Part shown: positions 1 to 64,000 of the stretch, one piece after another
How the letters are laid out: each line of letters opens with the position of its first letter
Numbering within the stretch: the stretch's first letter is position 1
From: Eubacteriales bacterium
Lineage (GTDB): Bacteria; Bacillota; Clostridia; Oscillospirales; CAG-382
Direction of reading: 5' to 3'
DNA length: 64,000 nucleotides
Assembly (NCBI GenBank): GCA_045592105.1
Contig: JAZNUB010000041.1
Location: 20,517 to 84,516 of the forward strand
The notes under the pieces: model-generated
Told to the model about the DNA's origin: nothing
The model's input: the letters and a program-made list of their open reading frames with translations, nothing else
Databases searched by the model: none
Translations under genes and position numbers: made by a program

Positions 1-545
1 ATTATCTCTGCCTTTTTCTTTTCGGTAACCTTGTCAATTTCCTTGATGTACTTGTCCGTAAGGTCCTGAACGTCCTTTTCGCTTGCCTTCTGCTCGTCCT
101 CTGTCATTTCGCTTGCCTTTTTCATATCCTTGCACTTATCGTTAGCATCACGGCGGATATTGCGAAGCGCAACCTTTGCATCCTCGCCCATATCCTTAAC
201 CTGCTTTGTAAGCTCTTTACGTCTGTCCTCTGTCAAAGCGGGGAACACCAAGCGGATGCTCTTACCGTCGCTTTGAGGGGTTATGCCAACGTCGGACGCC
301 TGTATTGCCTTCTCAAGCGCTTTAAGCACGGAAGGGTCCCACGGGGTTATAAGCAAGGTTTTTGCATCGGGTGCTTTAATGTCCGCAACCTGGTTAACGG
401 GCGTGGGCACACCGTAGTAGGGAACGCTAACCTTGTCCAAAACCTTTGCGCTTGCTCTGCCAACACGGATGCCTGCAAGGTCTTCTTCGTAAACGGAAAT
501 GGTTTTTTTCATTTTTTCTTCGTAGGGCTTAATGTGTAACTTCAT
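1..545 (-). CDS. frr: ribosome recycling factor (C-terminus cut by window edge)
   Basis: Reverse translation from the ATG at 545-543 reads MKLHIKPYEEKMKKTISVYEEDLAGIRVGRAS...LITPWDPSVLKALEKAI...IRLVFPALTEDRRKEL. It runs off the window start, so it is absent from the ORF track. Lies downstream of pyrH, the usual order. Confidence 0.9.
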   Translation of the reverse strand, partial: MKLHIKPYEEKMKKTISVYEEDLAGIRVGRASAKVLDKVSVPYYGVPTPVNQVADIKAPDAKTLLITPWDPSVLKALEKAIQASDVGITPQSDGKSIRLVFPALTEDRRKELTKQVKDMGEDAKVALRNIRRDANDKCKDMKKASEMTEDEQKASEKDVQDLTDKYIKEIDKVTEKKKAEI

Positions 546-584
546 AGCTATCTATCCTTTCGTAAGTAGAGTGTTATTTATCGT

Positions 585-1301
585 TTAGTCGGGTAAAACA
601 ACGGTGCCAAGCTCCTCGCCCATAGCGGCGCGGCAGATATTTTCAGGGTCGGAAAGTGCGAAAACAAGCATCTTCATACCGTTTTCACTGCCCATACACG
701 CGGCGGTACTGTCCACAGCCTTAAGGTTTTCCTCCAGCATTTTGCCGTAGGTAAGCGTTTGGTAACGCTTTGCAAGCGGGTTTTGTTTAGGGTCGCTGTC
801 ATAAACGCCGTCGATATTCTTTGCACACATAAGAATGTCCGCCTCTATCTCAAGCGCGCGCAGCATCGCGCCCGTGTCGGTAGAAAAATAGGGGTTTGCC
901 GTTCCGCAGGCAAGTATGGCAACGCCGCCGTTTTCCATACAGCGAACAGCCGCCTCCGGCGAATAAACCTCTGCCAGCCTTTGAACCTGAAGCGCGGAGA
1001 AAACGTGTGCATCCACACCGCATTTGATAAGCGCATCCTGCACCGCTATCGAGTTTATAAGCGTTGCAAGCATCCCCATACCGTCACTACGCGAACGCTG
1101 TACGCTTATGCCTATACGCCCGCGCCAGATGTTGCCGCCGCCTAAAACCAGCGCAACCTGAACGCCCATATCCGTGCAACGCTTTATCGCACCGCATACC
1201 TCCATCAAAAACTGACCGTTGATGATGCTGTCCTCAGCAGAAAGCGCCTCGCCCGAAAGCTTAAGCAGAACTCTTTTGTATTTCGGAACCATTTTTACCA
1301 A
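585..1301 (-). CDS. pyrH: UMP kinase
   Basis: 238-aa ORF with KRVLLKLSGEAL and LVLGGGNIWRG motifs of the amino-acid-kinase-fold UMP kinases. Adjacent to frr. Confidence 0.95.
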   Translation of the reverse strand: MVKMVPKYKRVLLKLSGEALSAEDSIINGQFLMEVCGAIKRCTDMGVQVALVLGGGNIWRGRIGISVQRSRSDGMGMLATLINSIAVQDALIKCGVDAHVFSALQVQRLAEVYSPEAAVRCMENGGVAILACGTANPYFSTDTGAMLRALEIEADILMCAKNIDGVYDSDPKQNPLAKRYQTLTYGKMLEENLKAVDSTAACMGSENGMKMLVFALSDPENICRAAMGEELGTVVLPD

Positions 1302-1332
1302 CTCCTAACTATAAGCGTTTATCTTAAATTAA

Positions 1333-2715
1333 TTATAAACATTCATCAAGCACAGCCTTAAGCTGTGGGTTAAGCCATTTATCCCAGCCAATAAGCTTTG
1401 CGGTAAGCGGGCCAATGTAGCACTCGTGTATATTAGTAGGCTCGTATCGCATAAGGTCGCTTGCAAAATAAGTGCCTGCAAGCTTATCCCCCAGCTCGCT
1501 AACGGTACCCTCGTACAAATCCTTTGCACCAAACGCGTGCAACAGCTCGTGCGCGTAAACGGCAGGGCAGGAGAAGTAATCCCCCTGCTCAGGTGTGCTG
1601 TAAAACATCACGCCAAACTCATAGAACCATTCACTTTCGTTAGTGAAATCCCTTTCACAGGGGACGAAATAGCTACGCCCGTGCTTGTTAAAATGGAACA
1701 GCACACAAACGTTATCGTAGCTTTTGCCCTCACACACGCTATCTGTAAACTGCTTTATGCCATCGTACTCGGTGCCGATAAACGCGCTTTTTCCGTAGTT
1801 ACCGCCAACGGTGTAATCAGCCGCATCCTCCCCCACGCGAAAATCAACCTCCACGGTGGTGAAGCTTAGCTCGGACACCTCGTAGCCATCAGCGGCATCC
1901 TTCAAAAACTCAAGCCCCTCGTTAAGCATAGCCCTTGCATCCGCTTTTGCCGCATCAGTCCAATAGCTGTTACTGTCGTTAGCAAACACGTTTATTATCA
2001 TACATTCGCCGCTTAGGGTTTTACAGCTTCCGTTTCGTTCGGTAACGGTGTTTTGCACCCAGGGCAAGCTTTTTTTCCACTCTTGCTCTATATAATAAAG
2101 GCTGTTTGTAAGCCGTAGCCCCTCGCTTGTTTCAACGGCGTGCACAGTATATCTGCGCTCACCGTCGTCATAGTTAAAAGCATATCCGCTTTCGGTTTCC
2201 TCCAAAAAGCTGATATTAGCGTTATCCACGTTGGGGCAGAAGCCTGCGCTGTATATAAAGCTTGCCTCCGTACACCCACCTTCACCCTCACGCAAGGCTA
2301 AAGGGCCGTATTGCGGGCAGCTTTGCAAATAACGCTCCTTAACCGTGCTTGTGTCCGCATAAACCTTGTCAAGCAGGGAAACCACGCTGTCGTAACGGAA
2401 AAACTCGCTGTCCTCCCGCAGAACGCCGTACTCACCCAAATCAGGTTCGTCCCCTGCCAGCTCGCTTTTCAAAGCTCCGTTTGCAAATATATCTATAATC
2501 TGCCTGTCAAGCTTTATCAGCTTGTACACTTTAGCGCAAAGCTCTGCATTTTCCTCGCTTGATTCTTCAAAGGAGTAAACAACGCTGTTCTCACTTGAAG
2601 GCAGCACGCTTTCCTCGGCATAGCTATGCTCCGAATAGCTTGGGGTTACGGTAACGGTGCAAGCGCTTAAGCACAAGATAACGGCAAGCACACATATTAA
2701 TAACGCACGTTTCAT
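1333..2715 (-). CDS. lipoprotein with C-terminal HExxH (putative zinc metalloprotease)
   Basis: N-terminal MKRALLICVLAVILCLSAC signal with lipobox. AHELLHAFGAKDLY motif near the C-terminus. Confidence 0.6.
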   Translation of the reverse strand: MKRALLICVLAVILCLSACTVTVTPSYSEHSYAEESVLPSSENSVVYSFEESSEENAELCAKVYKLIKLDRQIIDIFANGALKSELAGDEPDLGEYGVLREDSEFFRYDSVVSLLDKVYADTSTVKERYLQSCPQYGPLALREGEGGCTEASFIYSAGFCPNVDNANISFLEETESGYAFNYDDGERRYTVHAVETSEGLRLTNSLYYIEQEWKKSLPWVQNTVTERNGSCKTLSGECMIINVFANDSNSYWTDAAKADARAMLNEGLEFLKDAADGYEVSELSFTTVEVDFRVGEDAADYTVGGNYGKSAFIGTEYDGIKQFTDSVCEGKSYDNVCVLFHFNKHGRSYFVPCERDFTNESEWFYEFGVMFYSTPEQGDYFSCPAVYAHELLHAFGAKDLYEGTVSELGDKLAGTYFASDLMRYEPTNIHECYIGPLTAKLIGWDKWLNPQLKAVLDECL

Positions 2716-3920
2716 TCGCTTTTCTTGTAGAAATAAGTAGCCATAAGCGTAGCGATAGCGGCTATTACGAGAACTGCCGAAGCTATGCTTAATTTAACAA
2801 TCAAGCCGTCTATAAAATCGCCGCGCTCGCTTTCGGTGGTAACACGCGAAAGCTCAACGGAAACGGATTGGTTAGTGGTTATATTGCTTAGCTTGCAGAT
2901 GTACTGCCTTTTGTTGCTTTTAGTGCTTTCAAAAACGGATACGTCCTTCTCAACGCCGTTTATCGTTACCTTTGTTATCGCATAGCCTTGGTTAAGCGTG
3001 AGCGTTACCTTGGCACCGGAGCCGTAGGTTACACTTGCGGGCGATGCGCTTATCTTACCGCCTTCGTTGTTACAGCTTGTGCTTATTTTAAACCTTCTGC
3101 TCGTATAAGTGTCCTTAATAGCCCAATCGGCAATGGTGGGCTCGGTATAGCTTAGCGCGTAATCCAAGCAATCGTCAAACGTGCCGTCCACAAAGGTGAT
3201 AGGTGCGGTGACACCGGAAATAACCTTTATATTTGCGGCAAGCTTTTTAATGCTTGTGTTGCTTCCCTCGGCAAACATAAAGAAATCCACGCCGGCATCG
3301 TAAATCTGCGCCGCGTTTGCGGGAACACGGATACCGCCTACGGTTAGCAAACGGTTTACCTTAGAGGTTTTGCGTGCCGCATAGTCAAAAGCGGCATCTG
3401 CCCCCGTGCCGATACCTGCCACAAGATGCTTTTCAAGGATTATTTCCGTTGCCTCTATTTCGCCCGCAAGCTCCATAACTGCGTTCATAACCTGCGTTGG
3501 CACCGTTTCGCTTTCGGAACTTTCTTCCGTAAAGCTTTCCTCCACGGGGCATTGGGGTGCTACTATTATATATTGAAAATCTTTGTAAAGCGCATCAGCC
3601 CCATCGGAAACAAGCTGGTTTAGCAGCCCTTTTTCGTTAAGCTGTGCCGTGTTATCGTTGCCCTTGCCGCCTTCACCGTGAAAATAAAGGATAAGCATAG
3701 CGGGCTTGTCCGTATTAGCGGAAGAATAGGAGGGGGAATAATATATACGATAGTTAAGCTCGTACTTTGTAGTAGATATATAGGTTTTGGCCACCATCTT
3801 TTCAGCAAGCTGCTGTGCCGTGGCAGAATCTAAAGCCCCTGCCGCAAAAACGGTTACGGAAAGCGCCGATATAAATATTATAACGGCAAAAAGCGCCGCA
3901 CTTATTCTTTTGATATTCAT
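2712..3920 (-). CDS. secreted alpha/beta-hydrolase (esterase-like) with Ig-like repeat and C-terminal TM anchor
   Basis: Signal peptide. LILYFHGEGGKGNDN motif typical of esterase/PHB-depolymerase-type hydrolases. C-terminal hydrophobic helix LSIASAVLVIAAIATLMATYF. ATGA overlap with the downstream gene. Confidence 0.6.
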   Translation of the reverse strand: MNIKRISAALFAVIIFISALSVTVFAAGALDSATAQQLAEKMVAKTYISTTKYELNYRIYYSPSYSSANTDKPAMLILYFHGEGGKGNDNTAQLNEKGLLNQLVSDGADALYKDFQYIIVAPQCPVEESFTEESSESETVPTQVMNAVMELAGEIEATEIILEKHLVAGIGTGADAAFDYAARKTSKVNRLLTVGGIRVPANAAQIYDAGVDFFMFAEGSNTSIKKLAANIKVISGVTAPITFVDGTFDDCLDYALSYTEPTIADWAIKDTYTSRRFKISTSCNNEGGKISASPASVTYGSGAKVTLTLNQGYAITKVTINGVEKDVSVFESTKSNKRQYICKLSNITTNQSVSVELSRVTTESERGDFIDGLIVKLSIASAVLVIAAIATLMATYFYKKSE

Positions 3921-4108
3921 AAAAATCTATCCTTTCAAGCGATGCCGATACAAGTATACGGCAAGGCATTATAATCCCATATTTACAATTATATATATTT
4001 TAGCTAATTTGTCAAGTGCTTACTGCACCCGCTTTAGGCGATGTTGCTTGACAAAGCAAGGCGCGTTTGGTATACTTAATACACATAAAGCCAAAGGAGT
4101 TTTTTTAG

Positions 4109-4594
4109 ATGGAGCGTATAGCAAAATTTGAAGCCGTAAGTGAAGCGCAGTATATAAAGGATGCGGGCGAGGACAAGGCAGAAAGCTTTAACGCCTTGCG
4201 TTTGCCGCGCCGCGCCACGGCACATTCCGCGGGCTACGATTTCTTTGCCCCGTACGATGTTTTTCTGCCTGCAAACGGTAGCGCGGTAATAAAAACGGGC
4301 GTGCGTGCTATGATAGCGGAGGGGTGGGTGCTTATGCTGTACCCCAGAAGCGGCTTGGGCTTTAAGCTGGGGCTTCGGCTTGCCAACACCGTTGGCGTTA
4401 TTGATGGGGACTATTATTTTGCCGATAACGAGGGGCATATTATGATAAAGCTTGTAAACCCAAGCGAAAACAGCATAACCCTGCAAGCGGGCACGGCGTT
4501 TGCACAGGGCGTGTTTGTTCCTTACGGTATTACCGAGGACGATAATCAGGAAGCAAAGCGCCACGGCGGCTTCGGCAGCACGGGCTCTATGTAA
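4109..4594 (+). CDS. dut: dUTP diphosphatase
   Basis: GYDFFAP, RSGLGFKLG, GVIDGDYY and C-terminal HGGFGSTG motifs of trimeric dUTPases. Confidence 0.9.
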   Translation: MERIAKFEAVSEAQYIKDAGEDKAESFNALRLPRRATAHSAGYDFFAPYDVFLPANGSAVIKTGVRAMIAEGWVLMLYPRSGLGFKLGLRLANTVGVIDGDYYFADNEGHIMIKLVNPSENSITLQAGTAFAQGVFVPYGITEDDNQEAKRHGGFGSTGSM

Positions 4595-4614
4595 TATAAA
4601 TCAGGAGGTATGTT

Positions 4615-4920
4615 ATGGCGTTGACTATAAACAAAAACAATTTTGAAAGCGAAGTATTGAAAAGCGAAAAGCCTGTTCTTTTGGATTTTTGGGCAAGCTG
4701 GTGCGGCCCCTGCCGTATGATAGCCCCAACGCTGGAGGAAATAGCAGAGCAGCATCCCGAATACAAGGTTGGTAAGATAAACGTGGATGAGGAGGCGGAG
4801 CTTACCGAGCAGTTTAAAATAGTAAGCATCCCCGCGCTTTTCGTTGTGAAAAACGGCAAGGTGGTAAACCAAGCCGTGGGCGTTATGCCTAAAGAAAAGA
4901 TACTTGATATGCTGAAATGA
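4615..4920 (+). CDS. trxA: thioredoxin
   Basis: 101 aa with [10 protein letters not shown] active site. AGGAGG RBS upstream. Confidence 0.95.
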
Positions 4921-5708
4921 AAATAACCGTTCTTTGTGAAAACACATCGGATAACGCCGCGCTTTCGGCAGAGCACGGCTTAAGCCTTTATATTGAAACG
5001 GATATGCATATACTGCTTTTTGATATGGGGCAAACCGCGCTGTTTGCCGATAACGCGCGCGCTTTGGGTAAGGACCTTGGGCGTGTGGACACAGCCGTTT
5101 TGTCACACGGGCATTACGACCACGCGGGCGGCATAAAGGCTTTCTTGGCGGCGAACAGCCACGCGCCGCTGTATCTTAATGAAAACGTTTTCGGCAACTA
5201 TTATAACGGAGCCGAAAAGTATATAGGTATGGATAAAAGCCTTGTCGATAACAGCCGTTTGCATCTAACGGGCGATGAGCTGAGGATAGACAAGCAGCTT
5301 TCTTTATATTCGTGCAACGAAAGGGCGCGGAAACACAAAACCAACCCCTATGGGCTGTGTGAACGTAAAAACGGCGGCTTTGTACCCGATAGCTTTCTGC
5401 ACGAGCAGTATTTGCTGATAGAGGAGAACGGTAAGCGCGTTCTTTTAAGCGGTTGCTCGCACAAGGGCGTGCTTAATATACTTGATTGGTTTAAGCCGGA
5501 TGTTTTTGTGGGCGGCTTTCACTTCACAAAGCTTGATGCGAACGGAGAGGGTGCCGAGGTGCTTAACCAAGCGGCAAAGGAGATGCTTTCCTATCCAACC
5601 GTGTACTACACCTGCCATTGCACGGGCGTGGAGCAATACGAACACCTAAAAAACCGTATGGGCGAAAGAGTTTCGTCTCTTTCCACGGGAACAACGATTG
5701 ATATATAA
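4917..5708 (+). CDS. MBL-fold metallo-hydrolase
   Basis: [10 protein letters not shown] (HxHxDH-type) motif. ATGA overlap with trxA. Confidence 0.8.
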
Positions 5709-5768
5709 CAGATAAAAGCGGCGCATATTTTGCTCCGTAAAATACAGCGAAATGAGAGGTTTTTTATT

Positions 5769-6707
5769 ATGCTAAAAAGATTTTTTGCTATAATAGCTGC
5801 GGCAACAATCTCTATGTCATGCTTGTGCGGCACTGTGTCTGCGTATGATACGTTGGGGAATGATTATTCTCCGGATGCGATTATAATTACCTTGGCCTCT
5901 GATCGCGGCTCGATAGAGCTTGCGGAGGTAAAAGAGCTTAACGGTTTTGCCGCTGCACAGCCTTCCGAAAGGCCTGAGTTTGTCAACTTCTGTGGTATAG
6001 ATGTAAGCGGTGTCACCACTTTTACCGCTACGCCCGATATGTTTATCTTAAAGCTTTTAAATCAGGAAAAGCAGTATTATTTACCCCAGTTGGACTTTTT
6101 AAAGATAGCTTCGGGGGATACCCTTTCAAGTATTGATGCAAATATATTTGTTAGCATAGAAGATTCTTACTCGGCGCTTAACAAGATAATTATACCTAAT
6201 GAGGTGCTGTACTTTGTTGAAGTTGGCTCTGAGGCGGACGAGGTTTTGAAGGGCTTTTCCGAAAATGGGTGCGCCCTAAAAAGCTTTTACGGCGTTACTC
6301 TTGTCAGCGTTTCAACTATTGCAAGATACGAGGGCGAAGAAAAGCTTGCTTTGTATGCTATAAAGGTTTTGAAAAACAGCGATGTTTTGCCGCTTATAGA
6401 ACTGCTTAACGGCGAAAAGCTTGCAGAAAACAGAAATGCCGCACTTCACAGCTATCTTGGATATTCCGCTGTAGAAAGCCACTATCTTGATAGTACGGAG
6501 AAGCCAAGCGACAATGCAGTACGCAATATTGCAGTTGGGGACGTAAACGGCGATGGGGCGTTGGATAATATAGATGCCGCTTTGATACTTAAGTACGATG
6601 CCGGTATAGAGGATTTGGCAGATGCTGAATATGCCGATATAAACGGCGACGGTGAAGCAAATAACCTTGATGCCGCGATTATTCTTAGATACGATGCGGG
6701 TATGTAA
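5769..6707 (+). CDS. secreted dockerin-domain protein
   Basis: Start moved to MLKRFFAIIAAATISMSCLCGTVSA (signal peptide, GAGAGG RBS). C-terminus has two dockerin type I Ca-binding repeats: DVNGDGALDNIDAALILKY and DINGDGEANNLDAAIILRY. Confidence 0.85.
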   Translation: MLKRFFAIIAAATISMSCLCGTVSAYDTLGNDYSPDAIIITLASDRGSIELAEVKELNGFAAAQPSERPEFVNFCGIDVSGVTTFTATPDMFILKLLNQEKQYYLPQLDFLKIASGDTLSSIDANIFVSIEDSYSALNKIIIPNEVLYFVEVGSEADEVLKGFSENGCALKSFYGVTLVSVSTIARYEGEEKLALYAIKVLKNSDVLPLIELLNGEKLAENRNAALHSYLGYSAVESHYLDSTEKPSDNAVRNIAVGDVNGDGALDNIDAALILKYDAGIEDLADAEYADINGDGEANNLDAAIILRYDAGM

Positions 6708-6852
6708 CTTATAATTAACATGAAAAACGCTTGCCAAAAATCGGCAGGCGTTTTTTTAAAAAATATTGTGGTAATATCTTTCAATTTAAAGAGCTTTGTG
6801 GTATAATGATTTGATAAACCGCAGATAGTAGTAACGATAAGGAGGCGGCTGT

Positions 6853-7176
6853 ATGGCAAATTTCGAGCTTGTGTCCAAATTCAAGCCCACGGGTGACCAG
6901 CCCGAGGCGATAGAAAAGCTTACAAACGGTATATTGTCGGGGCTGAACGAGCAGGTTTTACTGGGGGTTACGGGTTCGGGTAAGACCTTTACTATGGCTA
7001 ACATTATAGCCAAGGTAAACAAGCCCACCTTGGTGCTTGTTCATAACAAAACGCTTGCCGCACAGTTATGCTCTGAGTTTCGAGAGTTCTTCCCCAACAA
7101 CGCGGTAGAATACTTCGTATCCTATCGGAAAATTCCCCTAAATTTTAGTGCAATATGTTCATATAATTTCATTTAG
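6853..7176 (+). pseudogene. uvrB: uvrB 5' remnant (native N-terminal ~91 codons, then unrelated sequence and a stop)
   Basis: [23 protein letters not shown]...[54 protein letters not shown] parallels the N-terminus of the full-length UvrB at 35318. Homology stops at 7125. Confidence 0.9.
7067..7094 (+). repeat. 28-nt perfect block shared by the two uvrB 5' copies (putative att core, left copy)
   Basis: tatgctctgagtttcgagagttcttccc is identical to 35532-35559. Flanking uvrB-like sequence is diverged. Confidence 0.85.
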
Positions 7177-7330
7177 TTCGCTAAAAGATGCGCAAAGTGC
7201 ACATAAAATATACGATTTTGCAATGCGGAAAAATCGTCAAAATGACCTGATTCGTCATCGAAAATAGAAGGTCATAGGGACGAACTCAAATTGAATATCG
7301 ATGGAATCAGGACGAATTAAAATATATAAT

Positions 7331-7380
7331 AGTCAGCAATATTATTGTGCCTATCGGCACGAGTATTGCTGACTTTTTTT
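7331..7380 (+). terminator. rho-independent terminator
   Basis: Stem agtcagcaata (7331-7341) pairs with tattgctgact (7364-7374), followed by a T run. Confidence 0.75.
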
Positions 7381-7539
7381 ATATGAAATCCTGTGTAAAA
7401 AATTTTTTGAAAAAATTCAATTTTTTTATAGACGTTTTTGCTTTTTTCGACATTTATATAGTGGAGACATTAGATAAATCTCAAAAATATTATTTTATAG
7501 GTCATGTTAAGCCAAAAACTCAAGATAAGGGAGCGTAAA

Positions 7540-8070
7540 ATGGGGAATATACTGCAACGTATCATTTATTATGCATCGTGTGCTACTCCCATAGCAATTA
7601 CATTTTCAATAGTATGGTGCATTCAAGAGCATACATGTTTAGTTCCTTCAATTATAATCTTGGTAGGCATATTTATATTAATCCTTTTCAAAAAGTTATT
7701 TTTGTATGCACTTAAATCATCACAAATAACTACGGTAAACGTGATAGAAGTTATCCCAAAAGATGGATGGGTACTTGCGTATATAATTTCTTACTTGTTC
7801 CCATTTGTGAGCTTTGTAATAGACGATGTTGATTATTTATTGTTCGGTATACTTTCGGTATTATTTGTAATCATTGCCGGATGTACGCATTCCGCAACGC
7901 CAAATCCTATCCTATGGGCATTCGGATATCACTTTTATGAATTGAAAAGTAAACACGGTATGTCCGGTTACATTTACGCATGTAAAGGCAAATTATGTAC
8001 TCCAAAGGATATAAAGACCGCTAGGCGTTATTTTGACTTGTTATTAGTAGAAGATAAATCTGAAAGGTAA
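7540..8070 (+). CDS. small 4-TM membrane protein, KwaA-like
   Basis: Start moved to MGNILQRII (AAGGGAG RBS). Four hydrophobic helices in ~176 aa. A 4-nt gap separates it from the next gene. Size and topology match Kiwa KwaA. Confidence 0.5.
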   Translation: MGNILQRIIYYASCATPIAITFSIVWCIQEHTCLVPSIIILVGIFILILFKKLFLYALKSSQITTVNVIEVIPKDGWVLAYIISYLFPFVSFVIDDVDYLLFGILSVLFVIIAGCTHSATPNPILWAFGYHFYELKSKHGMSGYIYACKGKLCTPKDIKTARRYFDLLLVEDKSER

Positions 8071-8074
8071 AATT

Positions 8075-8962
8075 ATGTTTGAAAACAGCTCTGTATTTAT
8101 ATTCACAGAATCCAATTGCCAGCATAGTGTATTGAAATTAGAAATGGATGCTAATACACAAAAAGCGATTTGCGAGACCTTTAATCAAGCACAAATAAGC
8201 TTGACGGAAAATAAGAACAAAATCGTTTTTGACGGTAACTATAAACCTCACGATGATGAATTCCTTTCGATTTCCAATTTTACATTGGCGGATGAAATTA
8301 AGGACGCAATCCGAAACCCTTTAGGAGTTCATAGTTATTGTAAAAGTGAAGATAAATATCCCGAAATTAAAGCTATCTTTGTAGGTGAAAAAGAAGATAG
8401 CAACGATAAAGAAGTTTTTCGCATTGCTTTTCAGCGTTTCAAAAAGGAACAGTATATATCTACAAAACCGTTCAATTTGTTTTTTGATAACAAAACATTT
8501 ATTCAAGAAACAAGATTTGGTATAAGTATCGCTGATACTATTGACTGTTATTATGAAGACGGAGAGCTTCAATTCCTATCATTTTATTTCGCTCGTCAAA
8601 TATTTGATTTAAGCGATTATTATCGCACAGCAACCGATAATGAAGTAACCACATTTGCTGCCAGCGATAAACTGGCTTTAGAAGATAAAGATCTATTTAT
8701 CGCAAATGCGAATTCTTGGATAAGGAGAAAAATCGCATTGATAAACGACTCCGGAGTTTTAAACAATAACACCGCACATCAAATAAAGTCGTTAGCCAAA
8801 AAAATAGGGGTTTCAGTTGATGTTGCTGACAACAAGGTGGTAATCCCCAGAGACAAAGAACAGGTCAAAATTATTTTAGGCTTCTTAGACGAAGAAGCAT
8901 ATAAAGGCCCTTTTACCAAAAAGACCTTTTTAGCAAATTCCAAAAGAACGATCGGGAAATAG
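8075..8962 (+). CDS. KwaB-like (DUF4868-like) protein
   Basis: 295 aa, soluble, tightly coupled to the 4-TM gene. The central ...IDCYYEDGELQFLSFYFARQIFDLSDYY... and C-terminal ...KIILGFLDEEAYKGPFTKKTF... regions resemble DUF4868 as I remember it. Not verified by HMM. Confidence 0.5.
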   Translation: MFENSSVFIFTESNCQHSVLKLEMDANTQKAICETFNQAQISLTENKNKIVFDGNYKPHDDEFLSISNFTLADEIKDAIRNPLGVHSYCKSEDKYPEIKAIFVGEKEDSNDKEVFRIAFQRFKKEQYISTKPFNLFFDNKTFIQETRFGISIADTIDCYYEDGELQFLSFYFARQIFDLSDYYRTATDNEVTTFAASDKLALEDKDLFIANANSWIRRKIALINDSGVLNNNTAHQIKSLAKKIGVSVDVADNKVVIPRDKEQVKIILGFLDEEAYKGPFTKKTFLANSKRTIGK

Positions 8963-8967
8963 GGAGG

Positions 8968-9876
8968 CTACAACTGATTTCTATAGTTGTATTTATTTAG
9001 CACTTGACGTTTGCGCTTGATACTGACTTCGGTATAAATTTCCGTTGTTGCTACGCTGCTATGCCCTAGAAGCTCCTGAACAGAACGAAGGTCTGCGCCG
9101 TTTGATAACAGATTGGTTGCTAATGTGTGACGAAGGCAATGTGGCGTTGCCTTTTCAGTTATTTTCGCGCTTTGTTTTGCGCTTTTGAATATGTATTCTA
9201 TGCCGTGTATACTTATTTGATTGCCATAGCGATTTACAAATACCTTATCGGTATAAAGTTCGGTTTTGTTACGGTATTTAAGCCATTGAGTAAGATTGTG
9301 CCAGGTTTCCGGGCAAGAAATATATATCAGCCTTTGCTTTCTACCCTTGCCGTGTATAAGTATTGTGTGTTCAGATGAAATAATGTCTGACAACGAAATG
9401 TTGGATGCTTCTTCTATACGAATTCCCGTGCATATAAGAATGTCAAGTAAGGCAAGGTTGCGTGCGTTTTTCCATTTTGCAGCTTCGGTATTTGATTGTT
9501 CGAAGCGCTTGTAGACAGCCTCCAAAAGAGAGCACACTTCCTTTTTGGTAAGTGTTTTGGGAAGGCGTTTAGCTTTTTTGAATTTGAATACATTAGCGTA
9601 ATAGTTTTTGTCTGTGTATCCTTTTTGATTAAGATACGCAAAAAACATTTTCAGTACAATGAGTTTTCGGTTGATTGTGCTGTCAGATAACTGTCGTGTA
9701 TCCATAAGATATGAAACATATTTAACAACCGTTTCTTCGTTGATGTCATCATCAAGAATATAGTTATTAAAATCTTTCAAATCTGAAAAGTAGGCAGTTA
9801 TTGTTTTAACCGATAGGTTCTTAGTGGAGCGTATGTGCTCCAAAAATTCGTTAGTAATGCTCTGATATTTGTTCAT
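8968..9876 (-). CDS. tyrosine recombinase, XerC/XerD-like
   Basis: 302 aa. Catalytic-signature motifs TGIRIEE (R), HCLRHTLATNLL (HxxR), LLGHSSVATTEIYTEV (H...Y). Confidence 0.9.
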   Translation of the reverse strand: MNKYQSITNEFLEHIRSTKNLSVKTITAYFSDLKDFNNYILDDDINEETVVKYVSYLMDTRQLSDSTINRKLIVLKMFFAYLNQKGYTDKNYYANVFKFKKAKRLPKTLTKKEVCSLLEAVYKRFEQSNTEAAKWKNARNLALLDILICTGIRIEEASNISLSDIISSEHTILIHGKGRKQRLIYISCPETWHNLTQWLKYRNKTELYTDKVFVNRYGNQISIHGIEYIFKSAKQSAKITEKATPHCLRHTLATNLLSNGADLRSVQELLGHSSVATTEIYTEVSIKRKRQVLNKYNYRNQL

Positions 9877-9951
9877 TTGTAAGCCCCTTTCTTGTCAAGC
9901 GGTAATCTTATATATTATAACAAAATTCGAGCAATTACAAATAAAATATAA

Positions 9952-10006
9952 TTACAATAACTACTTATTATTGTGAGATTACGAACACAGGATATTATTT
10001 TATTAT
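9952..10006 (+). repeat. R1: 55-bp element, perfect inverted partner of R2
   Basis: ttacaataactacttattattgtgagattacgaacacaggatattattttattat. Contains the palindrome ACAATAA-N7-TTATTGT. Ends 31 bp before the ATG at 10038. Confidence 0.95.
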
Positions 10007-10037
10007 CAATGATAAGTCTAGAAAATGAGGTGTCATT

Positions 10038-11498
10038 ATGGATGGCGTAGAAAAATCTAACATTTATATGGAGGATGGTCAGGATCATGAGTGCTGTAGT
10101 CTTACAGATATGGTATTCAAAGATCTCGACTATAGCCAATATAAGAACCCTATTTCTTTCTTTAGAAGCGATTTTAGTCGCAGCAGATTCTACAGTTGTA
10201 CATTCAATCGAAATTCGTTTGGGCGGGCAGATTTTATTGATGTCTTAATTAAAAACACAGAATTTGAATCTGTTGATTTTGGTTCTTGCTTGCTTAAAAA
10301 CGTATTGCTCGAAAAAGTGATTTTTTCTCGTAACAGTTATCGCGGTATAGCAATCCAATATACATGTTTTAGGAAGTGTGTTTTCAGAAATGAGGATTTC
10401 ATCACCAATATGTATCATTGCGAATTTCACGAGTGTACATTCATAAACTGTACATTCAAAAAATCATCTCTTGATTCTAATACATTTTCAAATTGTGAGT
10501 TTATCAAAGTAGATATGTCAGAGTGTATTGCAGAGAATTTAAAATTCGGTAATTGCTCGTTACGAGATGTATTCCTTGGAGCTAATCTTTGGACAACCTA
10601 TTTATATCGAGACACAGATATATACAGCTTTGGCTTTAAGTATAGAGGTAAACAAGTTGATATTTGGAATGGAGATCCTGCATCATTTGTAGGCGGATTG
10701 TTACAGAAGGAACTATTCTTTGAGTACTTTAATGTTTTAATAATCGGTGATCTCATTCCCCAATATGGCTTTGCATGTGAATTTGAAAGATTATTCCCCC
10801 AAATAATGACACTATCTTCACAGCAAAGGAAGAGAACGATTATAAAAATACTGGATATGCTCCTATTTTATCAAAACTATCAAAAGCTTCCAATTGGCGA
10901 ATATCTTTCTGTGTATACTTACTTGCTTCAAATGAATTGGGGAGATACTCCATTTGATGAAGTACTTATATACAATGCTGAATTGTTCAAAATTCAAAAA
11001 TCCATGGAGCAGTTAGACTTTGATTTGTCCTACATTAGAAGCTTTCCAACCAACGCTATCTGTATATCTAAGTATCATATCAACTGTGATGATGCTGCAA
11101 TTGCGCGGGAGTATTTAGAAAATGTCTTTAATTCAGCAAATCATCTGTTATGTGGTAATGAGTATAGTCAGCCATTAATTAAAGTAATTAATGAGGAAAA
11201 AGGGTCTGTAATTCTAACGATAGCTTCTGCTGCAGTTTTAGCACTGCTTGTATCATATGTTGCCAAAAAGGTTATGCACAATTTACATAGTATTCAAATA
11301 GAACACGGAATCAAAAAGCAATTATTAAGAAGTTTAACGGAGGGAGGAACAGATATATCCGATATCAAAAAAAGCTGTACGCTTGCCCAAAAACTAGATT
11401 TGCTGCCCAATGAAAAAGATTCTGAGCACATTAATCGTCTTTCATCCGAACTCACTAAGGGTGAGATACTTGATATCATTCTAAATTTCCTATTTTAG
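10038..11498 (+). CDS. pentapeptide-repeat protein with C-terminal TM helix
   Basis: Residues ~30-190 are runs of pentapeptide repeats (FSRSRFYSCTFNRNSFGRADFIDVLIKNTEFESVDFGSCLL...). One hydrophobic helix VILTIASAAVLALLVSYVAKKV sits near residue 400. GAGGTG RBS. Confidence 0.8.
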   Translation: MDGVEKSNIYMEDGQDHECCSLTDMVFKDLDYSQYKNPISFFRSDFSRSRFYSCTFNRNSFGRADFIDVLIKNTEFESVDFGSCLLKNVLLEKVIFSRNSYRGIAIQYTCFRKCVFRNEDFITNMYHCEFHECTFINCTFKKSSLDSNTFSNCEFIKVDMSECIAENLKFGNCSLRDVFLGANLWTTYLYRDTDIYSFGFKYRGKQVDIWNGDPASFVGGLLQKELFFEYFNVLIIGDLIPQYGFACEFERLFPQIMTLSSQQRKRTIIKILDMLLFYQNYQKLPIGEYLSVYTYLLQMNWGDTPFDEVLIYNAELFKIQKSMEQLDFDLSYIRSFPTNAICISKYHINCDDAAIAREYLENVFNSANHLLCGNEYSQPLIKVINEEKGSVILTIASAAVLALLVSYVAKKVMHNLHSIQIEHGIKKQLLRSLTEGGTDISDIKKSCTLAQKLDLLPNEKDSEHINRLSSELTKGEILDIILNFLF

Positions 11499-12660
11499 TG
11501 ATTCCTTCAATCAAGCATTGTTGATCAAGAAGTAGGTTTACGCGGAACGAATACAAGCCTTCCTCCCGATACAGATAACGTGAATGTGGTGTTGTTAGAA
11601 CTCCCGTCTTTTTTAAAATGTCCAACGCAAACTGGGTGTCATCTGTTTTTTCCGTATTTGGAACAGATAACAACGCAAAGTACCCACAGTTGGTAGAAGA
11701 AATCACTGTGCGTGTATCTCGTAATATTGCTTTTATCATCTTGTATCGATTCTGCGCAAGTTTTGCATTTTCAGCTATTAAACTTGTTAGAGTTTGAGAC
11801 GATACGAGTGAATATATCTGTGGAACCAGATTAACTTGTTGCTGTGCCATTGAACCTACCATAAATACAGAAAGGCGGAGTATCCTTTTCATTATTTTAG
11901 GAGAAGCAAATACAAGTGCAAATTTAGCCCCATTTAAAAATACTCGTTTTGATATTGACTCGATAAACACGTAATGCTCAGCGGAGCTTATTGCTTGAAA
12001 AACAGGAGAATTGAACATATAATATGATGGATTGAAAATATTCCATGGCATGCCGCCATACACATAATCCATAACAAGGCATACATTATGTTTGTTGCAC
12101 AGTGTAACAATACTCATTATTGTTTCAGTACTGAGTTCAATGCCACAACCAAATAGCGGGTTGGTAATTATAAGTGTATCAATGGAATTGCTAACGAAAT
12201 AGTTTTCTATAATATCGTTATGTAGCGAAAAATTATCGTTTGCACACAATTTATATTCAACGACATTGAAATCCAGTTCATCAAGCAGATTAAGCGTGGA
12301 AAAATACACAGGAGTGACAACCAATGCACTGTGTCTTCCTGCTTCTTTCAACGATGATAGTGTAAGCATTATGCCAGATGTACCATTTGACCCGATTGTA
12401 AAACTGTCCTTATGGAGCGAAATTGAATACTGATTTGAAAAAAATTTTTGAATAGTATCGCGATAACCTTCTTCGTCTGTCCAAAAATAGTACTTCTGAA
12501 CATCTGAAAGCTGCACAGAGTTAAGTGCTAAGCTTGGCATGTGAATGCTGTTATAATCAGCATCCCAATCCGATAGAAAAATTGGACTTGTGCCCGTTCT
12601 CTGGTAATAGGCAATTTTTGCTTGCATTATTGCTTTGATACTAGTATTATATCGTCTCAT
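11476..12660 (-). CDS. PLP-dependent aminotransferase-fold protein (class I/II-like)
   Basis: ITNPLFGCG (compare NPxNPTG), VMDYVYGG (compare DEVY) and SISKRVFLNGAKFA (SxSK PLP-lysine motif). ATGA overlap with the upstream GNAT gene. 23-nt convergent overlap with the pentapeptide gene. Confidence 0.7.
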   Translation of the reverse strand: MRRYNTSIKAIMQAKIAYYQRTGTSPIFLSDWDADYNSIHMPSLALNSVQLSDVQKYYFWTDEEGYRDTIQKFFSNQYSISLHKDSFTIGSNGTSGIMLTLSSLKEAGRHSALVVTPVYFSTLNLLDELDFNVVEYKLCANDNFSLHNDIIENYFVSNSIDTLIITNPLFGCGIELSTETIMSIVTLCNKHNVCLVMDYVYGGMPWNIFNPSYYMFNSPVFQAISSAEHYVFIESISKRVFLNGAKFALVFASPKIMKRILRLSVFMVGSMAQQQVNLVPQIYSLVSSQTLTSLIAENAKLAQNRYKMIKAILRDTRTVISSTNCGYFALLSVPNTEKTDDTQFALDILKKTGVLTTPHSRYLYREEGLYSFRVNLLLDQQCLIEGITKIGNLE

Positions 12661-13319
12661 TCTTTTTCCTGCCTTGAGATTAAAATAAGGGTCTTGTTTT
12701 CAGATCCTAGTGCAATACCTTCATAACCACATCGGAGCATTAGGTTTAACTGATTTATTTCTCCTCTTGGGACGACAAACATTTTTTGATCGTTATCTTT
12801 CTCCTGCAGAGGTAAATTTGCGCACATAATAAACCGTTTTACCCCATAGATTTCATCATGCAAAACAATTCGTTGCTTTATTTTAAAAGCCAATGCCAGA
12901 CTAGGCGTATTTTGAGGTGATACCGTGCTCAATAAGATAGTAAATTGAGGATCGATATGTAACATCAAATATCGAATAAGCCGTTCAGCTATTCCCAATC
13001 TTCTGAATTCGGGCACAATACAAATGTGCTCCATTTGCACAACAGAAAGAAGTTTTTTCTCATCATAATGGAGCAAGTGTCCAAGGTTATTCTTACCTCT
13101 TTTAGGAAAAACAAATGATACGAATCCGATGAGAGCGTCTTCATAAAAAGCCCCCATCGTGTGGCCGTATCCAGAAATGATTTTAATGATGTAGTATAAA
13201 CTAGGGGGGATAAATAAGTCATTGCTTAATGTTGAAGTAACGATTTGCAAACAACGAGAAATCTGATGTATGTCATCCAAATTCAATAATCTTATTGTAA
13301 GATGTTTCTCAAAATTCAT
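12657..13319 (-). CDS. GNAT-family N-acetyltransferase
   Basis: Motif A ICIVPEFRRLGIAERLIRYL. Start moved to MNFEK because the track start at 13373 lies inside repeat R2. Confidence 0.75.
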   Translation of the reverse strand: MNFEKHLTIRLLNLDDIHQISRCLQIVTSTLSNDLFIPPSLYYIIKIISGYGHTMGAFYEDALIGFVSFVFPKRGKNNLGHLLHYDEKKLLSVVQMEHICIVPEFRRLGIAERLIRYLMLHIDPQFTILLSTVSPQNTPSLALAFKIKQRIVLHDEIYGVKRFIMCANLPLQEKDNDQKMFVVPRGEINQLNLMLRCGYEGIALGSENKTLILISRQEKE

Positions 13320-13339
13320 CAATCCACCACGCATACTGT

Positions 13340-13394
13340 ATAATAAAATAATATCCTGTGTTCGTAATCTCACAATAATAAGTAGTTATTGTAA
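13340..13394 (-). repeat. R2: 55-bp element, perfect inverted copy of R1
   Basis: Its reverse complement equals 9952-10006 base for base. Lies immediately upstream of the minus-strand GNAT/aminotransferase operon. Confidence 0.95.
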
Positions 13395-13449
13395 GGTAAG
13401 TACGTACGTCAACAGAACACGTAAAAAAGAAAAATAACCTAATTATATC

Positions 13450-13467
13450 ACAATAATCCGGTTATTG
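13450..13467. promoter_or_regulatory. degenerate fifth copy of the repeat core overlapping a minus-strand promoter-like sequence
   Basis: acaataatccggttattg (CAATAA-N5-TTATTG). The minus strand reads caataaccggattattgtgatataat, an extended -10 TGnTATAAT aligned to the attattgtgagatta segment of R1-R4. Confidence 0.5.
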
Positions 13468-13553
13468 AAATTGAATTATTAAGTTTGTGCGCATGAACGG
13501 CAAGCTGTATCATAACTGATTTTAATATGATTTAAGAATAAATATAAAATACG

Positions 13554-13612
13554 ATAATCCTACAATAACTGCTAATTATTGTGAGATTATGATAGCTAGG
13601 GACTGTAATTTG
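13554..13612 (+). repeat. R3: 59-bp element, perfect inverted partner of R4
   Basis: ataatcctacaataactgctaattattgtgagattatgatagctagggactgtaatttg. Shares the core tacaataact..attattgtgagatta with R1/R2. Confidence 0.95.
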
Positions 13613-13647
13613 TTTATATCAAATTAAAACAAAAGTACAATGTTGAT

Positions 13648-14718
13648 TCACTTAGGAATGGCATATACTACTGACTCCTCATAATAACAAGAATGATGCC
13701 GAAAATATAAATCATATCCCAAACCTAATTTATGTATGTATTGAGGAATTTCTACATAATCTGATATTTTATGATATGAGCATACTGCTAATATTGGTTT
13801 ACAAGATTTAATAGTTTTTATTGCGCCTTCAAGTGCCTGCAATTCTGCCCCCTCGATATCTAAAGCGATTATTGCAACATCGCTGAGGCAGCAATCATCT
13901 AATAGTAATGTTTGAACAATACTATTTCCGTTACCTTCTGCGCACACTTTGGCTCCTAGTTCATTTGAATTATCAAAGGAAATGTAACCATTGCTGTTAT
14001 AAAGTGCTTTTTCAATTATTTTTATTTTAGACAAATTACAAAACTTTTGACGCAAATATTCTGTCCAAATTGAATTCGGCTCGAAAAGTATGGCATTCTT
14101 TATATCTGTTTGCGTTAGCGCCCTATCAATGTGACTTCCATTATAGGCGCCTCCAAGAATTATTGTTCCTTTTTCTGGAACGTTTGGCACTATATCATTT
14201 CCCCAGTATGGATGCCCAGAAAAAAGCATAGGATCATATACGCGTCCTATTATTCGTGATTTCCAATATTCCTTATATAGTTTTTGAGAAGTTGCATCTG
14301 CGAAAAGTTTCGAAGTGTCAATAATTTCTAATTCATGATCCAATGCATAAAAATATGCTTCAATCGATGTACATGGTAGTATTGGGAAATAGTAGCATTG
14401 CAAATGATCATATAGCTCACCTAAATAATTATAAAACTCCTGATCTTCTGCGGCAATCAATATTATAGCGTTCTCTGAGCGTATGTTTTTTATTTCGTGT
14501 AACGGAAATACAGGAATTCCGCGCACACCGTTTGGATACTCTTCTGGGGAAAAATCGTATATTTTGTATGGCAACGGCAATCGCGGATTGGTTTCAGAAC
14601 AAAATGGTTCTAATAGAAAAGACTCTGCATGCTTCGCACCCAAACATAGCAATGATTTAGTTCCGTAAAAAACTGGAGTTAGCATTTTTGTAATAACGGA
14701 AATACTATCAAGACTCAT
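13648..14718 (-). CDS. FkbM-family SAM-dependent methyltransferase with N-terminal extension
   Basis: GGAYNGSHI and IALDIEGAELQALEGA motifs of FkbM methyltransferases. Start moved to MSLDSISV (AGGAGG, then 7 nt, then ATG). Confidence 0.7.
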   Translation of the reverse strand: MSLDSISVITKMLTPVFYGTKSLLCLGAKHAESFLLEPFCSETNPRLPLPYKIYDFSPEEYPNGVRGIPVFPLHEIKNIRSENAIILIAAEDQEFYNYLGELYDHLQCYYFPILPCTSIEAYFYALDHELEIIDTSKLFADATSQKLYKEYWKSRIIGRVYDPMLFSGHPYWGNDIVPNVPEKGTIILGGAYNGSHIDRALTQTDIKNAILFEPNSIWTEYLRQKFCNLSKIKIIEKALYNSNGYISFDNSNELGAKVCAEGNGNSIVQTLLLDDCCLSDVAIIALDIEGAELQALEGAIKTIKSCKPILAVCSYHKISDYVEIPQYIHKLGLGYDLYFRHHSCYYEESVVYAIPK

Positions 14719-14751
14719 ATTTAAACCTCCTGTGAAAGGATTGATACCACA

Positions 14752-17700
14752 ATGAAAGACCAATGGCAATTTACATTAATATCTGAAATCAAATCGATCA
14801 TTCGGGGAAAAGGCTGTTCTGAAGGACTATGTTTTTTCCTTGGTGCGGGAGCAGATATTACTAGTGGAGGAATGCTGTTTTCAGATTTAAAAAGACGATG
14901 TCTATACCAACAAGGCATTTCTCTTCCTATAAATGCTTCACCTTTGATGATTGATTGCACCTTTGACCAATACTTTCGTGCGTTGACAGAAGATGAACGT
15001 TGTATTGTTTTAGAAAATCTTCTTCGCGAAACAAGAAGATTTAATCCGTCGGATGGATATCGGTTACTTGTACTCATGGCCAGGGAAAAGTTTGTATCCT
15101 CTGTAATTACGACTAATTTCGATAATTTAATGGAACAGACAGAGTTAGATATGGGAATTAATGCATTTCAGATATATTCCCCTGGAATTTCTATTCCGGC
15201 GTCACACATAATAAATCATCGTTCATCGAGGGCAATTTATCTAAAAATGCACGGAGATGTTGATGGTAGGTGCGTTACGCACCTCACAGTAGAAGAAATT
15301 AACAATCGTAATTATCAAGATGAATATAAAATATTGTTGCAGCATTTGCTTACACATAGTACGGTCATTGTTGCAGGCTATAGTGGCTATGACTCAAAGA
15401 TTGCAGATATATTTCAGCAAAATCTTGATCGATTACATACCGTATATTGGTGCAATCCGTCTTTACCAAACCCTGATGCTCCGCTGGTGAAGGTCCTAAA
15501 CAGTGCACAAAAGTTACGATATATTCAAACCGGATTCGATGCTTTCGTAGAAACTATTGCAAGTGAACTGTTTCGAGAGCGCATGATATTTCATGCAGAC
15601 TCAATTTTTATATGGTCGCTAATTAAAACAAAAATCGAAAAGCTACAAGATATCTATCGCAAGAGCGCAGACTTGCCAACTAGTGAAATCTGCATCCCAA
15701 GACTTGCCGCATTGTCCCAATTCGATCAATTTTTAGCCCAAACGGAAAAAAATCTTTTCATTTTATCCGGTCCTCAAGGTTCGGGAAAAACAGTTTTAAT
15801 TTCTCAGTTATTAATGCGCAATGAAGCGGATAACCTATATGTTGTTCCTATATCCGCTCCAGGTGCATTAGTTCCTGATCCCTCTGCTTATTTAATTGAA
15901 AATCTCGGCTATATTACAACCAACCCAATGTCTGTGCTCTATCAATTTACGGAATGGTTGCATGAAATCAAGAAGGATGTTGTAATTGTATTTGACTCCA
16001 TTGGCAGTGGACAATCTAGTAGGGAACGTATCGCAGATTATCTGAGTACAATAATAGAATTAGCATATATACTTCGACATGTTCCAAATGTAAAATTCAT
16101 AATTTCATTAAAAGACGATATATTTAACAACGTGGCAAAGGATTTAGATCAAAACTATTTGCGTACTGTTCTTTGGAGTAATAGTCATTCTCTTGGTCTA
16201 TCAAGTTTGTTCATGGACGGCTTCACGGACGAGGAACTATCTAGTGCTCTTCAAATATTCCGTTATCGTTTTACAGCACATGAGGTTAATGAGATATCGG
16301 ATGATATTCGTAGTTTATTTCGAATCCCATTTTTCTTCGGATTAGCGTTACAGCATAATTTCAACAGCGGAACATCGATATTTGACGTAGCGGGATTAAT
16401 GCCTACAATTGATCGTATCTTTGCGATATATGAATTGTCGTTCGCGGAAAGGAAGTTTCTCCAAAATCTTGCAACAAAAATGTTAAATACAAACAATTCG
16501 GTTTTGCGCATTGATGAAATAGAATTTGAAACTTTGCACGGTTTGAAACAGATTCTGAATGTGACTTCCGATTGTGTTTCTTTTCGTCATCCGCTATTTT
16601 GGCAGTACTTTCTCGTGCGTTCATATAAGACAAAACAAATTTTAAATAATGGTACGTTTGTTGACCTTAATTGGATAGCGTCTACTTTTTTGTGCGAAAC
16701 GACTGAACGAGCAATTCAAGAAAGTTTTGTATTATTTCTTTCGGATGAAGAAGAAATCGATTGCGTGTGTAATTTTTTTGTTAGATTGTTACAGGAAAAT
16801 CAGTGCAATTCTTCTCGATTATTGCATGTGAACAAATTAATTGGACAGGTAGTTGATAACTGGGCTATTAACCGTACAAATGATCTTTTGCAGTGGGTAA
16901 AATATGTAGATTCCAAAAGTGAAAGTTTTATATTAATTTCGAAAAGACTTGCGTATTGCTCGACTCATATGGATGATACGAATGCATATTTGTTACTGGA
17001 TATGTTACGAATTCGTTGTACAAATCCAATTGCGTTAGAGTGTTGCGTGTTGATCAATGATCGTTTTTCAGAGGGATTAAAACGTGTACCAGAGGGAGAG
17101 GAATGCGAATATTTTGGCAAGTATGGCTATATTCTTAAGTCCAACACCGCACTTGGAACATTAGTACAATTTGTATGGTTAATGAGTAAAATCGGAATCG
17201 ATAATCTCGAACTCAATCATTACACTCGATTGGCCAAGTGCGTAAAAAAACAGATCGAATCTTTGGACGTTTCTAATGTCACCAAGGAAGATGCAGAGCT
17301 ACTTAAAGAAGGTTTTGTACAAAATGTATACATGATCTTCTTTAATGCTAATAGTAATTTGGAAGAAAAATTTTACTGCTTCGCAGCAAAGTCTAAAACA
17401 TCCCCAATAATCCGTACTTTACTCAACGGCAAAGATGGTATAACATTACAGCATTTGTACGAAATTCGTTCATGTGTTGATCATTTCGATGAAACAATAG
17501 AGTTCTTTGTCTGTAATTTATTGTTTACGCTCTCTATGTTGCAAAATCCCAATCGTGCGCTTAGTGAATTGGATGCCCTGTATAATAGTTTCGGAGATAA
17601 TGTAAATATCCTTGAACTAGACTTCTATCTCAGTGCGTTGTTCATGTCTTGTTATATATCAGATCCCAGAGAACGGATGCAATATTTAACTCGATTCGAA

Positions 17701-18375
17701 CAAACCATCATCGATTACGAAACATTAATTTTTTATACACCAGCAGATGGACGTATATCATCTTGTCGGCGTTTTTCTGATCAATTTGATCTTGAGTTTG
17801 AAGATGGGTTTAATGCTCTAACAAACTATTCATATACAGCTCCTAGTATAAATTATATAAATCGTGACAATGAGAAACAGGGCGTTGATGAATATTTAAA
17901 AGCATACTGGTACCTTCTGGATACATTGGAAACAACGGGCAATTATGAAAAAATTCTACGACTTTTGCAAGCAGTCAGTCAAATGATTGTGAATTGGCCA
18001 AAAGAAGGATTTGATGCCTTGGAAAAATTTGTTTCGATCAAACATCCACTTATCCACCGCGGCGTAGTTAGAGTGTTGTCTCAGAACTATTTGCGTTATC
18101 CTTCGATTACAAAATCATTTCTTAACAAGAACGGTGATAATTTCACGTATCATGAACTTTTGGAGATTCAAGGCAATGCATCAGCAAATATTGAGTATCG
18201 AACGCTTGAGCAACTACAATGGGCGCGTATGTTATACTTTTTGCGCACATGGATTGACGCAGATATCATCGAAAAGGTTTTGACGATTTTTATTACAACT
18301 GATACTCTAGAATCAGCGCTTATGAAAATTATTGCTTTAACGAAAGGTTCAAATAGTGACGAATTAATTGGTTGA
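14752..18375 (+). CDS. SIR2-like domain / P-loop NTPase / helical-repeat protein (SIR2-STAND, Avs-like architecture)
   Basis: N-terminal motifs FFLGAGADITSGG, VITTNFDNLMEQ, YLKMHGDV and VIVAGYSGYD match the SIR2_2-type pattern. Walker A GPQGSGKT (nt 15769-15792) and Walker B-like DVVIVFDS. About 750 aa of mostly helical C-terminal sequence follow. Confidence 0.75.
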   Translation: MKDQWQFTLISEIKSIIRGKGCSEGLCFFLGAGADITSGGMLFSDLKRRCLYQQGISLPINASPLMIDCTFDQYFRALTEDERCIVLENLLRETRRFNPSDGYRLLVLMAREKFVSSVITTNFDNLMEQTELDMGINAFQIYSPGISIPASHIINHRSSRAIYLKMHGDVDGRCVTHLTVEEINNRNYQDEYKILLQHLLTHSTVIVAGYSGYDSKIADIFQQNLDRLHTVYWCNPSLPNPDAPLVKVLNSAQKLRYIQTGFDAFVETIASELFRERMIFHADSIFIWSLIKTKIEKLQDIYRKSADLPTSEICIPRLAALSQFDQFLAQTEKNLFILSGPQGSGKTVLISQLLMRNEADNLYVVPISAPGALVPDPSAYLIENLGYITTNPMSVLYQFTEWLHEIKKDVVIVFDSIGSGQSSRERIADYLSTIIELAYILRHVPNVKFIISLKDDIFNNVAKDLDQNYLRTVLWSNSHSLGLSSLFMDGFTDEELSSALQIFRYRFTAHEVNEISDDIRSLFRIPFFFGLALQHNFNSGTSIFDVAGLMPTIDRIFAIYELSFAERKFLQNLATKMLNTNNSVLRIDEIEFETLHGLKQILNVTSDCVSFRHPLFWQYFLVRSYKTKQILNNGTFVDLNWIASTFLCETTERAIQESFVLFLSDEEEIDCVCNFFVRLLQENQCNSSRLLHVNKLIGQVVDNWAINRTNDLLQWVKYVDSKSESFILISKRLAYCSTHMDDTNAYLLLDMLRIRCTNPIALECCVLINDRFSEGLKRVPEGEECEYFGKYGYILKSNTALGTLVQFVWLMSKIGIDNLELNHYTRLAKCVKKQIESLDVSNVTKEDAELLKEGFVQNVYMIFFNANSNLEEKFYCFAAKSKTSPIIRTLLNGKDGITLQHLYEIRSCVDHFDETIEFFVCNLLFTLSMLQNPNRALSELDALYNSFGDNVNILELDFYLSALFMSCYISDPRERMQYLTRFEQTIIDYETLIFYTPADGRISSCRRFSDQFDLEFEDGFNALTNYSYTAPSINYINRDNEKQGVDEYLKAYWYLLDTLETTGNYEKILRLLQAVSQMIVNWPKEGFDALEKFVSIKHPLIHRGVVRVLSQNYLRYPSITKSFLNKNGDNFTYHELLEIQGNASANIEYRTLEQLQWARMLYFLRTWIDADIIEKVLTIFITTDTLESALMKIIALTKGSNSDELIG

Positions 18376-19684
18376 ACAGTTCAAGTTCATGTTCTTCCAT
18401 AAAAAGACTGGGCGATAAAAGAAAAGCATTTTCAAAAATACCCCCAACAGATATAATTAACCCATAGTTTGTATTTCTTATAGACATAGGTTGAGTTAAT
18501 GCTAATTCGGCAACTCTACGAGTTAATACTGGATCGGGTCGCTTTGAAATAGGATCTACCAATTCTAGACCAGCGGCCATTCCGCAGCAATCAACGCGTC
18601 CAATGATGGAATAATCCGCTTTTAGCTGTGTTATTATTTCGTTAAATACATGGGATTTTCTTGCCACCTGATTCTGCAGGCTTTCTGAAGCCGTAAGTTC
18701 CATCGCTGTGATTCCTAGAGACATTGCAATTGGGTTCCCTGAAAAGGTAGAGTGAGAAGAACCACATGGCCATTGATCGGGGGATATTATTTCTTCGCGT
18801 GCCCATACACCAGACAGAGGCCATAATCCATTGGTTATCGATTTACCAAATGTAAACATATCTGGAGTTACGTTATAGTTTTCAAATGCCCACATTTTCC
18901 CTGTTCGAAAAAAACCCATTTGAATTTCATCGAAAACAAGATAAATACGGTGTTTATTTAGTAACGCTTTTAACTCACCAAAGTATTCCTTTGGGGGCAT
19001 AACATATCCACAGCGTCCGAGGAGCGGTTCTGCAAAAAAGGCTCTATATTCGCTAATCTCATTTTGGGGTTGAAATACGCCATAGTACTCCGATTCAAAC
19101 ACACGTTCGATCTGCTTGATGCAAAATAAATTGCAAGAAGTGTTTATTTTTTCATATGGACATCGGATACAACATGGAAATGGAATACGATATGTATTGA
19201 TAATACTGCCAAACTGATTATGGTATCGGTTACTTGAACTTATACTAGATGCAGCCATCGTTCTGCCATGGTATGCACCTTCAAACGTAAACACATTTTT
19301 AGTTCCAGTCGATGATGAAATTATTTTTAATGCATCATCGACTGCTTGTGCTCCCCCAACTGAGAAGTGTACACGTCCTTTTACTCCATGTTTCTGTTCC
19401 ATATAGGAACATATCTTTTCGGCAAGTATGACTTGAGAGTCGCACATATACTCTCCAGATAAACTTGGAAGTTGTTTCATCTGTCGCACTAAAGCTTCTT
19501 CAAATAAGGGATTTCGATATCCAAAGTTCGCTGCACTATTATACATCTGCATATCAAGATATTTCGTTCCGCTATTATCGAACAAAAAACAACCTTCGCC
19601 CTTACTGAAGTACTTCTTAGGTTGGTGTCGAGCGCTAGTATCGCCCTGAGAACAATACTTTTGCTCCGTTTCTTGAATATTCAT
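18329..19684 (-). CDS. class III (omega-type) PLP aminotransferase
   Basis: YLVFDEIQMGFFRTGKMWAFE and FTFGKSITNG (PLP lysine) motifs. Strong RBS AAAGAGGGG. 47-nt convergent overlap with the SIR2-STAND gene. Confidence 0.8.
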   Translation of the reverse strand: MNIQETEQKYCSQGDTSARHQPKKYFSKGEGCFLFDNSGTKYLDMQMYNSAANFGYRNPLFEEALVRQMKQLPSLSGEYMCDSQVILAEKICSYMEQKHGVKGRVHFSVGGAQAVDDALKIISSSTGTKNVFTFEGAYHGRTMAASSISSSNRYHNQFGSIINTYRIPFPCCIRCPYEKINTSCNLFCIKQIERVFESEYYGVFQPQNEISEYRAFFAEPLLGRCGYVMPPKEYFGELKALLNKHRIYLVFDEIQMGFFRTGKMWAFENYNVTPDMFTFGKSITNGLWPLSGVWAREEIISPDQWPCGSSHSTFSGNPIAMSLGITAMELTASESLQNQVARKSHVFNEIITQLKADYSIIGRVDCCGMAAGLELVDPISKRPDPVLTRRVAELALTQPMSIRNTNYGLIISVGGIFENAFLLSPSLFMEEHELELFNQLIRHYLNLSLKQ

Positions 19685-19729
19685 GATATTTACCCCTCTT
19701 TAACTTAATGTAGTCCAATAAAAAGATTG

Positions 19730-19788
19730 CAAATTACAGTCCCTAGCTATCATAATCTCACAATAATTAGCAGTTATTGTAGGATTAT
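19730..19788 (-). repeat. R4: 59-bp element, perfect inverted copy of R3
   Basis: Its reverse complement equals 13554-13612. Ends 45 bp upstream of the class III aminotransferase start codon. Confidence 0.95.
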
Positions 19789-19870
19789 TGCGGATTTAAA
19801 AGGATTTGCACATTTTTTCAGCGTAAAAACAAAACGTATAAAGAAAAGACCTGTAATCGCAATTGATTAA

Positions 19871-19927
19871 TCCCCTTAGAGCAATCTTGAAACATTTTTG
19901 TTGTTTCAAGTGTCTACTCTAAGGGGA
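19871..19927. other. long nested hairpin at a module boundary
   Basis: Outer stem tccccttagag (19871-19881) pairs with ctctaagggga (19917-19927). Inner stem cttgaaaca (19886-19894) pairs with tgtttcaag (19902-19910). No flanking T run. Confidence 0.7.
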
Positions 19928-19969
19928 TCATATCAAACACAGCAATTTCATTTTTATGTGCAAAAAGCA

Positions 19970-19998
19970 TTGACACGCTACTTATCATAGTGTATAAT
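19970..19998 (+). promoter_or_regulatory. consensus sigma-70/sigA-type promoter
   Basis: TTGACA (19970-19975), 17-nt spacer, TATAAT (19993-19998), about 35 nt upstream of the ATG at 20032. Confidence 0.7.
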
Positions 19999-20031
19999 AA
20001 TTATACCAACAGATGATAGGCGGGCGATTAT

Positions 20032-20886
20032 ATGAATGAGCTAATTAAATACATTCGGGCATCGGCAAATATGAATCAGGAGCAGTTTGCTTCTGCTCTC
20101 GGTACTACGGTGCAATCTATAAACCGTTGGGAGAACGGAAAGACACTTCCCAACAATATGGCGCAAAAGCAGATATATCAGTTTTGCCTGGGCAATAATA
20201 TTAACATAAGCGATCATATCATTATGTCAAAGGAATATCCCCATTCCGATGATAAGCTGATTTTGTATCATGGATCTAAAAAGGGGTTGAAGGGAGATAT
20301 TGCCCCTGTCAGCCGTGAGGAATGTGACTTCGGGCAGGGCTTCTATATGGGTACTACAACTCTGCAGCCTTTAACTCTTGTCTGTGCCGAGTCAAAACCC
20401 AAGTTTTATACGGTGGAGCTTGATTTGACCGGTTTGAAGGTTCTCCGTGTCGGCATCGATATGGATTGGGCTATGCTGATTGCCTACTTTCGTAAGGAAA
20501 TGGAAGAAGCAAAAGGCACGGCGATCTACGAGAAATATGCGCATTTCGCAGATGGCTACGACATTATCGTAGGTTATATCGCAAATGACCGTATGTATAC
20601 CGAATTGTCAAGATTCTTTAACCGTACACTTACCGATGTGGCACTTATCAATTGTCTGTCTGCGTTGGATCTTGGTATGCAGTATGTGGCTATTACGGAA
20701 AAAGCCTGTAAGCAAATCAAGGTTGTTAAAGAGGAACAGTTGCATCTCCTTGAGCTTTCTGCATTGATTGATTTGAGTGTCGCACGCCGTAAGGAAGGTA
20801 TCGCATTGGCGGAGGATATCGAAGTCAAGTACAGACGTGAAGGAAAATTCTTTGATGAAATTTTGAGAGGTGGGTTAGATGAGTAA
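20032..20886 (+). CDS. XRE-type HTH fused to a DUF3990-like domain
   Basis: N-terminal MNQEQFASALGTTVQSINRWENGKTLP is an HTH_3 pattern. The C-terminal LILYHGSKKGL...DFGQGFYMGT pattern matches DUF3990 as I remember it. Confidence 0.65.
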   Translation: MNELIKYIRASANMNQEQFASALGTTVQSINRWENGKTLPNNMAQKQIYQFCLGNNINISDHIIMSKEYPHSDDKLILYHGSKKGLKGDIAPVSREECDFGQGFYMGTTTLQPLTLVCAESKPKFYTVELDLTGLKVLRVGIDMDWAMLIAYFRKEMEEAKGTAIYEKYAHFADGYDIIVGYIANDRMYTELSRFFNRTLTDVALINCLSALDLGMQYVAITEKACKQIKVVKEEQLHLLELSALIDLSVARRKEGIALAEDIEVKYRREGKFFDEILRGGLDE

Positions 20887-21298
20887 ATCACTGCAGCTTG
20901 CTCTTTGTGATACTCAGGGACAGCTTTTTGTGTTGTCTGCGAAAAACGGTTACGATAGTCAGGCGTTTGCCAAAGCGTTTATGACCACCGAAGTTGCCGC
21001 CGATATGGATAAGGACTTTCACCATGTTCAATGGGCAGGCAAGGAATACATTCTGTCACGCATTGAGGACGAACATTCCGAGCTACTGTCGAAAGGCGAG
21101 CCCTTCGACACAGAAACGCTGTATTGGATGGGATACATTTACCGCTATTGGAATTTCTATACAGGAGAAAGCAGTGAGAAAATATACAAACAAGCGCCTG
21201 CTAAAACAATGCAGATTGTCTATCTGATGTATCACACTATGAGTCCCGAACTTGCTATCGAAAGACTGAAAGAGTCTTATAAAGAAAAACACAGTTAA
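20879..21298 (+). CDS. DUF3791-like protein
   Basis: 139 aa with an 8-nt overlap with the preceding gene. DUF3990/DUF3791 genes are frequent neighbours in Firmicutes. The family call is from memory of that pairing, not an HMM. Confidence 0.5.
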   Translation: MSKSLQLALCDTQGQLFVLSAKNGYDSQAFAKAFMTTEVAADMDKDFHHVQWAGKEYILSRIEDEHSELLSKGEPFDTETLYWMGYIYRYWNFYTGESSEKIYKQAPAKTMQIVYLMYHTMSPELAIERLKESYKEKHS

Positions 21299-21400
21299 AT
21301 CGCTTTAAAACGTCTTCTGAAAACGAAGGCGTTTTTTTCTTGCCAAAACGGACTTCCTTTTTCATTCTGTTTACACAATCAAAAGGAAGGAGGAACCGCT

Positions 21401-21607
21401 ATGGCTAAAAGAACCGAAAATGATAAGTGTGAGGTTTATTTTGCGGCAGATATTCAGGAAAAACTCGGCATCGGTAAAACCAAAACCTACGAGTTTTTAG
21501 AAGATGTGTATATACAGAAATCTCCCTTTACGGTTTTCAAAATCGGTAAGCTCTATCGTGTGCCCAAAGCATCGTTTGATAGATGGTATTATACCGATAA
21601 CGTGTAA
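21401..21607 (+). CDS. excisionase-family / MerR-like small HTH protein
   Basis: 68 aa. ...IQEKLGIGKTKTYEFLEDV...IGKLYRVPKASFDRWY is the typical Xis-like HTH_17 pattern. GGAAGGAGG RBS. Confidence 0.7.
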   Translation: MAKRTENDKCEVYFAADIQEKLGIGKTKTYEFLEDVYIQKSPFTVFKIGKLYRVPKASFDRWYYTDNV

Positions 21608-21737
21608 ACCGCCCCCCGTTACGGGGGTACATATCGGAAGTTAAATTGCTTAAACATAGCGATTTTGCAAATTATGAACTGATTACAATCGTAAATCTCC
21701 CCAAACTATGGGATGATTTACAATTGTGCTTTTTTTA

Positions 21738-21798
21738 TCCCTAAAAACTTGTCGATTATCCCAAAGCCTTTGACACAGCGCACGGTATGTGTTAAAAT
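21738..21798 (+). promoter_or_regulatory. conserved 29-nt box (copy 1) plus promoter of the two-component operon
   Basis: tccctaaaaacttgtcgattatcccaaag is followed by TTGACA (21770-21775), 17 nt, then TAAAAT (21793-21798). The box holds two TCCC(T)AAA half-sites about 21 nt apart, the LytTR-type geometry. Confidence 0.6.
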
Positions 21799-21821
21799 TA
21801 CTTGTTAAAGGAGGGATAAAA

Positions 21822-22550
21822 GTGTTTCACGTTGGAATGTGCGATGACAATAGGGTGTTTTTGGCTTCGATAGGGCCGATAATAGAAAGGGAGTTTAAGA
21901 AAACAGTCTCTCCGAAGCTTGATATGGCTTTTACTGCTTTTGCTTCGGCAGAGGGCGTTTTACAGCACGTCAAAACAAATAAGCTTGACCTTCTATTTCT
22001 TGACATAGATATGCCCCGCATCAGCGGCTTTGAGCTTGCAAAGACACTTGGCAGGGAAAGCAAAAGCACACTAGTGGTCTTTATGTCCGCCTATGATAGC
22101 TTTATGTACGAATCCTTTGATTTTTGTCCCTTTGCCTATATCAAAAAAAGCTCCTTCGAGAAGGATTTGCAAAAGGTTGTAAGGCGAGTTAACGAGGAAA
22201 TACTGTCACCCCAAAAATATATAAGCATTATCTCCGATAACAACGAGATAGAGCTTGACGTAGGGAAGATACTATGCGTTGAAAGCGACAAAAACTATTA
22301 TATCGTCCATTTGGTTGGCGGCGGCAAATACGTTTGCCGCGGTACTCTGTCGGGTGTAGAGGAAAAGCTTTCGGACTTTGATTTTTACAAGGTACACTCT
22401 GCCTTTCTCGTTAATTTGGAGCACGCTGGCAGGATAAGCGAAGACAGATTTTTGCATTTAGGAGCTATGTGCGTACCCGTTGCGCAAAAGCGCGTGAGCG
22501 ACTTTAAAAAGGCACTTTCGGAATTTATGAGAAGAAAGGCGGGAATATAA
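21822..22550 (+). CDS. LytTR-family response regulator
   Basis: Start moved to the GTG after AGGAGG. Receiver domain (LLFLDIDMPRISGFELA) plus a C-terminal LytTR-type DNA-binding region (CVESDKNYYIVHLVGG...HSAFLVNLEH). Confidence 0.85.
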   Translation: MFHVGMCDDNRVFLASIGPIIEREFKKTVSPKLDMAFTAFASAEGVLQHVKTNKLDLLFLDIDMPRISGFELAKTLGRESKSTLVVFMSAYDSFMYESFDFCPFAYIKKSSFEKDLQKVVRRVNEEILSPQKYISIISDNNEIELDVGKILCVESDKNYYIVHLVGGGKYVCRGTLSGVEEKLSDFDFYKVHSAFLVNLEHAGRISEDRFLHLGAMCVPVAQKRVSDFKKALSEFMRRKAGI

Positions 22551-23855
22551 ATGCACAGACTTATCGAAGTTGCGGCTACCGTTACCGACGCTGTTTTTAT
22601 GGCGTGGTTTGTGCCAAGGTTTTGCGGTGTTTCCGTAAAAGATAAGCGCCGTACGCTATGTATACCCTTGGTATACTGTATCTTGCAGCTTTTAATGGAT
22701 ATCTATTTAAAAAGCTTTGATATTTTGCCTTTACTTGTGCCCATAGCTTTGTGGTTTGTATACGCCCTCTCCTTGATACCGAAACGTTACCTGCGTTCGC
22801 TTTTTTGTACGTCTTGCTTTATGATACCCCTGATGCTTACAAACACCTTGCTGTTTGCCTTCTTTTCGGTGTACTTAGACGACGTAAATGTAATTATGCC
22901 GGGTGCAAACGTGGGCATACGAACTATGTTTTTGATAATTGCAAAAATAGTGTTGTTTGTTTTCTATCGTTTGATGCTGTTCTTGTTCGGCAAAGATAAG
23001 GAGCTTGGCAGGTCAGGAGGAATATTATCCCTGGTTTGGTCTCTTGCTACTGCGGCAGGAATAGCCGTATTAATGAAAACGGCTATAAAAATAAACTACA
23101 CGGACATTAGCACCGAGGTTTTTATCGTAGTGTTTTTGCTTATGGGCATAAACGTGGCGTTCTATTATCTGCTAAGCCAAAACCAAAAGCTGGAAAAAAG
23201 CAAGTACGAGCTACAGCTTATGAAGGACAGAATAAGCTTTGAGGAAAAACGCAGTGAAGACGCCGCTATAATCTGGGAAAACATTAAAAAGGTAAGGCAT
23301 GACCTTAAAAACCATTTTACCTATTTAAGGCTACAGCTTGACGCGGCTAATTACGAGGAATGTAAACAGTATTTAGGGGAAATACAAGCTGAGGTCGACA
23401 GTATGGGCAGCCTTATAAGGTCGGGCAACTCCGCTATAGATTACCTTATAAACACAAAGCTTTCGTTGGTGAAGGGGGCGCAGATTTTTATCACGGGCGA
23501 CGTGGAAAGCTTTAGTGACGTTACAGATCTTGATATGGTTTGTATCTTAGGTAATATTTTAGATAACGCAGTAGAAGCTTTGGCTAAGGTCGAAGGGGAT
23601 AAGCGGATAGAGCTTTATTTTTCAAAGGTCAACGGGAACCGTATAATAGTATGTAAAAACACCGTGAGTGCTTCCGTGTTGGATTCTGATAAGCGGCTTA
23701 TACCTTCAAAGCAAGACACGGAGTTCCACGGCTTGGGACATAAAATTATAGAAACCACCACGGGAAAATACGGCGGCTACGTGGACTATTTTGAAGAGGA
23801 CGGAATGTTTGGCATACAAGTATCCATCCCCTCACCCACGGATAAAGACAATTAA
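22551..23855 (+). CDS. AgrC-like membrane sensor histidine kinase (GHKL)
   Basis: Six or so N-terminal TM helices. H-box VRHDLKNHF, N-box LGNILDNAVEA, G-box HGLGHKII. Start codon directly follows the regulator's stop codon. Confidence 0.85.
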   Translation: MHRLIEVAATVTDAVFMAWFVPRFCGVSVKDKRRTLCIPLVYCILQLLMDIYLKSFDILPLLVPIALWFVYALSLIPKRYLRSLFCTSCFMIPLMLTNTLLFAFFSVYLDDVNVIMPGANVGIRTMFLIIAKIVLFVFYRLMLFLFGKDKELGRSGGILSLVWSLATAAGIAVLMKTAIKINYTDISTEVFIVVFLLMGINVAFYYLLSQNQKLEKSKYELQLMKDRISFEEKRSEDAAIIWENIKKVRHDLKNHFTYLRLQLDAANYEECKQYLGEIQAEVDSMGSLIRSGNSAIDYLINTKLSLVKGAQIFITGDVESFSDVTDLDMVCILGNILDNAVEALAKVEGDKRIELYFSKVNGNRIIVCKNTVSASVLDSDKRLIPSKQDTEFHGLGHKIIETTTGKYGGYVDYFEEDGMFGIQVSIPSPTDKDN

Positions 23856-23861
23856 TATAAA

Positions 23862-23898
23862 AGCAGTGCGTGATTACAAACTCACGCACTGCTTTTGT
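23862..23898 (+). terminator. rho-independent terminator
   Basis: agcagtgcgtga (23862-23873) pairs with tcacgcactgct (23883-23894), followed by a T run. Confidence 0.8.
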
Positions 23899-23951
23899 TG
23901 TCGGGGTCCCCACGAAGTCGTTAGACTTTGTGGGGTGATTTTAGTCAATTG

Positions 23952-23988
23952 TCCCTAAAAATGTGTCGATTATCCCAAAGGGTTGAAA
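23952..23988 (+). promoter_or_regulatory. conserved 29-nt box (copy 2) plus -35-like TTGAAA
   Basis: tccctaaaaatgtgtcgattatcccaaag matches 21738-21766 at 27 of 29 positions. It has the same 2-3 nt spacing to a -35-like hexamer, upstream of the lipoprotein/ABC genes. Confidence 0.6.
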
Positions 23989-24054
23989 GTGTATTTTTCT
24001 TATTATACCATATATGTGTACCGAAAAATAGTCTTTGAAAGGTAGCTGAAGTAT

Positions 24055-24903
24055 ATGAGAAAAAGTATTTTTATATTTATATGTTTGTGCTTGGCTGCGG
24101 TTTTGGCGCTTACCTCCTGCGCTCGCATCAAAAGTGCAGTAGGCATTGACCGTATGGAAAACGCCGACGTGGGCATTATCCCCGATAATAATTCCTCGGG
24201 CACTTCTGCAAAAGATCCTCATACCGAGCAAAATCAGGTTGTGTCCGTTGGACCTACCGAGGAAATTGAAAAAAACGACAGCCCATATTTCAAAATAGGT
24301 GATCCGATGCTTATAGACCTGTCTCCTAAAGACGAAAAGGGCTCTACCATATTTCAATACACCGTTACAAATGTGGAGATTCTTACCGACCTTGACGGCA
24401 TTGACAATATAATTATGAAAATATATGAGGATGAAAACGGTAATATACAAACAAGGAATCTTGCGGATTATCTGAACGAAGATGGAAAACTTAAAGATGA
24501 TTATTTTTACGTTGTTGTGGATATAAACACAAAATACGTATCAGGCTATGATGAGGTAAGAGATGAACTGTATCACGGAAAACTGGGATACGATTGTGAG
24601 CCAGTAGCTAAGAAAGAAGTTGTTACCGAACACGAAAATGGAATTACAAGTATTAGTTATGTGTTTTTGGACGAAAACGGGAACGAGTTTCGCTATCCAG
24701 AGTATATTGGAGGCCATTCAAGCTTTTACCGCGAGGACGGTTCTAAAGACGCCAACCATATGTATTTAAAAATAGGCGAGGAAATAAATTGGCAGGTAGG
24801 CAAAATTTTAGAAAAAAGCCTTGTTAAAAAATACGGAGCGGTATTTGCCATAAACAGCTCTACAAAAGTTGAACTGCCTATTGACCTTAGCGAATACGAT
24901 TAA
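24055..24903 (+). CDS. lipoprotein, paralog 1
   Basis: MRKSIFIFICLCLAAVLALTSC lipobox. Paralogous along its whole length to the next ORF. Confidence 0.8.
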   Translation: MRKSIFIFICLCLAAVLALTSCARIKSAVGIDRMENADVGIIPDNNSSGTSAKDPHTEQNQVVSVGPTEEIEKNDSPYFKIGDPMLIDLSPKDEKGSTIFQYTVTNVEILTDLDGIDNIIMKIYEDENGNIQTRNLADYLNEDGKLKDDYFYVVVDINTKYVSGYDEVRDELYHGKLGYDCEPVAKKEVVTEHENGITSISYVFLDENGNEFRYPEYIGGHSSFYREDGSKDANHMYLKIGEEINWQVGKILEKSLVKKYGAVFAINSSTKVELPIDLSEYD

Positions 24904-24924
24904 GAAGAAAGGAAAGGCTGTAAA

Positions 24925-25776
24925 ATGAAGAAAAGCATTTTTATACTTATGTGTTTGTGCTTGGCTGCGGTTTTGGCGCTTACCTCCTGCGCTCGTATAA
25001 AAAGCGCGGTAGGCATTGATCGTATGGATAACGCCGACGTGGCTATTCTTCCTGATAATGATGATTCCAGACTCACGGTAAATGATCCCCACGCCGATGA
25101 GAATTACGAGATTTCTTACGGCAAAACAGAGGAAATTGAAAAGCCGACAGAGCCAACGGTACAGATAGGCGAGCCCCTGTTAGTTGACCATTCACCGAAA
25201 AACGAAAAGGGCTCTACAATATTTCAGTATACCGTAACTGACGTGCAAGTTCTTGACGATGTGCGCGGTATTGAAAATTTGATTATATATGATCATATAG
25301 ACGAAAACGGCATTCCCCACGAAAGAAAGCTTGATGAATTCACAGACGAAAACGGGAAGCTAAAGGACGAATACGTTTACGTTAGCGTAGATATTAACGT
25401 GAAATACATATCCGGCTTTGAAGAAACAAGGGATGAGCTGCGTTACGGTGATATCTTGTATGACTATTGGCCTTCCGGTAAGCGGGAGGTTACAACTGAA
25501 TATGAAAACGGACTTAAGCTTACAGATTGGGAATATTTTGATGAAAACGGAAATGTGTTTGTTTCCCCCAAGTATATTGGCGGAGCCGATAGCTATTGGT
25601 ATGAGGGCGCACCTAAAGAGGCAGGACACGTAGTACTTAAAATAGGTGAAGAAGCTAATTGGCAGGTGGGGCGAATTTTAGAAAAAAGTCTCGTTTTAAA
25701 GCACGGAGTAGTTTTAAAGATTGGGAGCGAAATTGGTAGTGACAAAAAGATTGAGTTGTCAATTGATTTAGGGTAA
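24925..25776 (+). CDS. lipoprotein, paralog 2
   Basis: MKKSIFILMCLCLAAVLALTSC. Shares blocks with paralog 1, such as KGSTIFQYTVT, ENGKLKD.Y.YV.VDIN.KY.SG and IGEE.NWQVG.ILEKSLV.K.G. Confidence 0.8.
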   Translation: MKKSIFILMCLCLAAVLALTSCARIKSAVGIDRMDNADVAILPDNDDSRLTVNDPHADENYEISYGKTEEIEKPTEPTVQIGEPLLVDHSPKNEKGSTIFQYTVTDVQVLDDVRGIENLIIYDHIDENGIPHERKLDEFTDENGKLKDEYVYVSVDINVKYISGFEETRDELRYGDILYDYWPSGKREVTTEYENGLKLTDWEYFDENGNVFVSPKYIGGADSYWYEGAPKEAGHVVLKIGEEANWQVGRILEKSLVLKHGVVLKIGSEIGSDKKIELSIDLG

Positions 25777-25790
25777 ACGAGGTAGTATGT

Positions 25791-26651
25791 ATGAAAGCGT
25801 TGCTAAAAACAGAGCTTGCAAAAGCCTTAAAAAACAAGTATTTTATAATAACTTTGATTATAGCATCCGTTATTTGCGTTTTAGGTGCTATAAACAGAAT
25901 TAATGAGTACAACGTTATGTTAGACTACATAAAAGCAGACAAAGCCGCCCACGGTGGCGAAATATTTAAAAACCCATATTTACCGGCAGACTCTTTGTTT
26001 ACATATTGGATAGGCGGGGAGTATTCTTCTTTGTATTTTTCGCTTTACTATTTGCTAATACCTTTGTTTGCTGCTTTTCCTTACGGATGGTCTTATTTTA
26101 TGGAGCGTAAAAAAGGGTATATAAAAAATGTTTTCACAAGGACTGACAAGAAGAACTACTTTTTATCAAAGTATATAGCTGTGTTTGTAGCAGGTGGGCT
26201 TGCTGTAGTACTGCCGCTTTTGCTTAACTTCCTTTTAACCTCCTGTTTTATTCCTGCAAGAACGCCCGACGTGTTGTATGACACGTATACCGGTGTAGGC
26301 TTTTTGCAAATGTGGTCGTCTTTATACTACACCCATCCATTTATTTACGTAGGCTTGTATATGCTGCTTAGTTTTGTCTTTGGCGGCCTTATTGCAGCGC
26401 TTTGTCTTGCTATTGCCTTTTTTATCAGAAACAGAGTAGCCGTGCTTTTGCTTCCGTTCTTCCTTATGCTAGGCTTGAATTTTGCAAATACATATTCAAA
26501 CACTTGGGAACTTTCTCCCCTTAACTTTTTGCATCCTGCAAGTGTAGTAAACATTACAAACGGATGGATTGTACTTATAGAAGGTATTTTGCTGTTTGTC
26601 ATAAGCTTTGGCATTACAATGTGGAGAGGTCAAAAGGATGATGTTTTTTAA
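25791..26651 (+). CDS. ABC-2-type permease-like membrane protein
   Basis: 286 aa, about 6 TM helices, directly upstream of a second permease and an ABC ATPase. Confidence 0.65.
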   Translation: MKALLKTELAKALKNKYFIITLIIASVICVLGAINRINEYNVMLDYIKADKAAHGGEIFKNPYLPADSLFTYWIGGEYSSLYFSLYYLLIPLFAAFPYGWSYFMERKKGYIKNVFTRTDKKNYFLSKYIAVFVAGGLAVVLPLLLNFLLTSCFIPARTPDVLYDTYTGVGFLQMWSSLYYTHPFIYVGLYMLLSFVFGGLIAALCLAIAFFIRNRVAVLLLPFFLMLGLNFANTYSNTWELSPLNFLHPASVVNITNGWIVLIEGILLFVISFGITMWRGQKDDVF

Positions 26652-27498
26652 GACCACCTATTTTGATATAAAAAACTTTTTAAGGCAAGAGTGGAAAAAG
26701 CTTTTGGTTGTTCCATTAGGCTTTTTACTCCTTTGTTTTACGTTCTATTTTCAATACGTTAAAAACACTATGCCTCAGAATATATCAGGTAGCTTTGGGG
26801 ACTATTGGCTTTACATTTTTGGCGGAATGAAGGAGTATATCCCAAGCCCCCTTGAATCCTTTAAGTTTCCTGTGTTTTGGATGGTTTTGTTTTTGTATCT
26901 GTTTTACGTTACGCTGTACTATCCCTATAACGATTTGTTGGGTTACGGTCAAAATGTGCTCGTGCGCTCCCGTGGGCGATTTAATTGGTGGCTTTCAAAA
27001 TGCATGTGGAACGTTTTTACGGTGCTTTCGTTCTTTTTGATAGGCGTTGTAACGGTAGCACTGTTTTGCGCCATAACGGGCGGCGTTTTCAGTTTTAAGA
27101 TATCTCCTAATATGTATACCGAGGTTTTCAGCCTTGGCGAGGGTGGAATATTATTTGAGCCTGTTCCCCCAAAATACCCTGCATACATAACGGGTGCGCT
27201 TATAGGCTTACCGATACTAACGGCCATAGCTATAAGTCAGCTTCAAATGCTCGTTTCTCTATGGCTTCGCCCAATCTTCAGCTTTTGCGTAACTGCGGCG
27301 GTACTTGTAGCATCGGCATATTATGTAAGCCCCTTTATGATAGGTAATTACGCTATGCCTATCCGTTGTGATGCGGTTATTTCAAACGGTGTTTCCCCTG
27401 TGACGGGTGTAATTACGCTATCCGTAATAATTATCGTTTGTATAATCGTTGGTGGCATAGCCTTTAAGCACTATGACATTATCAATAAGGAGAACTAA
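26638..27498 (+). CDS. second permease-like membrane protein
   Basis: Start moved to MMFFKTTYFD (AAAAGG RBS, 14-nt overlap with the preceding gene). Multi-TM, 286 aa. Confidence 0.6.
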   Translation: MMFFKTTYFDIKNFLRQEWKKLLVVPLGFLLLCFTFYFQYVKNTMPQNISGSFGDYWLYIFGGMKEYIPSPLESFKFPVFWMVLFLYLFYVTLYYPYNDLLGYGQNVLVRSRGRFNWWLSKCMWNVFTVLSFFLIGVVTVALFCAITGGVFSFKISPNMYTEVFSLGEGGILFEPVPPKYPAYITGALIGLPILTAIAISQLQMLVSLWLRPIFSFCVTAAVLVASAYYVSPFMIGNYAMPIRCDAVISNGVSPVTGVITLSVIIIVCIIVGGIAFKHYDIINKEN

Positions 27499-27499
27499 A

Positions 27500-28153
27500 A
27501 TGGCAAAAATTATATGTAAAGATCTTGTTAAGGATATAAAAGGTCACCGCGTTATAGACGGTATAAGCCTTGAGCTTTCATCGGGTAAAATAGTTGGCTT
27601 TAAGGGAATAAACGGCTCCGGCAAAACTATGCTTATGCGTCTGCTTTCGGGACTTATCGGTATAAGCTCCGGCAGTATCACCATAGACGGCAAGGAGCTG
27701 GGCAAGGATATTACCTTTCCGCCAAGTCTTGGTATACTTATAGAAAATCCTGCCTTTTTGGATAGCTATACAGGCTTTCAAAACCTCAAAATGTTAGCCG
27801 CTATAAAAGGGGAAGCAAGTGACGAAAAAATAGCAGAAACCATAGCTCTCGTAGGGCTTGACCCTACGGATAAGAAAAAATACCGCAAGTATTCCTTGGG
27901 CATGAAACAACGCCTTGGTATTGCGGCGGCAGTTATGGAAAGCCCCGAGATTATCATATTGGACGAGCCGACAAACGCCCTTGATTCAAGCGGTATAGAC
28001 ACGCTAAAGGCAATACTGCAAAAGGAAAAGGAGCGTGGCGCACTTATAGTTATTTCCTGCCACGACCTTGCGATTTTAAAGGAGCTGTCGGACGAGATAT
28101 TCGTTTTGGAAACAGGCAAGGTGGTAGAGCACATTGCTGACGTAAAGGAGTGA
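27500..28153 (+). CDS. ABC transporter ATP-binding protein
   Basis: Start at MAKIICKDL. Walker A GINGSGKT, signature YSLGMKQRL, Walker B IIILDEPT. Confidence 0.9.
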   Translation: MAKIICKDLVKDIKGHRVIDGISLELSSGKIVGFKGINGSGKTMLMRLLSGLIGISSGSITIDGKELGKDITFPPSLGILIENPAFLDSYTGFQNLKMLAAIKGEASDEKIAETIALVGLDPTDKKKYRKYSLGMKQRLGIAAAVMESPEIIILDEPTNALDSSGIDTLKAILQKEKERGALIVISCHDLAILKELSDEIFVLETGKVVEHIADVKE

Positions 28154-28785
28154 GCAAGGTGAAAAGGAAAACGGTTAAACGCATTATAATAGTTTTGCTT
28201 ATAATAGCAATATTCAGCACTTGGGGCGTAGGTTTTTATACTGTAAACAGTCAAAGTGACAAGCAGGTAGTTAAAATATATAACACGGGTGATACCGTAG
28301 CAATAGGCGACAACTTTTGCCAAACTGCAAACGAAGATAGCAATGGATACGAGTTCACGGTGATTGGCGGAACGGTAAAAACCACAGAACAATTTTTAAA
28401 AGATAACGGCAAAGAGCCCGATTATTTACATAAATTAAACCCTAAAGGCTTTGTTCCCAGCTACGTTTATCTTTTAGAGGTAAAAGTGCGCAACGTGGGC
28501 AACACAAACCAAAAGGGCTTTTCCCTCGTTGGAATGCCGCTCGTTACTTCTAACCTACAGCTTCAGGTACATGATGCTATGTTTGATATACTGTATCCTA
28601 AGCTTGCCGGATTTTACGGCTTTGCAGTAAGGCCCGATACGGAAATGATAATGTACTTGCCCTATGCCGCAACAAAAAGCATAGACAAATACTGTAACTA
28701 TGATTATTTAACATCTGAGCAGTTTAGCTTTGTTATTTCCTGGTTTCCCGAGGAAATTAGAATTAAGGTTGAAACAAGCGTTTGA
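28150..28785 (+). CDS. N-terminally anchored extracytoplasmic protein
   Basis: GTG start overlapping the ATPase stop codon. One TM helix IIIVLLIIAIFSTWGVGFY, then a beta-rich domain. Function unknown. Confidence 0.55.
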   Translation: MSKVKRKTVKRIIIVLLIIAIFSTWGVGFYTVNSQSDKQVVKIYNTGDTVAIGDNFCQTANEDSNGYEFTVIGGTVKTTEQFLKDNGKEPDYLHKLNPKGFVPSYVYLLEVKVRNVGNTNQKGFSLVGMPLVTSNLQLQVHDAMFDILYPKLAGFYGFAVRPDTEMIMYLPYAATKSIDKYCNYDYLTSEQFSFVISWFPEEIRIKVETSV

Positions 28786-28837
28786 TAAGAGGGAGAGCAG
28801 GTACAATGGTACTTATACTGTTAGAAAGGGAAAATAT

Positions 28838-29701
28838 ATGAAAAAAACTTTATGTCTCGTCACAACGTTTGTTATAATAATTGCATTCGCTTCTTGCAGT
28901 GGAAACGGTGCTAACAATAATGCCTCGCAAGACATTACAAGCAAAAATGAAATTTCCAAAACTCATAGTTCTACAGAAGATGATTTTTCTGTTATGGATA
29001 CGCGTTCCGAAGATGATTATACTTCACAACTGACCCAGTCGGAAATTGATGATAGTTATGATACATCAGAACCTGATGACAACTCCATTGTTTCCGAATC
29101 GGATAACAGTTCAGTCGTTCCTGAACCTGATGACAGTTCTGTTGTTTCTGAGCCTGATGATAGTTCTGTTGTTTCAGAACCCAATGATAGCTCTGCTCCC
29201 TCTGAACCGGATACAAGTATTGATACACCGCCTATAACCGTAAACAGCTCGCCGGCGGATATATTTAGTGCTGTTTCAAGTAATAATAACATTCTTTCGT
29301 TAAACACAATAATGACATCGATCATCAAGAATTATTTGAACGGACAAGACGTTTTGTATATCCGCAGTTTTTCCTCGGGAGATTCAAAGCTTTTTGATCT
29401 TGCGGTAACAGATACCTCTGTTATTGACGGTGCTATATGCGTTGAGCCTTATGAAGGGCCTATAGAGTATTGCTGTTACTTAATCAAATTGAAAAACGGC
29501 GTGGACAAGGACAGCATAAAAGCGGAAGTTTTGTCTTCCATGGACAAAAATCGTTGGGGTTGTATTACCGCCGAAAAAGCCATTGTTATTGATAGCGGAA
29601 ACATTTTGCTTGCTATTATGGCGAGCAAGGCTGAAACCGATGCATACGCAAAGGCTTTTGAGTCAGTAATGGGCAGCGCCGGTACGGTTTTGTCTAAATA
29701 A
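28838..29701 (+). CDS. lipoprotein with acidic 9-aa tandem repeats and a DUF4358-like C-terminal domain
   Basis: Start moved to MKKTLCLVTTFVIIIAFASC. Contains SEPDDNSIV/SESDNSSVV/PEPDDSSVV/SEPDDSSVV/SEPNDSSAP repeats. The DUF4358 call rests on its common association with MBOAT/DHHW genes in Clostridia. Confidence 0.6.
   Translation: MKKTLCLVTTFVIIIAFASCSGNGANNNASQDITSKNEISKTHSSTEDDFSVMDTRSEDDYTSQLTQSEIDDSYDTSEPDDNSIVSESDNSSVVPEPDDSSVVSEPDDSSVVSEPNDSSAPSEPDTSIDTPPITVNSSPADIFSAVSSNNNILSLNTIMTSIIKNYLNGQDVLYIRSFSSGDSKLFDLAVTDTSVIDGAICVEPYEGPIEYCCYLIKLKNGVDKDSIKAEVLSSMDKNRWGCITAEKAIVIDSGNILLAIMASKAETDAYAKAFESVMGSAGTVLSK
29066..29218 (+). repeat. 27-bp in-frame tandem repeat (about 5.5 units)
   Basis: Encodes the SEPDDSSVV-type repeats inside the lipoprotein gene. 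Confidence 0.85.
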
Positions 29702-29705
29702 AGCT

Positions 29706-31103
29706 ATGGTTTTTTCAAGTATAAGCTTTATATATTTCTTTTTACCGGCAGTGCTTGTTTTGCACACGGTGCTTCCGAAAAGGTTTAAGAATACCTCACT
29801 TTTAATATCAAGCCTTGCGTTCTATTTTGCTTCAGAGCAGTTTTACATAGTGCTTTTATTGTTTTCTTCGGTAGTTGACTACTGCTGTGCTATGCTTATA
29901 AGCAAAGGTAGGTTGAAAAAAGCTTCTGTCACTACTTCTATAATTGTAAACCTATCATTACTCGGTGTTTTTAAGTATTTTGACTTTTTTGTGGGGAGCA
30001 TAAACGGTGCGTTCGGTATATCCATACCGCTCCTTCGCGTTGCGCTTCCTGTCGGAATAAGCTTTTACACCTTTCAAACCATGAGCTACACTTTAGACGT
30101 ATACATGGGCAGAGTTAAGGCAAGCAGAAACATTTTGAATTTTCTTACCTATGTAACGCTTTTCCCACAGCTTATAGCAGGGCCTATCGTTAGATACGAA
30201 GATGTGGAGAAGGAGCTTTGCGACAGGAAAGTAAGCCTCTCTGTGTTCGCAGAGGGTATTAGCGTTTTTGCGGTTGGACTTGCAAAGAAGGTTATTCTTT
30301 CAAACCAGCTTGCAGAGCTTGTGGAAAAGTTCAGCTCATCAAACGAACAAACGGTTTTGTTCCATTGGGTGTACATTGTTGCTTATACCCTACAGGTTTA
30401 TTTCGACTTTTCAGGATATTCGGATATGGCGGTAGGAATAGGTAAAATGTTAGGGTTCAGTTTTCCTCAAAACTTTAACTATCCTTTTATTGCTTCTACG
30501 GTTGCAGAATACTGGAGACGTTGGCATATAACTCTCGGAACGTGGTTCAGAGATTATTTGTATTTTCCTTTGGGCGGCAGCAGATGCGGTAAGATTAAAA
30601 CCGTTAGAAACATTTTTATCGTGTGGTTTTTAACGGGGCTTTGGCACGGTGCCGCTTGGAACTTTGTGCTTTGGGGCGTTTTCTTTGCCTTTGTTCTTTG
30701 TGCAGAACGATTTGTTTTTCAAAAGCTTTTGAAAAGAACACCTAAAGCTTTGAAGCATATATACGTGCTGATAACGGTAGCAATAAGTATGGTTATATTT
30801 AACGGCAACGGAATATCTGCTTCCGTAAAACAGCTTTTGGCTATGGTGGGAATAGGAGCGGATGGAGTTTTTGGCAACGAAGCGCTATACTATCTTAAAA
30901 GCTATGCGGTGGTAATTATCATTTCCGTTATAGCCGCAATACCGGTGTTTAATAGAGCAAGAGAAAAGCTTTTACAGCGCTCAAGACACTATAAGGTGGC
31001 GGAAAACCTGCTTGCTCCCATAATACCTGTCGTTTTAATTCTTGTTTCAACGGCGTATTTGGTGGACGGTTCTTTTAATCCGTTTTTGTATTTTAGGTTT
31101 TAG
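29706..31103 (+). CDS. MBOAT-family O-acyltransferase (AlgI/DltB-like)
   Basis: YWRRWHITLGTWFRDYLYFPLGG contains the conserved MBOAT His region. Multi-TM. Confidence 0.9.
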   Translation: MVFSSISFIYFFLPAVLVLHTVLPKRFKNTSLLISSLAFYFASEQFYIVLLLFSSVVDYCCAMLISKGRLKKASVTTSIIVNLSLLGVFKYFDFFVGSINGAFGISIPLLRVALPVGISFYTFQTMSYTLDVYMGRVKASRNILNFLTYVTLFPQLIAGPIVRYEDVEKELCDRKVSLSVFAEGISVFAVGLAKKVILSNQLAELVEKFSSSNEQTVLFHWVYIVAYTLQVYFDFSGYSDMAVGIGKMLGFSFPQNFNYPFIASTVAEYWRRWHITLGTWFRDYLYFPLGGSRCGKIKTVRNIFIVWFLTGLWHGAAWNFVLWGVFFAFVLCAERFVFQKLLKRTPKALKHIYVLITVAISMVIFNGNGISASVKQLLAMVGIGADGVFGNEALYYLKSYAVVIIISVIAAIPVFNRAREKLLQRSRHYKVAENLLAPIIPVVLILVSTAYLVDGSFNPFLYFRF

Positions 31104-31114
31104 GGGGTGCTGAA

Positions 31115-32203
31115 ATGACAGGAAGACTAAAAGACATTATTACAATTATACTGTTTGGTGCTATTATTTTTGGATTTTCTTTAACCACCATTTTTATGCC
31201 CAAAGAAAAGTATTCCTTTAGCGAAAGACGAGAGAACGCCACTTTCCCTACAGAAAGCATTACAGACAAGAAGTTTTACGACGGCTTTGATGCATATATG
31301 CTGGACCATTTTACTCTTCGTGAAGAGTTCCGCACCGTTAAAGCTTTAAGCCATTACTATGTTTTCGGTCACAGCGATAATAACGGAATTGCCATAATAG
31401 ACGGCAATGCGGTGAAGCTATCCGAAACCTTGGACGAAGATTCCGTAAGGTATACAGCTCGTCATATTTCCGATATACAAAAACGGTATTTATCGGGTTG
31501 CCGTGTTTTTGTTTCCCTTGTTCCGGATAAGGCGTATTTTGCATCTAAAAACGCTTTTTATCCCGGGATCGATTACAAAAAGATGCAAAAGCTTCTTATG
31601 GAAAACATAAGCGGTGCGGAATATATAGACATATTTCCTTTGCTATCATTGGAGGGCTACTATAAAACAGACCCCCATTGGAATCAAGCACGTATTTTAC
31701 CTGTGGCAAAAGAAATAGCAACAAATATGGGTGCCGAATTAAAGGATAAGTATACCGAAAAGGAGCTGTACCCCTTTTACGGTGCGTATTACGGACAGTC
31801 TGCGCTACCGCTTAAACCCGAGGATATGGTGTATTTACAAAGCGAAACCTTATCTGCTTGCAAGGTTACGGTAGTTAATTCTGCCGGAAAAAGAGAAACA
31901 ACGGTTTATGAAACAGATAAGTTTGGAAGTAAAGATTCCTACGATTTGTTTTTATCGGGTGCCGCAAACATTGTGGAAATACAAAACCCTAAAAGTACAA
32001 GCGGCAAGGAATTGATTATATTTCGTGACTCTTTCGGCAGCAGTCTTGCGCCTTTGTTGGTTGAAGCCTATGATAAGGTCACTCTTATTGATACAAGATA
32101 CATATCAATGCACATCCTTGAAAAATATGTGCGATTCAACAACCAAGACGTTTTATTTTTATATAACACGGCTCTTGTGAATAGCTCCTTTGTGTTGAAG
32201 TAA
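31115..32203 (+). CDS. DHHW-family (AlgJ/AlgX-like SGNH) protein
   Basis: N-terminal TM anchor. YKTDPHWNQ motif. Usual partner of clostridial MBOAT genes. Confidence 0.75.
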   Translation: MTGRLKDIITIILFGAIIFGFSLTTIFMPKEKYSFSERRENATFPTESITDKKFYDGFDAYMLDHFTLREEFRTVKALSHYYVFGHSDNNGIAIIDGNAVKLSETLDEDSVRYTARHISDIQKRYLSGCRVFVSLVPDKAYFASKNAFYPGIDYKKMQKLLMENISGAEYIDIFPLLSLEGYYKTDPHWNQARILPVAKEIATNMGAELKDKYTEKELYPFYGAYYGQSALPLKPEDMVYLQSETLSACKVTVVNSAGKRETTVYETDKFGSKDSYDLFLSGAANIVEIQNPKSTSGKELIIFRDSFGSSLAPLLVEAYDKVTLIDTRYISMHILEKYVRFNNQDVLFLYNTALVNSSFVLK

Positions 32204-32265
32204 TACAATAATTATGGGGCTGTCTCAAATTGAAATTTTGAGATGAAACCATATACAAAAGTAAC

Positions 32266-32304
32266 AAAAAATCAAGGGCAGTCAAATAACGCCCTTGATT
32301 TTTT
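32266..32304. terminator. bidirectional rho-independent terminator
   Basis: An A run, atcaagggc (32271-32279) pairing with gcccttgat (32291-32299), then a T run. Confidence 0.8.
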
Positions 32305-32553
32305 GTTAAGGTTGCACATAGCGTTCACAATTTGTTAATGCTATGAGACAGCCCCACATATTTTCAAACACACTTCGTTTTGGAGTGTGTTTTGTTTTTT
32401 ACTTGCCAAAATGAATCCCGTATCAAATATTTTCTGCGTAAATTTCGCAAAGGTAAAGGAGGAATAGCACTGTGAGCAAATAAAACGTCAGCAAGCTTCA
32501 CATTGTGTACTGACCTGTTGCGAGAAATAAATTCAGAAAGGATTTGATACACA

Positions 32554-33729
32554 ATGGGAAAGGAACAAGGAAAAGCGTTCTTCTACAACGGATCGTGGTA
32601 TCACAGAACGAAAATACTTCGAAATGATTTTACTGTCGGGTACAGTAAGAAGGGCGGCTTTGCCACCGAGAAAGAAGCATTGGAAAGCAATGCGCTGATG
32701 GAGGCAGAATTTGAGGCAAAGCAAAAAGCTTTGAGTGTGAAAAACCGCACAAGTATAACCTTAGTGGATTATCTTGCTTATTGGTTCTATCAGGTGGAGG
32801 TGCCGAGAATCTCATCGTCAACACGGATGGTGTGGGAGATCGTGTTTACGGACATTCTGAAACCGCATATAACGGATATCAAGCTGGCACATTGTACGGT
32901 TGAGTATTACGACACGCTGCTTGAAACGGCATCGGCTTATTCTCAGTCTGCCGGCAACAAAGCAAGGGAGTTTTTGTACAACGCCCTTAAAACGGCGGTA
33001 AATGACGGCTATCTGCAAAGCAATCCGATTGAGAATACAAAACGATATCCACGTGATAAGCCTAAGATTACTATTCTCTCAAAAGCAGAGCTTAAAAAGC
33101 TGATGGTTGAAGTCAGCAAGTCAAATTGGCTACTTGAAGTAATGTTAGCGTTATTTTGCGGCTTGCGTAAGGGTGAAATCTACGGACTAAAGTTTTCGGA
33201 TTTTGATATGGAACAGGAAACCGTCAAAATTCAAAGACAGGTGACGCAGGAATATCATTTCAACGAGGAGGGTAAGAGAATCGGTCAGAAGCCCTCTGAA
33301 AAGCCGCCAAAGACCGAGAACAGCTATCGTACACTCCGTGTGCCGTCTGTTATTATTGCAGAGTTGAAGAACCGTAAAAAACTGATAGAAGCCAACAAGG
33401 AGAAAATGGGGGATGCGTACATTGACAACGATTATATTTGCTGTCAGAAGAACGGCGAATCCTCCAGTATGTCCGCTATCAATATTGCACTCAACAAGGC
33501 TTGTAAGAAAAGCGGTGTCCGTCAGGTATCGGTACATTCCTTCCGTCATATTTATGCAACCGTTCTGTTGGAACGGGGTGTGCCGTTGGCAAAGATATCC
33601 GCCCTGCTCGGTCACAGTTCCATTCATACGACCTTTGAATATTACTGCGAGGTAATCGACGAGCGTGAAAACATCAAGACCTATATTGATGAGACCTTCT
33701 CGGTCGAGGAGGATCAGGATGGCATTTGA
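32554..33729 (+). CDS. tyrosine integrase (phage-integrase family with N-terminal arm-binding-type domain)
   Basis: FCGLRKGEIYGL (R), HSFRHIYATVLL (HxxR), LLGHSSIHTTFEYYCEV (H...Y). N-terminal FFYNGSWYHRTK...GYSKKGGFATEKEA is typical of the Tn916-like Int N-domain. Confidence 0.9.
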   Translation: MGKEQGKAFFYNGSWYHRTKILRNDFTVGYSKKGGFATEKEALESNALMEAEFEAKQKALSVKNRTSITLVDYLAYWFYQVEVPRISSSTRMVWEIVFTDILKPHITDIKLAHCTVEYYDTLLETASAYSQSAGNKAREFLYNALKTAVNDGYLQSNPIENTKRYPRDKPKITILSKAELKKLMVEVSKSNWLLEVMLALFCGLRKGEIYGLKFSDFDMEQETVKIQRQVTQEYHFNEEGKRIGQKPSEKPPKTENSYRTLRVPSVIIAELKNRKKLIEANKEKMGDAYIDNDYICCQKNGESSSMSAINIALNKACKKSGVRQVSVHSFRHIYATVLLERGVPLAKISALLGHSSIHTTFEYYCEVIDERENIKTYIDETFSVEEDQDGI

Positions 33730-35058
33730 GAGCTATGTGGATTGGAAAATAAGTGATGCGCTGAAAATCAAGGATAAATACGGCTACAGAGTCACGCTCA
33801 TTTTTGCAGACGGAACCAAAAAGGTGCAGCAAAAGAGTGGCTTTAAGAGTGAACGTGAATGCAAAAAGGCGAGGAATGCCACAGTTGCCAAGCTGTATAA
33901 CGGCAGTTATATTGTAAACGAAGATATCACCCTGAAGGAGTTTTTTGAATGTTGGGTAAATGATGTTGTTGTAAAAATGAAAGCCAGTACCTATCGTGGA
34001 TTTACGTACATTATCCGCAACAACATCAATCCCAAAATCGGCAATATTAATCTTGCAGAGTAACAAAAGGACACTTGACTGCCTTTTATACCGAGCTTTG
34101 CAACAGCTCATACGATAATGCCCGCCGTTGCCGTGTTGTCTTGAAGTTGTGCCTTCGGTACGCTGTCGGCAAAAAACTGATTCCCGAAAGTCCTGCAGAG
34201 AATCTTCTGCTTCCAAAGCAGAACAAAAAGAAAACGGAGTATCACACCATAACCATTAAACCGGAGCAGACACTTACGGCTGAGCAGTTGAAATTACTGA
34301 TTGATAAAAGCAAGGACACGCCGATTTATCTGTTTATCCTGTTTGCCGGTCTTATGGGTATGCGTAAAGGTGAGATCATTGGTCTTAAATATTCCGACAT
34401 TGATTATGCAAAGCAGACCATTACCGTTCAGCGGCAGTTGGGTGAGGAAATCGTTGTTGATCCCGAAACATCGGAGCATAAGATTTTGAAGAAACAGGAA
34501 ATCACAACGAAAACCAAATCCAGTACACGAGTGCTGGATATTCCCGACATCGTTTTCAATGCGATTATAGAGGAACGCAAGAAGTATGAAGCCAACCGCA
34601 GACGAAGATCGACTACATTTCAGGATTTGGATTTTATAGTTTGCTCGTCCTACGGCAGACCGAGAAGTTCGGGTTATGCATCACCGCTGTATAAAAAGCT
34701 CCTGCGTGAAAACGGTTTGCCGGACATACGCTTTCACGACCTGCGGCACACCTTTGCAACGCTATTGCTGAAAAAAGACATTGATCTGAAGGCAATATCC
34801 AATGCGCTCGGTCATTCCAAAAGCATTATTTCGGTGGATGTATACGGCGATAATCAACAGATCATTGCCGACGGAGTAGAGGAAATCATTCCTTTCATCC
34901 ATGAGATAATGCCCGAGGACGTGCTTGCACATTTGGAGGAAGGGCAGGAAAAACAGCGTGTGAATTTCGAACCGGATATCTGTTTTCCGAACGAGCTTGC
35001 TGATGACATTATGCAGGATGTGATGAATAATCGAGCATCCTGCGGGAAAGATAATTAA
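33719..35058 (+). pseudogene. second tyrosine integrase, interrupted by a 1-nt frameshift near 34058-34062
   Basis: The ATG at 33719 overlaps the first integrase's stop codon. Frame 2 ends ...KIGNINLAE* at 34063. The adjacent frame continues VTKGHLTAFYTEL... and carries GMRKGEIIGL, HDLRHTFATLLL and ALGHSKSIISVDVYGD. Restoring one g in gcagag-taac would fuse the frames. Confidence 0.75.
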
Positions 35059-35317
35059 CGGAACAAAAGAGGGCGGTTTTTGGATTTTTGTAAAAAAGTC
35101 CGCCGTCCTCTTTTATTTTATCTAAAAGTGTGATATAATGTTATATTGAAGATTTTTGTCATTCACCCAGTTCGTGCAGTTCGCACTTTCCGTTAAAATG
35201 ACCTGATTCGTCATCAGCCATTTTTGGGCGGTTTTTGAGCGGAAACGGAATATGCGCTTTTGACGAATTTTGGGCTTATAGAAGCGATACTAAATCCCCA
35301 GAAAAGGAGGTTTTACC

Positions 35318-37264
35318 GTGGATAAATTTGAATTGGTGGCTCCCTACGCACCGACAGGAGACCAGCCGGAGGCTATTAAAAAGTTAACCGAAGGCATACA
35401 AAAAGGCTTAAAAGAGCAGGTTTTACTGGGTGTTACAGGTAGTGGTAAGACCTTTACTATGGCTAACATTATAGCAAAGGTAAACAAACCAACACTTGTG
35501 CTTGTTCACAACAAAACGCTTGCCGCACAGCTATGCTCTGAGTTTCGAGAGTTCTTCCCGAACAACGCGGTTGAATACTTTGTTTCCTACTACGACTACT
35601 ATCAGCCGGAGGCGTACGTGCCGGGTAAGGACGTTTATATTGAAAAGGATGCTTCTATAAACGACGAGATAGACAAGCTGCGCCACAGCGCAACAAGTGC
35701 TTTGTTTGAGCGTGAGGACGTTATTATAGTGTCAAGCGTTTCCTGTATTTATTCTTTGGGTGACCCGCTTGAATACCGCAAGCAGGTTATATCCATCCGC
35801 CCGGGGCTTCAAATGAGCCGCGAAACACTTATTAAGCGGCTTGTTGCCGTGCAGTATACGAGAAGCGACATAGGCTTTGAGCGTAACAACTTCCGCGTGC
35901 GTGGGGACGTGGTGGAGATATTCCCGTCCAATTCGGGCGCAGAGGCTATAAGGGTGGAGTTTTTTGGTGACGAGATAGACCGTATCTCCGTTATAGACAC
36001 CGTTACGGGTGAGCTAAAGGCAAGGCTTAACCACGCGGCTGTGTATCCGTCCTCACACTATGTAACGGACGAGGAGCTGCGTAAAGCCGCGCTTACGGAG
36101 ATATACGACGAGATGCTTGAGAGGGTAGAGTATTTTGAAGCGCAAGGCAAGCTGATAGAGGCACAGCGTATCAAAGAGCGTACGATGTTTGATATGGAGC
36201 AGATACGCGAGATAGGCTATTGCAGCGGCGTTGAAAACTATTCCCGCGTGCTTTCGGGCAGGAAGCCCGGCAGCGTGCCGTACACCCTGCTGGACTATTT
36301 TCCCGAGGACTTTTTGCTGTTCATAGATGAAAGCCACGTAACGGTGCCGCAGGTGCGCGGTATGAGCGGGGGGGACGGCGCAAGAAAGAAGAATCTTATA
36401 GATTACGGCTTCCGCCTGCCCTCTGCATACGATAACCGCCCGTTAAGGTTTGAGGAGTTTGTGGCTAAAAAGGGGCAAACGGTTTACGTTAGCGCAACGC
36501 CCGGCGAATACGAAAAGAACTGTGCCGAGGCGATGGCGGAGCAGATAATAAGACCCACGGGCTTGCTTGACCCTACGGTGGAGGTACGCCCCGTAGCAGG
36601 GCAAATAGACGATTTGCTTGGCGAGATAAGAAACTGCATAGCCAACGGTGAGAGGGTTCTTGTTACCACGCTTACAAAAAAGATGGCGGAGGATTTAAGC
36701 GAGTATTTTTTGCAAAACGGTGTTAAAACCAAGTATTTGCACTACGATATAGAAACCATCGAGCGTATAGAGCTGCTTCGTCAGCTCCGCGCAGGGGAAT
36801 ACGACGTGCTTGTGGGCATAAACCTGCTTCGCGAGGGGCTGGATTTGCCTGAGGTTGCGCTGATAGGCATACTTGATGCGGATAAGGAAGGCTTTTTGCG
36901 CTCGGAAATGAGCCTTATACAAACGATAGGGCGTGCGGCGCGTAACGCAAACGGGCGCGTAATAATGTATGCGGACAAGATAACGGGCTCTATGCGCCGC
37001 GCTATGGATGAAACCAACCGCCGCCGCGCAAAGCAGGACGCGTACAACAAGGCAAACGGCATAACGCCCAAAACCATAATCAAGGAGATACGCGCGCCGA
37101 TAGAGATAACCGTAAAGGGCGCGGCGCCTGACGGAAAGCTTAACAAGGCAGAAAAGAAGCAGCTTATAGAAAAGCTTCAAAAGCAAATGAAGCAGGCGGC
37201 AAAGGATCTGGATTTCGAAACGGCAGCCGCGTTGCGTGATAAGATACGCTCGCTTTTAGCGTAA
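35318..37264 (+). CDS. uvrB: excinuclease ABC subunit B
   Basis: 648 aa, GTG start with [19 protein letters not shown] Walker [11 protein letters not shown], and the C-terminal UVR domain ...[11 protein letters not shown]. Confidence 0.97.
35532..35559 (+). repeat. 28-nt perfect block (putative att core, right copy)
   Basis: Identical to 7067-7094. Confidence 0.85.
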
Positions 37265-37274
37265 AGGAGAAGCA

Positions 37275-40109
37275 ATGAACAAAGAACTTACAGTTAGAGG
37301 CGCAAGAGTAAACAACCTTAAAAACGTGAACGTTTCTATACCCAGAGATAAGCTTGTGGTGTTCACGGGGGTTTCGGGCTGCGGCAAAAGCTCGCTTGCG
37401 TTTGACACCATATACGCCGAGGGGCACAGACGGTTTGTGGAGTCTTTGTCCTCCTACGCACGAATGTTTTTGGGGCAGTTGGACAAGCCCGATATTGATG
37501 GGATAGACGGGCTTTCGCCCGCTATATCCATAGACCAGAAAACCACCTCTAAAAATCCGCGCTCCACGGTGGGCACGGTGACGGAGATATACGATTATAT
37601 ACGCCTTTTGTACGCACGCATAGGCGTGCCGCATTGCCCTGTGTGCGGTGAGGTTATAGCACAGCAAAGCGTGGACGAGATAGTGGATAGCGTTTGCGCT
37701 TTGGAGGAGGGCACGCGCTTTTTGGTGCTTGCGCCTGTTGTTAGGGGCAAAAAGGGGCAGCACGAAAAGCTGTTGGACGGTGCGGCGCGAAGCGGATACG
37801 TGCGCGTTCGCATAGACGGCTCTATGTACGAGCTGGACGACAGGCCTGAGCTTGATAAAAACAAAAAGCATGATATAGACATAGTTGTAGACCGTTTGAT
37901 ACTGCGCGAGGATATAAAAAGCCGCCTTACGGACAGCGTTGAAACAGCCGCCAAGCTTGGTGACGGTATAGTGTGCATCCAAACGCTTAACGCTGACGGC
38001 GCGGAGGGGGAGGAGCTTACCTTCAGCCAAAACTACGCCTGCAAAACGCACGGCATTAGCTTAGGTGAGCTTACGCCGCGTATGTTTTCCTTCAACAACC
38101 CCTACGGTGCTTGCGAAAAGTGCGGCGGCTTGGGGGAAAGCTTTGTGCTGTCACCCGATAAGCTTATACCCGATAAAACGCGCTCCCTTTATACGGGCGC
38201 AATTATATGCAACGGCTTTAAATCCATAACCGCAAACAGCTATTACGGCGATATATACAACCGCCTCGGCAAATATCACGGCTTTGATATCCACACGCCT
38301 ATTCAAGACTATACCGAGGAGGCGTTGGAGGTGTTGCTGTACGGCAATATGGGCGCGGTAAAGGCGCGCCGCAGGGATGTGTACGAGCCTAAATTTGAAG
38401 GCATTATCAATATGATAGACCGTCGCTACCGTCAATGCGGCAACGATTTTACCACGCGTGAGTATTACGAGGAGTTTATGGAAAACATCCCCTGCTCGGA
38501 GTGCGGTGGCAAACGCCTTAAGGCAGAGGCGCTTGCGGTAACTGTGGGCGGGCTTAACATAGCGGAGCTTTGCGACCTTTCCGTTGGCAAGTGCAAAAGC
38601 TTTTTTGAAAGCCTTGTGCTAACGCCTAAGGAGGCATCTATAGCCAAGGAGATACTAAAGGAGATAAAGGCAAGGCTTAGCTTCTTAAACAGCGTTGGGC
38701 TGGAGTATTTAACGCTGTCACGCAAGTCCGGCGGGCTTTCGGGCGGGGAAGCGCAACGCATAAGGCTTGCAACGCAGATAGGCTCTTCTCTTATGGGTGT
38801 GCTTTATATTCTTGACGAGCCAAGCATAGGCTTGCACCAGCGCGACAATATGAAGCTTATACAAACGCTTAAAAATCTGCGCGATATCGGCAACACCGTG
38901 ATAGTGGTGGAGCACGACGAGGAAACTATGCTTGCCGCTGATTATATCGTGGATATAGGGCCTGCCGCAGGCATCCACGGGGGCGAGGTTGTGTTTTCGG
39001 GTACGCCCGATGAGCTTTTGAAGGACGAACGCTCGCTTACGGGTATGTACCTTTCGGGCAAGCTGAAGGTGGAGGTGCCGAAAAAGCGCAGAGAGGGCAA
39101 CGGCGGCTTTATAACCGTGCGCGGTGCTACGGAAAACAACCTTAAGGATATAGACGTTAGCTTCCCTTTGGGTTGCTTTGTGTGCGTAACGGGCGTTTCG
39201 GGTTCAGGTAAAAGCTCGCTTGTGAACTCCGTTTTGTATAACGGCATAGCGAAAAAGCTTGGGCGCTACACGCTAAGCCCCGGTAAGCACAAATGCATAG
39301 AGGGTATTGAAAACATTGATAAAATCATCGCGATAGACCAAAGCCCCATTGGGCGCACTCCGCGCTCCAACCCCGCAACGTATACGGGCATCTTTTCGGA
39401 GATACGCTCTATCTTTGCTTCCACGCCCGATGCGAAAGCGCGCGGGTATACGGATGGGAGGTTTTCCTTTAACATAAAGGGCGGTAGGTGTGAGGCGTGT
39501 CAGGGCGACGGTACCTTGAAGATAGAGATGCACTTTTTGCCTGACGTGTACGTGAACTGTGACGTGTGCAAGGGTAAGAGATACAACCGCGAAACGCTGG
39601 AGATAAAATACAAGGGAAAAACTATTAGCGATATACTTGAGATGACCGTGGACGAGGGCTGTGAGTTCTTTGAGGCGTACCCCTCCTTAAAACGCAAGCT
39701 TTGTGTAATGCGTGACGTTGGCTTGGGGTACATCAAGATAGGGCAAAGCTCCACAACTCTCTCAGGCGGCGAAGCGCAAAGGGTAAAGCTATCCAGCGAG
39801 CTTGCAAGAAGAAGCACGGGCAAAACGCTGTATATACTTGACGAGCCTACAACGGGCTTGCACACGGACGACGTGAACAAGCTGAAGGACGTTTTGCAAA
39901 AGCTTGTGGAGGCGGGCAACACCGTTGTTGTTATCGAGCATAATTTAGACCTTATTAAAACGGCAGACTATATAATTGATATGGGCCCCGAGGGTGGTGA
40001 CGGCGGCGGCACGGTTGTTGTGCAGGGCACGCCGGAGCAGGTTGCTTGTTGCGAGCAGTCACACACGGGGGCGTATCTTAAAAGCTATCTAAACGGAGGT
40101 GCGGTATGA
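37275..40109 (+). CDS. uvrA: excinuclease ABC subunit A
   Basis: 944 aa with two ABC modules ([20 protein letters not shown]), zinc-finger CxxC pairs and LSGGEAQR signatures. Confidence 0.97.
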
Positions 40110-41953
40110 ACACCGACAGAATAAAGCATATACTTGCAAGGGTTGAGAAGCCGGGTAGATATACCGGCGGTGAATACGGCGAGCTTATAAAGGACAAATC
40201 GCAAATAGAGGTGCGGATGGCGTTCTGCTTCCCCGATACCTACGAGATAGGTATGTCTAACCTCGGTGTAAAGATACTGCGCCATTGTCTTAATAAAAAG
40301 GACTATTTGTGGTGCGAGCGTTGCTATGCCCCGTGGGACGATATGGAAAAGGAGATGCGGCGCGAGGGTATACCGCTTTACGCGCTTGAAAGCGGGGACG
40401 ATATCAAGGATTTTGATATCGTGGCGTTCACGCTTCAGTACGAGCTTTCCTATACCAACGCCGTGAATATGCTGCAGCTTGCGGGGATACCGCTTTTTGC
40501 CGCAGAGCGCGGAGAGGAGTATCCGCTTATAATAGCAGGCGGTCCTTGCGCTTACAATCCGGAGCCGATGGCGGATTTTGTTGATATCTTCTCCATAGGT
40601 GAGGGGGAGGAAACCTTGTGCGAGCTTGCGGATTTGTACCGCGAGTGTAAGAAAAACGGCACCCCTAAGGCAGAGCTTTTGAAAAAAGCTTCACAGATAA
40701 AGGGGATGTACGTTCCGTCGCTTTACAGCGTTGAGTATAACGAAAACGGCACTATTAAAGACTTTAAGCCCGTAGAGGATGGAGTTCCTGCGGTTATAGA
40801 GAAGACCTTTATTACGGATATGGACAGCGTGGAGTTCCCAACCGAGCACGAGCTGCCGTATCTTGAAACCGTGCACGACCGTATGGTTTTAGAGGTGTTC
40901 CGCGGCTGTATACGCGGATGCCGCTTCTGCCAAGCGGGGATGGTGTACCGCCCCGTGCGTGAGAAAAGCCCCGAGGTGCTGGACGAGCAGGCGAAAAAGC
41001 TTTACAAAAGCACGGGGTATAACGAGATATCTATGTGCTGTCTAAGCATAAGCGACTATTCGCGCCTTAAAGAGCTTTTGGACAAGCTGCTTGTATGGAC
41101 GGAGGACGAGCGCATAAATCTTTCGTTGCCCTCTATGCGTATAGACAGCTTTTACGGCGAGCTTATGGAAAAGGCAATGAACGTGCGCCAAAGCGGCTTA
41201 ACCTTTGCGCCCGAAGCGGGCACGCAAAGGCTACGCAACGTTATAAACAAGAACCTAACGGAGGAGGAGATCCTTTCGGGCTGTGCAACCGCGTTTGACG
41301 GTGGGCGCAGCAGCTTGAAGCTGTATTTTATGAACGGCCTGCCCACGGAAACCGACGACGATATCCGCGGCATAGCATCGCTTGGGCAGAAGATAGTGGA
41401 CCTTTATTATTCTAAAAAACGCCGCAACCCCAAGGGCGTAAACGTGAATATAAGCGTTTCGTGTTTGGTGCCCAAACCCTTTACGCCATTCCAATGGATG
41501 CCGCAGGATACGATAGACGAGCTTAAGCGCAAACAGCTTTTGCTAAAGGAATGTATAACCACGCGCAAGATAAACTATAACTACCACGATAGCGAGGTAA
41601 GCTTTTTGGAGGCTGTTTTTGCAAGAGGGGACCGCAGGCTTTCCGCCGCTATTGCGGAGGCGGTAGCGCAAGGTCAGCGCTTTGATAGCTGGGACGAGTT
41701 TTTTAACTACGAAAAGTGGATGGAGATATTTGAGAAAACGGGCATAGACCCCACGTTTTACGCCAACCGCGCATTTGGCTTTGACGAGAAGCTTCCGTGG
41801 GACCATATAGATTGCGGTGTAAGCAAGGAGTTCCTTGTGCGTGAAGCAAAGGCGGCACTTGCCGCAACCACCACGCCCGATTGCCGCACGCGTTGCTCTG
41901 CCTGCGGTATGCAAAGCAAAGGCTGTACCATTTGCAAAGGAGGGGATAAGTAA
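40106..41953 (+). CDS. B12-binding-domain radical SAM protein (TIGR03960-like)
   Basis: CIRGCRFCQAG (CX3CX2C). Conserved pairing with the downstream DUF2344-type gene. Confidence 0.8.
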   Translation: MNTDRIKHILARVEKPGRYTGGEYGELIKDKSQIEVRMAFCFPDTYEIGMSNLGVKILRHCLNKKDYLWCERCYAPWDDMEKEMRREGIPLYALESGDDIKDFDIVAFTLQYELSYTNAVNMLQLAGIPLFAAERGEEYPLIIAGGPCAYNPEPMADFVDIFSIGEGEETLCELADLYRECKKNGTPKAELLKKASQIKGMYVPSLYSVEYNENGTIKDFKPVEDGVPAVIEKTFITDMDSVEFPTEHELPYLETVHDRMVLEVFRGCIRGCRFCQAGMVYRPVREKSPEVLDEQAKKLYKSTGYNEISMCCLSISDYSRLKELLDKLLVWTEDERINLSLPSMRIDSFYGELMEKAMNVRQSGLTFAPEAGTQRLRNVINKNLTEEEILSGCATAFDGGRSSLKLYFMNGLPTETDDDIRGIASLGQKIVDLYYSKKRRNPKGVNVNISVSCLVPKPFTPFQWMPQDTIDELKRKQLLLKECITTRKINYNYHDSEVSFLEAVFARGDRRLSAAIAEAVAQGQRFDSWDEFFNYEKWMEIFEKTGIDPTFYANRAFGFDEKLPWDHIDCGVSKEFLVREAKAALAATTTPDCRTRCSACGMQSKGCTICKGGDK

Positions 41954-42597
41954 TGCAAGCGCCTGTAAAATTTACCGTTAGAGTGTTCTGGCAAAAGCTG
42001 GGCAACGCCAAATACATATCCCATCTTGATACACAGCGCGCCATAGTGCGCGCGCTTATCAGAAGCGGGCTGCCCGTTTACTACTCGCAGGGGTTTAATC
42101 CGCACCCAAAGCTTGTGTTTGCATTGCCCGTTTCCATTTATCAAGAGGCGTATTACGATATCTTTGATATAGATATAAAAGAGATGCTTCCCGTTAAAAG
42201 GATAGAGGAGATGCTATCGGCGGTTATGCCCGCAGATATGCCGATACTGCGCGTTGCGTACCCTAAAAGAAAGCTAAAGGAGCTTTGCTTTGCCTCCTAC
42301 AATATTCTGCTTGAAACAAGCTGCACCAAGGCGGAGATAGAAAACGCCTTTAGCGGTGCCGTTGTGGTGGAGAAGAAAAGCAAAAAGAAGTGCGAAACGG
42401 TTGATATTTCCCCGATGATAAAGGAGCTTTCCTTTAAGCAGGAGGAAAACGGCGTGCTTATGCAGGCAACGCTTTCTGCCGCGCCCGATGCGTATTTAAG
42501 CCCCAAATATTTGGTGGACTTTTTGGGTGAGCGCGTTGGGTTTTCGCAAACGGTGCGTACTATGCTGTTTGATAAGGATATGAAGCCCTTGGAATAA
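41953..42597 (+). CDS. radical-SAM-associated protein (DUF2344/TIGR03936-like)
   Basis: GNAKYISHLDTQRAIVRALIRSGLPVYYSQGFNPHPKLVFALPVSI. Start overlaps the upstream stop codon. Confidence 0.75.
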   Translation: MQAPVKFTVRVFWQKLGNAKYISHLDTQRAIVRALIRSGLPVYYSQGFNPHPKLVFALPVSIYQEAYYDIFDIDIKEMLPVKRIEEMLSAVMPADMPILRVAYPKRKLKELCFASYNILLETSCTKAEIENAFSGAVVVEKKSKKKCETVDISPMIKELSFKQEENGVLMQATLSAAPDAYLSPKYLVDFLGERVGFSQTVRTMLFDKDMKPLE

Positions 42598-42670
42598 ATA
42601 TTTTTTATAATACCACTTGTATAACGCGAAAAAATGGTGTATTATAAAAGTAGATTAACAGGCGAGGTAT

Positions 42671-43096
42671 TTGCTTATGAATAAAACAAAATCCGTATGG
42701 GGCGGCGTAGCGGGGAAGGTGATTGCCACGCTTATGGTGCTTTCCGTTATTTGCGGCGCCGTTACCGTAACGCTTGCCTATTCCGTTTATGGGGATAGCC
42801 TTCTTTCCAAAGACGAAATAAAGGTTATAAGCTCTATCGACAATAAAAACGGCACTATTAATATAAAGCTTAGGCTGGAAAAGCCGGGGTACTATTTGTC
42901 CGATTACAAAACCGAAAAGGTGGGGGACAAGCTTATGGTTAAGCTGTACTCTTCCGTAAGAGAGGGCGATATAAAGGCAGATTCCACAGGTGCCTACACC
43001 CTTGATTTTAAGGTGGATACGAGTGTTAAGAGTGTGGTACAGGAGGGTCCTGACGGTGAGGAATACATACTTGTTAAAGTCAACATCGCTTCTTAA
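42671..43096 (+). CDS. N-terminally anchored hypothetical protein
   Basis: 141-aa ORF with one TM helix (VIATLMVLSVICGAVTVTLAY). No recognisable motifs. Confidence 0.55.
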   Translation: MLMNKTKSVWGGVAGKVIATLMVLSVICGAVTVTLAYSVYGDSLLSKDEIKVISSIDNKNGTINIKLRLEKPGYYLSDYKTEKVGDKLMVKLYSSVREGDIKADSTGAYTLDFKVDTSVKSVVQEGPDGEEYILVKVNIAS

Positions 43097-44096
43097 GCGC
43101 ACTTTCGTTGCGCTTTTAGTGCTTTGCTTGCTTTTGTCGCTTGCAAGCTGTAAAAAAGAGCCCAAGCTTAAAGAGTATACGGACGCGGTGGGCGGCTATT
43201 CGTTTTCCTACCCCGAAAATTGGGAGGTATACAGCGAGGGCGGAAACGCTTGTATCAGCATAGCGGACGTTGGCGGTGCGCTTCCGTTTGCTATGGTGCG
43301 CTTTTCTGCTTTCGAAAATAAAGAGGGTATTACCGCCGCAGAGTATTGGAACAACGGCGTGGAAGGCTTTTCTACGATTTATGAAAGCTATAACATCCTT
43401 CAAAACAAGCGCGGTGTGTTTGAAAAAGAGGGTGTAGGCAGTGCCTACGGCGCAGTTGTGGAGGTAAGCTTGAAGGGCGAAACCAAGCTGGACGGGCAGC
43501 CCTCCAAGGCGGGCGAGGCGGCTAACTACACAATCCATCAGCTTGTTTTTGAGGGCGATGGCAGGATTTGCGTTGTAAGCTATATGTCCGCTAAGGACAA
43601 CTATGAGATATACGGCACCGTTATGGACGAAATAAAGGAAAGCTTTGCTTTTACAACGCCCAATCCTGCAGGCGATATCTCGGACAAGGGCTATACCGAT
43701 TTCAATATGCCCGTGCCTGAGGGGTGGACGCTTGAAACGGCAGAGGCGTATTACAGGCTAAGCAACGGCAAGGCAACCATTATAGCCTGCGTTTTCTCTA
43801 TGGAGCAAACCGTTAGCCCAAAGCAGTATTGGGAAAGCGTGTATCGCAGCTCCGTTCAAACGGGGATAGACGGCTTTAAGGAAATTTCAGCAAAGGATTG
43901 TAAGATGGGCGGTGTGGACGCGCTGGACGTTTACTATACCGGCAAATCCGTATCGGGCAACAGCTATAAGTTCCGTCAATGCCTTGCTGTAAAGGACAGT
44001 CAGGTTTACATAATTACCCTAACCGCGAACGATGCGGACTACGAAAGAGTAGCGGGCGGATACGAAGCTGTTATAAAGGGGTTTAGCTTTAAATGA
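43071..44096 (+). CDS. lipoprotein, function unknown
   Basis: Proposed TTG start giving MLKSTSLLKRTFVALLVLCLLLSLASC (lipobox). The start is uncertain; the ORF track begins at 42990. Confidence 0.55.
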   Translation: MLKSTSLLKRTFVALLVLCLLLSLASCKKEPKLKEYTDAVGGYSFSYPENWEVYSEGGNACISIADVGGALPFAMVRFSAFENKEGITAAEYWNNGVEGFSTIYESYNILQNKRGVFEKEGVGSAYGAVVEVSLKGETKLDGQPSKAGEAANYTIHQLVFEGDGRICVVSYMSAKDNYEIYGTVMDEIKESFAFTTPNPAGDISDKGYTDFNMPVPEGWTLETAEAYYRLSNGKATIIACVFSMEQTVSPKQYWESVYRSSVQTGIDGFKEISAKDCKMGGVDALDVYYTGKSVSGNSYKFRQCLAVKDSQVYIITLTANDADYERVAGGYEAVIKGFSFK

Positions 44097-45025
44097 TAAA
44101 GCTTATAGCTGTGGCGGGTGCTACCGCAACAGGCAAAAGCGCGCTTGCGGTAAGGCTGGCGGCGGCGCTGGGCGGTGAGATAATATCGGGCGATTCTGCA
44201 CAGGTTTACCGTGGGATGGATATTGGCACGGCTAAAGTAACCGATGCGGAAACGTGCGGTATACCGCATTATTTGATTGATATATTGGATATAAACAGCC
44301 CCTTTTCGGCAGGAAGCTTTGCTTCCCTTGCAGGGGAAAAGGCACAGGAGATACACAGCCGTGGCAAAATACCGTTTATAGCGGGTGGCACGGGCTTGTA
44401 TATTGATGCGCTGACAGGCGCGCGCGCTTTTTCCGAAACTGCTGACAGTGACCCTGCCGTTCGCGCTAACCTTATGCGGAAGGCAGAAACGGAAGGGGCG
44501 CTTGCGTTGCACGCTTATCTCGCTACGATAGACCCGCAAGCGGCGGCGGAGATACACCCAAACAACGTAAAGCGTGTTGCTCGCGCTATTGAGATATATC
44601 TTGTAAACGGAAAAACCAAAACGGAGCTTATTGCGGAAAACAAGGCGCAAAGCCGTTTTAAGCGTTGCCTTATATTGCTTGATGCCGACAGGCAAATGCT
44701 TTACGAGCGCATAAACGCTCGTGTGGACGTGATGTTTGAGCGCGGCTTGGAGGCAGAGGCTTTAAGGCTTTGGCAAAGCGGTTTGGAAAACACGCCCACC
44801 GCAGGGCAAGCGATAGGGTATAAGGAGCTGTTTCCGTATTTTAAGGGGCTTATAAGCCTTGACGAAGCGAAGGAAAATATAAAGCAGGCAACGCGTAACT
44901 ACGCAAAGCGGCAGGTAACCTATTTTAAGCGTATGAGCGATGCTTTTGTGCTGGACTGTGCCGAGGGTGCAGACGGTGTTTACGAAAAGGCACTTGCGCG
45001 TTGTAAGGAGTTCTTGGCGGAATAA
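44093..45025 (+). CDS. miaA: tRNA dimethylallyltransferase
   Basis: IAVAGATATGKSALA P-loop, SGDSAQVYRGMDIGTAK, PHYLIDI. Confidence 0.93.
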   Translation: MIKLIAVAGATATGKSALAVRLAAALGGEIISGDSAQVYRGMDIGTAKVTDAETCGIPHYLIDILDINSPFSAGSFASLAGEKAQEIHSRGKIPFIAGGTGLYIDALTGARAFSETADSDPAVRANLMRKAETEGALALHAYLATIDPQAAAEIHPNNVKRVARAIEIYLVNGKTKTELIAENKAQSRFKRCLILLDADRQMLYERINARVDVMFERGLEAEALRLWQSGLENTPTAGQAIGYKELFPYFKGLISLDEAKENIKQATRNYAKRQVTYFKRMSDAFVLDCAEGADGVYEKALARCKEFLAE

Positions 45026-45047
45026 AGTTAAGTAAAGGGGGATAAGG

Positions 45048-46292
45048 GTGAAGCAGATACTTAAACAGGTATTAACCGTAGTTTGCTCTGTGTTTATAGT
45101 TGCGTATACCATAATGCAGCTTTCGTTAAGCACGGGAGATACCGTTGAAACCGAGCATGCGTTTTACTCCGTAGTAAACGAAGCCCTTGTAACCTCCGCG
45201 TATATTTTTAGGGATGAAACCGTGGTTATGCAAAGCGGCGGCGGTACGCGCAGCTATAGCGTGGAGAACGGCGAAAAGGTACACATGGGGCAACAGCTTT
45301 GCGTTACCTACCAAACCTCGGACGAGGCTGGCGTGCAGGAAACAATAAATTTGCTGAACGGCAAAATAGACCTGCTTAACAAAAGCAGTATCGGAAGCGG
45401 CTCGTTTTCAACGGATTTGTCTAGAATAAACGGCAACATAAGCAGTTATATGCTTGATATCCAGCGTGACGTTGCGGCGGGTGACCTTGCGGCGGCGGCA
45501 AGATTGCAGGACGAGCTTCTTATTCAGATGAACCGCAGGCAGGCAACCGTTGCGGACAGTGACGATTTCTTCGGCTCGCGCATTTCGGAGCTTACGCAAA
45601 AAAAGGCGATGCTTGAAAGCTCCTTAAGCGGTGTTAAGGTTACAACAACGGCGGCATCTGCAGGGTATTTTTACTCCGCGGCAGATGGCTACGAGCGTAG
45701 CTTTACCGTTTCTGCGCTTGGCTCTGTAACCGCGCAGGAATTTAAAAAGCTTATTGCCACACAGCCCGATAAGGATGTTCTTGAAAACGCCGTTGGCAAA
45801 ATAGCCGGCACCTCAAAATGGTACATAGCGTTTATTGCAACGCGCAGAGATGCGGCGTATTTCGTTGAAAACCAAAAATACAGCGTTACGTTCTCTTATG
45901 CGGATGACCGTGAGATAAAGATGTGCTACGAGGGCACGGGCGGCGATACGAAGGGTGACGAGGTTGTGCTGATATTCAGCTCCGGCACCTTGCCAAGCGG
46001 CTTCAACTTCGCGCGCAAGCAGGAGGTTAAGGTTATCAAAAACACTATGCAGGGCTTGAAGATACGCACCTCTGCTTTGGTAAACGTTGACGGTGAAACG
46101 GGCGTTTATTCGCTTTCCGCCGGCAGGGTTGTTTTCAAAACCACCGAGGTGCTTGGCGAAAGCGGCGGGTTCTATCTTGTAAAGCTTCCAAACGAAAAGA
46201 ACCGTTCGGAACGCTCTGCAACAAAGCTGTCCTTGCACGATACCGTGCTTATAGGCGGCAAAAACCTTTATGTGGGGAAGGTGCTGTCATAA
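45048..46292 (+). CDS. membrane-anchored protein, possibly HlyD-like (function uncertain)
   Basis: GTG start, N-terminal TM helix, long coiled-coil-like middle region. No catalytic motifs seen. Confidence 0.45.
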   Translation: MKQILKQVLTVVCSVFIVAYTIMQLSLSTGDTVETEHAFYSVVNEALVTSAYIFRDETVVMQSGGGTRSYSVENGEKVHMGQQLCVTYQTSDEAGVQETINLLNGKIDLLNKSSIGSGSFSTDLSRINGNISSYMLDIQRDVAAGDLAAAARLQDELLIQMNRRQATVADSDDFFGSRISELTQKKAMLESSLSGVKVTTTAASAGYFYSAADGYERSFTVSALGSVTAQEFKKLIATQPDKDVLENAVGKIAGTSKWYIAFIATRRDAAYFVENQKYSVTFSYADDREIKMCYEGTGGDTKGDEVVLIFSSGTLPSGFNFARKQEVKVIKNTMQGLKIRTSALVNVDGETGVYSLSAGRVVFKTTEVLGESGGFYLVKLPNEKNRSERSATKLSLHDTVLIGGKNLYVGKVLS

Positions 46293-46293
46293 A

Positions 46294-46983
46294 ATGGACC
46301 AAAAGAAGCTTCAAATAAAGGAAAACCTTGAAAAAATACTTGGGGCGATGCCCGAAAACGTAACCCTGCTTGCCGCAACCAAAACCGTTCCTGCGGAGTA
46401 TATAAACTACGCGGCGGAGCTTGGGCTTAAGGTTATCGGTGAAAACCGCGTGAACGAGCTGCTTGAGAAGTATGACGCTATCGACAAAACGCGGCTGGAC
46501 GTGCAGTTTATAGGGCATTTGCAAACCAACAAGGTAAAGTACATAATAGATAAGGTTTCGCTTATCCACTCGGTAGACAGCGTTAAGCTTGCCGAGGAGA
46601 TAAGCAAGCGCGCCTTGGCAAAGGGCATTGTGATGCCCGTGCTGGTGGAGATAAACATCGGCGGCGAGGAAAGCAAAAGCGGCGTGCGCCCTGAGGAGGC
46701 TATGGATTTTGTTAAGAGCATAGCCGTTTTAAAGGGCATTACCGTGCGCGGATTGATGACAATACCGCCTAAAAGTGATGATATCAGTAAAAATATTGCG
46801 TTTTATCAAAAAATAAGAAAAATATTTATTGACATATCGGAGCAAAATGTGGATAATGTTAGTATGAGCATTTTGTCTGCCGGGATGAGCGGCGATTGGG
46901 AAGCGGCTATAAGCTGTGGCTCCAATATGGTAAGGATAGGCTCTGGAATTTTTGGAAACAGGATTTACAAAACAGAAATATAA
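46294..46983 (+). CDS. yggS: YggS-family pyridoxal-phosphate homeostasis protein
   Basis: Start moved to MDQKKLQ, just after the upstream stop codon. LLAATKTV (PLP lysine), FIGHLQTNK, LSAGMSGD. Confidence 0.88.
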   Translation: MDQKKLQIKENLEKILGAMPENVTLLAATKTVPAEYINYAAELGLKVIGENRVNELLEKYDAIDKTRLDVQFIGHLQTNKVKYIIDKVSLIHSVDSVKLAEEISKRALAKGIVMPVLVEINIGGEESKSGVRPEEAMDFVKSIAVLKGITVRGLMTIPPKSDDISKNIAFYQKIRKIFIDISEQNVDNVSMSILSAGMSGDWEAAISCGSNMVRIGSGIFGNRIYKTEI

Positions 46984-47003
46984 TATTGACGGAGGACATA
47001 AAT

Positions 47004-47441
47004 ATGGCAAATTGGAAATGGGCAGAAAAGCTTTTAGGTAAAGAAGAGGCTTATATAAGCGAAGAAGACGATGTAGAATACGGTGATGAGGGTTATGTGG
47101 ATACTCCCCGTGCAGCGGCACAGGAAGCTCCGCGTCAGACCAGCACTATATCCAGCTCTGCTTCCGCGGCGTTGGAGATGAAGATTGTTAAGCCCGAAAA
47201 GTTTGAGGACGTTACGGGTATAGCTGACCATCTGCTTGAAAAGCGCACCGTTGTGCTTAACCTTGAAAACACTAACAAAGAAACTATCAGGCGTATACTT
47301 GACTTCCTTACGGGTACTACCTACGCTATCGAGGGGAAGATAAAGCGCGCGGCTAACTCTACCTACGTTATCACACCCAAGAACGTGGACGTATCTGCTG
47401 ATTTGGAGCAGGCTCCTGCCGCACAGAAGGAACTTTATTAA
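47004..47441 (+). CDS. sepF: cell division protein SepF
   Basis: GGAGGA RBS. C-terminal DUF552 pattern KIVKPEKFEDVTGIADHLLEKRTVVLNLEN...DFLTGTTYAIEG. Confidence 0.88.
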   Translation: MANWKWAEKLLGKEEAYISEEDDVEYGDEGYVDTPRAAAQEAPRQTSTISSSASAALEMKIVKPEKFEDVTGIADHLLEKRTVVLNLENTNKETIRRILDFLTGTTYAIEGKIKRAANSTYVITPKNVDVSADLEQAPAAQKELY

Positions 47442-47452
47442 GGGTGAACTGA

Positions 47453-47728
47453 TTGTATAGAATAATGGCGTTTATTGCGCTTTGCGTTAGCGCATATATT
47501 ACGTTGACCTATTTGGCGCTTATGGTACGCGTTTTTATCGGGATATTTTCTGAGGGCAGCGGTGTTTTAGCCTCGTTTGTTTATACCGTTACCGAGCCGA
47601 TTTTAATCCCCATAAGGCAGAAGTTGGATAAAATTGAAATGTTGCAGGACATACCGCTGGATATATCGGTGTTTGTTGCGGCGATCATATTAATGGTACT
47701 GGGCATATTTTTGCCAAGCGTGGTATAG
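47453..47728 (+). CDS. yggT: YggT-family membrane protein
   Basis: Small 2-3 TM protein between sepF and divIVA. The start is uncertain (TTG at 47453 or ATG at 47465). Confidence 0.75.
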   Translation: MYRIMAFIALCVSAYITLTYLALMVRVFIGIFSEGSGVLASFVYTVTEPILIPIRQKLDKIEMLQDIPLDISVFVAAIILMVLGIFLPSVV

Positions 47729-47758
47729 TTTTGCGAAAAGGAAGGGGAAAGATTTGCA

Positions 47759-48493
47759 ATGTTAGCACCGCACGAGCTTAAAAATAAGGCTTTTTCCAAG
47801 GCAGTAAGAGGCTATAACCCTGCCGAGGTTGATGACCATATCGAGTTTTTGATAGAAAAATATACCGAGCTTTACCGTGAAAACGCAGAGCTTAACAGGA
47901 AGCTTAGAATTGTTGGCACAAAGCTTGATGAGATTAAGGACGAGGAGGAGTCTATCCGTAACACCCTTGTCGGCGCGCAGAAAATGGGCGAGAAAATCAT
48001 TAGAGATGCTAACGATAAGGCGGACCTTATTACGGGCTCTATTAAAGAGCGTTGTGATGCCGTTATTGCGGACTTTAAGCGCAGAATGGTTAAGGAAAAG
48101 GAAGAGATGTGGCTTATCCGCACCTCCGTTTTGGACTTCAAGCAGGACGTGTTTGACCTTTATCGCAAGCACATAGAGGAGCTTCAGGGTATAAACGTAA
48201 ACAGGCTTGAGGATATCGTGCTTCCTAACGAAAGCGCGATTGTTGAAAATATTTTAAGCGACGTTGCAGAGGCTGTTAAGAACGATAACGCCGCCGCGCT
48301 TATGGATGAGGAAAACGAGAATCTAAACCCCGTTTCGGAGCGGGCTGAGGCGGCTGCGGTTGATGCACCCGTGGCAGAGCCTGTTGCAACCCTTGCAACC
48401 GATGCTGATGCAGGCGGCAAGGCTGAAGCGGCTAATAATAACGACGATGAGGACTTTTTTATAAAAAGCCTTGAAAGCCTAAAGAACGAATAA
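47759..48493 (+). CDS. divIVA: DivIVA-domain protein
   Basis: N-terminal LAPHELKNKAFSKAVRGYNPAEVDDHIEFL followed by coiled coil. Confidence 0.88.
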   Translation: MLAPHELKNKAFSKAVRGYNPAEVDDHIEFLIEKYTELYRENAELNRKLRIVGTKLDEIKDEEESIRNTLVGAQKMGEKIIRDANDKADLITGSIKERCDAVIADFKRRMVKEKEEMWLIRTSVLDFKQDVFDLYRKHIEELQGINVNRLEDIVLPNESAIVENILSDVAEAVKNDNAAALMDEENENLNPVSERAEAAAVDAPVAEPVATLATDADAGGKAEAANNNDDEDFFIKSLESLKNE

Positions 48494-48548
48494 GGGGCTT
48501 TGCGGGCTGTATAGCCACAGTTAGGTGCTTTTTTATGAAGTGCTGATG

Positions 48549-48594
48549 CAGCCGTAGGCTTATGCGGGTATTGCCGCGCTTACGGCTGCTTTTC
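48549..48594 (+). terminator. rho-independent terminator
   Basis: gcagccgta (48549-48557) pairs with tacggctgc (48582-48590), followed by TTTT. Confidence 0.7.
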
Positions 48595-48655
48595 AACGAT
48601 TATATAATAGAAGAAAATACCAGTAATTTTACAGAAATACGAGGGGCTTTGGTTT

Positions 48656-51463
48656 ATGAAGGATTACAAGGATACACTTAATCTGCCGGGTACGGCGTTC
48701 CCCATGCGTGCAAGCCTGCCGCAGAAAGAACCCGAAATAAAGAAGCAATGGGACGAGATGCGTTTATATCAAAAGCTAATGGAAAATAACGAGGGTAAAA
48801 AGCCCTTCGTTATGCATGACGGCCCGCCCTATGCAAACGGCGATATGCATATAGGGCACGCTTTGAATAAATGCCTAAAGGATTTTATAATTAAAAGCAA
48901 GAATATGTCCGGCTACAAAGCTCCCTACATACACGGTTGGGACACGCACGGTCTGCCCATAGAGAACCAGATGATAAAGAAGCACGGCGTTAAGCGCGGT
49001 GCTATGGATGCTGTTGAGTTTAGGCGTCTTTGCGAGGGCTTTGCAAGGGACAACGTTGCAAGGCAGATGGGGCAGCAGCAGCGTCTTGGCGTTATAGGCG
49101 ATTGGGAGAACAGCTATCTAACGCTTATCCCGCTTTTCGAGGCGGAGCAGATTCGTATATTCGGCAAAATGCAGCAAAAGGGCTATATCTATAAGGGCTT
49201 AAAGCCTGTTTATTGGTGCCCTGCGGACGAAACCGCGCTTGCAGAGGCTGAAATAGAATACGCAGAGGACGAGTGCGATTCTATCTACGTTAAGTTCCGC
49301 GTAATTGATGACAAGGGGCTTATCACCCCCCACACAGGCACGCTGGACAACGTTTATTTCGTTATTTGGACCACCACTACGTGGACACTTCCGGGCAATG
49401 TTGCAATTTGCCTTAACGGCGAGTTTGAGTATGGGCTTTACAAAAGCGGTAACGAGTATTACATGCTTGCTTGCGAGCTCGCGGAGCAGGTTGCAAAGGT
49501 TTGCGGCATAGAAGTAGAGCTTGTTGCAAAGTTCAAGGGCAGCGAGCTTGAATATATAAGAACGGCACACCCCTTTATCGAGCGTGAAAGCCTTGTTATC
49601 AACGGTGAGCACGTTACGCTTGAAAGCGGTACGGGCTGTGTTCACACCGCGCCCGGCCACGGTATGGAGGACTTTGCGGTTTGCAAAAACTATAAGGAGC
49701 TTGATATAATAGTTCCCGTTGATTCTCGCGGCCGTCTTACTGCGCTTGCAGGCAAGTACGAGGGCTTGAAGACCGCAGAAGCTAACGTTGAGATATTAAA
49801 GGATATAAAGGAAAGCGGCGCGCTTCTTGCTACCCAGCATATAAGCCATACCTATCCGCATTGCTGGCGTTGTAAGAACCCCGTTATCTTCCGCGCAACA
49901 GAGCAGTGGTTCTGCTCCGTAAACGATTTCAAGAAGGAAGCGCTTGAGGCTATCAAGAACGTGCGCTGGATACCCGGCTGGGGGCAGGCACGCATTGAAA
50001 GCATGGTTGGCGACAGGGCGGATTGGTGTATCTCCCGCCAGCGCAAATGGGGCGTTCCGATACCGATTTTCTATTGTGAGGACTGTGGCGAGCCTATAAT
50101 CAACGCCGAAACGATAGAGCGTATTGCGAAAGCGTTTGAAGAAGAAGGCTCTATCGCTTGGTGCAACAAAACGCCCGAGCAGCTAATTGGCGACCTTGCC
50201 GTTTGCCCTAAGTGCGGCTGTAAGCACCTTAAGGCAGAGCAGGATATTATGGACGTTTGGTTTGACAGCGGCTCTTCCTACGCCTACGTTCTTGACCATT
50301 TTAAGGACCATTCCTTCCCTGCGGACGTGTATCTTGAGGGTAACGACCAGTATAGGGGCTGGTTCCAATCCTCCTTGCTTACCTCCGTGGCAACAAGGGG
50401 CGTTGCACCCTATAAAACCGTTATTACGCACGGTATGGTTGTTGACGGTGAGGGCAAGAAGATGTCCAAATCCCTTGGCAACGGCGTAGACCCCTTGCAG
50501 GTTTGCGATACCTACGGTGCAGATGTGCTTCGTCTTTGGGCTTCCTCCGTTGAGTATACGGGTGAGGTTAGAATAAGCCCTGAGATACTAAAGCAGCTTT
50601 CCGAGATATACCGTAAGATAAGAAACACGCTTCGTATACTTATGGCAAACCTCGGCACGCCCGAAACGGATTTTGACCCCAACCGCGATATGGTTGCGCC
50701 TGAAGCGCTTGACGATATTGATAAGTGGGCACTTTCCCGTCTTAACGGCTTGTGCGGCAGAGTTTGCAAGGCGTTTGAGAATTACGAGTTCCACACCATT
50801 TACCACGATTTGCACAATTTCTGCACCATAGATATGTCTAAGCTGTATATAGACATAACTAAGGACAGGCTGTATTGCGAAAAGAAGGACAGCGTTCTTC
50901 GCCGCGGTACGCAAACCGTTATGTATCTTGTGCTTAACGCACTTATCCGCCTTATCGCGCCGATACTTTCCTATACGGCAGAGGAGGCTTGGGGCTATAT
51001 TGCACACAGAGAAGGCGATAACAAGGAAAGCGTTTTCTTTAACGATATGCCTAACGAGCAGGCAGGCTACTCCTTCCCCAAGGAAGAGGAGCATTTTAAC
51101 GCTTTGTTTGCCGTGCGTGACGATGTTATGAAGGCGCTTGAGATAGCGCGTGCAGAAAAACGCATTGGTAAATCCTTGGAGGCGGCAATAACCGTTTACG
51201 GTGCTGACGATAACAAGGCAATGCAGTTGTTTAAAGAGTTTGAAAAGGATTTAAAAACTATATTTATAGTTTCTAACGTTAAGCTTTCGGCAGAAAACGC
51301 ACCCGAAGGCGCGTTTACCGAAACGCAAAGCGGCATTGCCGTTTCCGTAGAGAGCGCAACGGGTGACAAATGCGTTCGCTGCTGGATGTTTACGGACGGT
51401 GCCGAAAAGGATAGCGATGGGCAGGCGCTTTGCCCGCGCTGTAAGTCTGTTATGGCGGACTAA
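48656..51463 (+). CDS. ileS: isoleucine--tRNA ligase
   Basis: 935 aa. PPYANGDMHIGHALNK (HIGH), KMSKSLGN (KMSKS), C-terminal CVRCW...CPRC zinc finger. Confidence 0.97.
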   Translation: MKDYKDTLNLPGTAFPMRASLPQKEPEIKKQWDEMRLYQKLMENNEGKKPFVMHDGPPYANGDMHIGHALNKCLKDFIIKSKNMSGYKAPYIHGWDTHGLPIENQMIKKHGVKRGAMDAVEFRRLCEGFARDNVARQMGQQQRLGVIGDWENSYLTLIPLFEAEQIRIFGKMQQKGYIYKGLKPVYWCPADETALAEAEIEYAEDECDSIYVKFRVIDDKGLITPHTGTLDNVYFVIWTTTTWTLPGNVAICLNGEFEYGLYKSGNEYYMLACELAEQVAKVCGIEVELVAKFKGSELEYIRTAHPFIERESLVINGEHVTLESGTGCVHTAPGHGMEDFAVCKNYKELDIIVPVDSRGRLTALAGKYEGLKTAEANVEILKDIKESGALLATQHISHTYPHCWRCKNPVIFRATEQWFCSVNDFKKEALEAIKNVRWIPGWGQARIESMVGDRADWCISRQRKWGVPIPIFYCEDCGEPIINAETIERIAKAFEEEGSIAWCNKTPEQLIGDLAVCPKCGCKHLKAEQDIMDVWFDSGSSYAYVLDHFKDHSFPADVYLEGNDQYRGWFQSSLLTSVATRGVAPYKTVITHGMVVDGEGKKMSKSLGNGVDPLQVCDTYGADVLRLWASSVEYTGEVRISPEILKQLSEIYRKIRNTLRILMANLGTPETDFDPNRDMVAPEALDDIDKWALSRLNGLCGRVCKAFENYEFHTIYHDLHNFCTIDMSKLYIDITKDRLYCEKKDSVLRRGTQTVMYLVLNALIRLIAPILSYTAEEAWGYIAHREGDNKESVFFNDMPNEQAGYSFPKEEEHFNALFAVRDDVMKALEIARAEKRIGKSLEAAITVYGADDNKAMQLFKEFEKDLKTIFIVSNVKLSAENAPEGAFTETQSGIAVSVESATGDKCVRCWMFTDGAEKDSDGQALCPRCKSVMAD

Positions 51464-51487
51464 TTTAGTAATTTATGCATATAGGGG

Positions 51488-52024
51488 GTGAAGCAGGTGC
51501 TTTGTGCATTGATAATACTTGCTGTTGTTGTTGCAGACCAAGTAAGCAAGGCGATAGTTGTTGCCAAGCTTGATATGGGGGAGAGCACCGGTTTTATTCC
51601 CTATATTTTAAGCTTTTGCCGTAGCGAGAATACGGGGATGGCTTGGGGTATGCTAAAGAACCACCGTTGGGTGTTTTTAACGCTTTCGATAGTGGCGCTT
51701 GTTGGCTTTGGCATTTTGTATTACAAAACCAAAAAGCCGCACATCCTTTATACAATATCCATGGCATTTATCCTCGGCGGCGGTGTTGGCAATATGATAG
51801 ACAGGCTTTTTAGGCAGGGTGTAAACACCTCCCAAAACGCCGTTGTTGATTTTTTAAAGTTCGAGTTTATCGATTTCCCCATATTCAACGTGGCAGATGC
51901 GTTTATTACCGTTGGCACGGTTTTGATATTTGTGTATCTTTTGTTCTATGACAAAAAGCAGGAGTATCCTTTGTTCTTTGACGTGAAGAAGGAAGCAAAA
52001 GCAGATGAGCAAGCAGATATATGA
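51488..52024 (+). CDS. lspA: signal peptidase II
   Basis: DQVSK, NTGMAWG and FNVADAFITVG motifs. Non-ATG (GTG) start. Confidence 0.88.
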   Translation: MKQVLCALIILAVVVADQVSKAIVVAKLDMGESTGFIPYILSFCRSENTGMAWGMLKNHRWVFLTLSIVALVGFGILYYKTKKPHILYTISMAFILGGGVGNMIDRLFRQGVNTSQNAVVDFLKFEFIDFPIFNVADAFITVGTVLIFVYLLFYDKKQEYPLFFDVKKEAKADEQADI

Positions 52025-52925
52025 GGAGCTTTGCTTTGTAGCGGAAGCAGAGGATAACGGCGAACGGTTGGATGTTTTCGTGTCCACCGCGGCGGATATA
52101 AGCCGCGCACGCGCACAAGCGCTTATAGATGGCGGTGCCGTTACGGTAAACGACGTTGCTGTGCCCAAGCGCACGCGCCTTAAAGCGGGTGACAGCGTTA
52201 GGGTAAATATGCCGCCCCCGCAGGAGCTTTGCGCGGTGGCGCAGGATATACCCATAGAGGTTGTTTATGAGGACGAGGATTTGCTTGTTGTAAACAAGCC
52301 GCAGGGTATGGTGGTGCATCCCGCCCCGGGCAACCCTGACGGTACGCTGGTAAACGCCTTGCTTTACTACCTTGGAGATAGGCTTTCAACTATAAACGGC
52401 GTGCTTCGCCCGGGGATAGTTCACCGTATTGATAAGGACACGGCGGGGCTTTTGATAGTTGCCAAAAACGATGCCGCGCACACAAGCCTTGCTTCACAGA
52501 TAGAGAAGCACAGCTTTAGCCGCTGTTACGAGGCGGTTATTCGCGGCCATTTAAAGGACAAGCAAGGTACTGTGAACGCTCCCATAGCTCGCCATAGAAC
52601 GGATAGGAAGCGTATGGCGATAGTGAACGGTGGGCGTGGCGCCATAACACATTACAGCCTTATAGACGAATACAAGGGCTACAGCCATATAAGGCTACAG
52701 CTTGAAACAGGCAGAACTCATCAGATAAGGGTACACATGGCACATATAGGCCACCCCGTTGTTGGCGACCCTGTTTACGGCGGCGGAACGTTGCCGTGCC
52801 TTAACGGGCAATGCTTGTTTGCAAAGCATATAGGCTTTAGCCACCCAACAAGCGGCAAGTGGCTGGAGTTTGAGGCAGAGCTGCCTCGGTTTTTTAACAA
52901 CGTTTTAGATTATATTAATAAATAG
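52005..52925 (+). CDS. rluD: RluA-family 23S rRNA pseudouridine synthase
   Basis: S4 domain (RLDVFVS), HRIDKDTAGLLIVAKN catalytic Asp motif, GRTHQIRVH. Confidence 0.9.
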   Translation: MSKQIYEELCFVAEAEDNGERLDVFVSTAADISRARAQALIDGGAVTVNDVAVPKRTRLKAGDSVRVNMPPPQELCAVAQDIPIEVVYEDEDLLVVNKPQGMVVHPAPGNPDGTLVNALLYYLGDRLSTINGVLRPGIVHRIDKDTAGLLIVAKNDAAHTSLASQIEKHSFSRCYEAVIRGHLKDKQGTVNAPIARHRTDRKRMAIVNGGRGAITHYSLIDEYKGYSHIRLQLETGRTHQIRVHMAHIGHPVVGDPVYGGGTLPCLNGQCLFAKHIGFSHPTSGKWLEFEAELPRFFNNVLDYINK

Positions 52926-52933
52926 TCTTATTT

Positions 52934-53794
52934 TTGCGGAGGAGTTTTATGGAAAACCAGAAATTTCTTGCAGAGCGCGCGGCTAAAATGCGCTGTCTGC
53001 TTGTAAAAGCACTTCACAAAGCAGGTTCGGGCCATCCCGGCGGTTCTCTTTCTTGTGCAGATATCGTTACATATCTTTATTTCAACAAGATGAACGTATC
53101 GCCGGAAACAGCAAAATCCCCCGACAGGGATAGGTTTGTTATGTCCAAAGGGCACGCTTGCCCCGCATTGTATGCGGCGCTTGCTATGCGCGGCTTCTTT
53201 AATGAGGAGGAGCTTTGGCATCTAAGAACAAACGGGGGCTTGCTTCAGGGGCATCCCGATATGCACCGTATCAACGGTATAGATATGTCTACGGGCTCTC
53301 TCGGTCAGGGCATCTCCGCCGCTTGCGGCATTGCCGTAGCAGGCAAGGTGGACGGTAAGAGCTACCGCACCTACACCATACTTGGTGACGGTGAGATACA
53401 GGAAGGTCAGGTTTGGGAGGCGGCTATGTTTGCCGCACACTACAAGCTTGATAAGCTTACCGCTTTTGTGGATTACAACGGCTTGCAGATAGATGGTGAC
53501 GTGCATCAGGTTATGAGCCCTGCACCCATAGATGAAAAGTTCCGCGCTTTCGGCTGGCACGTTCAGGTTATAGACGGCCACAGCTTTGAGGAAATAGACA
53601 ACGCCGTTACCGCCGCAGAGCAGGTTACGGACAAGCCCTCCGCAATAATATGCCGTACCGTAAAGGGCAAGGGCGTTTCCTTTATGGAAAACAACGCTTC
53701 TTGGCACGGCAAGGCTCCTAATAAAGAGCAGTACGCGATAGCCGAAGCAGAGCTTGAGGCGGCACATCAAAAGGCAAAGGAGGCACTTAACTAA
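52934..53794 (+). CDS. transketolase, N-terminal (TPP-binding) subunit
   Basis: GSGHPGGSLS and ILGDGEIQEGQVWEA motifs. Split-type transketolase. Confidence 0.9.
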   Translation: MRRSFMENQKFLAERAAKMRCLLVKALHKAGSGHPGGSLSCADIVTYLYFNKMNVSPETAKSPDRDRFVMSKGHACPALYAALAMRGFFNEEELWHLRTNGGLLQGHPDMHRINGIDMSTGSLGQGISAACGIAVAGKVDGKSYRTYTILGDGEIQEGQVWEAAMFAAHYKLDKLTAFVDYNGLQIDGDVHQVMSPAPIDEKFRAFGWHVQVIDGHSFEEIDNAVTAAEQVTDKPSAIICRTVKGKGVSFMENNASWHGKAPNKEQYAIAEAELEAAHQKAKEALN

Positions 53795-54720
53795 TGGAAA
53801 AGCAAGCTACAAGAATGGCTTATGGTCAGGCGCTTTGCGACCTTGGCGAAAAGTATGATTTTATAGTAATGGATGCCGACCTTTCCGGCTCTACCCAAAC
53901 GGGTATGTTTGCTAAAAAGTTCCCCGAAAGGTTCTTCAACTGCGGCATAGCGGAGCAGAATATGCTTTCCGTTGCGGCAGGCATCGCTACCACGGGCAAG
54001 CCCGTTTTCGTGTCCTCGTTTGCAATGTTTGCAGTAGGCAGAGCATACGAGCAGATACGCAACTCCGTTTGTTATCCCTCGCTTAACGTGAAGATCTGCG
54101 CTTCGCACGCAGGCGTTACCGTTGGTGAGGACGGTGCTACCCACCAGTATTGTGAGGATTTGGGCGTGCTTCGCACTATCCCCGGTCTTACCGTTATCAG
54201 CCCTGCGGACGCGGTAGAGGCTTATGCCGCTATCGAGGCTGTGCTTAAGATGGACGGCCCCGTTTACGTTCGCCTTGGCAGATACTCCGTTCCCGTTGTA
54301 TTTGATAAGGAAACCTATAAGTTCCAAGCGGGCAAGGCTGTTCCCGTTTGCGATGGGGACGATGCCGTTGTTTTTGCTACGGGTATAATGCTTGCGGCGG
54401 CGCTTGAGGCAAAGGATATACTTGCCGCAGAAGGCATCAATATCTCCGTTGTAAACGTACACACTATTAAACCCATAGATAAAGAAACCGTTGTTAAGTA
54501 CGCCACCAAAACGGGCAGAGTTGTTACCGCAGAGGAGCATACTATCGTTGGCGGCCTTGGCAGTGCCGTTGCAGAGGTGCTTAGCGAAAACGCTCCCACC
54601 CGTATGAAGCGCGTTGGTATGAACGATTGCTTTGGCAGAAGTGCCCCCGCAGGCGAGCTGCTTGATTTTTATAAGCTTAACGCGGCAGGCATTGTTGCGG
54701 CTGTTAAGGAGTTGATGTAG
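53794..54720 (+). CDS. transketolase, C-terminal (pyrimidine-binding) subunit
   Basis: FFNCGIAEQNM motif. Start overlaps the stop codon of the N-terminal subunit. Confidence 0.9.
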   Translation: MEKQATRMAYGQALCDLGEKYDFIVMDADLSGSTQTGMFAKKFPERFFNCGIAEQNMLSVAAGIATTGKPVFVSSFAMFAVGRAYEQIRNSVCYPSLNVKICASHAGVTVGEDGATHQYCEDLGVLRTIPGLTVISPADAVEAYAAIEAVLKMDGPVYVRLGRYSVPVVFDKETYKFQAGKAVPVCDGDDAVVFATGIMLAAALEAKDILAAEGINISVVNVHTIKPIDKETVVKYATKTGRVVTAEEHTIVGGLGSAVAEVLSENAPTRMKRVGMNDCFGRSAPAGELLDFYKLNAAGIVAAVKELM

Positions 54721-54724
54721 CACT

Positions 54725-55441
54725 ATGAGTAAGAAGCCACTTATAGGTTTGTTCCCCTCCTATGACGAAAAAGAGCTACAGCAAACGGTTTATATGCGCT
54801 ACGTTCGTGCTATACAGCGTGCAGGCGGTGCGCCATTCGTTTTGCCTTTAACAGAAGATGTGGCTGTTATGCAGCGTATGGTGGAGGCTTGCGACGGTGT
54901 TCTGTTTACGGGTGGGGACGATATGCACCCCCGCTATTACGGCTGTTGCTTGCATGAGCATTGCGGCGAGCTTGCGCTTGTTAGAGATAAGGCTGAGGTT
55001 ATCTTTGCTAACGAGTTTTTAAAAACGGATAAGCCCTTCCTTGGCATTTGCAGAGGTATACAGTTTATAAATGTAATGTACGGCGGCACTTTGTATCAGG
55101 ATATACCGGCAGAATTTAAGGCGGGCTGTATCCACCGCCAGCCAAGACCTTTTAACGTGCCTTTCCACGAGGTAAAGCTAACGAAAGGCGGCAGACTTGC
55201 CGAGATTTGCGGTGCGGAAACGATACAGGTAAACAGTATGCACCACCAAAGCGTTAAAAAGCTGGGCGCGGGGCTTGTGGCAGAAGGCTATGCGCCGGAC
55301 GGTGTTTTTGAAGCCTTGTCCGCTACCGACCGCGAGTATGGCATAGGCGTACAGTGGCATCCGGAGCATCTTGTGGAAAAGGATAACGAAGCGGCACTTA
55401 GGATATTCACAAGCTTTATAGAAGCCGCAACCACAAAATAG
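54725..55441 (+). CDS. gamma-glutamyl-GABA hydrolase-family class I amidotransferase (peptidase C26)
   Basis: GICRGIQFINV nucleophile elbow and VQWHPE His motif. Confidence 0.85.
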   Translation: MSKKPLIGLFPSYDEKELQQTVYMRYVRAIQRAGGAPFVLPLTEDVAVMQRMVEACDGVLFTGGDDMHPRYYGCCLHEHCGELALVRDKAEVIFANEFLKTDKPFLGICRGIQFINVMYGGTLYQDIPAEFKAGCIHRQPRPFNVPFHEVKLTKGGRLAEICGAETIQVNSMHHQSVKKLGAGLVAEGYAPDGVFEALSATDREYGIGVQWHPEHLVEKDNEAALRIFTSFIEAATTK

Positions 55442-55529
55442 ATTAATAATGAAAAAACGTTTGGGTATCATAAATATCCAAGCGTTTTTTGTTGCGTTTG
55501 CTATTGACAATAGCTGGCAACGTGTGTTA

Positions 55530-55778
55530 TTACTTTTCTGTTTTGTCAAAAAGCTCTTCGATAGAAACCCCTAAAGCTTTAGCAAGCCCATAAAGTTCAA
55601 TGTCTGTAACCGTGCGTTGCTTGTCTTCTATGCGAGATATAGAGCCGCGACATATATAAATCGCGTAGGTTTCCAGTTTGTTCGATAGAGCTTGTTGACT
55701 CATCTTAGCTTGTATTCTAAGACTACGCACCCTGTCACCTACTATGTTCATTGCGTTACCGTCAATTATTCTTGCCAT
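55530..55778 (-). CDS. XRE-family transcriptional regulator
   Basis: Start moved to MARIIDGN (GGAGTG RBS). LRIQAKMSQQALSNKL HTH_3 pattern. Confidence 0.8.
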   Translation of the reverse strand: MARIIDGNAMNIVGDRVRSLRIQAKMSQQALSNKLETYAIYICRGSISRIEDKQRTVTDIELYGLAKALGVSIEELFDKTEK

Positions 55779-55800
55779 TACCATCACTCCGTATATAATT

Positions 55801-55870
55801 TTTGTCTTGACACAGGACAAATATTATGATATTATAAACACAAATCAAATTTGTCCTATCACAGGACAAA
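55801..55870. promoter_or_regulatory. two palindromic operators in the divergent XRE / zinc-ribbon intergenic region
   Basis: tttgtcttgacacaggacaaa (55801-55821) and tttgtcctatcacaggacaaa (55850-55870). The second has perfect 8-bp arms TTTGTCCT/AGGACAAA. Confidence 0.65.
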
Positions 55871-55907
55871 AGTTTGAAATTTATAATAAAAAACGGAGGA
55901 CAAATGA

Positions 55908-56621
55908 ATGAAATGTGAGAAGTGTGGTCAAATAACGGAAAGTGCGTCGGAGCTTTGCCCAAATTGCGGAGAAAAAATCGAGATTGTTGAGGAGAGTGAA
56001 TGCTGTAAAACAAATAACAACAAAAAAACAATTCTTATATGTGCGGGAATTGCAACAAGCGTGGTGTTAATAGTAATAATTGCAGGTTTATTTATTGGTG
56101 GTATATTCAGCAAAAAAGATGGCATTGATGAAGCTATCGAACGGTTCATAGACATTGGTGTGTATTTTGAGTGCGACAAAGATAAGATAATGGCTATGGC
56201 TCCCAGCCAATTTTGGAGAGCAGCTGATATAATGGTAGGACGTGGAGAAGCATATCGTAAAGTCAAAGAAGAGCTAGAAATGGAAAGAAAATTGAAAGAT
56301 ACGGACCCGTACTGGAAAAAGCTTAAGGTTGATTGGGAAATAAATTACCTAACAACGTTATCTGTAGAAGAATGTAGGAATATCGAAAAAGAATTTGAAA
56401 GCAAACATGGAATTGAATATAGTGCAATCGATGAAGCTTATTCTTTTACTCTTGAAGTGGAGCTCACCTTTGAAGAAGAGGTTGCTCGTTATGATTTTGA
56501 CCTTTATGCTATCAAAATGGATGATAATTGGTATCTTGCTTATATTGAAGAGGGGTATCGAGATAATGACGATGAAATTTGTTGGTTTATTGAAGACTTT
56601 ATGTGGTTTCTAACTTGGTAA
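55908..56621 (+). CDS. zinc-ribbon membrane protein
   Basis: MKCEKCGQ...CPNCG zinc ribbon, one TM helix (ILICAGIATSVVLIVIIAGLFIGGIF), acidic C-terminal domain. Confidence 0.7.
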   Translation: MKCEKCGQITESASELCPNCGEKIEIVEESECCKTNNNKKTILICAGIATSVVLIVIIAGLFIGGIFSKKDGIDEAIERFIDIGVYFECDKDKIMAMAPSQFWRAADIMVGRGEAYRKVKEELEMERKLKDTDPYWKKLKVDWEINYLTTLSVEECRNIEKEFESKHGIEYSAIDEAYSFTLEVELTFEEEVARYDFDLYAIKMDDNWYLAYIEEGYRDNDDEICWFIEDFMWFLTW

Positions 56622-56711
56622 TAATTAACCGAAATACAACAACGAAAAAATGCACATAAAAAGTGGTAGAACAAAACGCGTATTGTTCTACCGCTTTTTG
56701 TTGAAAATATA

Positions 56712-56788
56712 TTGACAATAGCTGCCAACGTGTGTATAATAAACACAATATTGTGCGTGGTGCGGCGGTACGCCACTATATATTGCGT
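56712..56788 (+). promoter_or_regulatory. nrdG promoter with two NrdR-box-like palindromes
   Basis: TTGACA (56712-56717), 17 nt, TATAAT (56735-56740). Boxes are acacaatattgtgcgt (56743-56758) and ccactatatattgcgt (56773-56788), resembling the acaCwAtATaTwGtgt NrdR consensus. Confidence 0.6.
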
Positions 56789-56807
56789 TAAGCTTGGAGA
56801 ATGAGAT

Positions 56808-57494
56808 ATGAGAATATACGGTATACAAAAGCTAACTTTATTAGATTTTCCCCTAAAGGTTGCTTGCACGGTGTTTACGGGCGGCTGCAATTTGCGTTGC
56901 CCCTTCTGCCACAACGCTTCTCTTGTAAAATGCGGCGGTGCTGAAAGCATAGAGGCGGAGGTGGAGGCGTTTCTTAAAAAGCGCGCAGGCGTAATAGAGG
57001 GCGTTTGCATTTCGGGTGGGGAGCCGCTTTTACAGCCCGATATAGCACCGTTTTTGCGTTTTGTGCGCTCGCTTGGGCTTTGCACCAAGCTTGACACGAA
57101 CGGAACGCTACCACAACATCTTGTGCCGCTTCTAAACGAGGGGCTTCTGGATTACGTGGCAATGGACCTTAAAAACAGCCCTGCGTTATACGCAAAAACC
57201 GTTGGTGTGGAGGGCTTTGATTTTGCCCCCGTTGCCGAAACGATGGAGCTGCTTCGCAAAAGCGGGATAGCGTATGAGTTTAGAACAACCGTTGTAAAGG
57301 GGCTTCATACAGTGGAAAGCCTTAAAGAAGCGGCAAGCCTTATAAAAGACGGGGAGAAGTGGTTCTTACAACAATTTGTGGACAGTGGGGACATTTTAAA
57401 AGGCGGTATGGAGGGCTACACCCCCGAAGAAATGCGTGCAATACACGCGGAATTGTTGCCTTTTGCGCCCTCCGTGGACTTGCGCGGGCTTTGA
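56808..57494 (+). CDS. nrdG: anaerobic ribonucleoside-triphosphate reductase activating protein
   Basis: GGCNLRCPFCHN radical-SAM cluster motif. Located next to nrdD. Confidence 0.88.
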   Translation: MRIYGIQKLTLLDFPLKVACTVFTGGCNLRCPFCHNASLVKCGGAESIEAEVEAFLKKRAGVIEGVCISGGEPLLQPDIAPFLRFVRSLGLCTKLDTNGTLPQHLVPLLNEGLLDYVAMDLKNSPALYAKTVGVEGFDFAPVAETMELLRKSGIAYEFRTTVVKGLHTVESLKEAASLIKDGEKWFLQQFVDSGDILKGGMEGYTPEEMRAIHAELLPFAPSVDLRGL

Positions 57495-57501
57495 TGCTTT
57501 A

Positions 57502-57549
57502 ACACAATAAAATGTGTGGCTATAAAAAATATTTTACCATATATTGTGT
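57502..57549 (+). promoter_or_regulatory. pair of NrdR boxes upstream of nrdD
   Basis: acacaataaaatgtgt (57502-57517) and ttaccatatattgtgt (57534-57549), centres 32 bp apart, followed by TTGACA at about 57559. Confidence 0.65.
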
Positions 57550-57660
57550 TTTTACTATTGACAAACGCTTATATAGTATGTTATTCTAAACAGGCGGCGC
57601 GATAAGCGCGCTAAACTAATGAAAAGATTTTAACGATATAAAAATGATGGAGGTTTCACT

Positions 57661-60036
57661 ATGTACAAGGTAATGAAGCGTAACGGCAAAACCGTTGATT
57701 TTGAGCTTAGCAAGATAGCAAACGCCATAACGCTTGCTTTCGATGCAAAGGGCATTAATTATAATAGGGACACTATTGATTTCTTGGCACTTAAAGTTAC
57801 AAGCGATTTCCAAAGCAAGATTAAGGATAACCTTATAGCGGTTGAGGATATACAGGATAGCGTTGAATCCGTGCTTGTTCAGGCGGGCTATGCAGAGGTT
57901 GCAAAGGCCTATATATTGTATCGCCGCCAGCACGAAAAGCTTCGTAATATAGATTCTACTATTTTGGACTACAAGATGGTTGTGGACAACTATCTTAAGA
58001 TAAACGATTGGCGCGTTAAGGAAAACAGCACCGTAACCTATTCCGTTGGCGGTCTTATCCTAAGCAACAGCGGCGCTATAACCGCTAACTATTGGCTTAG
58101 CGAGATTTATGATGACGAGATAGCAGATGCACACCGTAACGCAGATATCCATTTGCACGACCTTTCTATGCTCACGGGTTACTGTGCAGGCTGGTCACTT
58201 AAACAGCTTATTAAAGAGGGGCTTGGCGGTGTTAGAGGTAAGATAACAAGCGCACCCGCAAGCCACCTTGCAACGCTTTGTAACCAGATGGTAAACTTCC
58301 TTGGCATAATGCAGAACGAGTGGGCGGGCGCGCAGGCGTTCTCCTCCTTCGATACCTACCTTGCGCCCTTCGTTAAGGTTGACAATCTTGATTACAAGCA
58401 GGTTAAAAAGTGCATTGAAAGTTTTGTTTTCGGCGTAAACACCCCCTCTCGTTGGGGCACGCAGGCACCCTTCTCCAACATAACGCTGGATTGGGTTGTT
58501 CCTGCTGACCTTAAGGATATGCCCGCAATAGTTGGCGGCAAGGAGATGGACTTTACTTATGGTGACTGTAAGGCTGAAATGGATATGGTAAACCGCGCCT
58601 TTATCGAAACCATGATAGAGGGTGACGCTAACGGCAGAGGCTTCCAATACCCCATCCCCACCTATTCCATAACCAGCAACTTTGACTGGTCTGATACCGA
58701 AAACAACCGTTTGTTGTTTGAGATGACAACAAAGTACGGTACACCCTATTTCTCCAATTACATCAACAGCGATATGGAGCCTTCGGACGTTAGAAGTATG
58801 TGCTGCCGTTTGCGCCTTGACCTTAGAGAGCTTAGAAAAAAGAGCGGTGGCTTCTTCGGTAGCGGTGAAAGCACGGGCTCTGTTGGTGTTGTAACCATCA
58901 ATATGCCGCGTATTGCATACCTTGCAACCAGCAAGCAGGATTTCTATGCAAGGCTTGACAGGCTTATGGACATAGCTGCGCGCAGCCTTAAGGTTAAGCG
59001 TACCGTTATTTCCAAGCTTATGGAGGAGGGCTTGTACCCCTACACCAAGCGTTACCTTGGCAGTTTTGACAATCACTTCAGCACCATTGGCCTTGTTGGT
59101 ATGAACGAGGTTGGCCTTAACGCTAAATGGCTTGGCCACGATATGACGCATCCTGACACGCAGGAGTTCACTAAGGACGTGCTTAACCATATGAGAGAGC
59201 GTCTTTCCGACTATCAGGAGCAGTACGGTGACCTTTATAACCTTGAAGCTACCCCTGCGGAATCTACGTCCTACCGTCTTGCAAAGCACGATGTTAAGCG
59301 TTACCCCGGCATAAGAACTGCCGCTAAGGACGGCGAAACTCCTTATTACACCAATTCCAGCCATCTTCCCGTTGGCTTCACGGCTGATATATTTGAAGCA
59401 CTTGACATTCAGGACGAGCTTCAAACGCTTTACACCTCCGGCACGGTGTTCCACGCGTTCCTTGGCGAAAAGCTTCCCGATTGGAAGGCTGCCGCAAGCC
59501 TTGTACGCAAGATAGCAGAGAACTACAAGCTTCCTTACTACACCTTGTCGCCCACCTACTCCGTATGTGCAACCCACGGCTATTTGGTTGGCGAGCAGAA
59601 GGTTTGCCCGGAATGCGGCGCAGTAACCGAGGTTTACAGCCGTATCACAGGCTACTACCGCCCCGTACAGAACTGGAACGACGGTAAAACCCAGGAGTAT
59701 AAGGACAGAAAGGTTTACGATATAAAGAACTCCGTTCTTAAAAGGGACGGCGTTAAGGCAGAAGAAAGCGCAGAATGCGGCTGTGCGGCACAGGACACGG
59801 CAGAGGGCAAGGTATTGCTTTTCGCTACCAAAACCTGCCCCAAGTGCAAAATAGCCGCCGCAGAGCTTGATAAGAACGGCATCGCTTACGAAAAGCTGTT
59901 TGTTGAGGATAACAGAGAGCTGGCGGCTTCCTTAGGGCTTAAACAAGCGCCCACGATAGTTGTACAGGGTGCAGAAACCAAGCTTTATGCAGACCTGCCC
60001 GCAGTTAAGGAATTTATTAAGGCATACACCAAATAA
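57661..60036 (+). CDS. nrdD: anaerobic ribonucleoside-triphosphate reductase with C-terminal glutaredoxin/NrdH-like extension
   Basis: ATP-cone N-terminus, CPECG zinc site, glycyl-radical region SRITGYYRPV. An extra ~90 aa follow, containing LLFATKTCPKCK...QAPTIVV (thioredoxin-fold CxxC). Confidence 0.92.
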   Translation: MYKVMKRNGKTVDFELSKIANAITLAFDAKGINYNRDTIDFLALKVTSDFQSKIKDNLIAVEDIQDSVESVLVQAGYAEVAKAYILYRRQHEKLRNIDSTILDYKMVVDNYLKINDWRVKENSTVTYSVGGLILSNSGAITANYWLSEIYDDEIADAHRNADIHLHDLSMLTGYCAGWSLKQLIKEGLGGVRGKITSAPASHLATLCNQMVNFLGIMQNEWAGAQAFSSFDTYLAPFVKVDNLDYKQVKKCIESFVFGVNTPSRWGTQAPFSNITLDWVVPADLKDMPAIVGGKEMDFTYGDCKAEMDMVNRAFIETMIEGDANGRGFQYPIPTYSITSNFDWSDTENNRLLFEMTTKYGTPYFSNYINSDMEPSDVRSMCCRLRLDLRELRKKSGGFFGSGESTGSVGVVTINMPRIAYLATSKQDFYARLDRLMDIAARSLKVKRTVISKLMEEGLYPYTKRYLGSFDNHFSTIGLVGMNEVGLNAKWLGHDMTHPDTQEFTKDVLNHMRERLSDYQEQYGDLYNLEATPAESTSYRLAKHDVKRYPGIRTAAKDGETPYYTNSSHLPVGFTADIFEALDIQDELQTLYTSGTVFHAFLGEKLPDWKAAASLVRKIAENYKLPYYTLSPTYSVCATHGYLVGEQKVCPECGAVTEVYSRITGYYRPVQNWNDGKTQEYKDRKVYDIKNSVLKRDGVKAEESAECGCAAQDTAEGKVLLFATKTCPKCKIAAAELDKNGIAYEKLFVEDNRELAASLGLKQAPTIVVQGAETKLYADLPAVKEFIKAYTK

Positions 60037-60051
60037 TAAGGGGGCAAAAAT

Positions 60052-60966
60052 ATGCACGATATAATCGTTATAGGTGCAGGTCCCGCAGGGCTTACTGCCG
60101 CAGTTTATGCGCGCAGGGCAGGCAAAAGCGTGCTTATACTTGAAAAAAGCACCTTTGGCGGGCAGGTAACCTACTCCCCTAAAATAGAAAACGTGCCCGG
60201 CTTTGTTTCCATAAGCGGTGCAGAGCTTGCGGATAAGCTTGTGGAGCAGGCTTTGGCGCAGGGCGCGGATATAGAGATGGAAACGGTAACGGCACTTTCC
60301 AAAACGGAAAACGGCTTTACCGTTACCACCGAGGACGGAACGCATTCCTGCCGCGCTGTTATCATCGCGGCAGGCGTAAAGCATAGGCTTCTTGGCTTAG
60401 AGGGCGAGGAGGGCTATATAGGCAACGGCATAAGCTTTTGTGCCGTGTGTGACGGTGCTTTTTATGCAAACGGTACCGTTGCCGTTATAGGCGGCGGAAA
60501 CAGCGCATTGCAGGAGGCTTTGATGCTTTCGGAGCTTTGCAAGAAGGTGTACGTTGTGCAAAACCTTGGCTTCCTAACGGGTGAGGAAAGCTTGCAAAAG
60601 GAGCTTTCTGCAAAGCCTAATGTGGAGCTGATATTAAACACGGTTGTTAAAGAACTGCACGGAGATGCCGCGCTTAACGCCATAAGCGTAGAGAATACCG
60701 AAACGGGTGAGAGCCGCAATATAGGGCTGGACGGTATGTTTATAGCCATAGGGCTTGAGCCGCAAAACGGTATATACGGCGATTACGTTAAGCTTGACAG
60801 GGGCTATATCGCCTCCGACGAGGGATGCCGCACGGAAACCGAGGGCGTTTACGCCGCGGGGGATTGCCGCACCAAGGCGGTACGTCAGATAGCTACCGCC
60901 ACGGCAGACGGTGCTTTGGCCGCGCTTGCCGCTTGCGCTTATCTCGACGGCAGAAATAATGGGTAG
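60052..60966 (+). CDS. trxB: thioredoxin-disulfide reductase
   Basis: GAGPAGLTAAVYA FAD motif, redox-active CAVCDG, GGGNSALQEA NADPH motif. Confidence 0.9.
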   Translation: MHDIIVIGAGPAGLTAAVYARRAGKSVLILEKSTFGGQVTYSPKIENVPGFVSISGAELADKLVEQALAQGADIEMETVTALSKTENGFTVTTEDGTHSCRAVIIAAGVKHRLLGLEGEEGYIGNGISFCAVCDGAFYANGTVAVIGGGNSALQEALMLSELCKKVYVVQNLGFLTGEESLQKELSAKPNVELILNTVVKELHGDAALNAISVENTETGESRNIGLDGMFIAIGLEPQNGIYGDYVKLDRGYIASDEGCRTETEGVYAAGDCRTKAVRQIATATADGALAALAACAYLDGRNNG

Positions 60967-60979
60967 AGGAGAGGGCGTT

Positions 60980-61414
60980 GTGAAAAGATTTTTTGCTTTG
61001 TTTTTAGTGCTTGCTTCGTTGCTTGCGTTTGCAGGCTGTGGCGAAAAGGTGGACGAATATCCCGTGGCTTGGGAATACGTTACGGGCTTGCCAGCAGGGT
61101 TCCCAACGCTTTCCGAAAAGCTTACCACCTCAAACGAAAGCTATTCCTCCGATAAAGCAGAGATAGAGCTTGCTTGGGCGCGTGTTAGCGAAAGCGATTT
61201 TAACGGCTACAAGGCTAAGATAGAGGAATGGGCAGGCGCAAAATTTGCCGCACAGGACGAAAACGGAACCGCGCTTTTAACGGCTACCGTAAATGGCAAA
61301 AGCATTGAGGTAAAGGCTGTTTATAAGCCTGATGCATCGGGCAAACACATCGAAGGTGCAGAATACGATTGCCAGGGCGTGATTATTGTAACCGAAGCGA
61401 AAAACGAAGATTAA
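60980..61414 (+). CDS. small lipoprotein
   Basis: GTG start after GGAGAGG, giving VKRFFALFLVLASLLAFAGC (lipobox). Confidence 0.65.
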   Translation: MKRFFALFLVLASLLAFAGCGEKVDEYPVAWEYVTGLPAGFPTLSEKLTTSNESYSSDKAEIELAWARVSESDFNGYKAKIEEWAGAKFAAQDENGTALLTATVNGKSIEVKAVYKPDASGKHIEGAEYDCQGVIIVTEAKNED

Positions 61415-61433
61415 AGGCAAATAAATAACAATT

Positions 61434-61479
61434 AAAGGCTTTCTCAATTGCAGTAATTGCAATTTGAGAAAGCCTTTTT
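61434..61479. terminator. bidirectional terminator
   Basis: aaaggctttctcaa (61434-61447) pairs with ttgagaaagccttt (61464-61477), flanked by A and T runs. Sits between convergent genes. Confidence 0.8.
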
Positions 61480-61598
61480 GTGCGTAAGATATTTAGTTAT
61501 TCCCAAACAAATCGGGTATATGCCGCGCTTGGTTTTAGATGCCGCGTAGCGGGTCATTCGTGAATGCCACCTACAATTAAAGCGTTAAGCTTTTGGCA

Positions 61599-61826
61599 CT
61601 ATTCCTCAGCTTCCGGCTCTTCCTTTTTTATGCTGCTTCTGTAACGGATTATCCAGATAACAGCCGCAAGCAACCACATAGCGGCACAGAAATAGTGGAT
61701 ATAAGAAAGGAAATGCGTGCGGTTGTATATCAAATCGAATATGCTTGTTGCAATCCAAGCCAGCGCGTTGAAAACGTTAAGTATAACAACAAATATGCTA
61801 ACCTTTTTCTTTTCTTTTTTAGCCAT
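61599..61826 (-). CDS. small 2-TM membrane protein
   Basis: Start moved to MAKKEKKK. Two hydrophobic helices. 8-nt overlap with the upstream gene. Confidence 0.55.
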   Translation of the reverse strand: MAKKEKKKVSIFVVILNVFNALAWIATSIFDLIYNRTHFLSYIHYFCAAMWLLAAVIWIIRYRSSIKKEEPEAEE

Positions 61827-62379
61827 TTTTCTTGCTCCTTCGTTTGCTTTCTTTAACAGCCGCTTTAACAGCCGCAAAAGCTTCCTTTTCGCCCTTTTCC
61901 GCAAGCAGGGTTAGCCAGCTTTCCAAAAGCGCGCTTGTGTTTTCGTTTATAAAACGCCGCTTCTTGTCACCATTCAGAAAGTAATCCAGCCCGCTTCTGT
62001 CGGTATAATCCTTGCCCTTGTATATTTTGCACGCCGCAACGCGGTCACAAAACATCTCGGCAACGTATTTAATGGGCATCTCCACAGGCTCCACCTTCTT
62101 TGTGTGAACGTTCACATCCGTCCAATACTCAAAGTGGTGGCGGTTGCGCCCCTTGTGGTGCATCCACGCGGCGGAATAGCCCTTGTCACGCCGTTCGTTC
62201 TCGTTAGGGCTGTAGGTGCCTGCGTAATATTTTGCACCTGCCCAAAACTCGGTTACCGTGTATTTGGATAGGTCGTGCCGTAGCCCTTGCCAAAATATAC
62301 CCACCTTAAAGCAGTGTGCTATAACCTTGTGGCGGTGCTTTGTTATGGTGCGAAAATGTTTAATAGGGTGTAGTTTCAC
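61819..62379 (-). CDS. DUF5662-like protein
   Basis: MKLHPIKHFRTITKHRHKVIAHCFKVGIFWQGLRHDLSKY N-terminus, as I recall for this family. Function unknown. Confidence 0.6.
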   Translation of the reverse strand: MKLHPIKHFRTITKHRHKVIAHCFKVGIFWQGLRHDLSKYTVTEFWAGAKYYAGTYSPNENERRDKGYSAAWMHHKGRNRHHFEYWTDVNVHTKKVEPVEMPIKYVAEMFCDRVAACKIYKGKDYTDRSGLDYFLNGDKKRRFINENTSALLESWLTLLAEKGEKEAFAAVKAAVKESKRRSKKNG

Positions 62380-62385
62380 CTAAAA

Positions 62386-63387
62386 TCAGTCTTCCTCGTC
62401 TTCAAGATAGTCTTTTATAATAAAGCGCGGTCTGCCCTTGGTTTCAAGATAAATCTTGCCGATATACGCGCCAACAACGCCTATCGACATCATAAGCAAG
62501 CCGCCTATTGCCCACAGCGATACAATAAGGCTTGTCCAACCCGGCTCCACATTAGTCCAAGCAGGTGCAATGCTTTCCCAATTCGGAACGGCCTTGTTAA
62601 GTATAAACAGCACAACGAAATAGATAAGCATAACAGCGCTTATACAAAACATACCCAAGCCAAGCTTTGTAATAAGGTTTATAGGGGTGGTGCTTAGGGA
62701 AGTAATCCCCTCTATAGAGAAGGATATCATCTTTTTAAGCGGATACTTGCTTTCGCCCGCAAAGCGTTCCGCACGCTCGTAATACACGATATCAGAGGGG
62801 TAGCCTATCATAGGCACGATACCGCGAAGGAACAAATTAACCTCTTTAAACTGAGCCAAGCCCTCAAGCGCGCGCTTGCTCATAAGCCTATAATCCGCAT
62901 GGTTAAAAACCGTTTTGGCGCCCATTTTGTTCATAAGGCGGTAAAAGCTTTCAGCTGTAAAGCGCTTGAAAAAGCTATCCGTTTTGCGCTTGCTGCGCAC
63001 GCCGTACACAATATCACAGCCTGCATGATATTTGTCCACCATCTCGTCAACGGCGTTGATATCGTCCTGCAAGTCGGCATCCATAGAGATTGCCATATCA
63101 GCCTCCTCCATAACGGTCATCAACCCGCCCAAAAGCGCGTTTTGATGCCCGCGGTTGCGGCTTAAATTTATGCCCGTAAACAAGGGGCTTTGCTTGTGAA
63201 GCTCGCTAATAATATCCCATGTTTTGTCCTTACTGCCGTCGTTTACAAAGGCAATCCTACTGTCCTTGGCTATTTTGCCTTCGCTTATCAAGGCTTGTAC
63301 CTTTGCAAGCAAGCGCTTAGAGGTTTCGGGCAAAACCTCCTCCTCGTTATAGCAGGGCACAACAATAAACAGTCTGTTTGGGCGCAT
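62386..63387 (-). CDS. family 2 glycosyltransferase, GtrB/bactoprenol-glucosyltransferase-like, with C-terminal TM helices
   Basis: VVPCYNEEEVL, DADLQDD (DxD), and two C-terminal TM helices. Confidence 0.85.
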   Translation of the reverse strand: MRPNRLFIVVPCYNEEEVLPETSKRLLAKVQALISEGKIAKDSRIAFVNDGSKDKTWDIISELHKQSPLFTGINLSRNRGHQNALLGGLMTVMEEADMAISMDADLQDDINAVDEMVDKYHAGCDIVYGVRSKRKTDSFFKRFTAESFYRLMNKMGAKTVFNHADYRLMSKRALEGLAQFKEVNLFLRGIVPMIGYPSDIVYYERAERFAGESKYPLKKMISFSIEGITSLSTTPINLITKLGLGMFCISAVMLIYFVVLFILNKAVPNWESIAPAWTNVEPGWTSLIVSLWAIGGLLMMSIGVVGAYIGKIYLETKGRPRFIIKDYLEDEED

Positions 63388-63522
63388 AGTATTACCTTCC
63401 TTTCCCCTTTTTTTATTATTGTATCATTGTTGTACGTATTTTTCAAGCACTTTTGCAATATTTGGTATAAACAGACGTGCCGCAGGGTATGCTAACGCAA
63501 AAGGAAGAAGGAGAGGGAACAA

Positions 63523-64000
63523 TGAAAAAGATAAGAAGGCTTTTTGCACTTGCCGCTTGTTTATGCGCGGTATTGTATTTCGGTGCGTCCAAGGGCGCGG
63601 CTATATCTCCCGGCTTGGAGGTGCTTCGCGCGGAAACAAAGCTTGTTAAATGCTGTGTGAACGGGCAAAAGGTTGGCTTTACCGCCGCCGAGTTTGAAGA
63701 GCTTACAGGTACGCGCTTTGACTATCTTACCCTTTGCACGCTGCCTTCCGTTAAGGACGGCGTTTTAAAGTTTGCGGGGGTAGATGCCGTTAAGGGGCAA
63801 AGGATTTCCGCATCAGGCATATCGCTTTTAAAGTTTGTGCCCGCAAGCGGCTTTAAGGGAAACAGCGGCTTTAGCTTTACGGTAAACTCTGCGGAGTGGG
63901 AAAGCAAGGAGATTAACTGCCTTATCCGCTTTTCGGAAACGGTAAACTTTGCGCCCATAGCGGTTGGAGAGGGCTTTAGCACCTACCGCAACGTTAGCGT
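63523..64000 (+). CDS. secreted protein, partial (runs off window end)
   Basis: GGAGAGGG RBS. MKKIRRLFALAACLCAVLYFGAS signal. Open frame to position 64000; absent from the ORF track because there is no stop codon in the window. Confidence 0.6.

Follow-up and report, generated by a model that had tools for sequence, protein, structure and literature searches.

A probable site-specific integrative island within uvrB of a Clostridia genome that appears to supply a replacement 5′ end for the gene

How does a gene whose beginning is found twice, with 28.2 kb of intervening DNA between the two beginnings, come to encode a full-length protein? This question is raised by uvrB in the 64,000-nucleotide stretch of a rumen/gut Clostridia genome analyzed here (hereafter, the window), in which codons 1–91 of the gene are present as two co-oriented copies (Table 1). 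An original prediction made from this DNA had claimed the duplication, and had further claimed that the left copy diverges and stops at 7176 and that the right copy runs into full-length UvrB. All three observations were confirmed, the left copy ending in a 107-amino-acid ORF that reads into island DNA and the right copy opening a gene for a 648-amino-acid protein. Because the duplication was the sole long direct repeat of the region, and because a profile search recognized both copies as UvrB N termini, the repeat is not a product of chance. The explanation that we favor, and consider very probable, is that a site-specific integrative island extends from 7126 to 35317 and into the 5′ portion of the right-hand copy of uvrB, and that it belongs to a two-recombinase family whose attachment site lies inside uvrB. 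The GC content of the island was 38.5%, versus 47–48.5% in its flanks.

Table 1. Features of the island and its junctions (positions in the window; att assignments and functions are predicted).
Feature	Position	Strand	Remarks
attL repeat	6853..7125	+	probable original host uvrB codons 1–91, orphaned
Stub ORF	6853–7176	+	107 codons; putative native promoter and RBS upstream
Left arm (P′)	7126..7500	+	
Arm-type repeat, left arm	7239–7259		AAAATGACCTGATTCGTCATC
Inverted GACGAAT, left arm	7312		
KwaA, Kiwa-type pair	7504–8070	+	PADLOC 6.9e-22
KwaB, Kiwa-type pair	8075–8962	+	PADLOC 3.2e-85; Pfam KwaB
Xer-like tyrosine recombinase	8968..9876	-	Pfam Phage_integrase 4.7e-37
Two cargo cassettes	9952..19788		each within perfect inverted repeats (55 nt and 59 nt)
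Cassette 1 content			pentapeptide protein, aminotransferase, GNAT
Cassette 2 content			FkbM methyltransferase, 1207-aa SIR2-STAND protein, class III aminotransferase
HTH-DUF3990 and DUF3791-like pair	20032..21298	+	candidate defence pair PDC-M42A/B
LytTR response regulator, GHKL kinase, two paralogous lipoproteins, ABC transporter, DUF5028	21789..28785	+	
MBOAT acyltransferase and DHHW protein	29706..32203	+	variable cargo
Integrase 1 (int1)	32554..33729	+	391 aa, intact; catalytic R..HxxR..H..Y motifs; Pfam Phage_integrase 5.8e-22
Integrase 2 (int2)	33719..35058	+	446 aa in relatives, split here
Right arm (P)	35059..35317	+	
Hairpin, right arm			after int2
Extended −10 promoter-like sequence, right arm	35131–35139		TGATATAAT; read by eye
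Arm-type repeat, right arm	35195–35215		
Inverted GACGAAT, right arm	35263		
RBS, right arm			AAGGAGG, before right uvrB copy
attR repeat	35318..35590	+	probable element-borne replacement uvrB 5′ end
Chimeric uvrB	35318..37264	+	putatively functional, 648 aa; all UvrB Pfam domains
uvrA	37275–40109		directly after chimeric uvrB

Origins of the two uvrB 5′ ends

Over nt 1–272 of uvrB the two copies shared 79% nucleotide identity, unevenly distributed (59% in nt 1–87 and 89% in nt 88–272), and at the protein level 79 of 91 residues were identical, with every difference falling in residues 1–32. Similarity ended abruptly past nt 272, and the approach to this boundary was marked by mismatches at nt 255, 264, and 267 rather than by perfect identity. 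The longest perfect block between the copies spanned 32 nt (6979–7010 = 35444–35475). The 28-nt block that had been put forward as the crossover core (7067–7094 = 35532–35559) is present and second in length, its role as a core being undemonstrated, and further perfect blocks spanned 21 and 17 nt.

The left copy had host codon usage and host-like residues, with a GC3 of 0.60 that matched the rest of uvrB (0.61), and its LVSKFKP-type N terminus was common to island-free sister species, where synteny also extended to the dockerin gene that precedes the left copy. The right copy, with a GC3 of 0.45, recurred together with its promoter region and the two integrases at 90–100% identity before the uvrB genes of different hosts in metagenome contigs. 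Four of these (L035, L038, L085, and L042) contained int1, an intact int2 (446 amino acids), and then uvrB ~260 nt on; the segment from the int2 stop to nt ~40–150 of uvrB, including the right arm, was 95–100% conserved in L035, L038/L085, and L042 ahead of different hosts' uvrB, while the rest of UvrB in the same contigs was only 66–72% identical in protein to that of the window. The window's right copy was identical to L035 as far as the end of the L035 contig and, over nt 88–152, to the right copy of a second species, G010; it was clearly element-derived to about nt 152–171 and a host-like mosaic further on. From these comparisons we read the left copy as in all likelihood the host's own uvrB start and the right copy as in all likelihood element-borne. 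On the reverse polarity, the right 5′ end would be native and the left copy would have arrived with the island. Such a reading could draw on the UvrB N termini of relatives, whose protein identity to the left copy (81–87%) only slightly exceeded that to the right copy (80–86%), but we judge it highly improbable in view of the lower GC3 of the right copy, the 95–100% identity that its 5′ end and the sequence before it show beside integrases in unrelated hosts, the dockerin synteny on the left, and the left-type uvrB of the island-free strain described below.

What the island changes calls for qualification. The original prediction had the promoter, the RBS, and the ~90 N-terminal residues of UvrB replaced, including the Walker A region; the DNA of these parts does appear to be element-derived, but the protein is altered only at residues 1–32, and the residues encoded by the Walker A codons are unchanged. 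The accompanying description of an element that hits an essential repair gene and repairs it on insertion fits as regards both the uvrB target and its restoration, with 'essential' being an overstatement. No LexA-type GAAC-N4-GTTC box was seen by eye upstream of either copy. In an exact cluster look-up, both the 107-amino-acid stub and the window's UvrB were singletons, and there was no conspecific protein record.

Island-free relatives had been expected to carry a single uvrB with a left-type 5′ end, and this is what we found. A single uvrB–uvrA was present in each of 11 further species from the genus or family, several of them with the upstream dockerin gene as in the window, and metagenome run X3 contained, at ~30x, a strain ~98.8% identical to the window whose left-type 5′ end was tiled continuously into the remainder of uvrB. 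In X3, a 344-nt contig at 32x (window 6723–7065) and a 1320-nt contig at 31x (window 35585–36904) were bridged by 73-nt and 62-nt contigs at 27–30x, this evidence consisting of short Logan contigs joined by depth with no single spanning read, and depth was zero across 7138–7400 and 34000–35367, at both island ends. Run X1 had the same island-free pattern at low depth. The X3 uvrB was left-type to nt 171, right-type at nt 174–180 and probably at nt 192, and mixed or not assignable farther on, given how short the Logan contigs are and that mismatches close to contig ends are missing from the tables; the X3 strain could alternatively be a RecA-deletion derivative in its own right.

The assembly is a draft of 75 contigs, and two related assemblies (G010:C35 and G001:C27) break exactly in the uvrB repeat, as might be expected if assembly or binning had fused foreign and host contigs across the conserved stretch of uvrB. 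We give such an artefact hardly any credence, as it is opposed by the presence of both junctions in one 85-kb contig with host DNA on either side, by the lack of any perfect run longer than 32 nt between the copies, and by the independent assembly of each junction. In G010, a truncated uvrB (amino acids 1–90) was followed by the same island left end, with ~90% identity to the window's left arm, and by KwaA/KwaB, and another contig began inside the repeat, at uvrB nt 88, and ran into uvrB–uvrA; the integrases were not found in this 86%-complete draft. Runs X10, X13, and X14 also yielded Logan contigs with the attL junction, and the attR arrangement was assembled in L038, L042, and L085. A point against the favored explanation is that no excised circle came to light: Logan contigs of runs containing island ends had attL- or attR-type junctions only, and JGI metagenome contigs gave 0 matches to a junction of attP type (the uvrB start of the element, ~260 nt, and the left end of the island) and 0 matches to that left end by itself.

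Integrases, arms, and the proposed exchange

Two tyrosine integrase genes had been placed directly upstream of the replacement 5′ end; both are present, 260 nt ahead of the right copy of uvrB, but the att-proximal one is frameshifted. Each of the two matched the Pfam Phage_integrase model at about 5.7e-22, the only other matches being to Xer-type models below cutoff, and the 90%-identity cluster of int1 had 49 members in gut metagenomes. The start of int2 overlaps the stop of int1, which suggests co-expression. Alignment with the intact genes of L035 and L038 located the lesion in int2 to a 1-nt deletion after 34060 that gives an immediate TAA; int2 is also frameshifted in contig L041. Because of the frameshift, the present-day mobility of the window's island is doubtful, and we infer that this copy is now either immobile or dependent on help in trans.

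The sequence of the arms points to integrase-driven site-specific recombination, in that arm-type repeats were conserved in position on both sides. Within the 64 kb, the arm-type repeat was found solely at the two island ends (chance expectation 0.01), at P −123 and P′ +114, and relatives with integrases ~48% identical had arm repeats at P −130 and P′ +119. Inverted half-sites lay ~60 nt from the arm-type repeats. Sequence segments of the att region include the ATTCGTC arm motifs and GAATACTTYGTWTCCTA. The element-borne promoter was not called by a scan for consensus promoters and terminators.

In the mechanism that we propose, the attachment site within uvrB would end at nt 272, in codon 91, with the codons of a conserved motif beginning right after it, and attP would carry, beside the integrases, a region resembling a promoter, an RBS, and a sequence that imitates uvrB codons 1–90. 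Because attP would bring these with it, recombination would have two outcomes: at attL the host promoter and first 91 codons would be left as a dead 107-codon stub, and at attR the element's promoter and 5′ codons would be joined to the rest of uvrB, so that UvrB would stay full-length with only residues 1–32 altered. Insertion would be catalyzed by the two integrases, with strand exchange probably near the 3′ end of the homology; where the right copy turns host-like in patches, later gene conversion between the two copies or homology-assisted resolution is presumably responsible. A core at uvrB nt 20–37, which L038 and L042 had suggested, was rejected for the window: here the left copy keeps host-type sequence through at least nt 171, and in the right copy element-type sequence persists to nt 152 or beyond.

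The point at which the right copy switches between element and host sequence varied among hosts (~nt 38 in L038 and L042, ~152 in G010, and ~172 in the window), which is not predicted by a single fixed crossover alone. Such variation would suit a Campbell-type process, in which host homologous recombination at a 272-nt uvrB look-alike is the main driver of insertion and loss and the integrases are incidental or dead, as would the near-identity of the two copies within each genome over nt 181–254, which resembles the result of RecA-type exchange or conversion, and the frameshifted int2 of the window and L041. We nevertheless regard this process as an improbable driver. The integrase pair has been kept at uvrB across ~40 species at only 45–58% identity, which implies selection on the recombinases together with the site; distant members, too, have arm-type repeats at conserved positions on each arm; the homology stops at one and the same codon (90–92) in every member examined; and copies with 79% identity and perfect runs of at most 32 nt make a poor RecA substrate. 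Site-specific integration therefore remains our preferred explanation of how the island entered uvrB.

Cargo of the island

The cargo is predicted from sequence to be accessory and defensive. It opens with the genes for KwaA (a membrane protein) and KwaB (DUF4868), which lie adjacent, 4 nt apart, and are classed as a predicted Kiwa system; the NCBIfam match of KwaA falls below cutoff. The Xer-like recombinase that follows, which scored 219–233 bits with XerC/XerD models (under cutoff), stands beside the two inverted-repeat cassettes and is not the island's integrase. The LytTR/ABC module was common to the related elements L035 and L036 (64–82% nucleotide identity), and the slot that holds the MBOAT and DHHW genes in the window holds a third recombinase (352 amino acids) in L035 and L038. 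The host's uvrB promoter, orphaned at attL, may have been co-opted to drive the first cargo operon, Kiwa, in which case defence-gene expression would be tied to repair-gene control.

Among the Pfam matches of the 29 island ORFs of at least 110 amino acids there was no relaxase, coupling protein, or type IV secretion gene that would place the island among integrative conjugative elements, and the Pfam matches of the island ORFs likewise included no capsid, terminase, portal, or replication/packaging gene that would make it a prophage or phage satellite. What the island does have are the features of a site-specific, 5′-restoring island: recombinases at one end, target-derived repeats with an intact ORF, an empty site in relatives, and the same integrase lineage at uvrB across taxa.

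A family of elements at uvrB and its known counterparts

As anticipated, integrase homologues adjoin uvrB elsewhere. Among GTDB species, 48 loci had int2 homologues, and in nearly all of these that were sufficiently long uvrB started 300–500 nt downstream of the int2 homologue; integrase pairs 45–58% identical to those of the window adjoined uvrB in about 40 other Clostridia species, and int1 homologues (47–58% identical) stood upstream of uvrB in many species. Stacked copies of the element were present in cultured Lachnospiraceae. The family is represented in the cultured strains Lachnospiraceae bacterium M18-1, Eubacterium plexicaudatum ASF492, and Sporofaciens musculi WCA-9-b2. In a sample drawn evenly from the class, two of 300 Clostridia species, one of them that of the window, had two uvrB 5′ copies, and the family is therefore patchy rather than ubiquitous. 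The suggestion that uvrB is an undescribed integration hotspot agreed with a full-text literature search, in which uvrB was nowhere reported to serve as an attachment site (the matches were to plasmid-borne uvrB, a mis-annotated PICI gene, and unrelated work). Thus, uvrB is apparently an unreported target for a known kind of element.

Among elements of that kind, ICEs of the SXT/R391 group integrate in the 5′ coding end of prfC and supply a new promoter and N-terminal codons; SXT is conjugative and uses one Int plus Xis with a core of ~17 bp. The likeness to the uvrB island lies in a target gene that stays functional through an element-supplied promoter and N-terminal codons, and the difference in the island's lack of conjugation genes and its paired integrase module in place of a single Int. 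In arrangement, the tandem tyrosine recombinases at one end of the island can be likened to TnpA/TnpB of Tn554 and to recombinase-in-trio elements. We know of no case in which Tn554, a recombinase-in-trio element, or a Vibrio SE element restores its target gene with a long gene mimic. Adjacent tyrosine recombinases, intA and intB, are reported for Vibrio SE elements (PMC9345347). The closest likeness in design is to the dusA islands, tyrosine-integrase islands and prophages inserted in the 5′ part of dusA (Farrugia et al., 2015, PMC4482086), in carriers of which the 5′ end of the gene is island-derived and the original 5′ end displaced, and whose cargo is highly variable with the integrase as the common feature (PMC4482086). 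Both are tyrosine-integrase islands in the 5′ part of a housekeeping gene that receives an island-supplied 5′ end, but dusA is targeted in Proteobacteria and uvrB in Clostridia, dusA islands have one integrase whereas uvrB elements have two and sometimes three tandem recombinases, and attachment sequences of 21–28 bp at dusA contrast with a gene mimic of ~272 nt at uvrB. With uvrB as target and only generic or Xer-type profile matches, the integrases probably fall outside the dusA-associated integrase (DAI) family.

A broader proposal, which we offer tentatively and think somewhat more apt to be wrong than right, is that the uvrB elements form an undescribed Clostridia-wide family defined by an obligate recombinase pair and an unusually long mimic arm of ~270 nt, with ongoing exchange with the host and with stacking. 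The mimic arm may keep swapping sequence with the host copy, moving uvrB promoters and UvrB N termini between species, and even 'cured' strains may retain mosaic scars of such exchange, of which the AT3-rich patch at nt 174–192 in the island-free strain of X3 is an apparent example. Head-to-tail stacks can comprise up to three elements, spanning ~283 kb in Lachnospiraceae bacterium M18-1.

The findings raise the questions of why two recombinases are needed, why the mimic is so long, and whether the swap of promoter and N terminus alters uvrB regulation; experiments are within reach, since members of the family are present in cultured mouse-gut strains. The repeat accounts for frequent assembly breaks at uvrB, and mosaic 5′ ends make the start of uvrB a risky choice of phylogenetic marker. 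Alongside prfC, dusA, tRNA/tmRNA genes, and comK, uvrB would count as a defined landing site for integrating elements, and would aid in delimiting islands and their defence cargo in the genomes of gut and rumen Clostridia.

The duplicated uvrB 5′ end and the empty site

Codons 1–91 of uvrB were present twice in the same orientation, separated by 28.2 kb of DNA with a GC content of 38.5% (35% in the left half and 41% in the right), versus 47–48.5% in the flanks. As the original prediction had proposed for this direct repeat, the left ORF terminates at 7176 and the right one continues into full-length UvrB. The left ORF has 107 codons; the right ORF encodes 648 aa, contains every UvrB domain and is followed by uvrA. 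The two copies were 79% identical over nt 1–272, but unevenly so (59% over nt 1–87, 89% over nt 88–272), and their likeness dropped off abruptly past nt 272; 12 of the 91 N-terminal residues differed, every one of them within residues 1–32. The perfect 28-nt block previously put forward as a plausible crossover core does exist; it is just one of four perfect runs in the tract, and a 32-nt run (6979–7010 = 35444–35475) is longer.

Judging by its composition and surroundings, the left copy is the host's own. Its third-position GC was 0.60, compared with 0.61 in the rest of uvrB and 0.45 in the right copy, its N terminus (…ELVSKFKP…) was similar to those of island-free sister species, and uvrB is directly preceded by a dockerin-domain gene in the window, as it is in several sister species. 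A single uvrB-uvrA was present in each of eleven related species (one genome per species). The predicted empty site, in which the left-type 5′ end is joined to the uvrB remainder, was found in a public metagenome run (X3) containing an organism at ~30x depth with ~98.8% identity to the window across uvrB and uvrA. There, a 344-nt contig (32x) corresponding to 6723–7065 carried the host promoter region and left-type 5′ end, contigs of 73 and 62 nt (27–30x) continued through the uvrB repeat, and a 1320-nt contig (31x) corresponded to 35585–36904, such that the site was traced through short Logan contigs joined by depth rather than covered by one spanning read, in an organism that departs from the window sequence upstream of 6723. 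Depth was zero over the island left end (7138–7400) and over the integrases and right-type uvrB 5′ end (34000–35367). A second run (X1) had the same island-free pattern at 3–5x.

An element-borne 5′ end and its family

The window int1 fell in a 90%-identity cluster of 49 gut-metagenome proteins, and contigs with cluster members had the order int1 (391 aa), intact int2 (446 aa), ~260 nt, uvrB. The segment that begins at the int2 stop, spans the RBS and takes in the first 40–150 nt of uvrB was 95–100% identical among the window and related elements on other contigs (L035, L038/L085 and L042), whereas the rest of the L038 and L042 uvrB genes was only 66–72% identical to the window's at the protein level, and the genes downstream also differed. 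Because this conserved segment precedes diverged uvrB genes, the promoter region, RBS and first uvrB codons are, on this comparison, a property of the element, as anticipated for a 5′ end that accompanies the integrases. The island is also modular; sharing with L035 and L036 was limited to 32356–35434 (about 90%) and the ABC/DUF5028 region (79–82%). A third tyrosine recombinase (352 aa) lies upstream of int1 in related elements (L035 8714–9772, L038 844–1902), and in the window the MBOAT and DHHW genes occupy its place.

In a second species of the genus (G010), one contig ran from uvrB codons 1–90 into the same island left end (~90% identity) and KwaA/KwaB, and another started within the uvrB repeat and continued into uvrB-uvrA. 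With intact int2 as the query, 48 loci were recovered from GTDB species represented by one genome each, among them near-identical elements in Clostridia MAGs from goat gut (L042, L085) and in an Acutalibacteraceae MAG (L041). The suggested survey for integrase homologs adjoining uvrB yielded ~40 further species, for the most part Lachnospiraceae, with int1/int2 homologues at 45–58% identity and, in nearly all loci long enough to show it, uvrB starting 300–500 nt downstream of the int2 homologue; the Lachnospiraceae included the cultured strains E. plexicaudatum ASF492, Lachnospiraceae bacterium M18-1 and Sporofaciens musculi. M18-1 had four co-oriented uvrB 5′ copies (G042, KE159605.1, 1025521–1309005; spacing 126, 38 and 118 kb), ASF492 had three (G041, 5774330–5910980), and another genome had two (G044:C76, 96427–161688). 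Several co-oriented copies per genome indicate uvrB-targeting elements stacked head-to-tail, each of 7–129 kb and totaling ~283 kb in M18-1; between-copy homology stopped at codon 90–92 in every multi-copy genome. The family is patchy, with two uvrB 5′ copies in 2 of 300 evenly sampled Clostridia species (this genome and G215). A 2.7-kb sister-species contig lacking an integrase (L014, G001:C27) terminated in a uvrB 5′ fragment that was diverged and frameshifted (2489–2739, ~66% aa identity), and the same genome had an intact uvrB of native type on a different contig; the fragment possibly represents a long-displaced 5′ end or a piece of another element.

Recombination at uvrB

A 21-nt repeat, AAAATGACCTGATTCGTCATC, occurred exactly twice in the 64-kb window, one copy lying 123 nt upstream of the uvrB start carried by the element and the other, at the left end, 114 nt past the point where the homology stops, with an inverted GACGAAT 57–62 nt downstream of each copy. 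Lachnospiraceae members, with integrases ~48% identical, had a counterpart of this repeat, GTGACTTTATTCGTGTAATTG, at −130 and +119, and inverted copies at −60 and −80. By inspection, int1 and int2 both retain the catalytic R, HxxR, H and Y residues. Because of this placement, the inverted motif, the distant analogues and the catalytic residues, we read the 21-nt repeats as putative arm-type binding sites, and the sequences point to a probable integrase-driven, lambda-like site-specific recombination. The two genes overlap (int2 ATG at 33719, int1 stop at 33727–33729), and from their conserved pairing alone we infer that int1 and int2 may be jointly required.

The element/host boundary varied. 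The right copy was element-type as far as ~nt 38 in L038 and L042, and to nt 152 or beyond in the window, with identity there to the G010 right copy and L035; over nt 181–254 the two copies were nearly identical within the window and likewise within G010. The X3 island-free uvrB was left-type to nt 171, right-type at nt 174–180 (an AT3-rich, element-like codon patch) and mixed further on. One fixed crossover alone does not explain these boundaries, and homology-assisted resolution or RecA-mediated exchange is possible. We favor strand exchange toward the 3′ end of the homologous segment, at GAATACTTYGTWTCCTA (nt 256–272), because across the family the homology stops at one and the same codon and because the element would need no mimic beyond its own crossover; gene conversion between the two uvrB copies would follow this exchange.

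Consequences for uvrB and the cargo

From its upstream sequence, uvrB transcription is now expected to come from element DNA, where an extended −10 recognized by eye, TGATATAAT (35131–35139), is kept in all related elements; a consensus promoter scan made no call there. The expected replacement of the promoter, RBS and N-terminal ~90 residues held at the DNA level, but the protein change was limited to residues 1–32: compared with native UvrB, the chimera has 11 residues changed in positions 2–32 and starts at GTG instead of ATG, and the Walker A codons, although element DNA, encode the same residues. The left end retains the host promoter, RBS and 107-codon stub, directed into the island toward the Kiwa genes, with one weak terminator-like hairpin between (7354–7372).

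Relative to L035, L038 and L041, the window int2 lacks one T after 34060, creating an immediate stop; barring an assembly error, the island is therefore probably not autonomously mobile. The L041 homologue has a 1-nt frameshift at another place (~1810–1822), and this seems to be repeated int2 decay or errors in short MAG contigs. None of the 29 ORFs of 110 aa or more was recognized as a conjugation, relaxase or phage gene.

Positions of the uvrB copies, integrases and cargo in the window
Feature	Position	Remarks
Left uvrB 5′ copy	6853–7125	codons 1–91
Kiwa		cargo; PADLOC KwaB 3e-85
Cargo cassette 1	9952–10006/13340–13394	perfect inverted repeats, 55 nt
Cargo cassette 2	13554–13612/19730–19788	perfect inverted repeats, 59 nt; adjacent to cassette 1
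SIR2-STAND protein		cargo; 1207 aa
HTH-DUF3990 protein overlapping DUF3791-like gene	20032–21298	PADLOC candidate defence models PDC-M42A, PDC-M42B
LytTR two-component system, lipoproteins, ABC transporter		cargo
Paralogous lipoprotein gene pair	24055–25776	~283 aa each; ahead of ABC transporter genes
Five tandem 27-nt repeats	29047–29218	within 323-aa ORF 28730–29701
MBOAT/DHHW	29706–32203	cargo
int1	32554–33729	391 aa
int2	33719–35058	446 aa in relatives
Right uvrB 5′ copy	35318–35590	codons 1–91

The cassette repeats share the core ACAATAA-7 nt-TTATTGT with a pair-specific spacer (CTACTTA vs CTGCTAA), and a Xer-like recombinase gene adjoins the cassettes (region 8968–19788). There were no copies of these sites beyond the four in the genome, and none in 20 relatives; the cassettes look like two independently invertible segments. 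The signal-peptide DNA of the lipoprotein pair is nearly identical (88% over the first 138 nt), and the 27-nt repeats encode a Ser/Asp/Glu/Pro-rich linker in what is probably a lipoprotein.

SXT/R391 elements at prfC have the same 5′-end-restoring design as the uvrB island. Islands specific to dusA likewise supply the 5′ end of the target gene in their carriers, and their excision brings back the original one (PMC4482086). The present island differs in its target and hosts (uvrB, Clostridia), its tandem integrase pair and the length of its gene mimic (~272 nt vs ~20–28 bp). Full-text literature searches turned up no description of uvrB serving as an attachment site, in agreement with the suggestion that it is not a described integration hotspot. 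The reading of this region as a uvrB island is well supported, and uvrB-targeting elements are testable in cultured strains.

What the first reader, a model, noticed from the sequence alone, without database searches (positions are those of the whole stretch)
8968..19788. Six-gene AT-rich block built as two cassettes, each bounded by perfect 55/59-bp inverted repeats with a shared palindromic core, next to a Xer-like recombinase
Seen directly: R1 (9952-10006) and R2 (13340-13394) are perfect reverse complements. So are R3 (13554-13612) and R4 (19730-19788). The two pairs differ from each other but share a ~32-nt outer core, tacaataactNctNattattgtgagattaYga. That core contains ACAATAA-N7-TTATTGT followed by an extended -10-like TGTGAGATTA. 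All four copies point into their cassette. R1 ends 31 bp before the pentapeptide gene. R2 ends about 20 bp before the GNAT/aminotransferase operon. R4 ends 45 bp before the class III aminotransferase. R3 has no sense-strand gene directly after it: it points into the 3' end of the opposite-strand FkbM gene, and the next same-strand gene is the SIR2-STAND gene about 1.1 kb further on. No transposase lies inside either cassette. A tyrosine recombinase gene ends 76 bp from R1. Three readings are possible: (a) invertible or shufflon-like segments acted on by the adjacent recombinase; (b) cassettes with terminal inverted repeats mobilised in trans; (c) four transcription units sharing one operator/promoter, i.e. 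one co-regulated six-gene system. I know of no described defence or biosynthetic system with this gene set or repeat architecture.
Basis: partly seen in the sequence, partly recalled or inferred. Interest (0 to 1): 0.88.

Follow-up and report, generated by a model that had tools for sequence, protein, structure and literature searches.

The report
Recombinase-flipped, swappable phage-defence gene cassettes
The four repeats are most likely docking and recombination sites for the neighbouring Xer-like recombinase, marking two separate three-gene cassettes of a widespread and, as far as I could find, undescribed gut-Clostridia system in which defence cassettes are flipped and replaced at exactly these sites.

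Summary
R1/R2 (55 nt) and R3/R4 (59 nt) are perfect inverted repeats. All four share a core that is a tyrosine-recombinase-type site: 10-nt inverted arms around a 7-nt asymmetric spacer, cTTACAATAA-CTnnnnA-TTATTGTgAG.

The same layout recurs in many gut Clostridia assemblies. A homologous Xer-like recombinase sits beside one site. A partner site lies in inverted orientation 1.8-6 kb away. Between them is a cassette of defence-type genes, usually in two convergent arms (Thoeris, TIR + radical SAM, STAND + ATP-grasp).

In relatives carrying the identical recombinase protein, the same cassette is found in both orientations at 99.9-100% identity, with breakpoints inside the sites. This was seen in four independent cases across two recombinase clades.

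Recombinases 85-93% identical to the window's sit next to four unrelated cassettes. Homology stops at the core.

Cassette 1 (pentapeptide/aminotransferase/GNAT) and cassette 2 (FkbM/SIR2-STAND/aminotransferase) each occur alone elsewhere. They are two independent modules, not one six-gene system.

The whole locus lies in a ~28-kb island at uvrB.

Inversion is inferred for this window and observed only in relatives. Cassette exchange by double site-specific recombination, and expression from flanking inward-facing promoters, are inferences.

The closest known analogue is the Acinetobacter dif module.

The parts
8968..9876 (-). Xer-like tyrosine recombinase (302 aa). It is transcribed divergently from cassette 1.
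   Evidence: Pfam Phage_integrase 4.7e-37 plus an N-terminal SAM-like domain. The XerC and XerD NCBIfam models score 233 and 219 bits, below their cut-offs of 335 and 330. The catalytic residues R139, K177, H246, R249, H272 and Y281 are invariant in alignment A3. The closest solved structures are XerD, XerA and XerH. There are 1819 homologues at E<=1e-40.
9877..9951 (.). Recombinase-proximal flank. It holds a putative recombinase promoter (extended -10 TGTTATAAT on the - strand) and a TATAAT at 9947-9952 facing the cassette.
   Evidence: My reading of the sequence. The flank is conserved in L009 (A1). In the 62-66% identity group the same flank carries TTGAAT-17-TATAAT facing the cassette (A1 consensus; L059).
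9952..10006 (+). R1. The core site is 9951-9977 (ATTACAATAA-CTACTTA-TTATTGTGAG). It is followed by a second, GGATAA-N7-TTATC-like element at 9989-10007.
   Evidence: The inner element resembles the sites used by the second recombinase clade.
10038..11498 (+). Cassette 1, arm 1: pentapeptide-repeat protein (486 aa) with one C-terminal hydrophobic helix.
   Evidence: Pfam Pentapeptide_4. Weak HalA match, 47 bits against a cut-off of 250. Translation. Homologues lie mostly on contigs of 3.2-3.4 kb, the size of the cassette.
11476..12660 (-). Cassette 1, arm 2: class I/II PLP aminotransferase (394 aa).
   Evidence: Its link to the pentapeptide gene is conserved in L068-L074 and L020.
12657..13334 (-). 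Cassette 1, arm 2: GNAT acetyltransferase. The likely true start is 13319, giving 220 aa.
   Evidence: The homologues in L068-L074 are 220 aa.
13340..13394 (-). R2, the perfect inverted copy of R1. The core site is 13369-13395.
13395..13553 (.). Spacer between the cassettes. Positions 13395-13480 are conserved with the distal flank of L009. It contains an extended -10 (TGATATAAT, - strand, about 13445-13455) facing R2, and a degenerate site-like palindrome ACAATAA-TCCGG-TTATTGA.
   Evidence: A2, BLAST 81.5%, and my reading.
13554..13612 (+). R3. The core site is 13559-13585 (CCTACAATAA-CTGCTAA-TTATTGTGAG).
13648..14718 (-). Cassette 2: FkbM-family methyltransferase. The true start is M17 at 14718, giving 356 aa.
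   Evidence: Homologues of 354-360 aa occupy the same position in L075-L077.
14752..18375 (+). Cassette 2: SIR2-STAND NTPase (1207 aa). Its start lies 33 nt from the FkbM start, on the opposite strand.
   Evidence: Homologues lie on contigs of 6.16-6.25 kb, the size of the cassette.
18329..19684 (-). Cassette 2: class III aminotransferase (451 aa).
   Evidence: 1.3e-67. A 451-aa homologue occupies the same position in L075-L077.
19730..19788 (-). R4, the perfect inverted copy of R3. The core site is 19757-19783.
   Evidence: The same site and right flank occur at 93% identity in an Acutalibacteraceae MAG (L005).

Best explanation
R1-R4 are recombination sites for the adjacent Xer-like tyrosine recombinase. 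Each has two 10-nt inverted arms around a 7-nt asymmetric spacer.

Each inverted pair shares one spacer: CTACTTA for R1/R2 and CTGCTAA for R3/R4. Each pair bounds an independent three-gene cassette. The recombinase can flip a cassette by crossing over in the spacer (inferred here; seen in relatives). Because the paired sites are inverted, a cassette cannot be excised and lost. Because the two pairs differ in their spacers, the two cassettes probably do not recombine with each other (inferred by analogy with dif modules and heterospecific lox sites).

Over evolutionary time cassettes are replaced at exactly these sites (shown by comparison). The most likely route is two site-specific crossovers with another DNA molecule carrying the same sites, i.e. 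cassette exchange (inferred).

The cassettes appear to carry few or no promoters of their own. Their genes sit in two convergent or interleaved arms that start next to the sites. They are probably transcribed from promoters in or just outside the sites at both ends (inferred).

The cargo is phage-defence-like. The locus therefore acts as a dock that holds, flips and renews defence modules.
For: 1. The site has the architecture of a recombinase site and recurs. The consensus of 23 sites from 13 sources (the window and 12 loci) is cTTACAATAA-CTAtTtA-TTATTGTgAG, and the spacer always reads CT....A going into the cassette.

2. The recombinase is linked to the site. Nearly every homologue looked up has a site about 30-110 nt upstream of its start codon, or a contig that breaks there. 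L019 and L022 lack one there. In the more distant L028 and L029 the site pair lies 3' of the gene.

3. Inverted partner sites bound cassettes in L002, L004, L006-L010, L020, L028, L029 and L059.

4. Inversion is observed.
- L059 vs L063 carry the identical recombinase P0104. Positions 1-4341 are collinear, 4315-7813 inverted and 7781-9377 collinear, at 99.97% identity. The breakpoints are the 27-nt sites.
- L060 and L066 contigs carry the recombinase-proximal flank at both ends, so both junction types exist in one sample.
- L073 vs L068-L072 and L074 show the cassette 1 homologue inverted at a 19-25-nt repeat.
- L075 vs L076 show the cassette 2 homologue with a 17-nt shared site.
- L080 vs L081/L083: the junction equals inner distal arm + spacer + outer proximal arm.

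5. Sites co-vary with recombinase clades: ACAATAA, CTAATAA/CAAATAA, AAAATAA and GGATAA arms.

6. Cassettes turn over. Recombinases 85-93% identical sit next to four unrelated cassettes: the window, L009 (Thoeris-like), L010 (radical SAM + TIR) and L017. Homology stops at the core on the proximal side (A1) and on the distal side (A2).

7. The cassettes are independent. Cassette 1 occurs alone in L068-L074. Cassette 2 occurs alone in L075-L077.

8. Cassettes look promoterless. The gap from site to start codon is only 17-31 nt in L010 and L020. FkbM and SIR2-STAND start 33 nt apart on opposite strands, a layout conserved in L075-L077 and mirrored in L017. Near-consensus inward-facing promoters lie in the flanks: TTGAAT-17-TATAAT (A1), TTGTCA-17-GATAAT and TTGATT-17-TATAAT (L059), and TGTGATATAAT (L075).
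Against: - No read-level or comparative evidence of inversion or exchange exists for this window's own cassettes. The closest relatives (99% recombinase, L014-L016) are contigs that break at the site.
- Inversion of a cassette whose two ends carry identical 55-59-nt repeats would change nothing obvious, so its selective value is unclear.
- Perfect identity extending 22-27 nt beyond the core is not explained by crossover in the spacer.
- Cassette replacement could be due to homologous recombination in conserved flanks rather than site-specific exchange.
- No circular, cointegrate or donor form was seen.
- The promoter-like matches are not enriched over shuffles (45 found against 48 expected). 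No transcription start is known.
- L017 and cassette 2 break the simple rule that genes start at the site.
- L019 (59% identical recombinase) shows no site upstream.
Confidence: 0.72

Rival explanations
1. Phase-variation switch. The main purpose of the sites is to flip the cassette so that its two arms swap between a strong recombinase-proximal promoter and a weaker distal one. This would change which part of the defence system is highly expressed, for example the SIR2-STAND effector versus the FkbM and aminotransferase enzymes. The result would be population heterogeneity. Cassette replacement would be incidental.
For: Both orientations co-occur in nature, and apparently within single samples. 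The proximal flanks carry near-consensus or extended -10 promoters facing the cassette. The interleaved layout of cassette 2 and L017 means each end would drive a different gene set. Programmed inversions by tyrosine invertases are well known (PMC9881135).
Against: Good inward-facing promoter candidates are also present in the distal flanks (L059; window about 13450). In the window the two ends are identical for 55-59 nt. Thoeris cassettes place ThsA and the TIR protein on opposite arms (L002, L009), although both are needed together. An on/off toggle between arms is therefore unlikely; at most the ratio of the two would change.
Confidence: 0.25
2. Shared promoter/operator only. The repeats are regulatory sites that place four transcription units under one regulator, forming a single six-gene system. 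The recombinase would be unrelated, for example the island's integrase.
For: All four copies face inward, close to gene starts. A TTGTGA-16-TATTAT promoter-like match lies inside R1 and R2. The palindrome could bind a dimeric regulator.
Against: The same sites flank unrelated cargo in other genomes and always sit beside the homologous recombinase. Inversions break exactly in the sites. The two cassettes occur separately elsewhere. The site arms change with the recombinase clade. The internal promoter match is not conserved in L003 or L012 (my reading). The island has its own integrases at 32554-35058.
Confidence: 0.07
3. The sites are passive. Inversion and cassette turnover are carried out by general homologous recombination between the repeats and between conserved flanks, not by the recombinase.
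For: The window's repeats are long enough (55-59 nt) for low-frequency RecA-dependent inversion. The flanks are conserved between loci with different cassettes.
Against: In relatives the shared sequence at the inversion breakpoints is only 17-33 nt. The junction in L081 is a clean arm/spacer/arm recombinant although its two arms differ. The recombinase gene is intact, conserved and tightly linked.
Confidence: 0.08
4. Cassettes with terminal inverted repeats are moved in trans by a transposase, like non-autonomous transposons.
For: Terminal inverted repeats bound gene-carrying segments that have no internal transposase.
Against: There are no target-site duplications at either cassette. The positions are always beside the recombinase, not scattered. 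The repeats have spacer-and-arm structure, and recombinant junctions lie within them.
Confidence: 0.03

Closest known systems
Acinetobacter dif modules (pdif / XerC-XerD sites on Rep_3 plasmids)
   Same: In both, discrete gene modules are bounded by inversely oriented Xer-type sites and several modules sit side by side. Spacer identity decides which sites can react. Inversions and module reshuffling are seen, whereas simple excision is not (PMC13141974, PMC11705084). The window shows the same logic: R1=R2 and R3=R4 in spacer, and the two pairs differ.
   Different: Here the sites are 10-7-10 with nearly identical arms, suggesting a single recombinase, rather than 11-6-11 with distinct XerC and XerD arms. 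A dedicated recombinase gene sits beside the first site. The locus is in chromosomal islands or ICE-like elements of gut Clostridia, not on Acinetobacter plasmids. The cargo is phage defence rather than resistance or toxin-antitoxin genes. Genes are arranged in arms that start at the sites.
Programmed DNA inversions by tyrosine invertases (C. difficile RecV switches, Bacteroides Tsr systems, hsdS invertons with Xer-like recombinases)
   Same: Inverted repeats plus a nearby tyrosine recombinase, with both orientations present in populations (PMC9881135, PMC7672463. RecV and Tsr are from my own knowledge).
   Different: Known switches flip a promoter or rearrange a coding sequence. Here whole multi-gene defence systems of 1.8-6 kb are flipped. 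No coding sequence changes, and the two ends look equivalent.
Integrons
   Same: A tyrosine recombinase is transcribed divergently from a primary site. A promoter in the platform faces the cassettes. The array holds exchangeable, largely promoterless cassettes, and integron cassettes can carry defence genes (PMC12614218).
   Different: The recombinase is not an integron integrase: TIGR02249 scores 112 bits against a cut-off of 265. There are no attC hairpins. Each cassette has two inverted double-stranded sites rather than one attC. The cassettes have two arms and are read from both ends.
Engineered recombinase-mediated cassette exchange with inverted or heterospecific lox/FRT sites
   Same: Inverted identical sites allow flipping and exchange but not excision. 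Sites with different spacers keep neighbouring cassettes independent (my own knowledge; the term occurs in PMC10250229).
   Different: That is a laboratory design. A natural counterpart is only inferred here.

Membership tests
Tyrosine recombinase, Xer-like branch | Phage_integrase catalytic domain with the R-K-H-R-H-Y residues, plus an N-terminal SAM-like domain | tested here: met
   Pfam 4.7e-37 and 7.1e-14. R139, K177, H246, R249, H272 and Y281 are invariant in A3. The best PDB hits are XerD, XerA and XerH.
Housekeeping XerC / XerD | Score above the curated equivalog cut-off | tested here: not met
   XerC scores 233.2 bits against 335.15. XerD scores 219.4 against 329.6. The gene lies in an AT-rich island.
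Acinetobacter dif modules | Modules bounded by inversely oriented Xer-type sites, with partner sites sharing a spacer | tested here: met
   R1/R2 share CTACTTA and R3/R4 share CTGCTAA, and both pairs are inverted.
Acinetobacter dif modules | 28-bp sites with distinct XerC and XerD arms (11-6-11), acted on by host XerCD, on Rep_3 plasmids | tested here: not met
   The sites are 10-7-10 with near-identical arms. A dedicated recombinase is adjacent. The context is chromosomal, between uvrB fragments.
Integron | Integron-type integrase; one attC per cassette; cassettes co-oriented | tested here: not met
   TIGR02249 scores 112.3 bits against 265. Each cassette has two inverted sites and genes on both strands.
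Integron-like expression platform | Promoterless cassettes expressed from platform promoters | tested here: inconclusive
   Site-to-start gaps are short, genes are interleaved and flank promoters look good. The promoter scan is not enriched over shuffles and no transcription start data exist.
Programmed inversion (inverton) | Both orientations of the segment between the repeats exist | tested here: met
   Met in related loci only: L059/L063, L073/L072, L075/L076 and L080/L081. It cannot be tested for this window's strain with these tools.
Programmed inversion (inverton) | Inversion moves a promoter or alters a coding sequence | tested here: not met
   The sites lie outside all coding sequences and whole operons are flipped.
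Transposon with terminal inverted repeats | Transposase, target-site duplication, scattered insertion sites | tested here: not met
   There is no transposase domain and no duplication at the boundaries. The sites are always beside the recombinase.
Known defence systems (cargo of the window's cassettes) | Match of the gene set to a PADLOC or NCBIfam system model | tested here: not met
   Only the SIR2 domain hits pAgo-associated or ThsA-type SIR2 models. The pentapeptide protein hits HalA at 47 bits against 250. The other four proteins have no PADLOC hit. The neighbouring KwaA/KwaB (7504-8962) do match Kiwa.

The most novel reading that the evidence does not exclude
Gut Clostridia carry a natural cassette-exchange platform. 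It consists of a single Xer-like recombinase, a primary site beside its gene, and arrays of promoterless two-armed defence cassettes, each locked between inverted sites with a private spacer. The cassettes are read from inward-facing platform promoters. They are flipped frequently and swapped between genomes by double site-specific crossover. This would be an integron-like solution for renewing immune genes, built from different parts. It occurs in at least two recombinase/site clades that exchange cargo.
Probability: 0.4. Interest if true: 0.9.

Novelty: new variant of a known kind. Interest (0 to 1): 0.8.

Why it matters
- **Defence-system turnover.** It would show how strictly anaerobic gut Firmicutes hold and renew phage-defence systems. 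The mechanism differs from integrons, prophage hotspots and transposons.
- **Discovery handle.** Anything lying between a pair of these sites next to the recombinase is a candidate defence system. That includes the two uncharacterised trios in this window: pentapeptide + aminotransferase + GNAT, and FkbM + SIR2-STAND + aminotransferase.
- **Tools.** It would supply compact, possibly orthogonal recombinase/site pairs (27-bp sites whose specificity is set by the spacer) for genome engineering in Clostridia.
- **Assembly.** It explains a recurrent pattern in gut metagenomes: contigs of exactly cassette length.

Tried and rejected
- The strict 28-nt core found nothing in the JGI metagenome collection or in IMG/VR viral contigs. 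I reached relatives there through a recombinase alignment instead.
- The exact-protein look-up of the pentapeptide ORF failed, probably because the gene start was called differently.
- Rfam and tRNA scans of the window were empty. The repeats are therefore not a known RNA element, and the island is not inserted at a tRNA.
- The consensus promoter/terminator scan gave no enrichment over shuffles: 45 against 48 promoters and 7 against 6 terminators. All promoter statements rest on conservation and position, not on that scan.
- No fetched locus holds a near-identical cassette in two different docks. I therefore have no case of very recent transfer.
- I considered a strict either/or toggle between the two arms. 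I rejected it because Thoeris partners sit on opposite arms.
- I considered a transposon with terminal repeats, an assembly artefact and a local duplication. I rejected them because the architecture recurs in independent assemblies with the recombinase.
- Six full-text literature searches found no description of this architecture. The library lacks most subscription journals, so prior description cannot be excluded.

Full report
**1. The observation**

The window holds two pairs of perfect inverted repeats. One pair is 9952-10006 / 13340-13394 (55 nt). The other is 13554-13612 / 19730-19788 (59 nt). The pairs differ from each other but share a 32-nt core at 91% identity.

The core pattern ACAATAA-N7-TTATTGTGAGATTA occurs four times exactly. 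Shuffled sequence gives 0.02 matches on average.

- Xer-like tyrosine recombinase, 8968-9876, minus strand.
- Pentapeptide-repeat protein, 10038-11498.
- Class I/II aminotransferase, 11476-12660, minus strand.
- GNAT, 12657-13334, minus strand.
- FkbM methyltransferase, 13648-14769, minus strand.
- SIR2-STAND NTPase, 14752-18375.
- Class III aminotransferase, 18329-19684, minus strand.

Two details need correcting. The recombinase end that faces R1 is its start codon. The core is best read as two 10-nt inverted arms around a 7-nt spacer. The spacer is CTACTTA in R1/R2 and CTGCTAA in R3/R4.

**2. The architecture recurs in other genomes**

A scan of one genome per species for the core gave nine loci, all from gut Clostridia MAGs (Acutalibacteraceae, Eubacteriales, Faecalimonas and an uncultured Bacilli bin). 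Several have two copies in inverted orientation 1.8-3.7 kb apart.

Five of these loci carry a homologue of the window's recombinase right beside one copy. L005 is 93% identical to the window's right flank and includes R4. The window therefore comes from a relative of an Acutalibacteraceae MAG.

The recombinase family is large: 1819 proteins at E<=1e-40, almost all of 302-303 aa. Nearly every member whose context I fetched has a site about 30-110 nt upstream of its start codon, or sits on a contig that breaks at that point. A break there is what an assembler does at a repeat. The exceptions are L019 and L022, which have no site there, and the distant L028 and L029, where the site pair lies 3' of the gene.

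Twenty-three sites from 13 sources (the window and 12 loci) give the consensus cTTACAATAA-CTAtTtA-TTATTGTgAG. The spacer always reads CT....A going into the cassette.

More distant recombinases (41-55% identity) have the same layout with altered arms. Examples are CTCCTAATAA-CTATGAA-TTATTTGGAG in L028 and TTCAAAATAA-CTCGCGA-TTATTTTGAG in L029. A second clade, about 30% identical to the window's enzyme, uses GGATAA-N7-TTATCC sites. Site sequence therefore changes with the protein, as expected for a recombinase and its target.

**3. Cargo of the cassettes**

The cargo is defence-like:

| Locus | Cargo |
|---|---|
| L009 | ThsA (SIR2-STALD), a TIR protein, a HAD hydrolase, a nucleoside-kinase-like protein |
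| L002 | TIR protein and ThsA |
| L010 | Radical SAM enzyme and TIR protein |
| L007, L058 | ATP-grasp enzyme and STAND NTPase |
| L020 | Pentapeptide protein and aminotransferase |
| L028, L029 | STAND NTPases plus a protein of about 350 aa |
| L008 | TPR-S protein plus a small protein |

In almost all cassettes the genes form two convergent arms, each starting next to a site.

**4. Inversion is observed directly in relatives**

I found four independent cases.

*Case 1, P0104.* This recombinase protein (63% identical to the window's) is encoded on 22 contigs. In L058, L059 and L062 the cassette (AAA_16 NTPase plus ATP-grasp) lies one way. In L060, L061, L063 and L065-L067 it lies the other way. 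L059 and L063 align as follows, at 99.97% identity: 1-4341 collinear, 4315-7813 inverted, 7781-9377 collinear. The overlaps are the two 27-nt sites. Contigs L060 and L066 have the recombinase-proximal flank at both ends of the cassette. No single genome can have that, so both junction types were present in those samples.

*Case 2, P0127.* This is a 65% identical homologue of the window's pentapeptide protein. It sits with an aminotransferase and a GNAT in an element that also encodes a relaxase and a large serine recombinase. The cassette lies next to the 3' end of a clade-B tyrosine recombinase. L073 has the cassette inverted relative to L068-L072 and L074. The breakpoints lie at a 19-25-nt repeat.

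*Case 3, P0167.* This is a 57% identical SIR2-STAND homologue, flanked by FkbM and class III aminotransferase genes as in the window. In L075 the recombinase-proximal flank joins the FkbM end. In L076 the same 13 nt of flank join the aminotransferase end. The shared sequence is only the 17-nt site.

*Case 4, P0051.* The first 664 nt at the distal end of the L080 cassette lie inverted, at 100% identity, next to the identical recombinase in L081 and L083. The junction reads as inner distal arm, then spacer, then outer proximal arm. That is the product of a crossover in the spacer.

Shared sequences of 17-33 nt are short for general homologous recombination. Together with the linked, intact recombinase, which keeps its catalytic R-K-H-R-H-Y residues, this points to site-specific inversion.

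**5. Cassettes are replaced at the sites**

Recombinases 85-93% identical to each other sit next to four unrelated cassettes: the window, L009, L010 and L017.

Window and L009 align from the recombinase through the core and diverge just after GAGATTA (A1). On the far side they align again from the core outward for about 85-115 nt (A2; 81.5%). The window-L017 homology ends at position 9981, the inner edge of the core.

I did not find a very recent transfer of one cassette between two docks. The mechanism of replacement is therefore inferred. A double site-specific crossover (cassette exchange) fits the inverted-site geometry. Homologous recombination in the flanks is the alternative.

**6. The six genes are two independent modules**

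Homologues of the pentapeptide protein lie mostly on contigs of 3.2-3.4 kb, and close homologues of the SIR2-STAND protein on contigs of 6.16-6.25 kb. These are the sizes of cassette 1 and cassette 2, as expected if assemblies break at the flanking repeats.

Cassette 1 occurs alone in L068-L074. Cassette 2 occurs alone in L075-L077. L077 is 77% identical in DNA to cassette 2 across its whole length, yet it ends in clade-B sites. Cargo therefore moves between the two recombinase/site clades.

PADLOC and NCBIfam recognise neither trio as a known system.

**7. Expression (inference)**

Several observations suggest that transcription enters the cassettes from outside or from within the sites:
- The gap between site and start codon is as short as 17-31 nt in L010 and L020.
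- In cassette 2 the FkbM start (14718, with a GGAGG ribosome-binding site) and the SIR2-STAND start (14752) are 33 nt apart on opposite strands. This layout is conserved in L075-L077 and mirrored in L017.
- Such a layout is easiest to explain if each strand is transcribed from its own end across the whole cassette. That would also explain why R3 faces the 3' end of FkbM.
- Good inward-facing promoter candidates lie in the flanks. The recombinase-proximal flank of the 62-66% identity group has TTGAAT-17-TATAAT (A1). L059 has candidates in both flanks. L075 has TGTGATATAAT. The window has an extended -10 about 60 nt outside R2 and a TATAAT abutting R1.

Against this, the generic promoter scan shows no enrichment and no transcription start is known.

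**8. Context**

The AT-rich block begins at about 7100. Positions 6853-7126 are a duplicated 5' fragment of uvrB, 83% identical to the start of the intact uvrB at 35318-37264. Two phage-type integrase genes lie at 32554-35058. The recombinase-cassette locus and a Kiwa system (7504-8962) therefore sit at the left end of an island of about 28 kb inserted at uvrB.

**9. Comparison with known systems**

The closest analogue is the Acinetobacter dif module system. There, modules are bounded by inversely oriented XerC/XerD sites. Spacer identity decides which sites react. Inversions, deletions and cointegrates are seen, but not simple excision (PMC13141974, PMC11705084).

The present system differs in five ways: site geometry (10-7-10 with near-symmetric arms), a dedicated adjacent recombinase, host group, cargo, and the two-armed gene layout.

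It is not an integron: the integrase model scores far below its cut-off and there are no attC sites. It is not a classical promoter or coding-sequence inverton either.

Six literature searches found no description of this architecture. The library is incomplete.

**10. Verdict**

- *Best supported:* the repeats are sites of the neighbouring recombinase, and they make each three-gene defence cassette an invertible, replaceable unit.
- *Shown:* site structure, linkage to the recombinase, inversion in relatives, cassette turnover at the sites, and independence of the two cassettes.
- *Inferred:* activity in this strain, exchange by double crossover, spacer-based insulation of neighbouring cassettes, and expression from flanking promoters.
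- *Unexplained:* why identity within each pair extends 22-27 nt beyond the core; why R1/R2 (and L003, L012) carry a second, clade-B-like GGATAA-N7-TTATC element just inside the core; and what benefit inversion brings.

Noticed in passing
window 6853-7126 and 35318-37264 (also 32554-35058): Positions 6853-7126 are a truncated copy of the 5' end of uvrB, 83% identical over 239 nt to the start of the intact uvrB at 35318. Two phage-type integrase genes, one of them split, lie just upstream of the intact gene. Positions 7.1-35.3 kb look like an island of about 28 kb integrated at the 5' end of uvrB. A 25-nt match (7235-7259 vs 35191-35215) may be the attachment core.
   Followed up: partly
window 7504-8962: A Kiwa defence system: KwaA (188 aa) and KwaB (295 aa; PADLOC 3e-85). 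It converges on the recombinase gene with a 5-nt gap. The KwaAB-recombinase linkage is conserved at 87-98% in L014, L015, L017 and L018.
   Followed up: partly
window 9989-10007 and 13339-13357; L003, L012: Just inside the core, R1/R2 carry AGGATAT-TATTTTA-TTATC. This resembles the GGATAA-N7-TTATCC sites used by the second recombinase clade and the repeat that bounds the cassette 1 homologue in L073. L003 and L012 show the same composite of an A site, 11 nt and a B-like site. Its meaning is unknown: it could be a relic of capture from the other clade, a second active site, or a -10 region.
   Followed up: partly
window 13447-13470: The 159-nt spacer between the cassettes holds ACAATAA-TCCGG-TTATTGA. 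The arms are site-like but the spacer is 5 nt. It overlaps an extended -10 (TGATATAAT on the minus strand). It may be a scar of a former site.
   Followed up: no
window 14718-14752; L075-L077; L017: FkbM and SIR2-STAND start 33 nt apart on opposite strands, each with its own ribosome-binding site. The gap is 35-41 nt in homologues. L017 has the same interleaved layout, with a 43-nt gap. This implies long antisense leaders or promoters buried in coding sequence.
   Followed up: partly
window 19868-19935 and 19970-20886: A strong hairpin (CCCCTTAGAG...CTCTAAGGGG) lies outside R4. It is followed by a perfect TTGACA-17-TATAAT promoter and an HTH-DUF3990 gene, which hits the PADLOC candidate systems PDC-M13 and PDC-M42, plus a 139-aa ORF.
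   Followed up: no
window 21789-32203: The rest of the island encodes a LytTR response regulator with a GHKL kinase, several ABC-transporter and membrane proteins, a DUF5028 protein, an MBOAT acyltransferase and a DHHW protein. This may be a peptide-sensing or immunity module together with a cell-envelope acylation module.
   Followed up: no
L080 vs L081/L083: With an identical recombinase, the pentapeptide genes of two cassettes share a 100% identical first 664 nt and are then unrelated at the DNA level. The partner genes also differ (416-aa ATP-grasp vs a 378-aa protein of unknown family). The cassettes appear to be mosaics, or the short-read contigs are chimeric.
   Followed up: partly
L068-L074, L078: In these loci the recombinase-cassette unit lies inside an element with a relaxase, a NikA-like protein, a large serine recombinase and a group II intron reverse transcriptase. 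The docks therefore also ride on mobilisable or conjugative elements.
   Followed up: no
protein tables: Homologues of the cassette proteins sit on contigs whose lengths cluster at 3.2-3.4 kb and 6.16-6.25 kb. These are the cassette lengths. It is a recurrent assembly signature that could be used to find such cassettes in bulk.
   Followed up: partly

What the first reader, a model, noticed from the sequence alone, without database searches (positions are those of the whole stretch)
9952..13394. Cassette 1: pentapeptide-repeat membrane protein converging on a GNAT / PLP-aminotransferase operon
A 486-aa protein with about 160 residues of pentapeptide repeats and one C-terminal TM helix overlaps, tail to tail by 23 nt, a translationally coupled (ATGA) GNAT plus class I/II aminotransferase-fold pair. 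Both transcription units start behind identical 55-bp elements. Pentapeptide-repeat proteins are known as DNA mimics or immunity factors (Qnr, MfpA, McbG, AlbG). GNATs include aminoacyl-tRNA-acetylating toxins. The combination could therefore be a toxin/immunity or small-molecule/immunity module, but this three-gene set does not match anything described that I know. It mirrors cassette 2: a PLP enzyme, a group-transfer enzyme, a large non-enzymatic protein, and convergent 3' overlap.
Basis: partly seen in the sequence, partly recalled or inferred. Interest (0 to 1): 0.7.

Follow-up and report, generated by a model that had tools for sequence, protein, structure and literature searches.

The report
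Recombinase-flipped two-faced gene cassette
The 3.4-kb segment is most likely a DNA cassette that the neighbouring recombinase flips end for end, so that one fixed promoter reads either a membrane pentapeptide-repeat protein or a PLP-enzyme operon; I found no description of an either/or switch with this cargo, which occurs from gut Firmicutes to spirochaetes.

Summary
The key point was missed: the two "identical 55-bp elements" are a perfect inverted repeat. Each arm holds a tyrosine-recombinase-type site (two arms around a 7-nt spacer), and a Xer-like recombinase gene (8968-9876) lies next door.

- **Conservation.** The pentapeptide-repeat (PRP) gene and the class-I aminotransferase (AT) gene form a convergent pair, usually with overlapping 3' ends. 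This pair sits between such repeats in about 90 loci from several phyla. A recombinase was adjacent in 36 of 36 loci with long flanks on both sides. The GNAT is an optional extra.
- **Inversion.** Four pairs of near-identical elements carry the cassette in opposite orientation, with breakpoints exactly at the repeat. One pair includes the isolate Blautia caecimuris DSM 29492. So homologous cassettes do invert in nature.
- **Promoter logic.** A strong promoter match faces inward on one flank only (12 of 33 loci, never both). The recombinase side often ends in a terminator. The leaders inside the cassette show no promoter excess.

The best reading is a phase-variable strand switch that expresses either PRP or (GNAT-)AT. 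In the window the promoter match faces GNAT-AT. Cassette 2 (SIR2-STAND versus aminotransferase plus methyltransferase) follows the same design. The function of the cargo is unresolved, and a simple toxin/immunity pair is disfavoured. I rate it a new variant of a known kind.

The parts
8968..9876 (-). Xer-like tyrosine recombinase (302 aa), the presumed invertase
   Evidence: Pfam Phage_integrase E=4.7e-37 plus an N-terminal SAM-like domain. NCBIfam XerC/XerD 233/219 bits, below the equivalog cut-offs. Catalytic R153, K177, H246, R249, H272 and Y281 are all present. Homologues (29-46% identity) lie next to the cassette in 36 of 36 loci with long flanks.
9914..9922 (-). Candidate promoter of the recombinase gene itself (extended -10 TGTTATAAT)
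   Evidence: Read directly from the sequence. Inferred, not tested.
9952..10006 (.). Left arm of the 55-nt perfect inverted repeat. It holds the recombination core 9954-9981 (ACAATAA / CTACTTA spacer / TTATTGTGAGATTA) and a degenerate relic core GGATATTATTTTATTAT(C) at 9990-10007.
   Evidence: The relic core matches the L001-type core at about 21 of 25 positions.
10038..11498 (+). Face A: pentapeptide-repeat protein with a helical middle domain and a C-terminal hydrophobic anchor (486 aa)
   Evidence: The family has 42 clusters at 90% identity and 81 representatives at E<=1e-30.
11476..12660 (-). Face B, gene 2: class-I-fold PLP enzyme (394 aa), the invariable partner of the PRP gene
   Evidence: The PLP Lys238, Asp198 and Arg373 are invariant in the family. 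AF2 pLDDT 91; best structural matches are Asp/prephenate/Tyr aminotransferases at TM about 0.8 and 12-17% identity.
12657..13319 (-). Face B, gene 1: GNAT acetyltransferase (220 aa from the ATG at 13319; the ORF runs to 13373 inside the repeat), translationally coupled to AT (ATGA)
   Evidence: The acetyl-CoA motif RRLGIA is present. It is an accessory in the family.
13340..13394 (.). Right arm of the 55-nt inverted repeat (core 13365-13392)
13442..13470 (-). Candidate fixed promoter in the 159-nt spacer (13395-13553). It reads leftwards into the cassette: TTTCAA (13470-13465), 17 nt, TGaTATAAT (13450-13442).
   Evidence: It is the only one of the four cassette flanks whose best promoter score beats shuffles (11.5, p about 0.02). 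Assigned by analogy with the one-sided promoters of L001, L016, L021, L023/L093 and L030. Not tested.
13554..19788 (.). Sister cassette 2 with the same design. It has 59-nt perfect inverted repeats (13554-13612 and 19730-19788) and the same core with a different spacer (CTGCTAA). It carries an FkbM methyltransferase (-, 13648-14721), SIR2-STAND (+, 14752-18375) and a class-III aminotransferase (-, 18329-19684).
   Evidence: The trio is conserved elsewhere with a recombinase, and inverted repeats were found in one of the two loci checked, L096.

Best explanation
Window 9952-13394 is an invertible 'two-faced' gene cassette.

Mechanism. The adjacent Xer-like tyrosine recombinase (8968-9876) recombines the two inverted core sites and flips the 3.4-kb segment. 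Each site has a 14-nt inner arm, a 7-nt spacer CTACTTA and a weaker outer arm. Transcription enters from a single fixed promoter on one flank. In the window the candidate is the extended -10 promoter in the 13395-13553 spacer. That promoter reads whichever strand faces it: either the PRP-anchor protein, or the GNAT-AT operon. The two faces converge and overlap at their 3' ends with no terminator between them. The expressed face is therefore also read antisense across the silent one, which should make the two states mutually exclusive. In the sequenced orientation GNAT-AT faces the promoter and PRP would be off.

Cassette 2 is a second, independent switch of the same type. Its spacer differs at two positions, which should prevent cross-recombination.

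What is shown: the repeats and sites; the intact recombinase; conservation of the unit; natural inversion of homologous cassettes.

What is inferred: inversion of this particular copy; the position of its promoter; mutual exclusivity.

Cargo (weakest step). The setting is a defence island, and PRP has a HalA-like build (PRP domain plus membrane segment). On that basis I guess that PRP is a membrane-associated defence or exclusion effector, and that AT (with or without GNAT) makes or modifies an amino-acid-derived small molecule. The switch would then give the population two alternative states (bet-hedging).
For: Sites and recombinase:
- Perfect 55-nt inverted repeat. The core occurs only at the four cassette ends (0 expected).
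- The recombinase has a full catalytic set.

Conservation:
- PRP(+) and AT(-) are convergent in all related loci where both genes lie on the contig.
- Their 3' ORFs overlap by 4-60 nt in most loci.
- Inverted repeats with a palindromic core, GATAA-N7-TTATC, flank the pair wherever both ends are on the contig.
- A recombinase is adjacent in 36 of 36 loci with long flanks. It lies on the AT side in 33 and on the PRP side in 15.

Direct evidence of inversion. In each pair the cassette is collinear, the flanks are swapped and reverse-complemented, and the breakpoints overlap by the repeat:
- L057 vs L058: cassette 100% identical, both flanks swapped at 95-98%.
- L060 vs L063: 99.6%.
- L068 vs L069: 99.1%.
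- L023 (Blautia caecimuris DSM 29492) vs L093: 99.0%.
Junction sequences for L023 and L093 show the exchange exactly at the core.

One-sided promoter:
- L001: TTGCAC-17-TATAAT. L016: TTGAAG-17-TATAAT. L021: TGGTATAAT. L030: TGGTAAAAT. L014: TTGACA-17-TATAGT. L060: TTGAAA-18-TGGTATAAT.
- The same promoter faces GNAT-AT in L023 and PRP in L093.
- Terminator hairpins follow the recombinase gene in L009, L021, L023, L029, L030, L066 and L069.
- Statistics: exactly one outer flank beats shuffles in 12 of 33 loci, both flanks in 0, and inner leaders in 2 of 66.
- In the window only the spacer side does, p about 0.02.

Genes that need read-through from the cassette ends:
- In cassette 2 the methyltransferase and SIR2-STAND starts are divergent and only 30 nt apart.
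- L029 has a decarboxylase placed 5'-to-5' with PRP.

Site specificity: tandem cassettes carry different spacers (window; L029). The window's core resembles that of L017, whose recombinase is the closest at 46% identity.

Hints of mixed orientation within one sample:
- Contigs L038, L062 and L086 end in a reverse-complement copy of the opposite flank.
- Cassette-sized contigs end at 20-25-nt repeats, including one from the isolate Paenibacillus algorifonticola (L020).

Defence context:
- In the window, Kiwa lies upstream, and SIR2-STAND and HTH-DUF3990 lie downstream.
- Elsewhere the neighbours include PtuA, AriA, JetD, a reverse transcriptase and AbiL.
Against: - No reads or alternative assembly exist for this exact element. 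The exact PRP and recombinase proteins are not on record, so inversion of this copy is inferred by homology.
- Promoter calls are consensus matches. 21 of 33 loci show no flank above chance with my simple score.
- In the window the left flank has a perfect TATAAT (9947-9952) with a poor -35, so some rightward transcription into PRP cannot be excluded.
- The window's recombinase is divergent from the cassette. This is a minority arrangement.
- L008 has a 127-nt repeat that places a consensus promoter on both ends. If real, both faces are on in that variant.
- In L005, L012 and L033 the GNAT lies on the PRP strand. This is awkward if GNAT always works with AT and the faces never coincide.
- Some far flanks hold co-directional genes that could read in.
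- There is no functional evidence for any cargo protein. The HalA resemblance is limited to the PRP fold (47 bits against a cut-off of 250; TM 0.15-0.21).
Confidence: 0.72

Rival explanations
1. The cassette is a pdif-module-like mobile unit. The inverted Xer-type sites serve mainly to move or exchange the cassette between replicons or recombinase loci. Inversion is a by-product with no regulatory role.
For: - Acinetobacter pdif modules are gene modules bounded by oppositely oriented XerC/D sites. They invert reversibly in clonal cultures (PMC9947245).
- The window array has alternating site orientation (forward, reverse, forward, reverse) like pdif arrays.
- PRP and recombinase similarities are not congruent. 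L001 has PRP 65% but recombinase 33%. L017 has PRP 29% but recombinase 46%.
- The window repeat keeps a relic core of another site type inside the active one. L056 and L060 have two cores in tandem. This suggests cassettes have been re-flanked.
- The PRP cassette sits beside different second cassettes in the window and in L029.
Against: - A dedicated recombinase always travels with the cassette (36 of 36 loci). pdif modules rely on the host XerCD.
- In L023 and L093 the conserved unit includes the recombinase terminator on one side and the promoter on the other.
- The inner leaders show no above-chance promoter matches, and the genes converge with 3' overlap. Orientation must therefore matter for expression.
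- The cassette was found in neither PLSDB plasmids nor IMG/VR.
- The two roles do not exclude each other.
Confidence: 0.15
2. One reading: a jointly expressed three-gene toxin/immunity or metabolite/immunity module. Each transcription unit is driven by the promoter copy inside its 55-bp element. PRP acts as the immunity factor (as in McbG or AlbG), and GNAT and AT act as toxin or biosynthetic enzymes.
For: - A weak match, TTGTGA-16-TATTAT, lies inside each repeat arm at a sensible distance from the start codons.
- The L008 repeat contains a consensus promoter on both ends.
- PRP and AT co-diverge as exclusive partners.
- GNATs have been recruited repeatedly, in three different arrangements.
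- PRP immunity proteins are known (established knowledge; structural matches to AlbG, McbG-like proteins and Qnr).
Against: - The in-repeat match is no better than shuffles (p about 0.67).
- In relatives the repeat is often only 18-29 nt, too short to hold a promoter.
- Promoters are one-sided and the recombinase side ends in a terminator.
- Convergent genes overlapping at their 3' ends with no terminator are poorly suited to joint expression.
- Both orientations are the majority state in natural samples, so neither face alone is lethal.
- The GNAT is absent from most cassettes and has no detectable relation to tRNA-acetylating toxins.
Confidence: 0.1
3. These are ordinary housekeeping amino-acid or amino-sugar pathway genes with an unrelated PRP gene. 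The repeat is a chance or transposon remnant.
For: AT has a canonical class-I aminotransferase fold with intact catalytic residues. Polysaccharide genes occur near a few loci.
Against: - There is no orthology to any curated enzyme family. The best NCBIfam score is 71 bits against cut-offs of 292 or more. Identity to solved enzymes is 18% or less.
- The AT family has about 40 clusters that mirror the PRP family contig for contig.
- The pair is always bounded by inverted repeats with a recombinase.
- It lies in a low-GC island inserted in uvrB.
Confidence: 0.02

Closest known systems
Phage Mu G segment and P1 C segment (Gin/Cin invertible segments)
   Same: An invertible segment holds two oppositely oriented, convergent alternative gene sets. 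They are read from a promoter outside the segment, so inversion selects which set is expressed.
   Different: Those use serine invertases with a Fis enhancer. They swap homologous tail-fibre variants fused to a constant N-terminal part outside the segment. Here there is a tyrosine (Xer-like) recombinase, whole genes with their own ribosome-binding sites, and two non-homologous functions.
Tyrosine-recombinase phase-variation switches (C. difficile RecV switches, E. coli FimB/FimE-fimS, Bacteroides invertons)
   Same: Short inverted repeats, a nearby tyrosine recombinase, reversible on/off heterogeneity, and often a Xer-like enzyme in Firmicutes.
   Different: Classical invertons flip a small promoter-bearing (or regulatory) element next to fixed genes. 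Here the promoter is fixed and 2.7-6.2 kb of genes flip, giving an A-or-B output rather than on/off.
hsdS shufflons (S. pneumoniae ivr/PsrA-CreX, Mycoplasma, Bacteroides) and the R64 Rci shufflon
   Same: A dedicated tyrosine recombinase sits within or beside a defence locus. Several independently invertible segments occur, and alternative products result.
   Different: Those recombine inside coding sequences to reassort domains of one protein. Here the sites are in 5' leaders and whole unrelated operons alternate.
Acinetobacter pdif (pXerC/D) modules
   Same: Gene modules are bounded by oppositely oriented Xer-type sites with alternating site orientation in arrays. Reversible inversion has been observed (PMC9947245).
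   Different: pdif modules use the host XerCD, are plasmid-borne and carry genes with their own promoters (resistance, toxin-antitoxin). Here a private recombinase, a terminator and a promoter are part of the unit, which is chromosomal or on an integrative element.
Hailong effector HalA (PDB 9nyi) and the topoisomerase-protecting PRPs (Qnr, MfpA, McbG, AlbG)
   Same: A right-handed quadrilateral beta-helix of pentapeptide repeats. HalA also combines a PRP domain with membrane segments and is an anti-phage effector.
   Different: The similarity is confined to the repeat fold. The roughly 280-residue C-terminal half has no match. There is no HalB-type nucleotidyltransferase partner. The protein is about twice the size of Qnr or MfpA.

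Membership tests
Programmed site-specific DNA inversion switch | Inverted repeats bounding the segment, more than chance would give | tested here: met
   55 of 55 nt complementary. The core occurs at four sites in 64 kb against 0 in shuffles. Repeats are conserved in position across the family.
Programmed site-specific DNA inversion switch | A dedicated site-specific recombinase with intact catalytic residues next to the segment | tested here: met
   Adjacent in 36 of 36 related loci.
Programmed site-specific DNA inversion switch | Both orientations exist, with breakpoints at the repeats | tested here: inconclusive
   Met for four homologous element pairs. Not testable for this exact copy, because no reads or second assembly are available.
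Programmed site-specific DNA inversion switch | Orientation changes gene expression | not testable with these tools
   Supported only by sequence logic: a one-sided promoter and opposite terminator, above-chance promoter matches at only the chance rate in the inner leaders, and 3'-overlapping convergent genes.
Classical inverton (invertible promoter) | The promoter lies inside the invertible element and the genes lie outside | tested here: not met
   Genes are inside. The best promoter matches are outside.
Gin/Cin/Hin-type invertible segments | Serine invertase with an enhancer | tested here: not met
   The recombinase is of the tyrosine family.
Integron gene cassette | IntI integrase with attI and attC sites, and cassettes in direct orientation | tested here: not met
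   The integron-integrase models score 112 and 84 bits against cut-offs of 265 and 435. The sites are inverted palindromic cores, not attC.
Qnr/MfpA/McbG-type pentapeptide-repeat protection proteins | A protein of about 200 aa consisting of the PRP beta-helix, scoring above the family cut-offs | tested here: not met
   NCBIfam Qnr 32 bits against 240, MfpA 23 against 360. The protein is 486 aa with an unrelated C-terminal half.
Hailong (HalA/HalB) | HalA equivalog score and an adjacent HalB nucleotidyltransferase | tested here: not met
   HalA 47 bits against a cut-off of 250. The partner is an aminotransferase, not a nucleotidyltransferase.
GNAT aminoacyl-tRNA-acetylating toxins (TacT/AtaT type) with antitoxin | Sequence membership and an adjacent small antitoxin | tested here: not met
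   No NCBIfam hit. PDB hits have E of 0.46 or worse. The partner is a 394-aa PLP enzyme. The GNAT is dispensable in most cassettes.
Class I (fold-type I) PLP aminotransferases | The fold plus the PLP lysine, the pyridine-N aspartate and the carboxylate-binding arginine | tested here: met
   Pfam PF00155. K238, D198 and R373 are invariant. TM about 0.8 to Asp/Tyr/prephenate aminotransferases. Substrate unknown.
Known anti-phage defence systems (PADLOC 2023, NCBIfam 2026) | A hit to a curated defence-protein model | tested here: not met
   PRP, AT and GNAT give no PADLOC hit. The neighbours do: Kiwa and SIR2.

The most novel reading that the evidence does not exclude
There may be a widespread, self-contained class of 'flip cassettes'. 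Each consists of a recombinase, a terminator, a site, a two-faced cargo, a second site and a promoter. One face carries an immune-type effector (PRP-anchor protein, SIR2-STAND). The other carries small-molecule enzymes (aminotransferase with acetyl- or methyl-transferase, decarboxylase, prenyl synthase).

The two faces would be functionally coupled across the switch, not merely alternative. For example, enzyme-state cells might make a metabolite or envelope modification that protects against, primes or restrains the effector state. That would give a population-level division of labour, or a timed hand-over after each flip. This would be a new organising principle for bacterial immunity, and it would give the PRP/aminotransferase pair a new biochemical function.
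Probability: 0.25. Interest if true: 0.85.

Novelty: new variant of a known kind. Interest (0 to 1): 0.72.

Why it matters
Recombinase genes in defence islands are usually dismissed as markers of mobile elements. Here one appears to run two independent either/or switches that choose between whole, unrelated gene sets. One set includes a SIR2-STAND immune protein, and the switches sit next to Kiwa.

If confirmed, three things follow:
- The expressed defence repertoire of a gut Firmicute would not be readable from its gene list alone.
- Short-read assemblies would systematically break or mis-orient these loci.
- A conserved, cross-phylum partnership between a membrane pentapeptide-repeat protein and a PLP enzyme would await a function.

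The element is compact (about 4.6 kb with recombinase and promoter). It is present in cultured strains (Blautia caecimuris DSM 29492, Paenibacillus barcinonensis CECT 7022), so the predictions can be tested directly. It could also serve as a natural two-state genetic toggle.

Tried and rejected
- **Exact look-ups.** The window's PRP and recombinase were not on record, so the orientation of this very element elsewhere could not be checked.
- **Other collections.** IMG/VR and PLSDB hold no relative of PRP. The cassette is therefore neither phage- nor plasmid-typical.
- **Generic promoter and terminator scan.** It was uninformative in this AT-rich DNA (45 promoter-like sites against 48 expected). 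I replaced it with flank-specific scoring against shuffles.
- **Rfam.** Nothing relevant in 6500-21500. There is no riboswitch or leader family in the shared 5' leaders.
- **Structure search with the PRP model.** It returned only generic PRP beta-helices. The C-terminal half has no match.
- **Structure search with the AT model.** It gave only generic class-I aminotransferases, with no clue to the substrate.
- **Literature.** Searches for this gene pair, for invertible defence cassettes and for Hailong found no description of the system.
- **Integron cassette reading.** Considered and rejected: the sites are inverted and there is no IntI or attC.
- **Transposon with terminal inverted repeats.** Rejected: the recombinase lies outside the repeats, and the same element occurs in both orientations at the same place.
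- **Contig breaks at repeats as proof of inversion.** Rejected where the repeat is at least as long as the assembler k-mer. I kept only the cases with short repeats or flank-copy ends, and only as hints.

Full report
**1. Checking the observation**

- The PRP gene is 10038-11498 (+), 486 aa.
- The class I/II-fold PLP enzyme (AT) is 11476-12660 (-), 394 aa.
- The GNAT is 12657-13373 (-). Its likely start is the ATG at 13319, behind GGTGGA.

The tail-to-tail overlap is 23 nt. The GNAT stop and AT start overlap as ATGA.

The AF2 model of PRP (pLDDT 85.7) has three parts:
- a quadrilateral beta-helix over about residues 25-207;
- a helical domain;
- a small sheet and a long helix.

The segment at 391-409 is strongly hydrophobic (Kyte-Doolittle mean 2.44). 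A membrane anchor is therefore plausible but not shown.

The two 55-nt elements (9952-10006 and 13340-13394) are 100% complementary. They are an inverted repeat, not a direct repeat.

**2. What the repeats are**

All four ends of cassette 1 and cassette 2 share one core, ACAATAA-N7-TTATTGTGAGATTA. It occurs at these four sites and nowhere else in the 64-kb window; the six matches at up to 2 mismatches include second-strand matches of the near-palindromic cassette-2 sites. Shuffles give none. The anatomy is a 14-nt inner arm, a 7-nt spacer and a more degenerate outer arm. That is the layout of a Xer/tyrosine-recombinase site (established knowledge).

The two cassettes differ in the spacer: CTACTTA against CTGCTAA. 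Tyrosine recombinases need matching spacers, so each cassette should recombine only with itself.

Immediately to the left lies a 302-aa Xer-like tyrosine recombinase (8968-9876, -). It has a complete catalytic set: R153, K177, H246, R249, H272 and Y281.

The whole region lies in a low-GC island (about 7125-35350) inserted into the 5' end of uvrB. Two integrases sit at the far end of the island. The cassettes sit between a Kiwa system (7504-8962) and an HTH-DUF3990 gene.

**3. Conservation**

PRP belongs to a small, unnamed family.
- It has 42 clusters at 90% identity.
- It has 81 representatives at E<=1e-30 among 1.84 billion proteins.
- All members are about 470-510 aa.

The AT family has about 40 clusters, and its contig lengths mirror the PRP family one for one.

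I retrieved 24 genomic and 64 metagenomic loci. The hosts include:
- Lachnospiraceae, Acutalibacteraceae, Blautia, Paenibacillus and Acetobacterium;
- Treponema;
- Ferruginibacter and Emticicia;
- Cloacimonadota.

In these loci:
- PRP(+) and AT(-) are convergent wherever both genes lie on the contig.
- Their ORFs overlap at the 3' end by 4-60 nt in most.
- Inverted repeats of 16-127 nt with a palindromic core, GATAA-N7-TTATC, bound the pair wherever both ends are on the contig.
- A homologue of the recombinase (29-46% identity) is adjacent in 36 of 36 loci with long flanks on both sides. It lies on the AT side in 33 loci and on the PRP side in 15.

The GNAT is an accessory. About 30 of 46 non-redundant cassettes contain only PRP and AT (2.65-2.95 kb). 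When a GNAT is present it takes one of three arrangements:
- upstream of AT on the AT strand, as in the window;
- beyond the AT 5' end on the PRP strand (L005, L012, L033);
- between PRP and AT (L038).

**4. The cassettes really invert**

Four pairs of near-identical elements from different samples have the cassette collinear while the flanks are exchanged and reverse-complemented. The breakpoints overlap by exactly the repeat.

| Pair | Cassette identity | Notes |
|---|---|---|
| L057 vs L058 | 100% over 2697 nt | both flanks swapped at 95-98% |
| L060 vs L063 | 99.6% | |
| L068 vs L069 | 99.1% | |
| L023 vs L093 | 99.0% | L023 is the isolate Blautia caecimuris DSM 29492 |

At the sequence level the exchange in L023 and L093 falls within AACCAAGGATAATATCTAATTATC.

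Three further observations are hints only.
- Contigs L038, L062 and L086 end in a perfect reverse-complement copy of the opposite flank. In L086 that copy includes the 3' end of the recombinase gene. This is expected if both states were present in the sample.
- Several cassette-sized contigs end exactly at repeats of 20-25 nt. One comes from the isolate Paenibacillus algorifonticola (L020).
- For the window's own element no second assembly or reads were available. Its inversion is inferred by homology.

**5. How inversion would act**

Reading the junctions shows a recurrent layout. The recombinase gene ends in an intrinsic terminator hairpin, followed by the core. This is seen in L009, L021, L023, L029, L030, L066 and L069.

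In L017 the core palindrome itself is extended by an outside CCTCC. On the recombinase side only, this forms a hairpin that covers the ribosome-binding site.

The opposite flank carries a strong promoter facing inward:

| Locus | Promoter |
|---|---|
| L001 | TTGCAC-17-TATAAT |
| L016 | TTGAAG-17-TATAAT |
| L021 | TGGTATAAT |
| L030 | TGGTAAAAT |
| L015 | TGCTATAAT |

In a minority (L014, L060, L032) the promoter is on the recombinase side instead. It is still on one side only. In L023 this promoter faces GNAT-AT. In L093 the same promoter faces PRP.

I scored 140 nt outside each repeat against shuffles in 33 non-redundant loci.
- Exactly one flank exceeded chance in 12 loci.
- Both flanks did so in none.
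- The 160-nt leaders inside the cassette did so in 2 of 66, which is the chance level.

Two more features argue that transcription crosses the whole cassette on one strand.
- The convergent genes overlap, so there is no room for a terminator between them.
- Some cassettes hold genes placed 5'-to-5' with almost no spacer. In window cassette 2 the methyltransferase start (14721) and the SIR2-STAND start (14752) are 30 nt apart. L029 has a PLP decarboxylase against PRP. Such genes can hardly have private promoters.

The design is therefore a strand selector. A fixed promoter reads face A or face B, and also produces antisense RNA over the other face.

**6. The window copy**

Of the four cassette flanks, only the spacer side of cassette 1 has a promoter match above chance. 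It is TTTCAA-17-TGaTATAAT on the minus strand (13470-13442), with p about 0.02. It reads into the GNAT-AT face. In the sequenced orientation GNAT-AT would be on and PRP off.

The match inside the repeat, TTGTGA-16-TATTAT, scores no better than shuffles. This match might otherwise have justified the "identical promoters" reading.

The recombinase gene has its own extended -10, TGTTATAAT, on the minus strand. It is divergent from the cassette, which is a minority arrangement shared with L053 and L054.

The inner half of the 55-nt repeat contains a degenerate second core (9990-10007). It is homologous to the GGATAAT...ATTATC cores of the L001 and L023 type. The outer core resembles that of L017, whose recombinase is the closest at 46% identity. 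This suggests the cassette was re-flanked when it joined a different recombinase.

**7. Cassette 2 and generality**

The trio of FkbM methyltransferase (-), SIR2-STAND (+) and class-III aminotransferase (-) is conserved elsewhere. A Xer-like recombinase lies on either side, and inverted repeats were found in L096 but not detected in L099. Many contigs are about 6.1-6.25 kb long, the cassette length of 6235 nt, which suggests breaks at the repeats.

L029 has two tandem cassettes behind one recombinase, each with its own spacer:
- polyprenyl synthetase against a 225-aa unknown protein;
- decarboxylase, PRP and AT.

The window therefore shows two members of a broader class of recombinase-flipped two-faced cassettes.

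**8. What the cargo does (unresolved)**

AT:
- It has an intact class-I aminotransferase active site. K238, D198 and R373 are invariant.
- Its model is confident (pLDDT 91). The nearest structures are Asp, prephenate, Tyr and Ala aminotransferases at TM about 0.8 and 12-17% identity.
- It is orthologous to no curated family. The best NCBIfam score is 71 bits against cut-offs of 292 or more.

GNAT:
- It has the acetyl-CoA motif.
- It has no informative relatives.

PRP:
- It matches known PRPs only through the repeat fold: MfpA, Qnr, AlbG, and HalA at rank 30. The HalA model scores 47 bits against a cut-off of 250.

Context: the neighbourhoods are rich in defence and mobile-element genes.
- Defence: Kiwa, SIR2-STAND, PtuA, AriA, JetD, a reverse transcriptase and AbiL.
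- Mobility: relaxases and T4SS genes.

My working guess, held with low confidence, has two parts:
- PRP is a membrane-associated defence or exclusion effector.
- AT, with or without GNAT, makes or modifies an amino-acid-derived molecule.

Either orientation is the assembled majority in different natural samples. Neither face alone can therefore be lethal, which argues against a classical toxin-antitoxin or producer-immunity pair. The variable strand of the GNAT remains unexplained.

**9. Comparison with what is known**

- **Logic.** The closest parallel is the Mu G or P1 C segment: an external promoter and two convergent alternative gene sets. Here a tyrosine recombinase does the work, whole genes flip, and the two faces are non-homologous.
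- **Enzyme and sites.** It resembles Firmicute and Bacteroides tyrosine-recombinase phase switches and hsdS shufflons. The flipped unit here is the genes, not the promoter or a coding domain.
- **Arrays.** The alternating Xer-type sites recall Acinetobacter pdif modules, which also invert (PMC9947245). The incongruent PRP and recombinase similarities and the relic cores suggest the cassettes are exchangeable. That makes pdif-like mobility a rival, or a complementary role. Unlike pdif modules, this unit carries its own recombinase, terminator and promoter.
- **Literature.** No paper found describes the system. A systematic survey of gene-altering inversions lists pentapeptide and aminotransferase families only in a general table (PMC9881135).

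**10. Verdict**

The interpretation needs replacing. This is most likely a phase-variable, recombinase-driven strand-switch cassette, with PRP and AT as its conserved core. A jointly expressed toxin/immunity module is unlikely.

| Claim | Confidence |
|---|---|
| Cassettes of this family invert | about 0.9 |
| This copy works as a one-promoter either/or switch | about 0.7 |
| My guess at cargo function | about 0.3 |

I rate it a new variant of a known kind of system, with new cargo, and score interest at 0.72.

Noticed in passing
window 6853-7176 and 35318-37264; repeat 6886-7124 vs 35351-35589: A 28-kb low-GC island is inserted in the 5' end of uvrB. It leaves a 5' fragment of uvrB on the left and an 83%-identical copy at the start of the full uvrB gene on the right. 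Two tyrosine integrases (32554-33729, 34075-35058) sit at the right end.
   Followed up: partly
window 7504-8962: A complete Kiwa defence system lies directly upstream of the recombinase (KwaA by PADLOC E=7e-22, KwaB E=3e-85). The KwaB stop is only 5 nt from the recombinase stop.
   Followed up: partly
window 13554-19788: Cassette 2 holds an FkbM methyltransferase, a 1207-aa SIR2-STAND protein and a class-III aminotransferase between 59-nt perfect inverted repeats. The methyltransferase start (14721) and SIR2-STAND start (14752) are divergent and 30 nt apart. The trio recurs elsewhere with a recombinase, and with inverted repeats in L096. No promoter above chance was found on either flank.
   Followed up: partly
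window 19868-19934 and 19970-19998: A very stable hairpin (-31 and -36 kcal/mol on the two strands) lies just outside cassette 2. It is followed by a perfect consensus promoter, TTGACA-17-TATAAT, for the HTH-DUF3990 gene (20032-20886; PADLOC candidate PDC-M13B).
   Followed up: no
window 9990-10007 (and its mirror in 13340-13356): The inner half of the 55-nt repeat is a degenerate second recombination core, GGATATTATTTTATTAT(C). It is homologous to the cores used in the L001 and L023 cassettes. This suggests the cassette was re-flanked by sites of another recombinase type.
   Followed up: partly
L060, L063, L064 (repeat about 5880-5981) and L056 (5791-5879): Each repeat arm holds two complete cores in tandem, about 23 nt apart in L060 and 15 nt in L056. 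This could allow nested inversions or record a past cassette capture.
   Followed up: no
L008:1-127 and 3522-3648: A 127-nt perfect inverted repeat reaches both contig ends. It includes a consensus promoter, TTGACA-17-TATAAT, outside the core. Either this variant expresses both faces or it is an assembly effect.
   Followed up: partly
L089 vs L053 (insertion at L053 position about 6427): One natural variant carries a 1.4-kb insertion inside the PRP gene of an otherwise 98-99% identical element. This may be inactivation by an insertion sequence.
   Followed up: no
L029:6447-12610: Two tandem cassettes follow one recombinase. The first has a polyprenyl synthetase against a 225-aa unknown protein. 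The second is a PRP/AT cassette that also holds a PLP decarboxylase placed 5'-to-5' with PRP. The 124-nt spacer contains a terminator hairpin.
   Followed up: partly
L079 and L082 (same contig OPDF01000004, 56 kb apart): Two copies of the GNAT-containing element lie on one contig, in the same arrangement.
   Followed up: no
window 21789-23855, 24055-25776, 29069-29203, 29706-32203: The rest of the island holds an Agr-like LytTR response regulator and GHKL kinase, two tandem paralogous 282-aa ORFs (72-88% identical repeated blocks), a run of 27-nt coding repeats, and an MBOAT plus DHHW pair.
   Followed up: no
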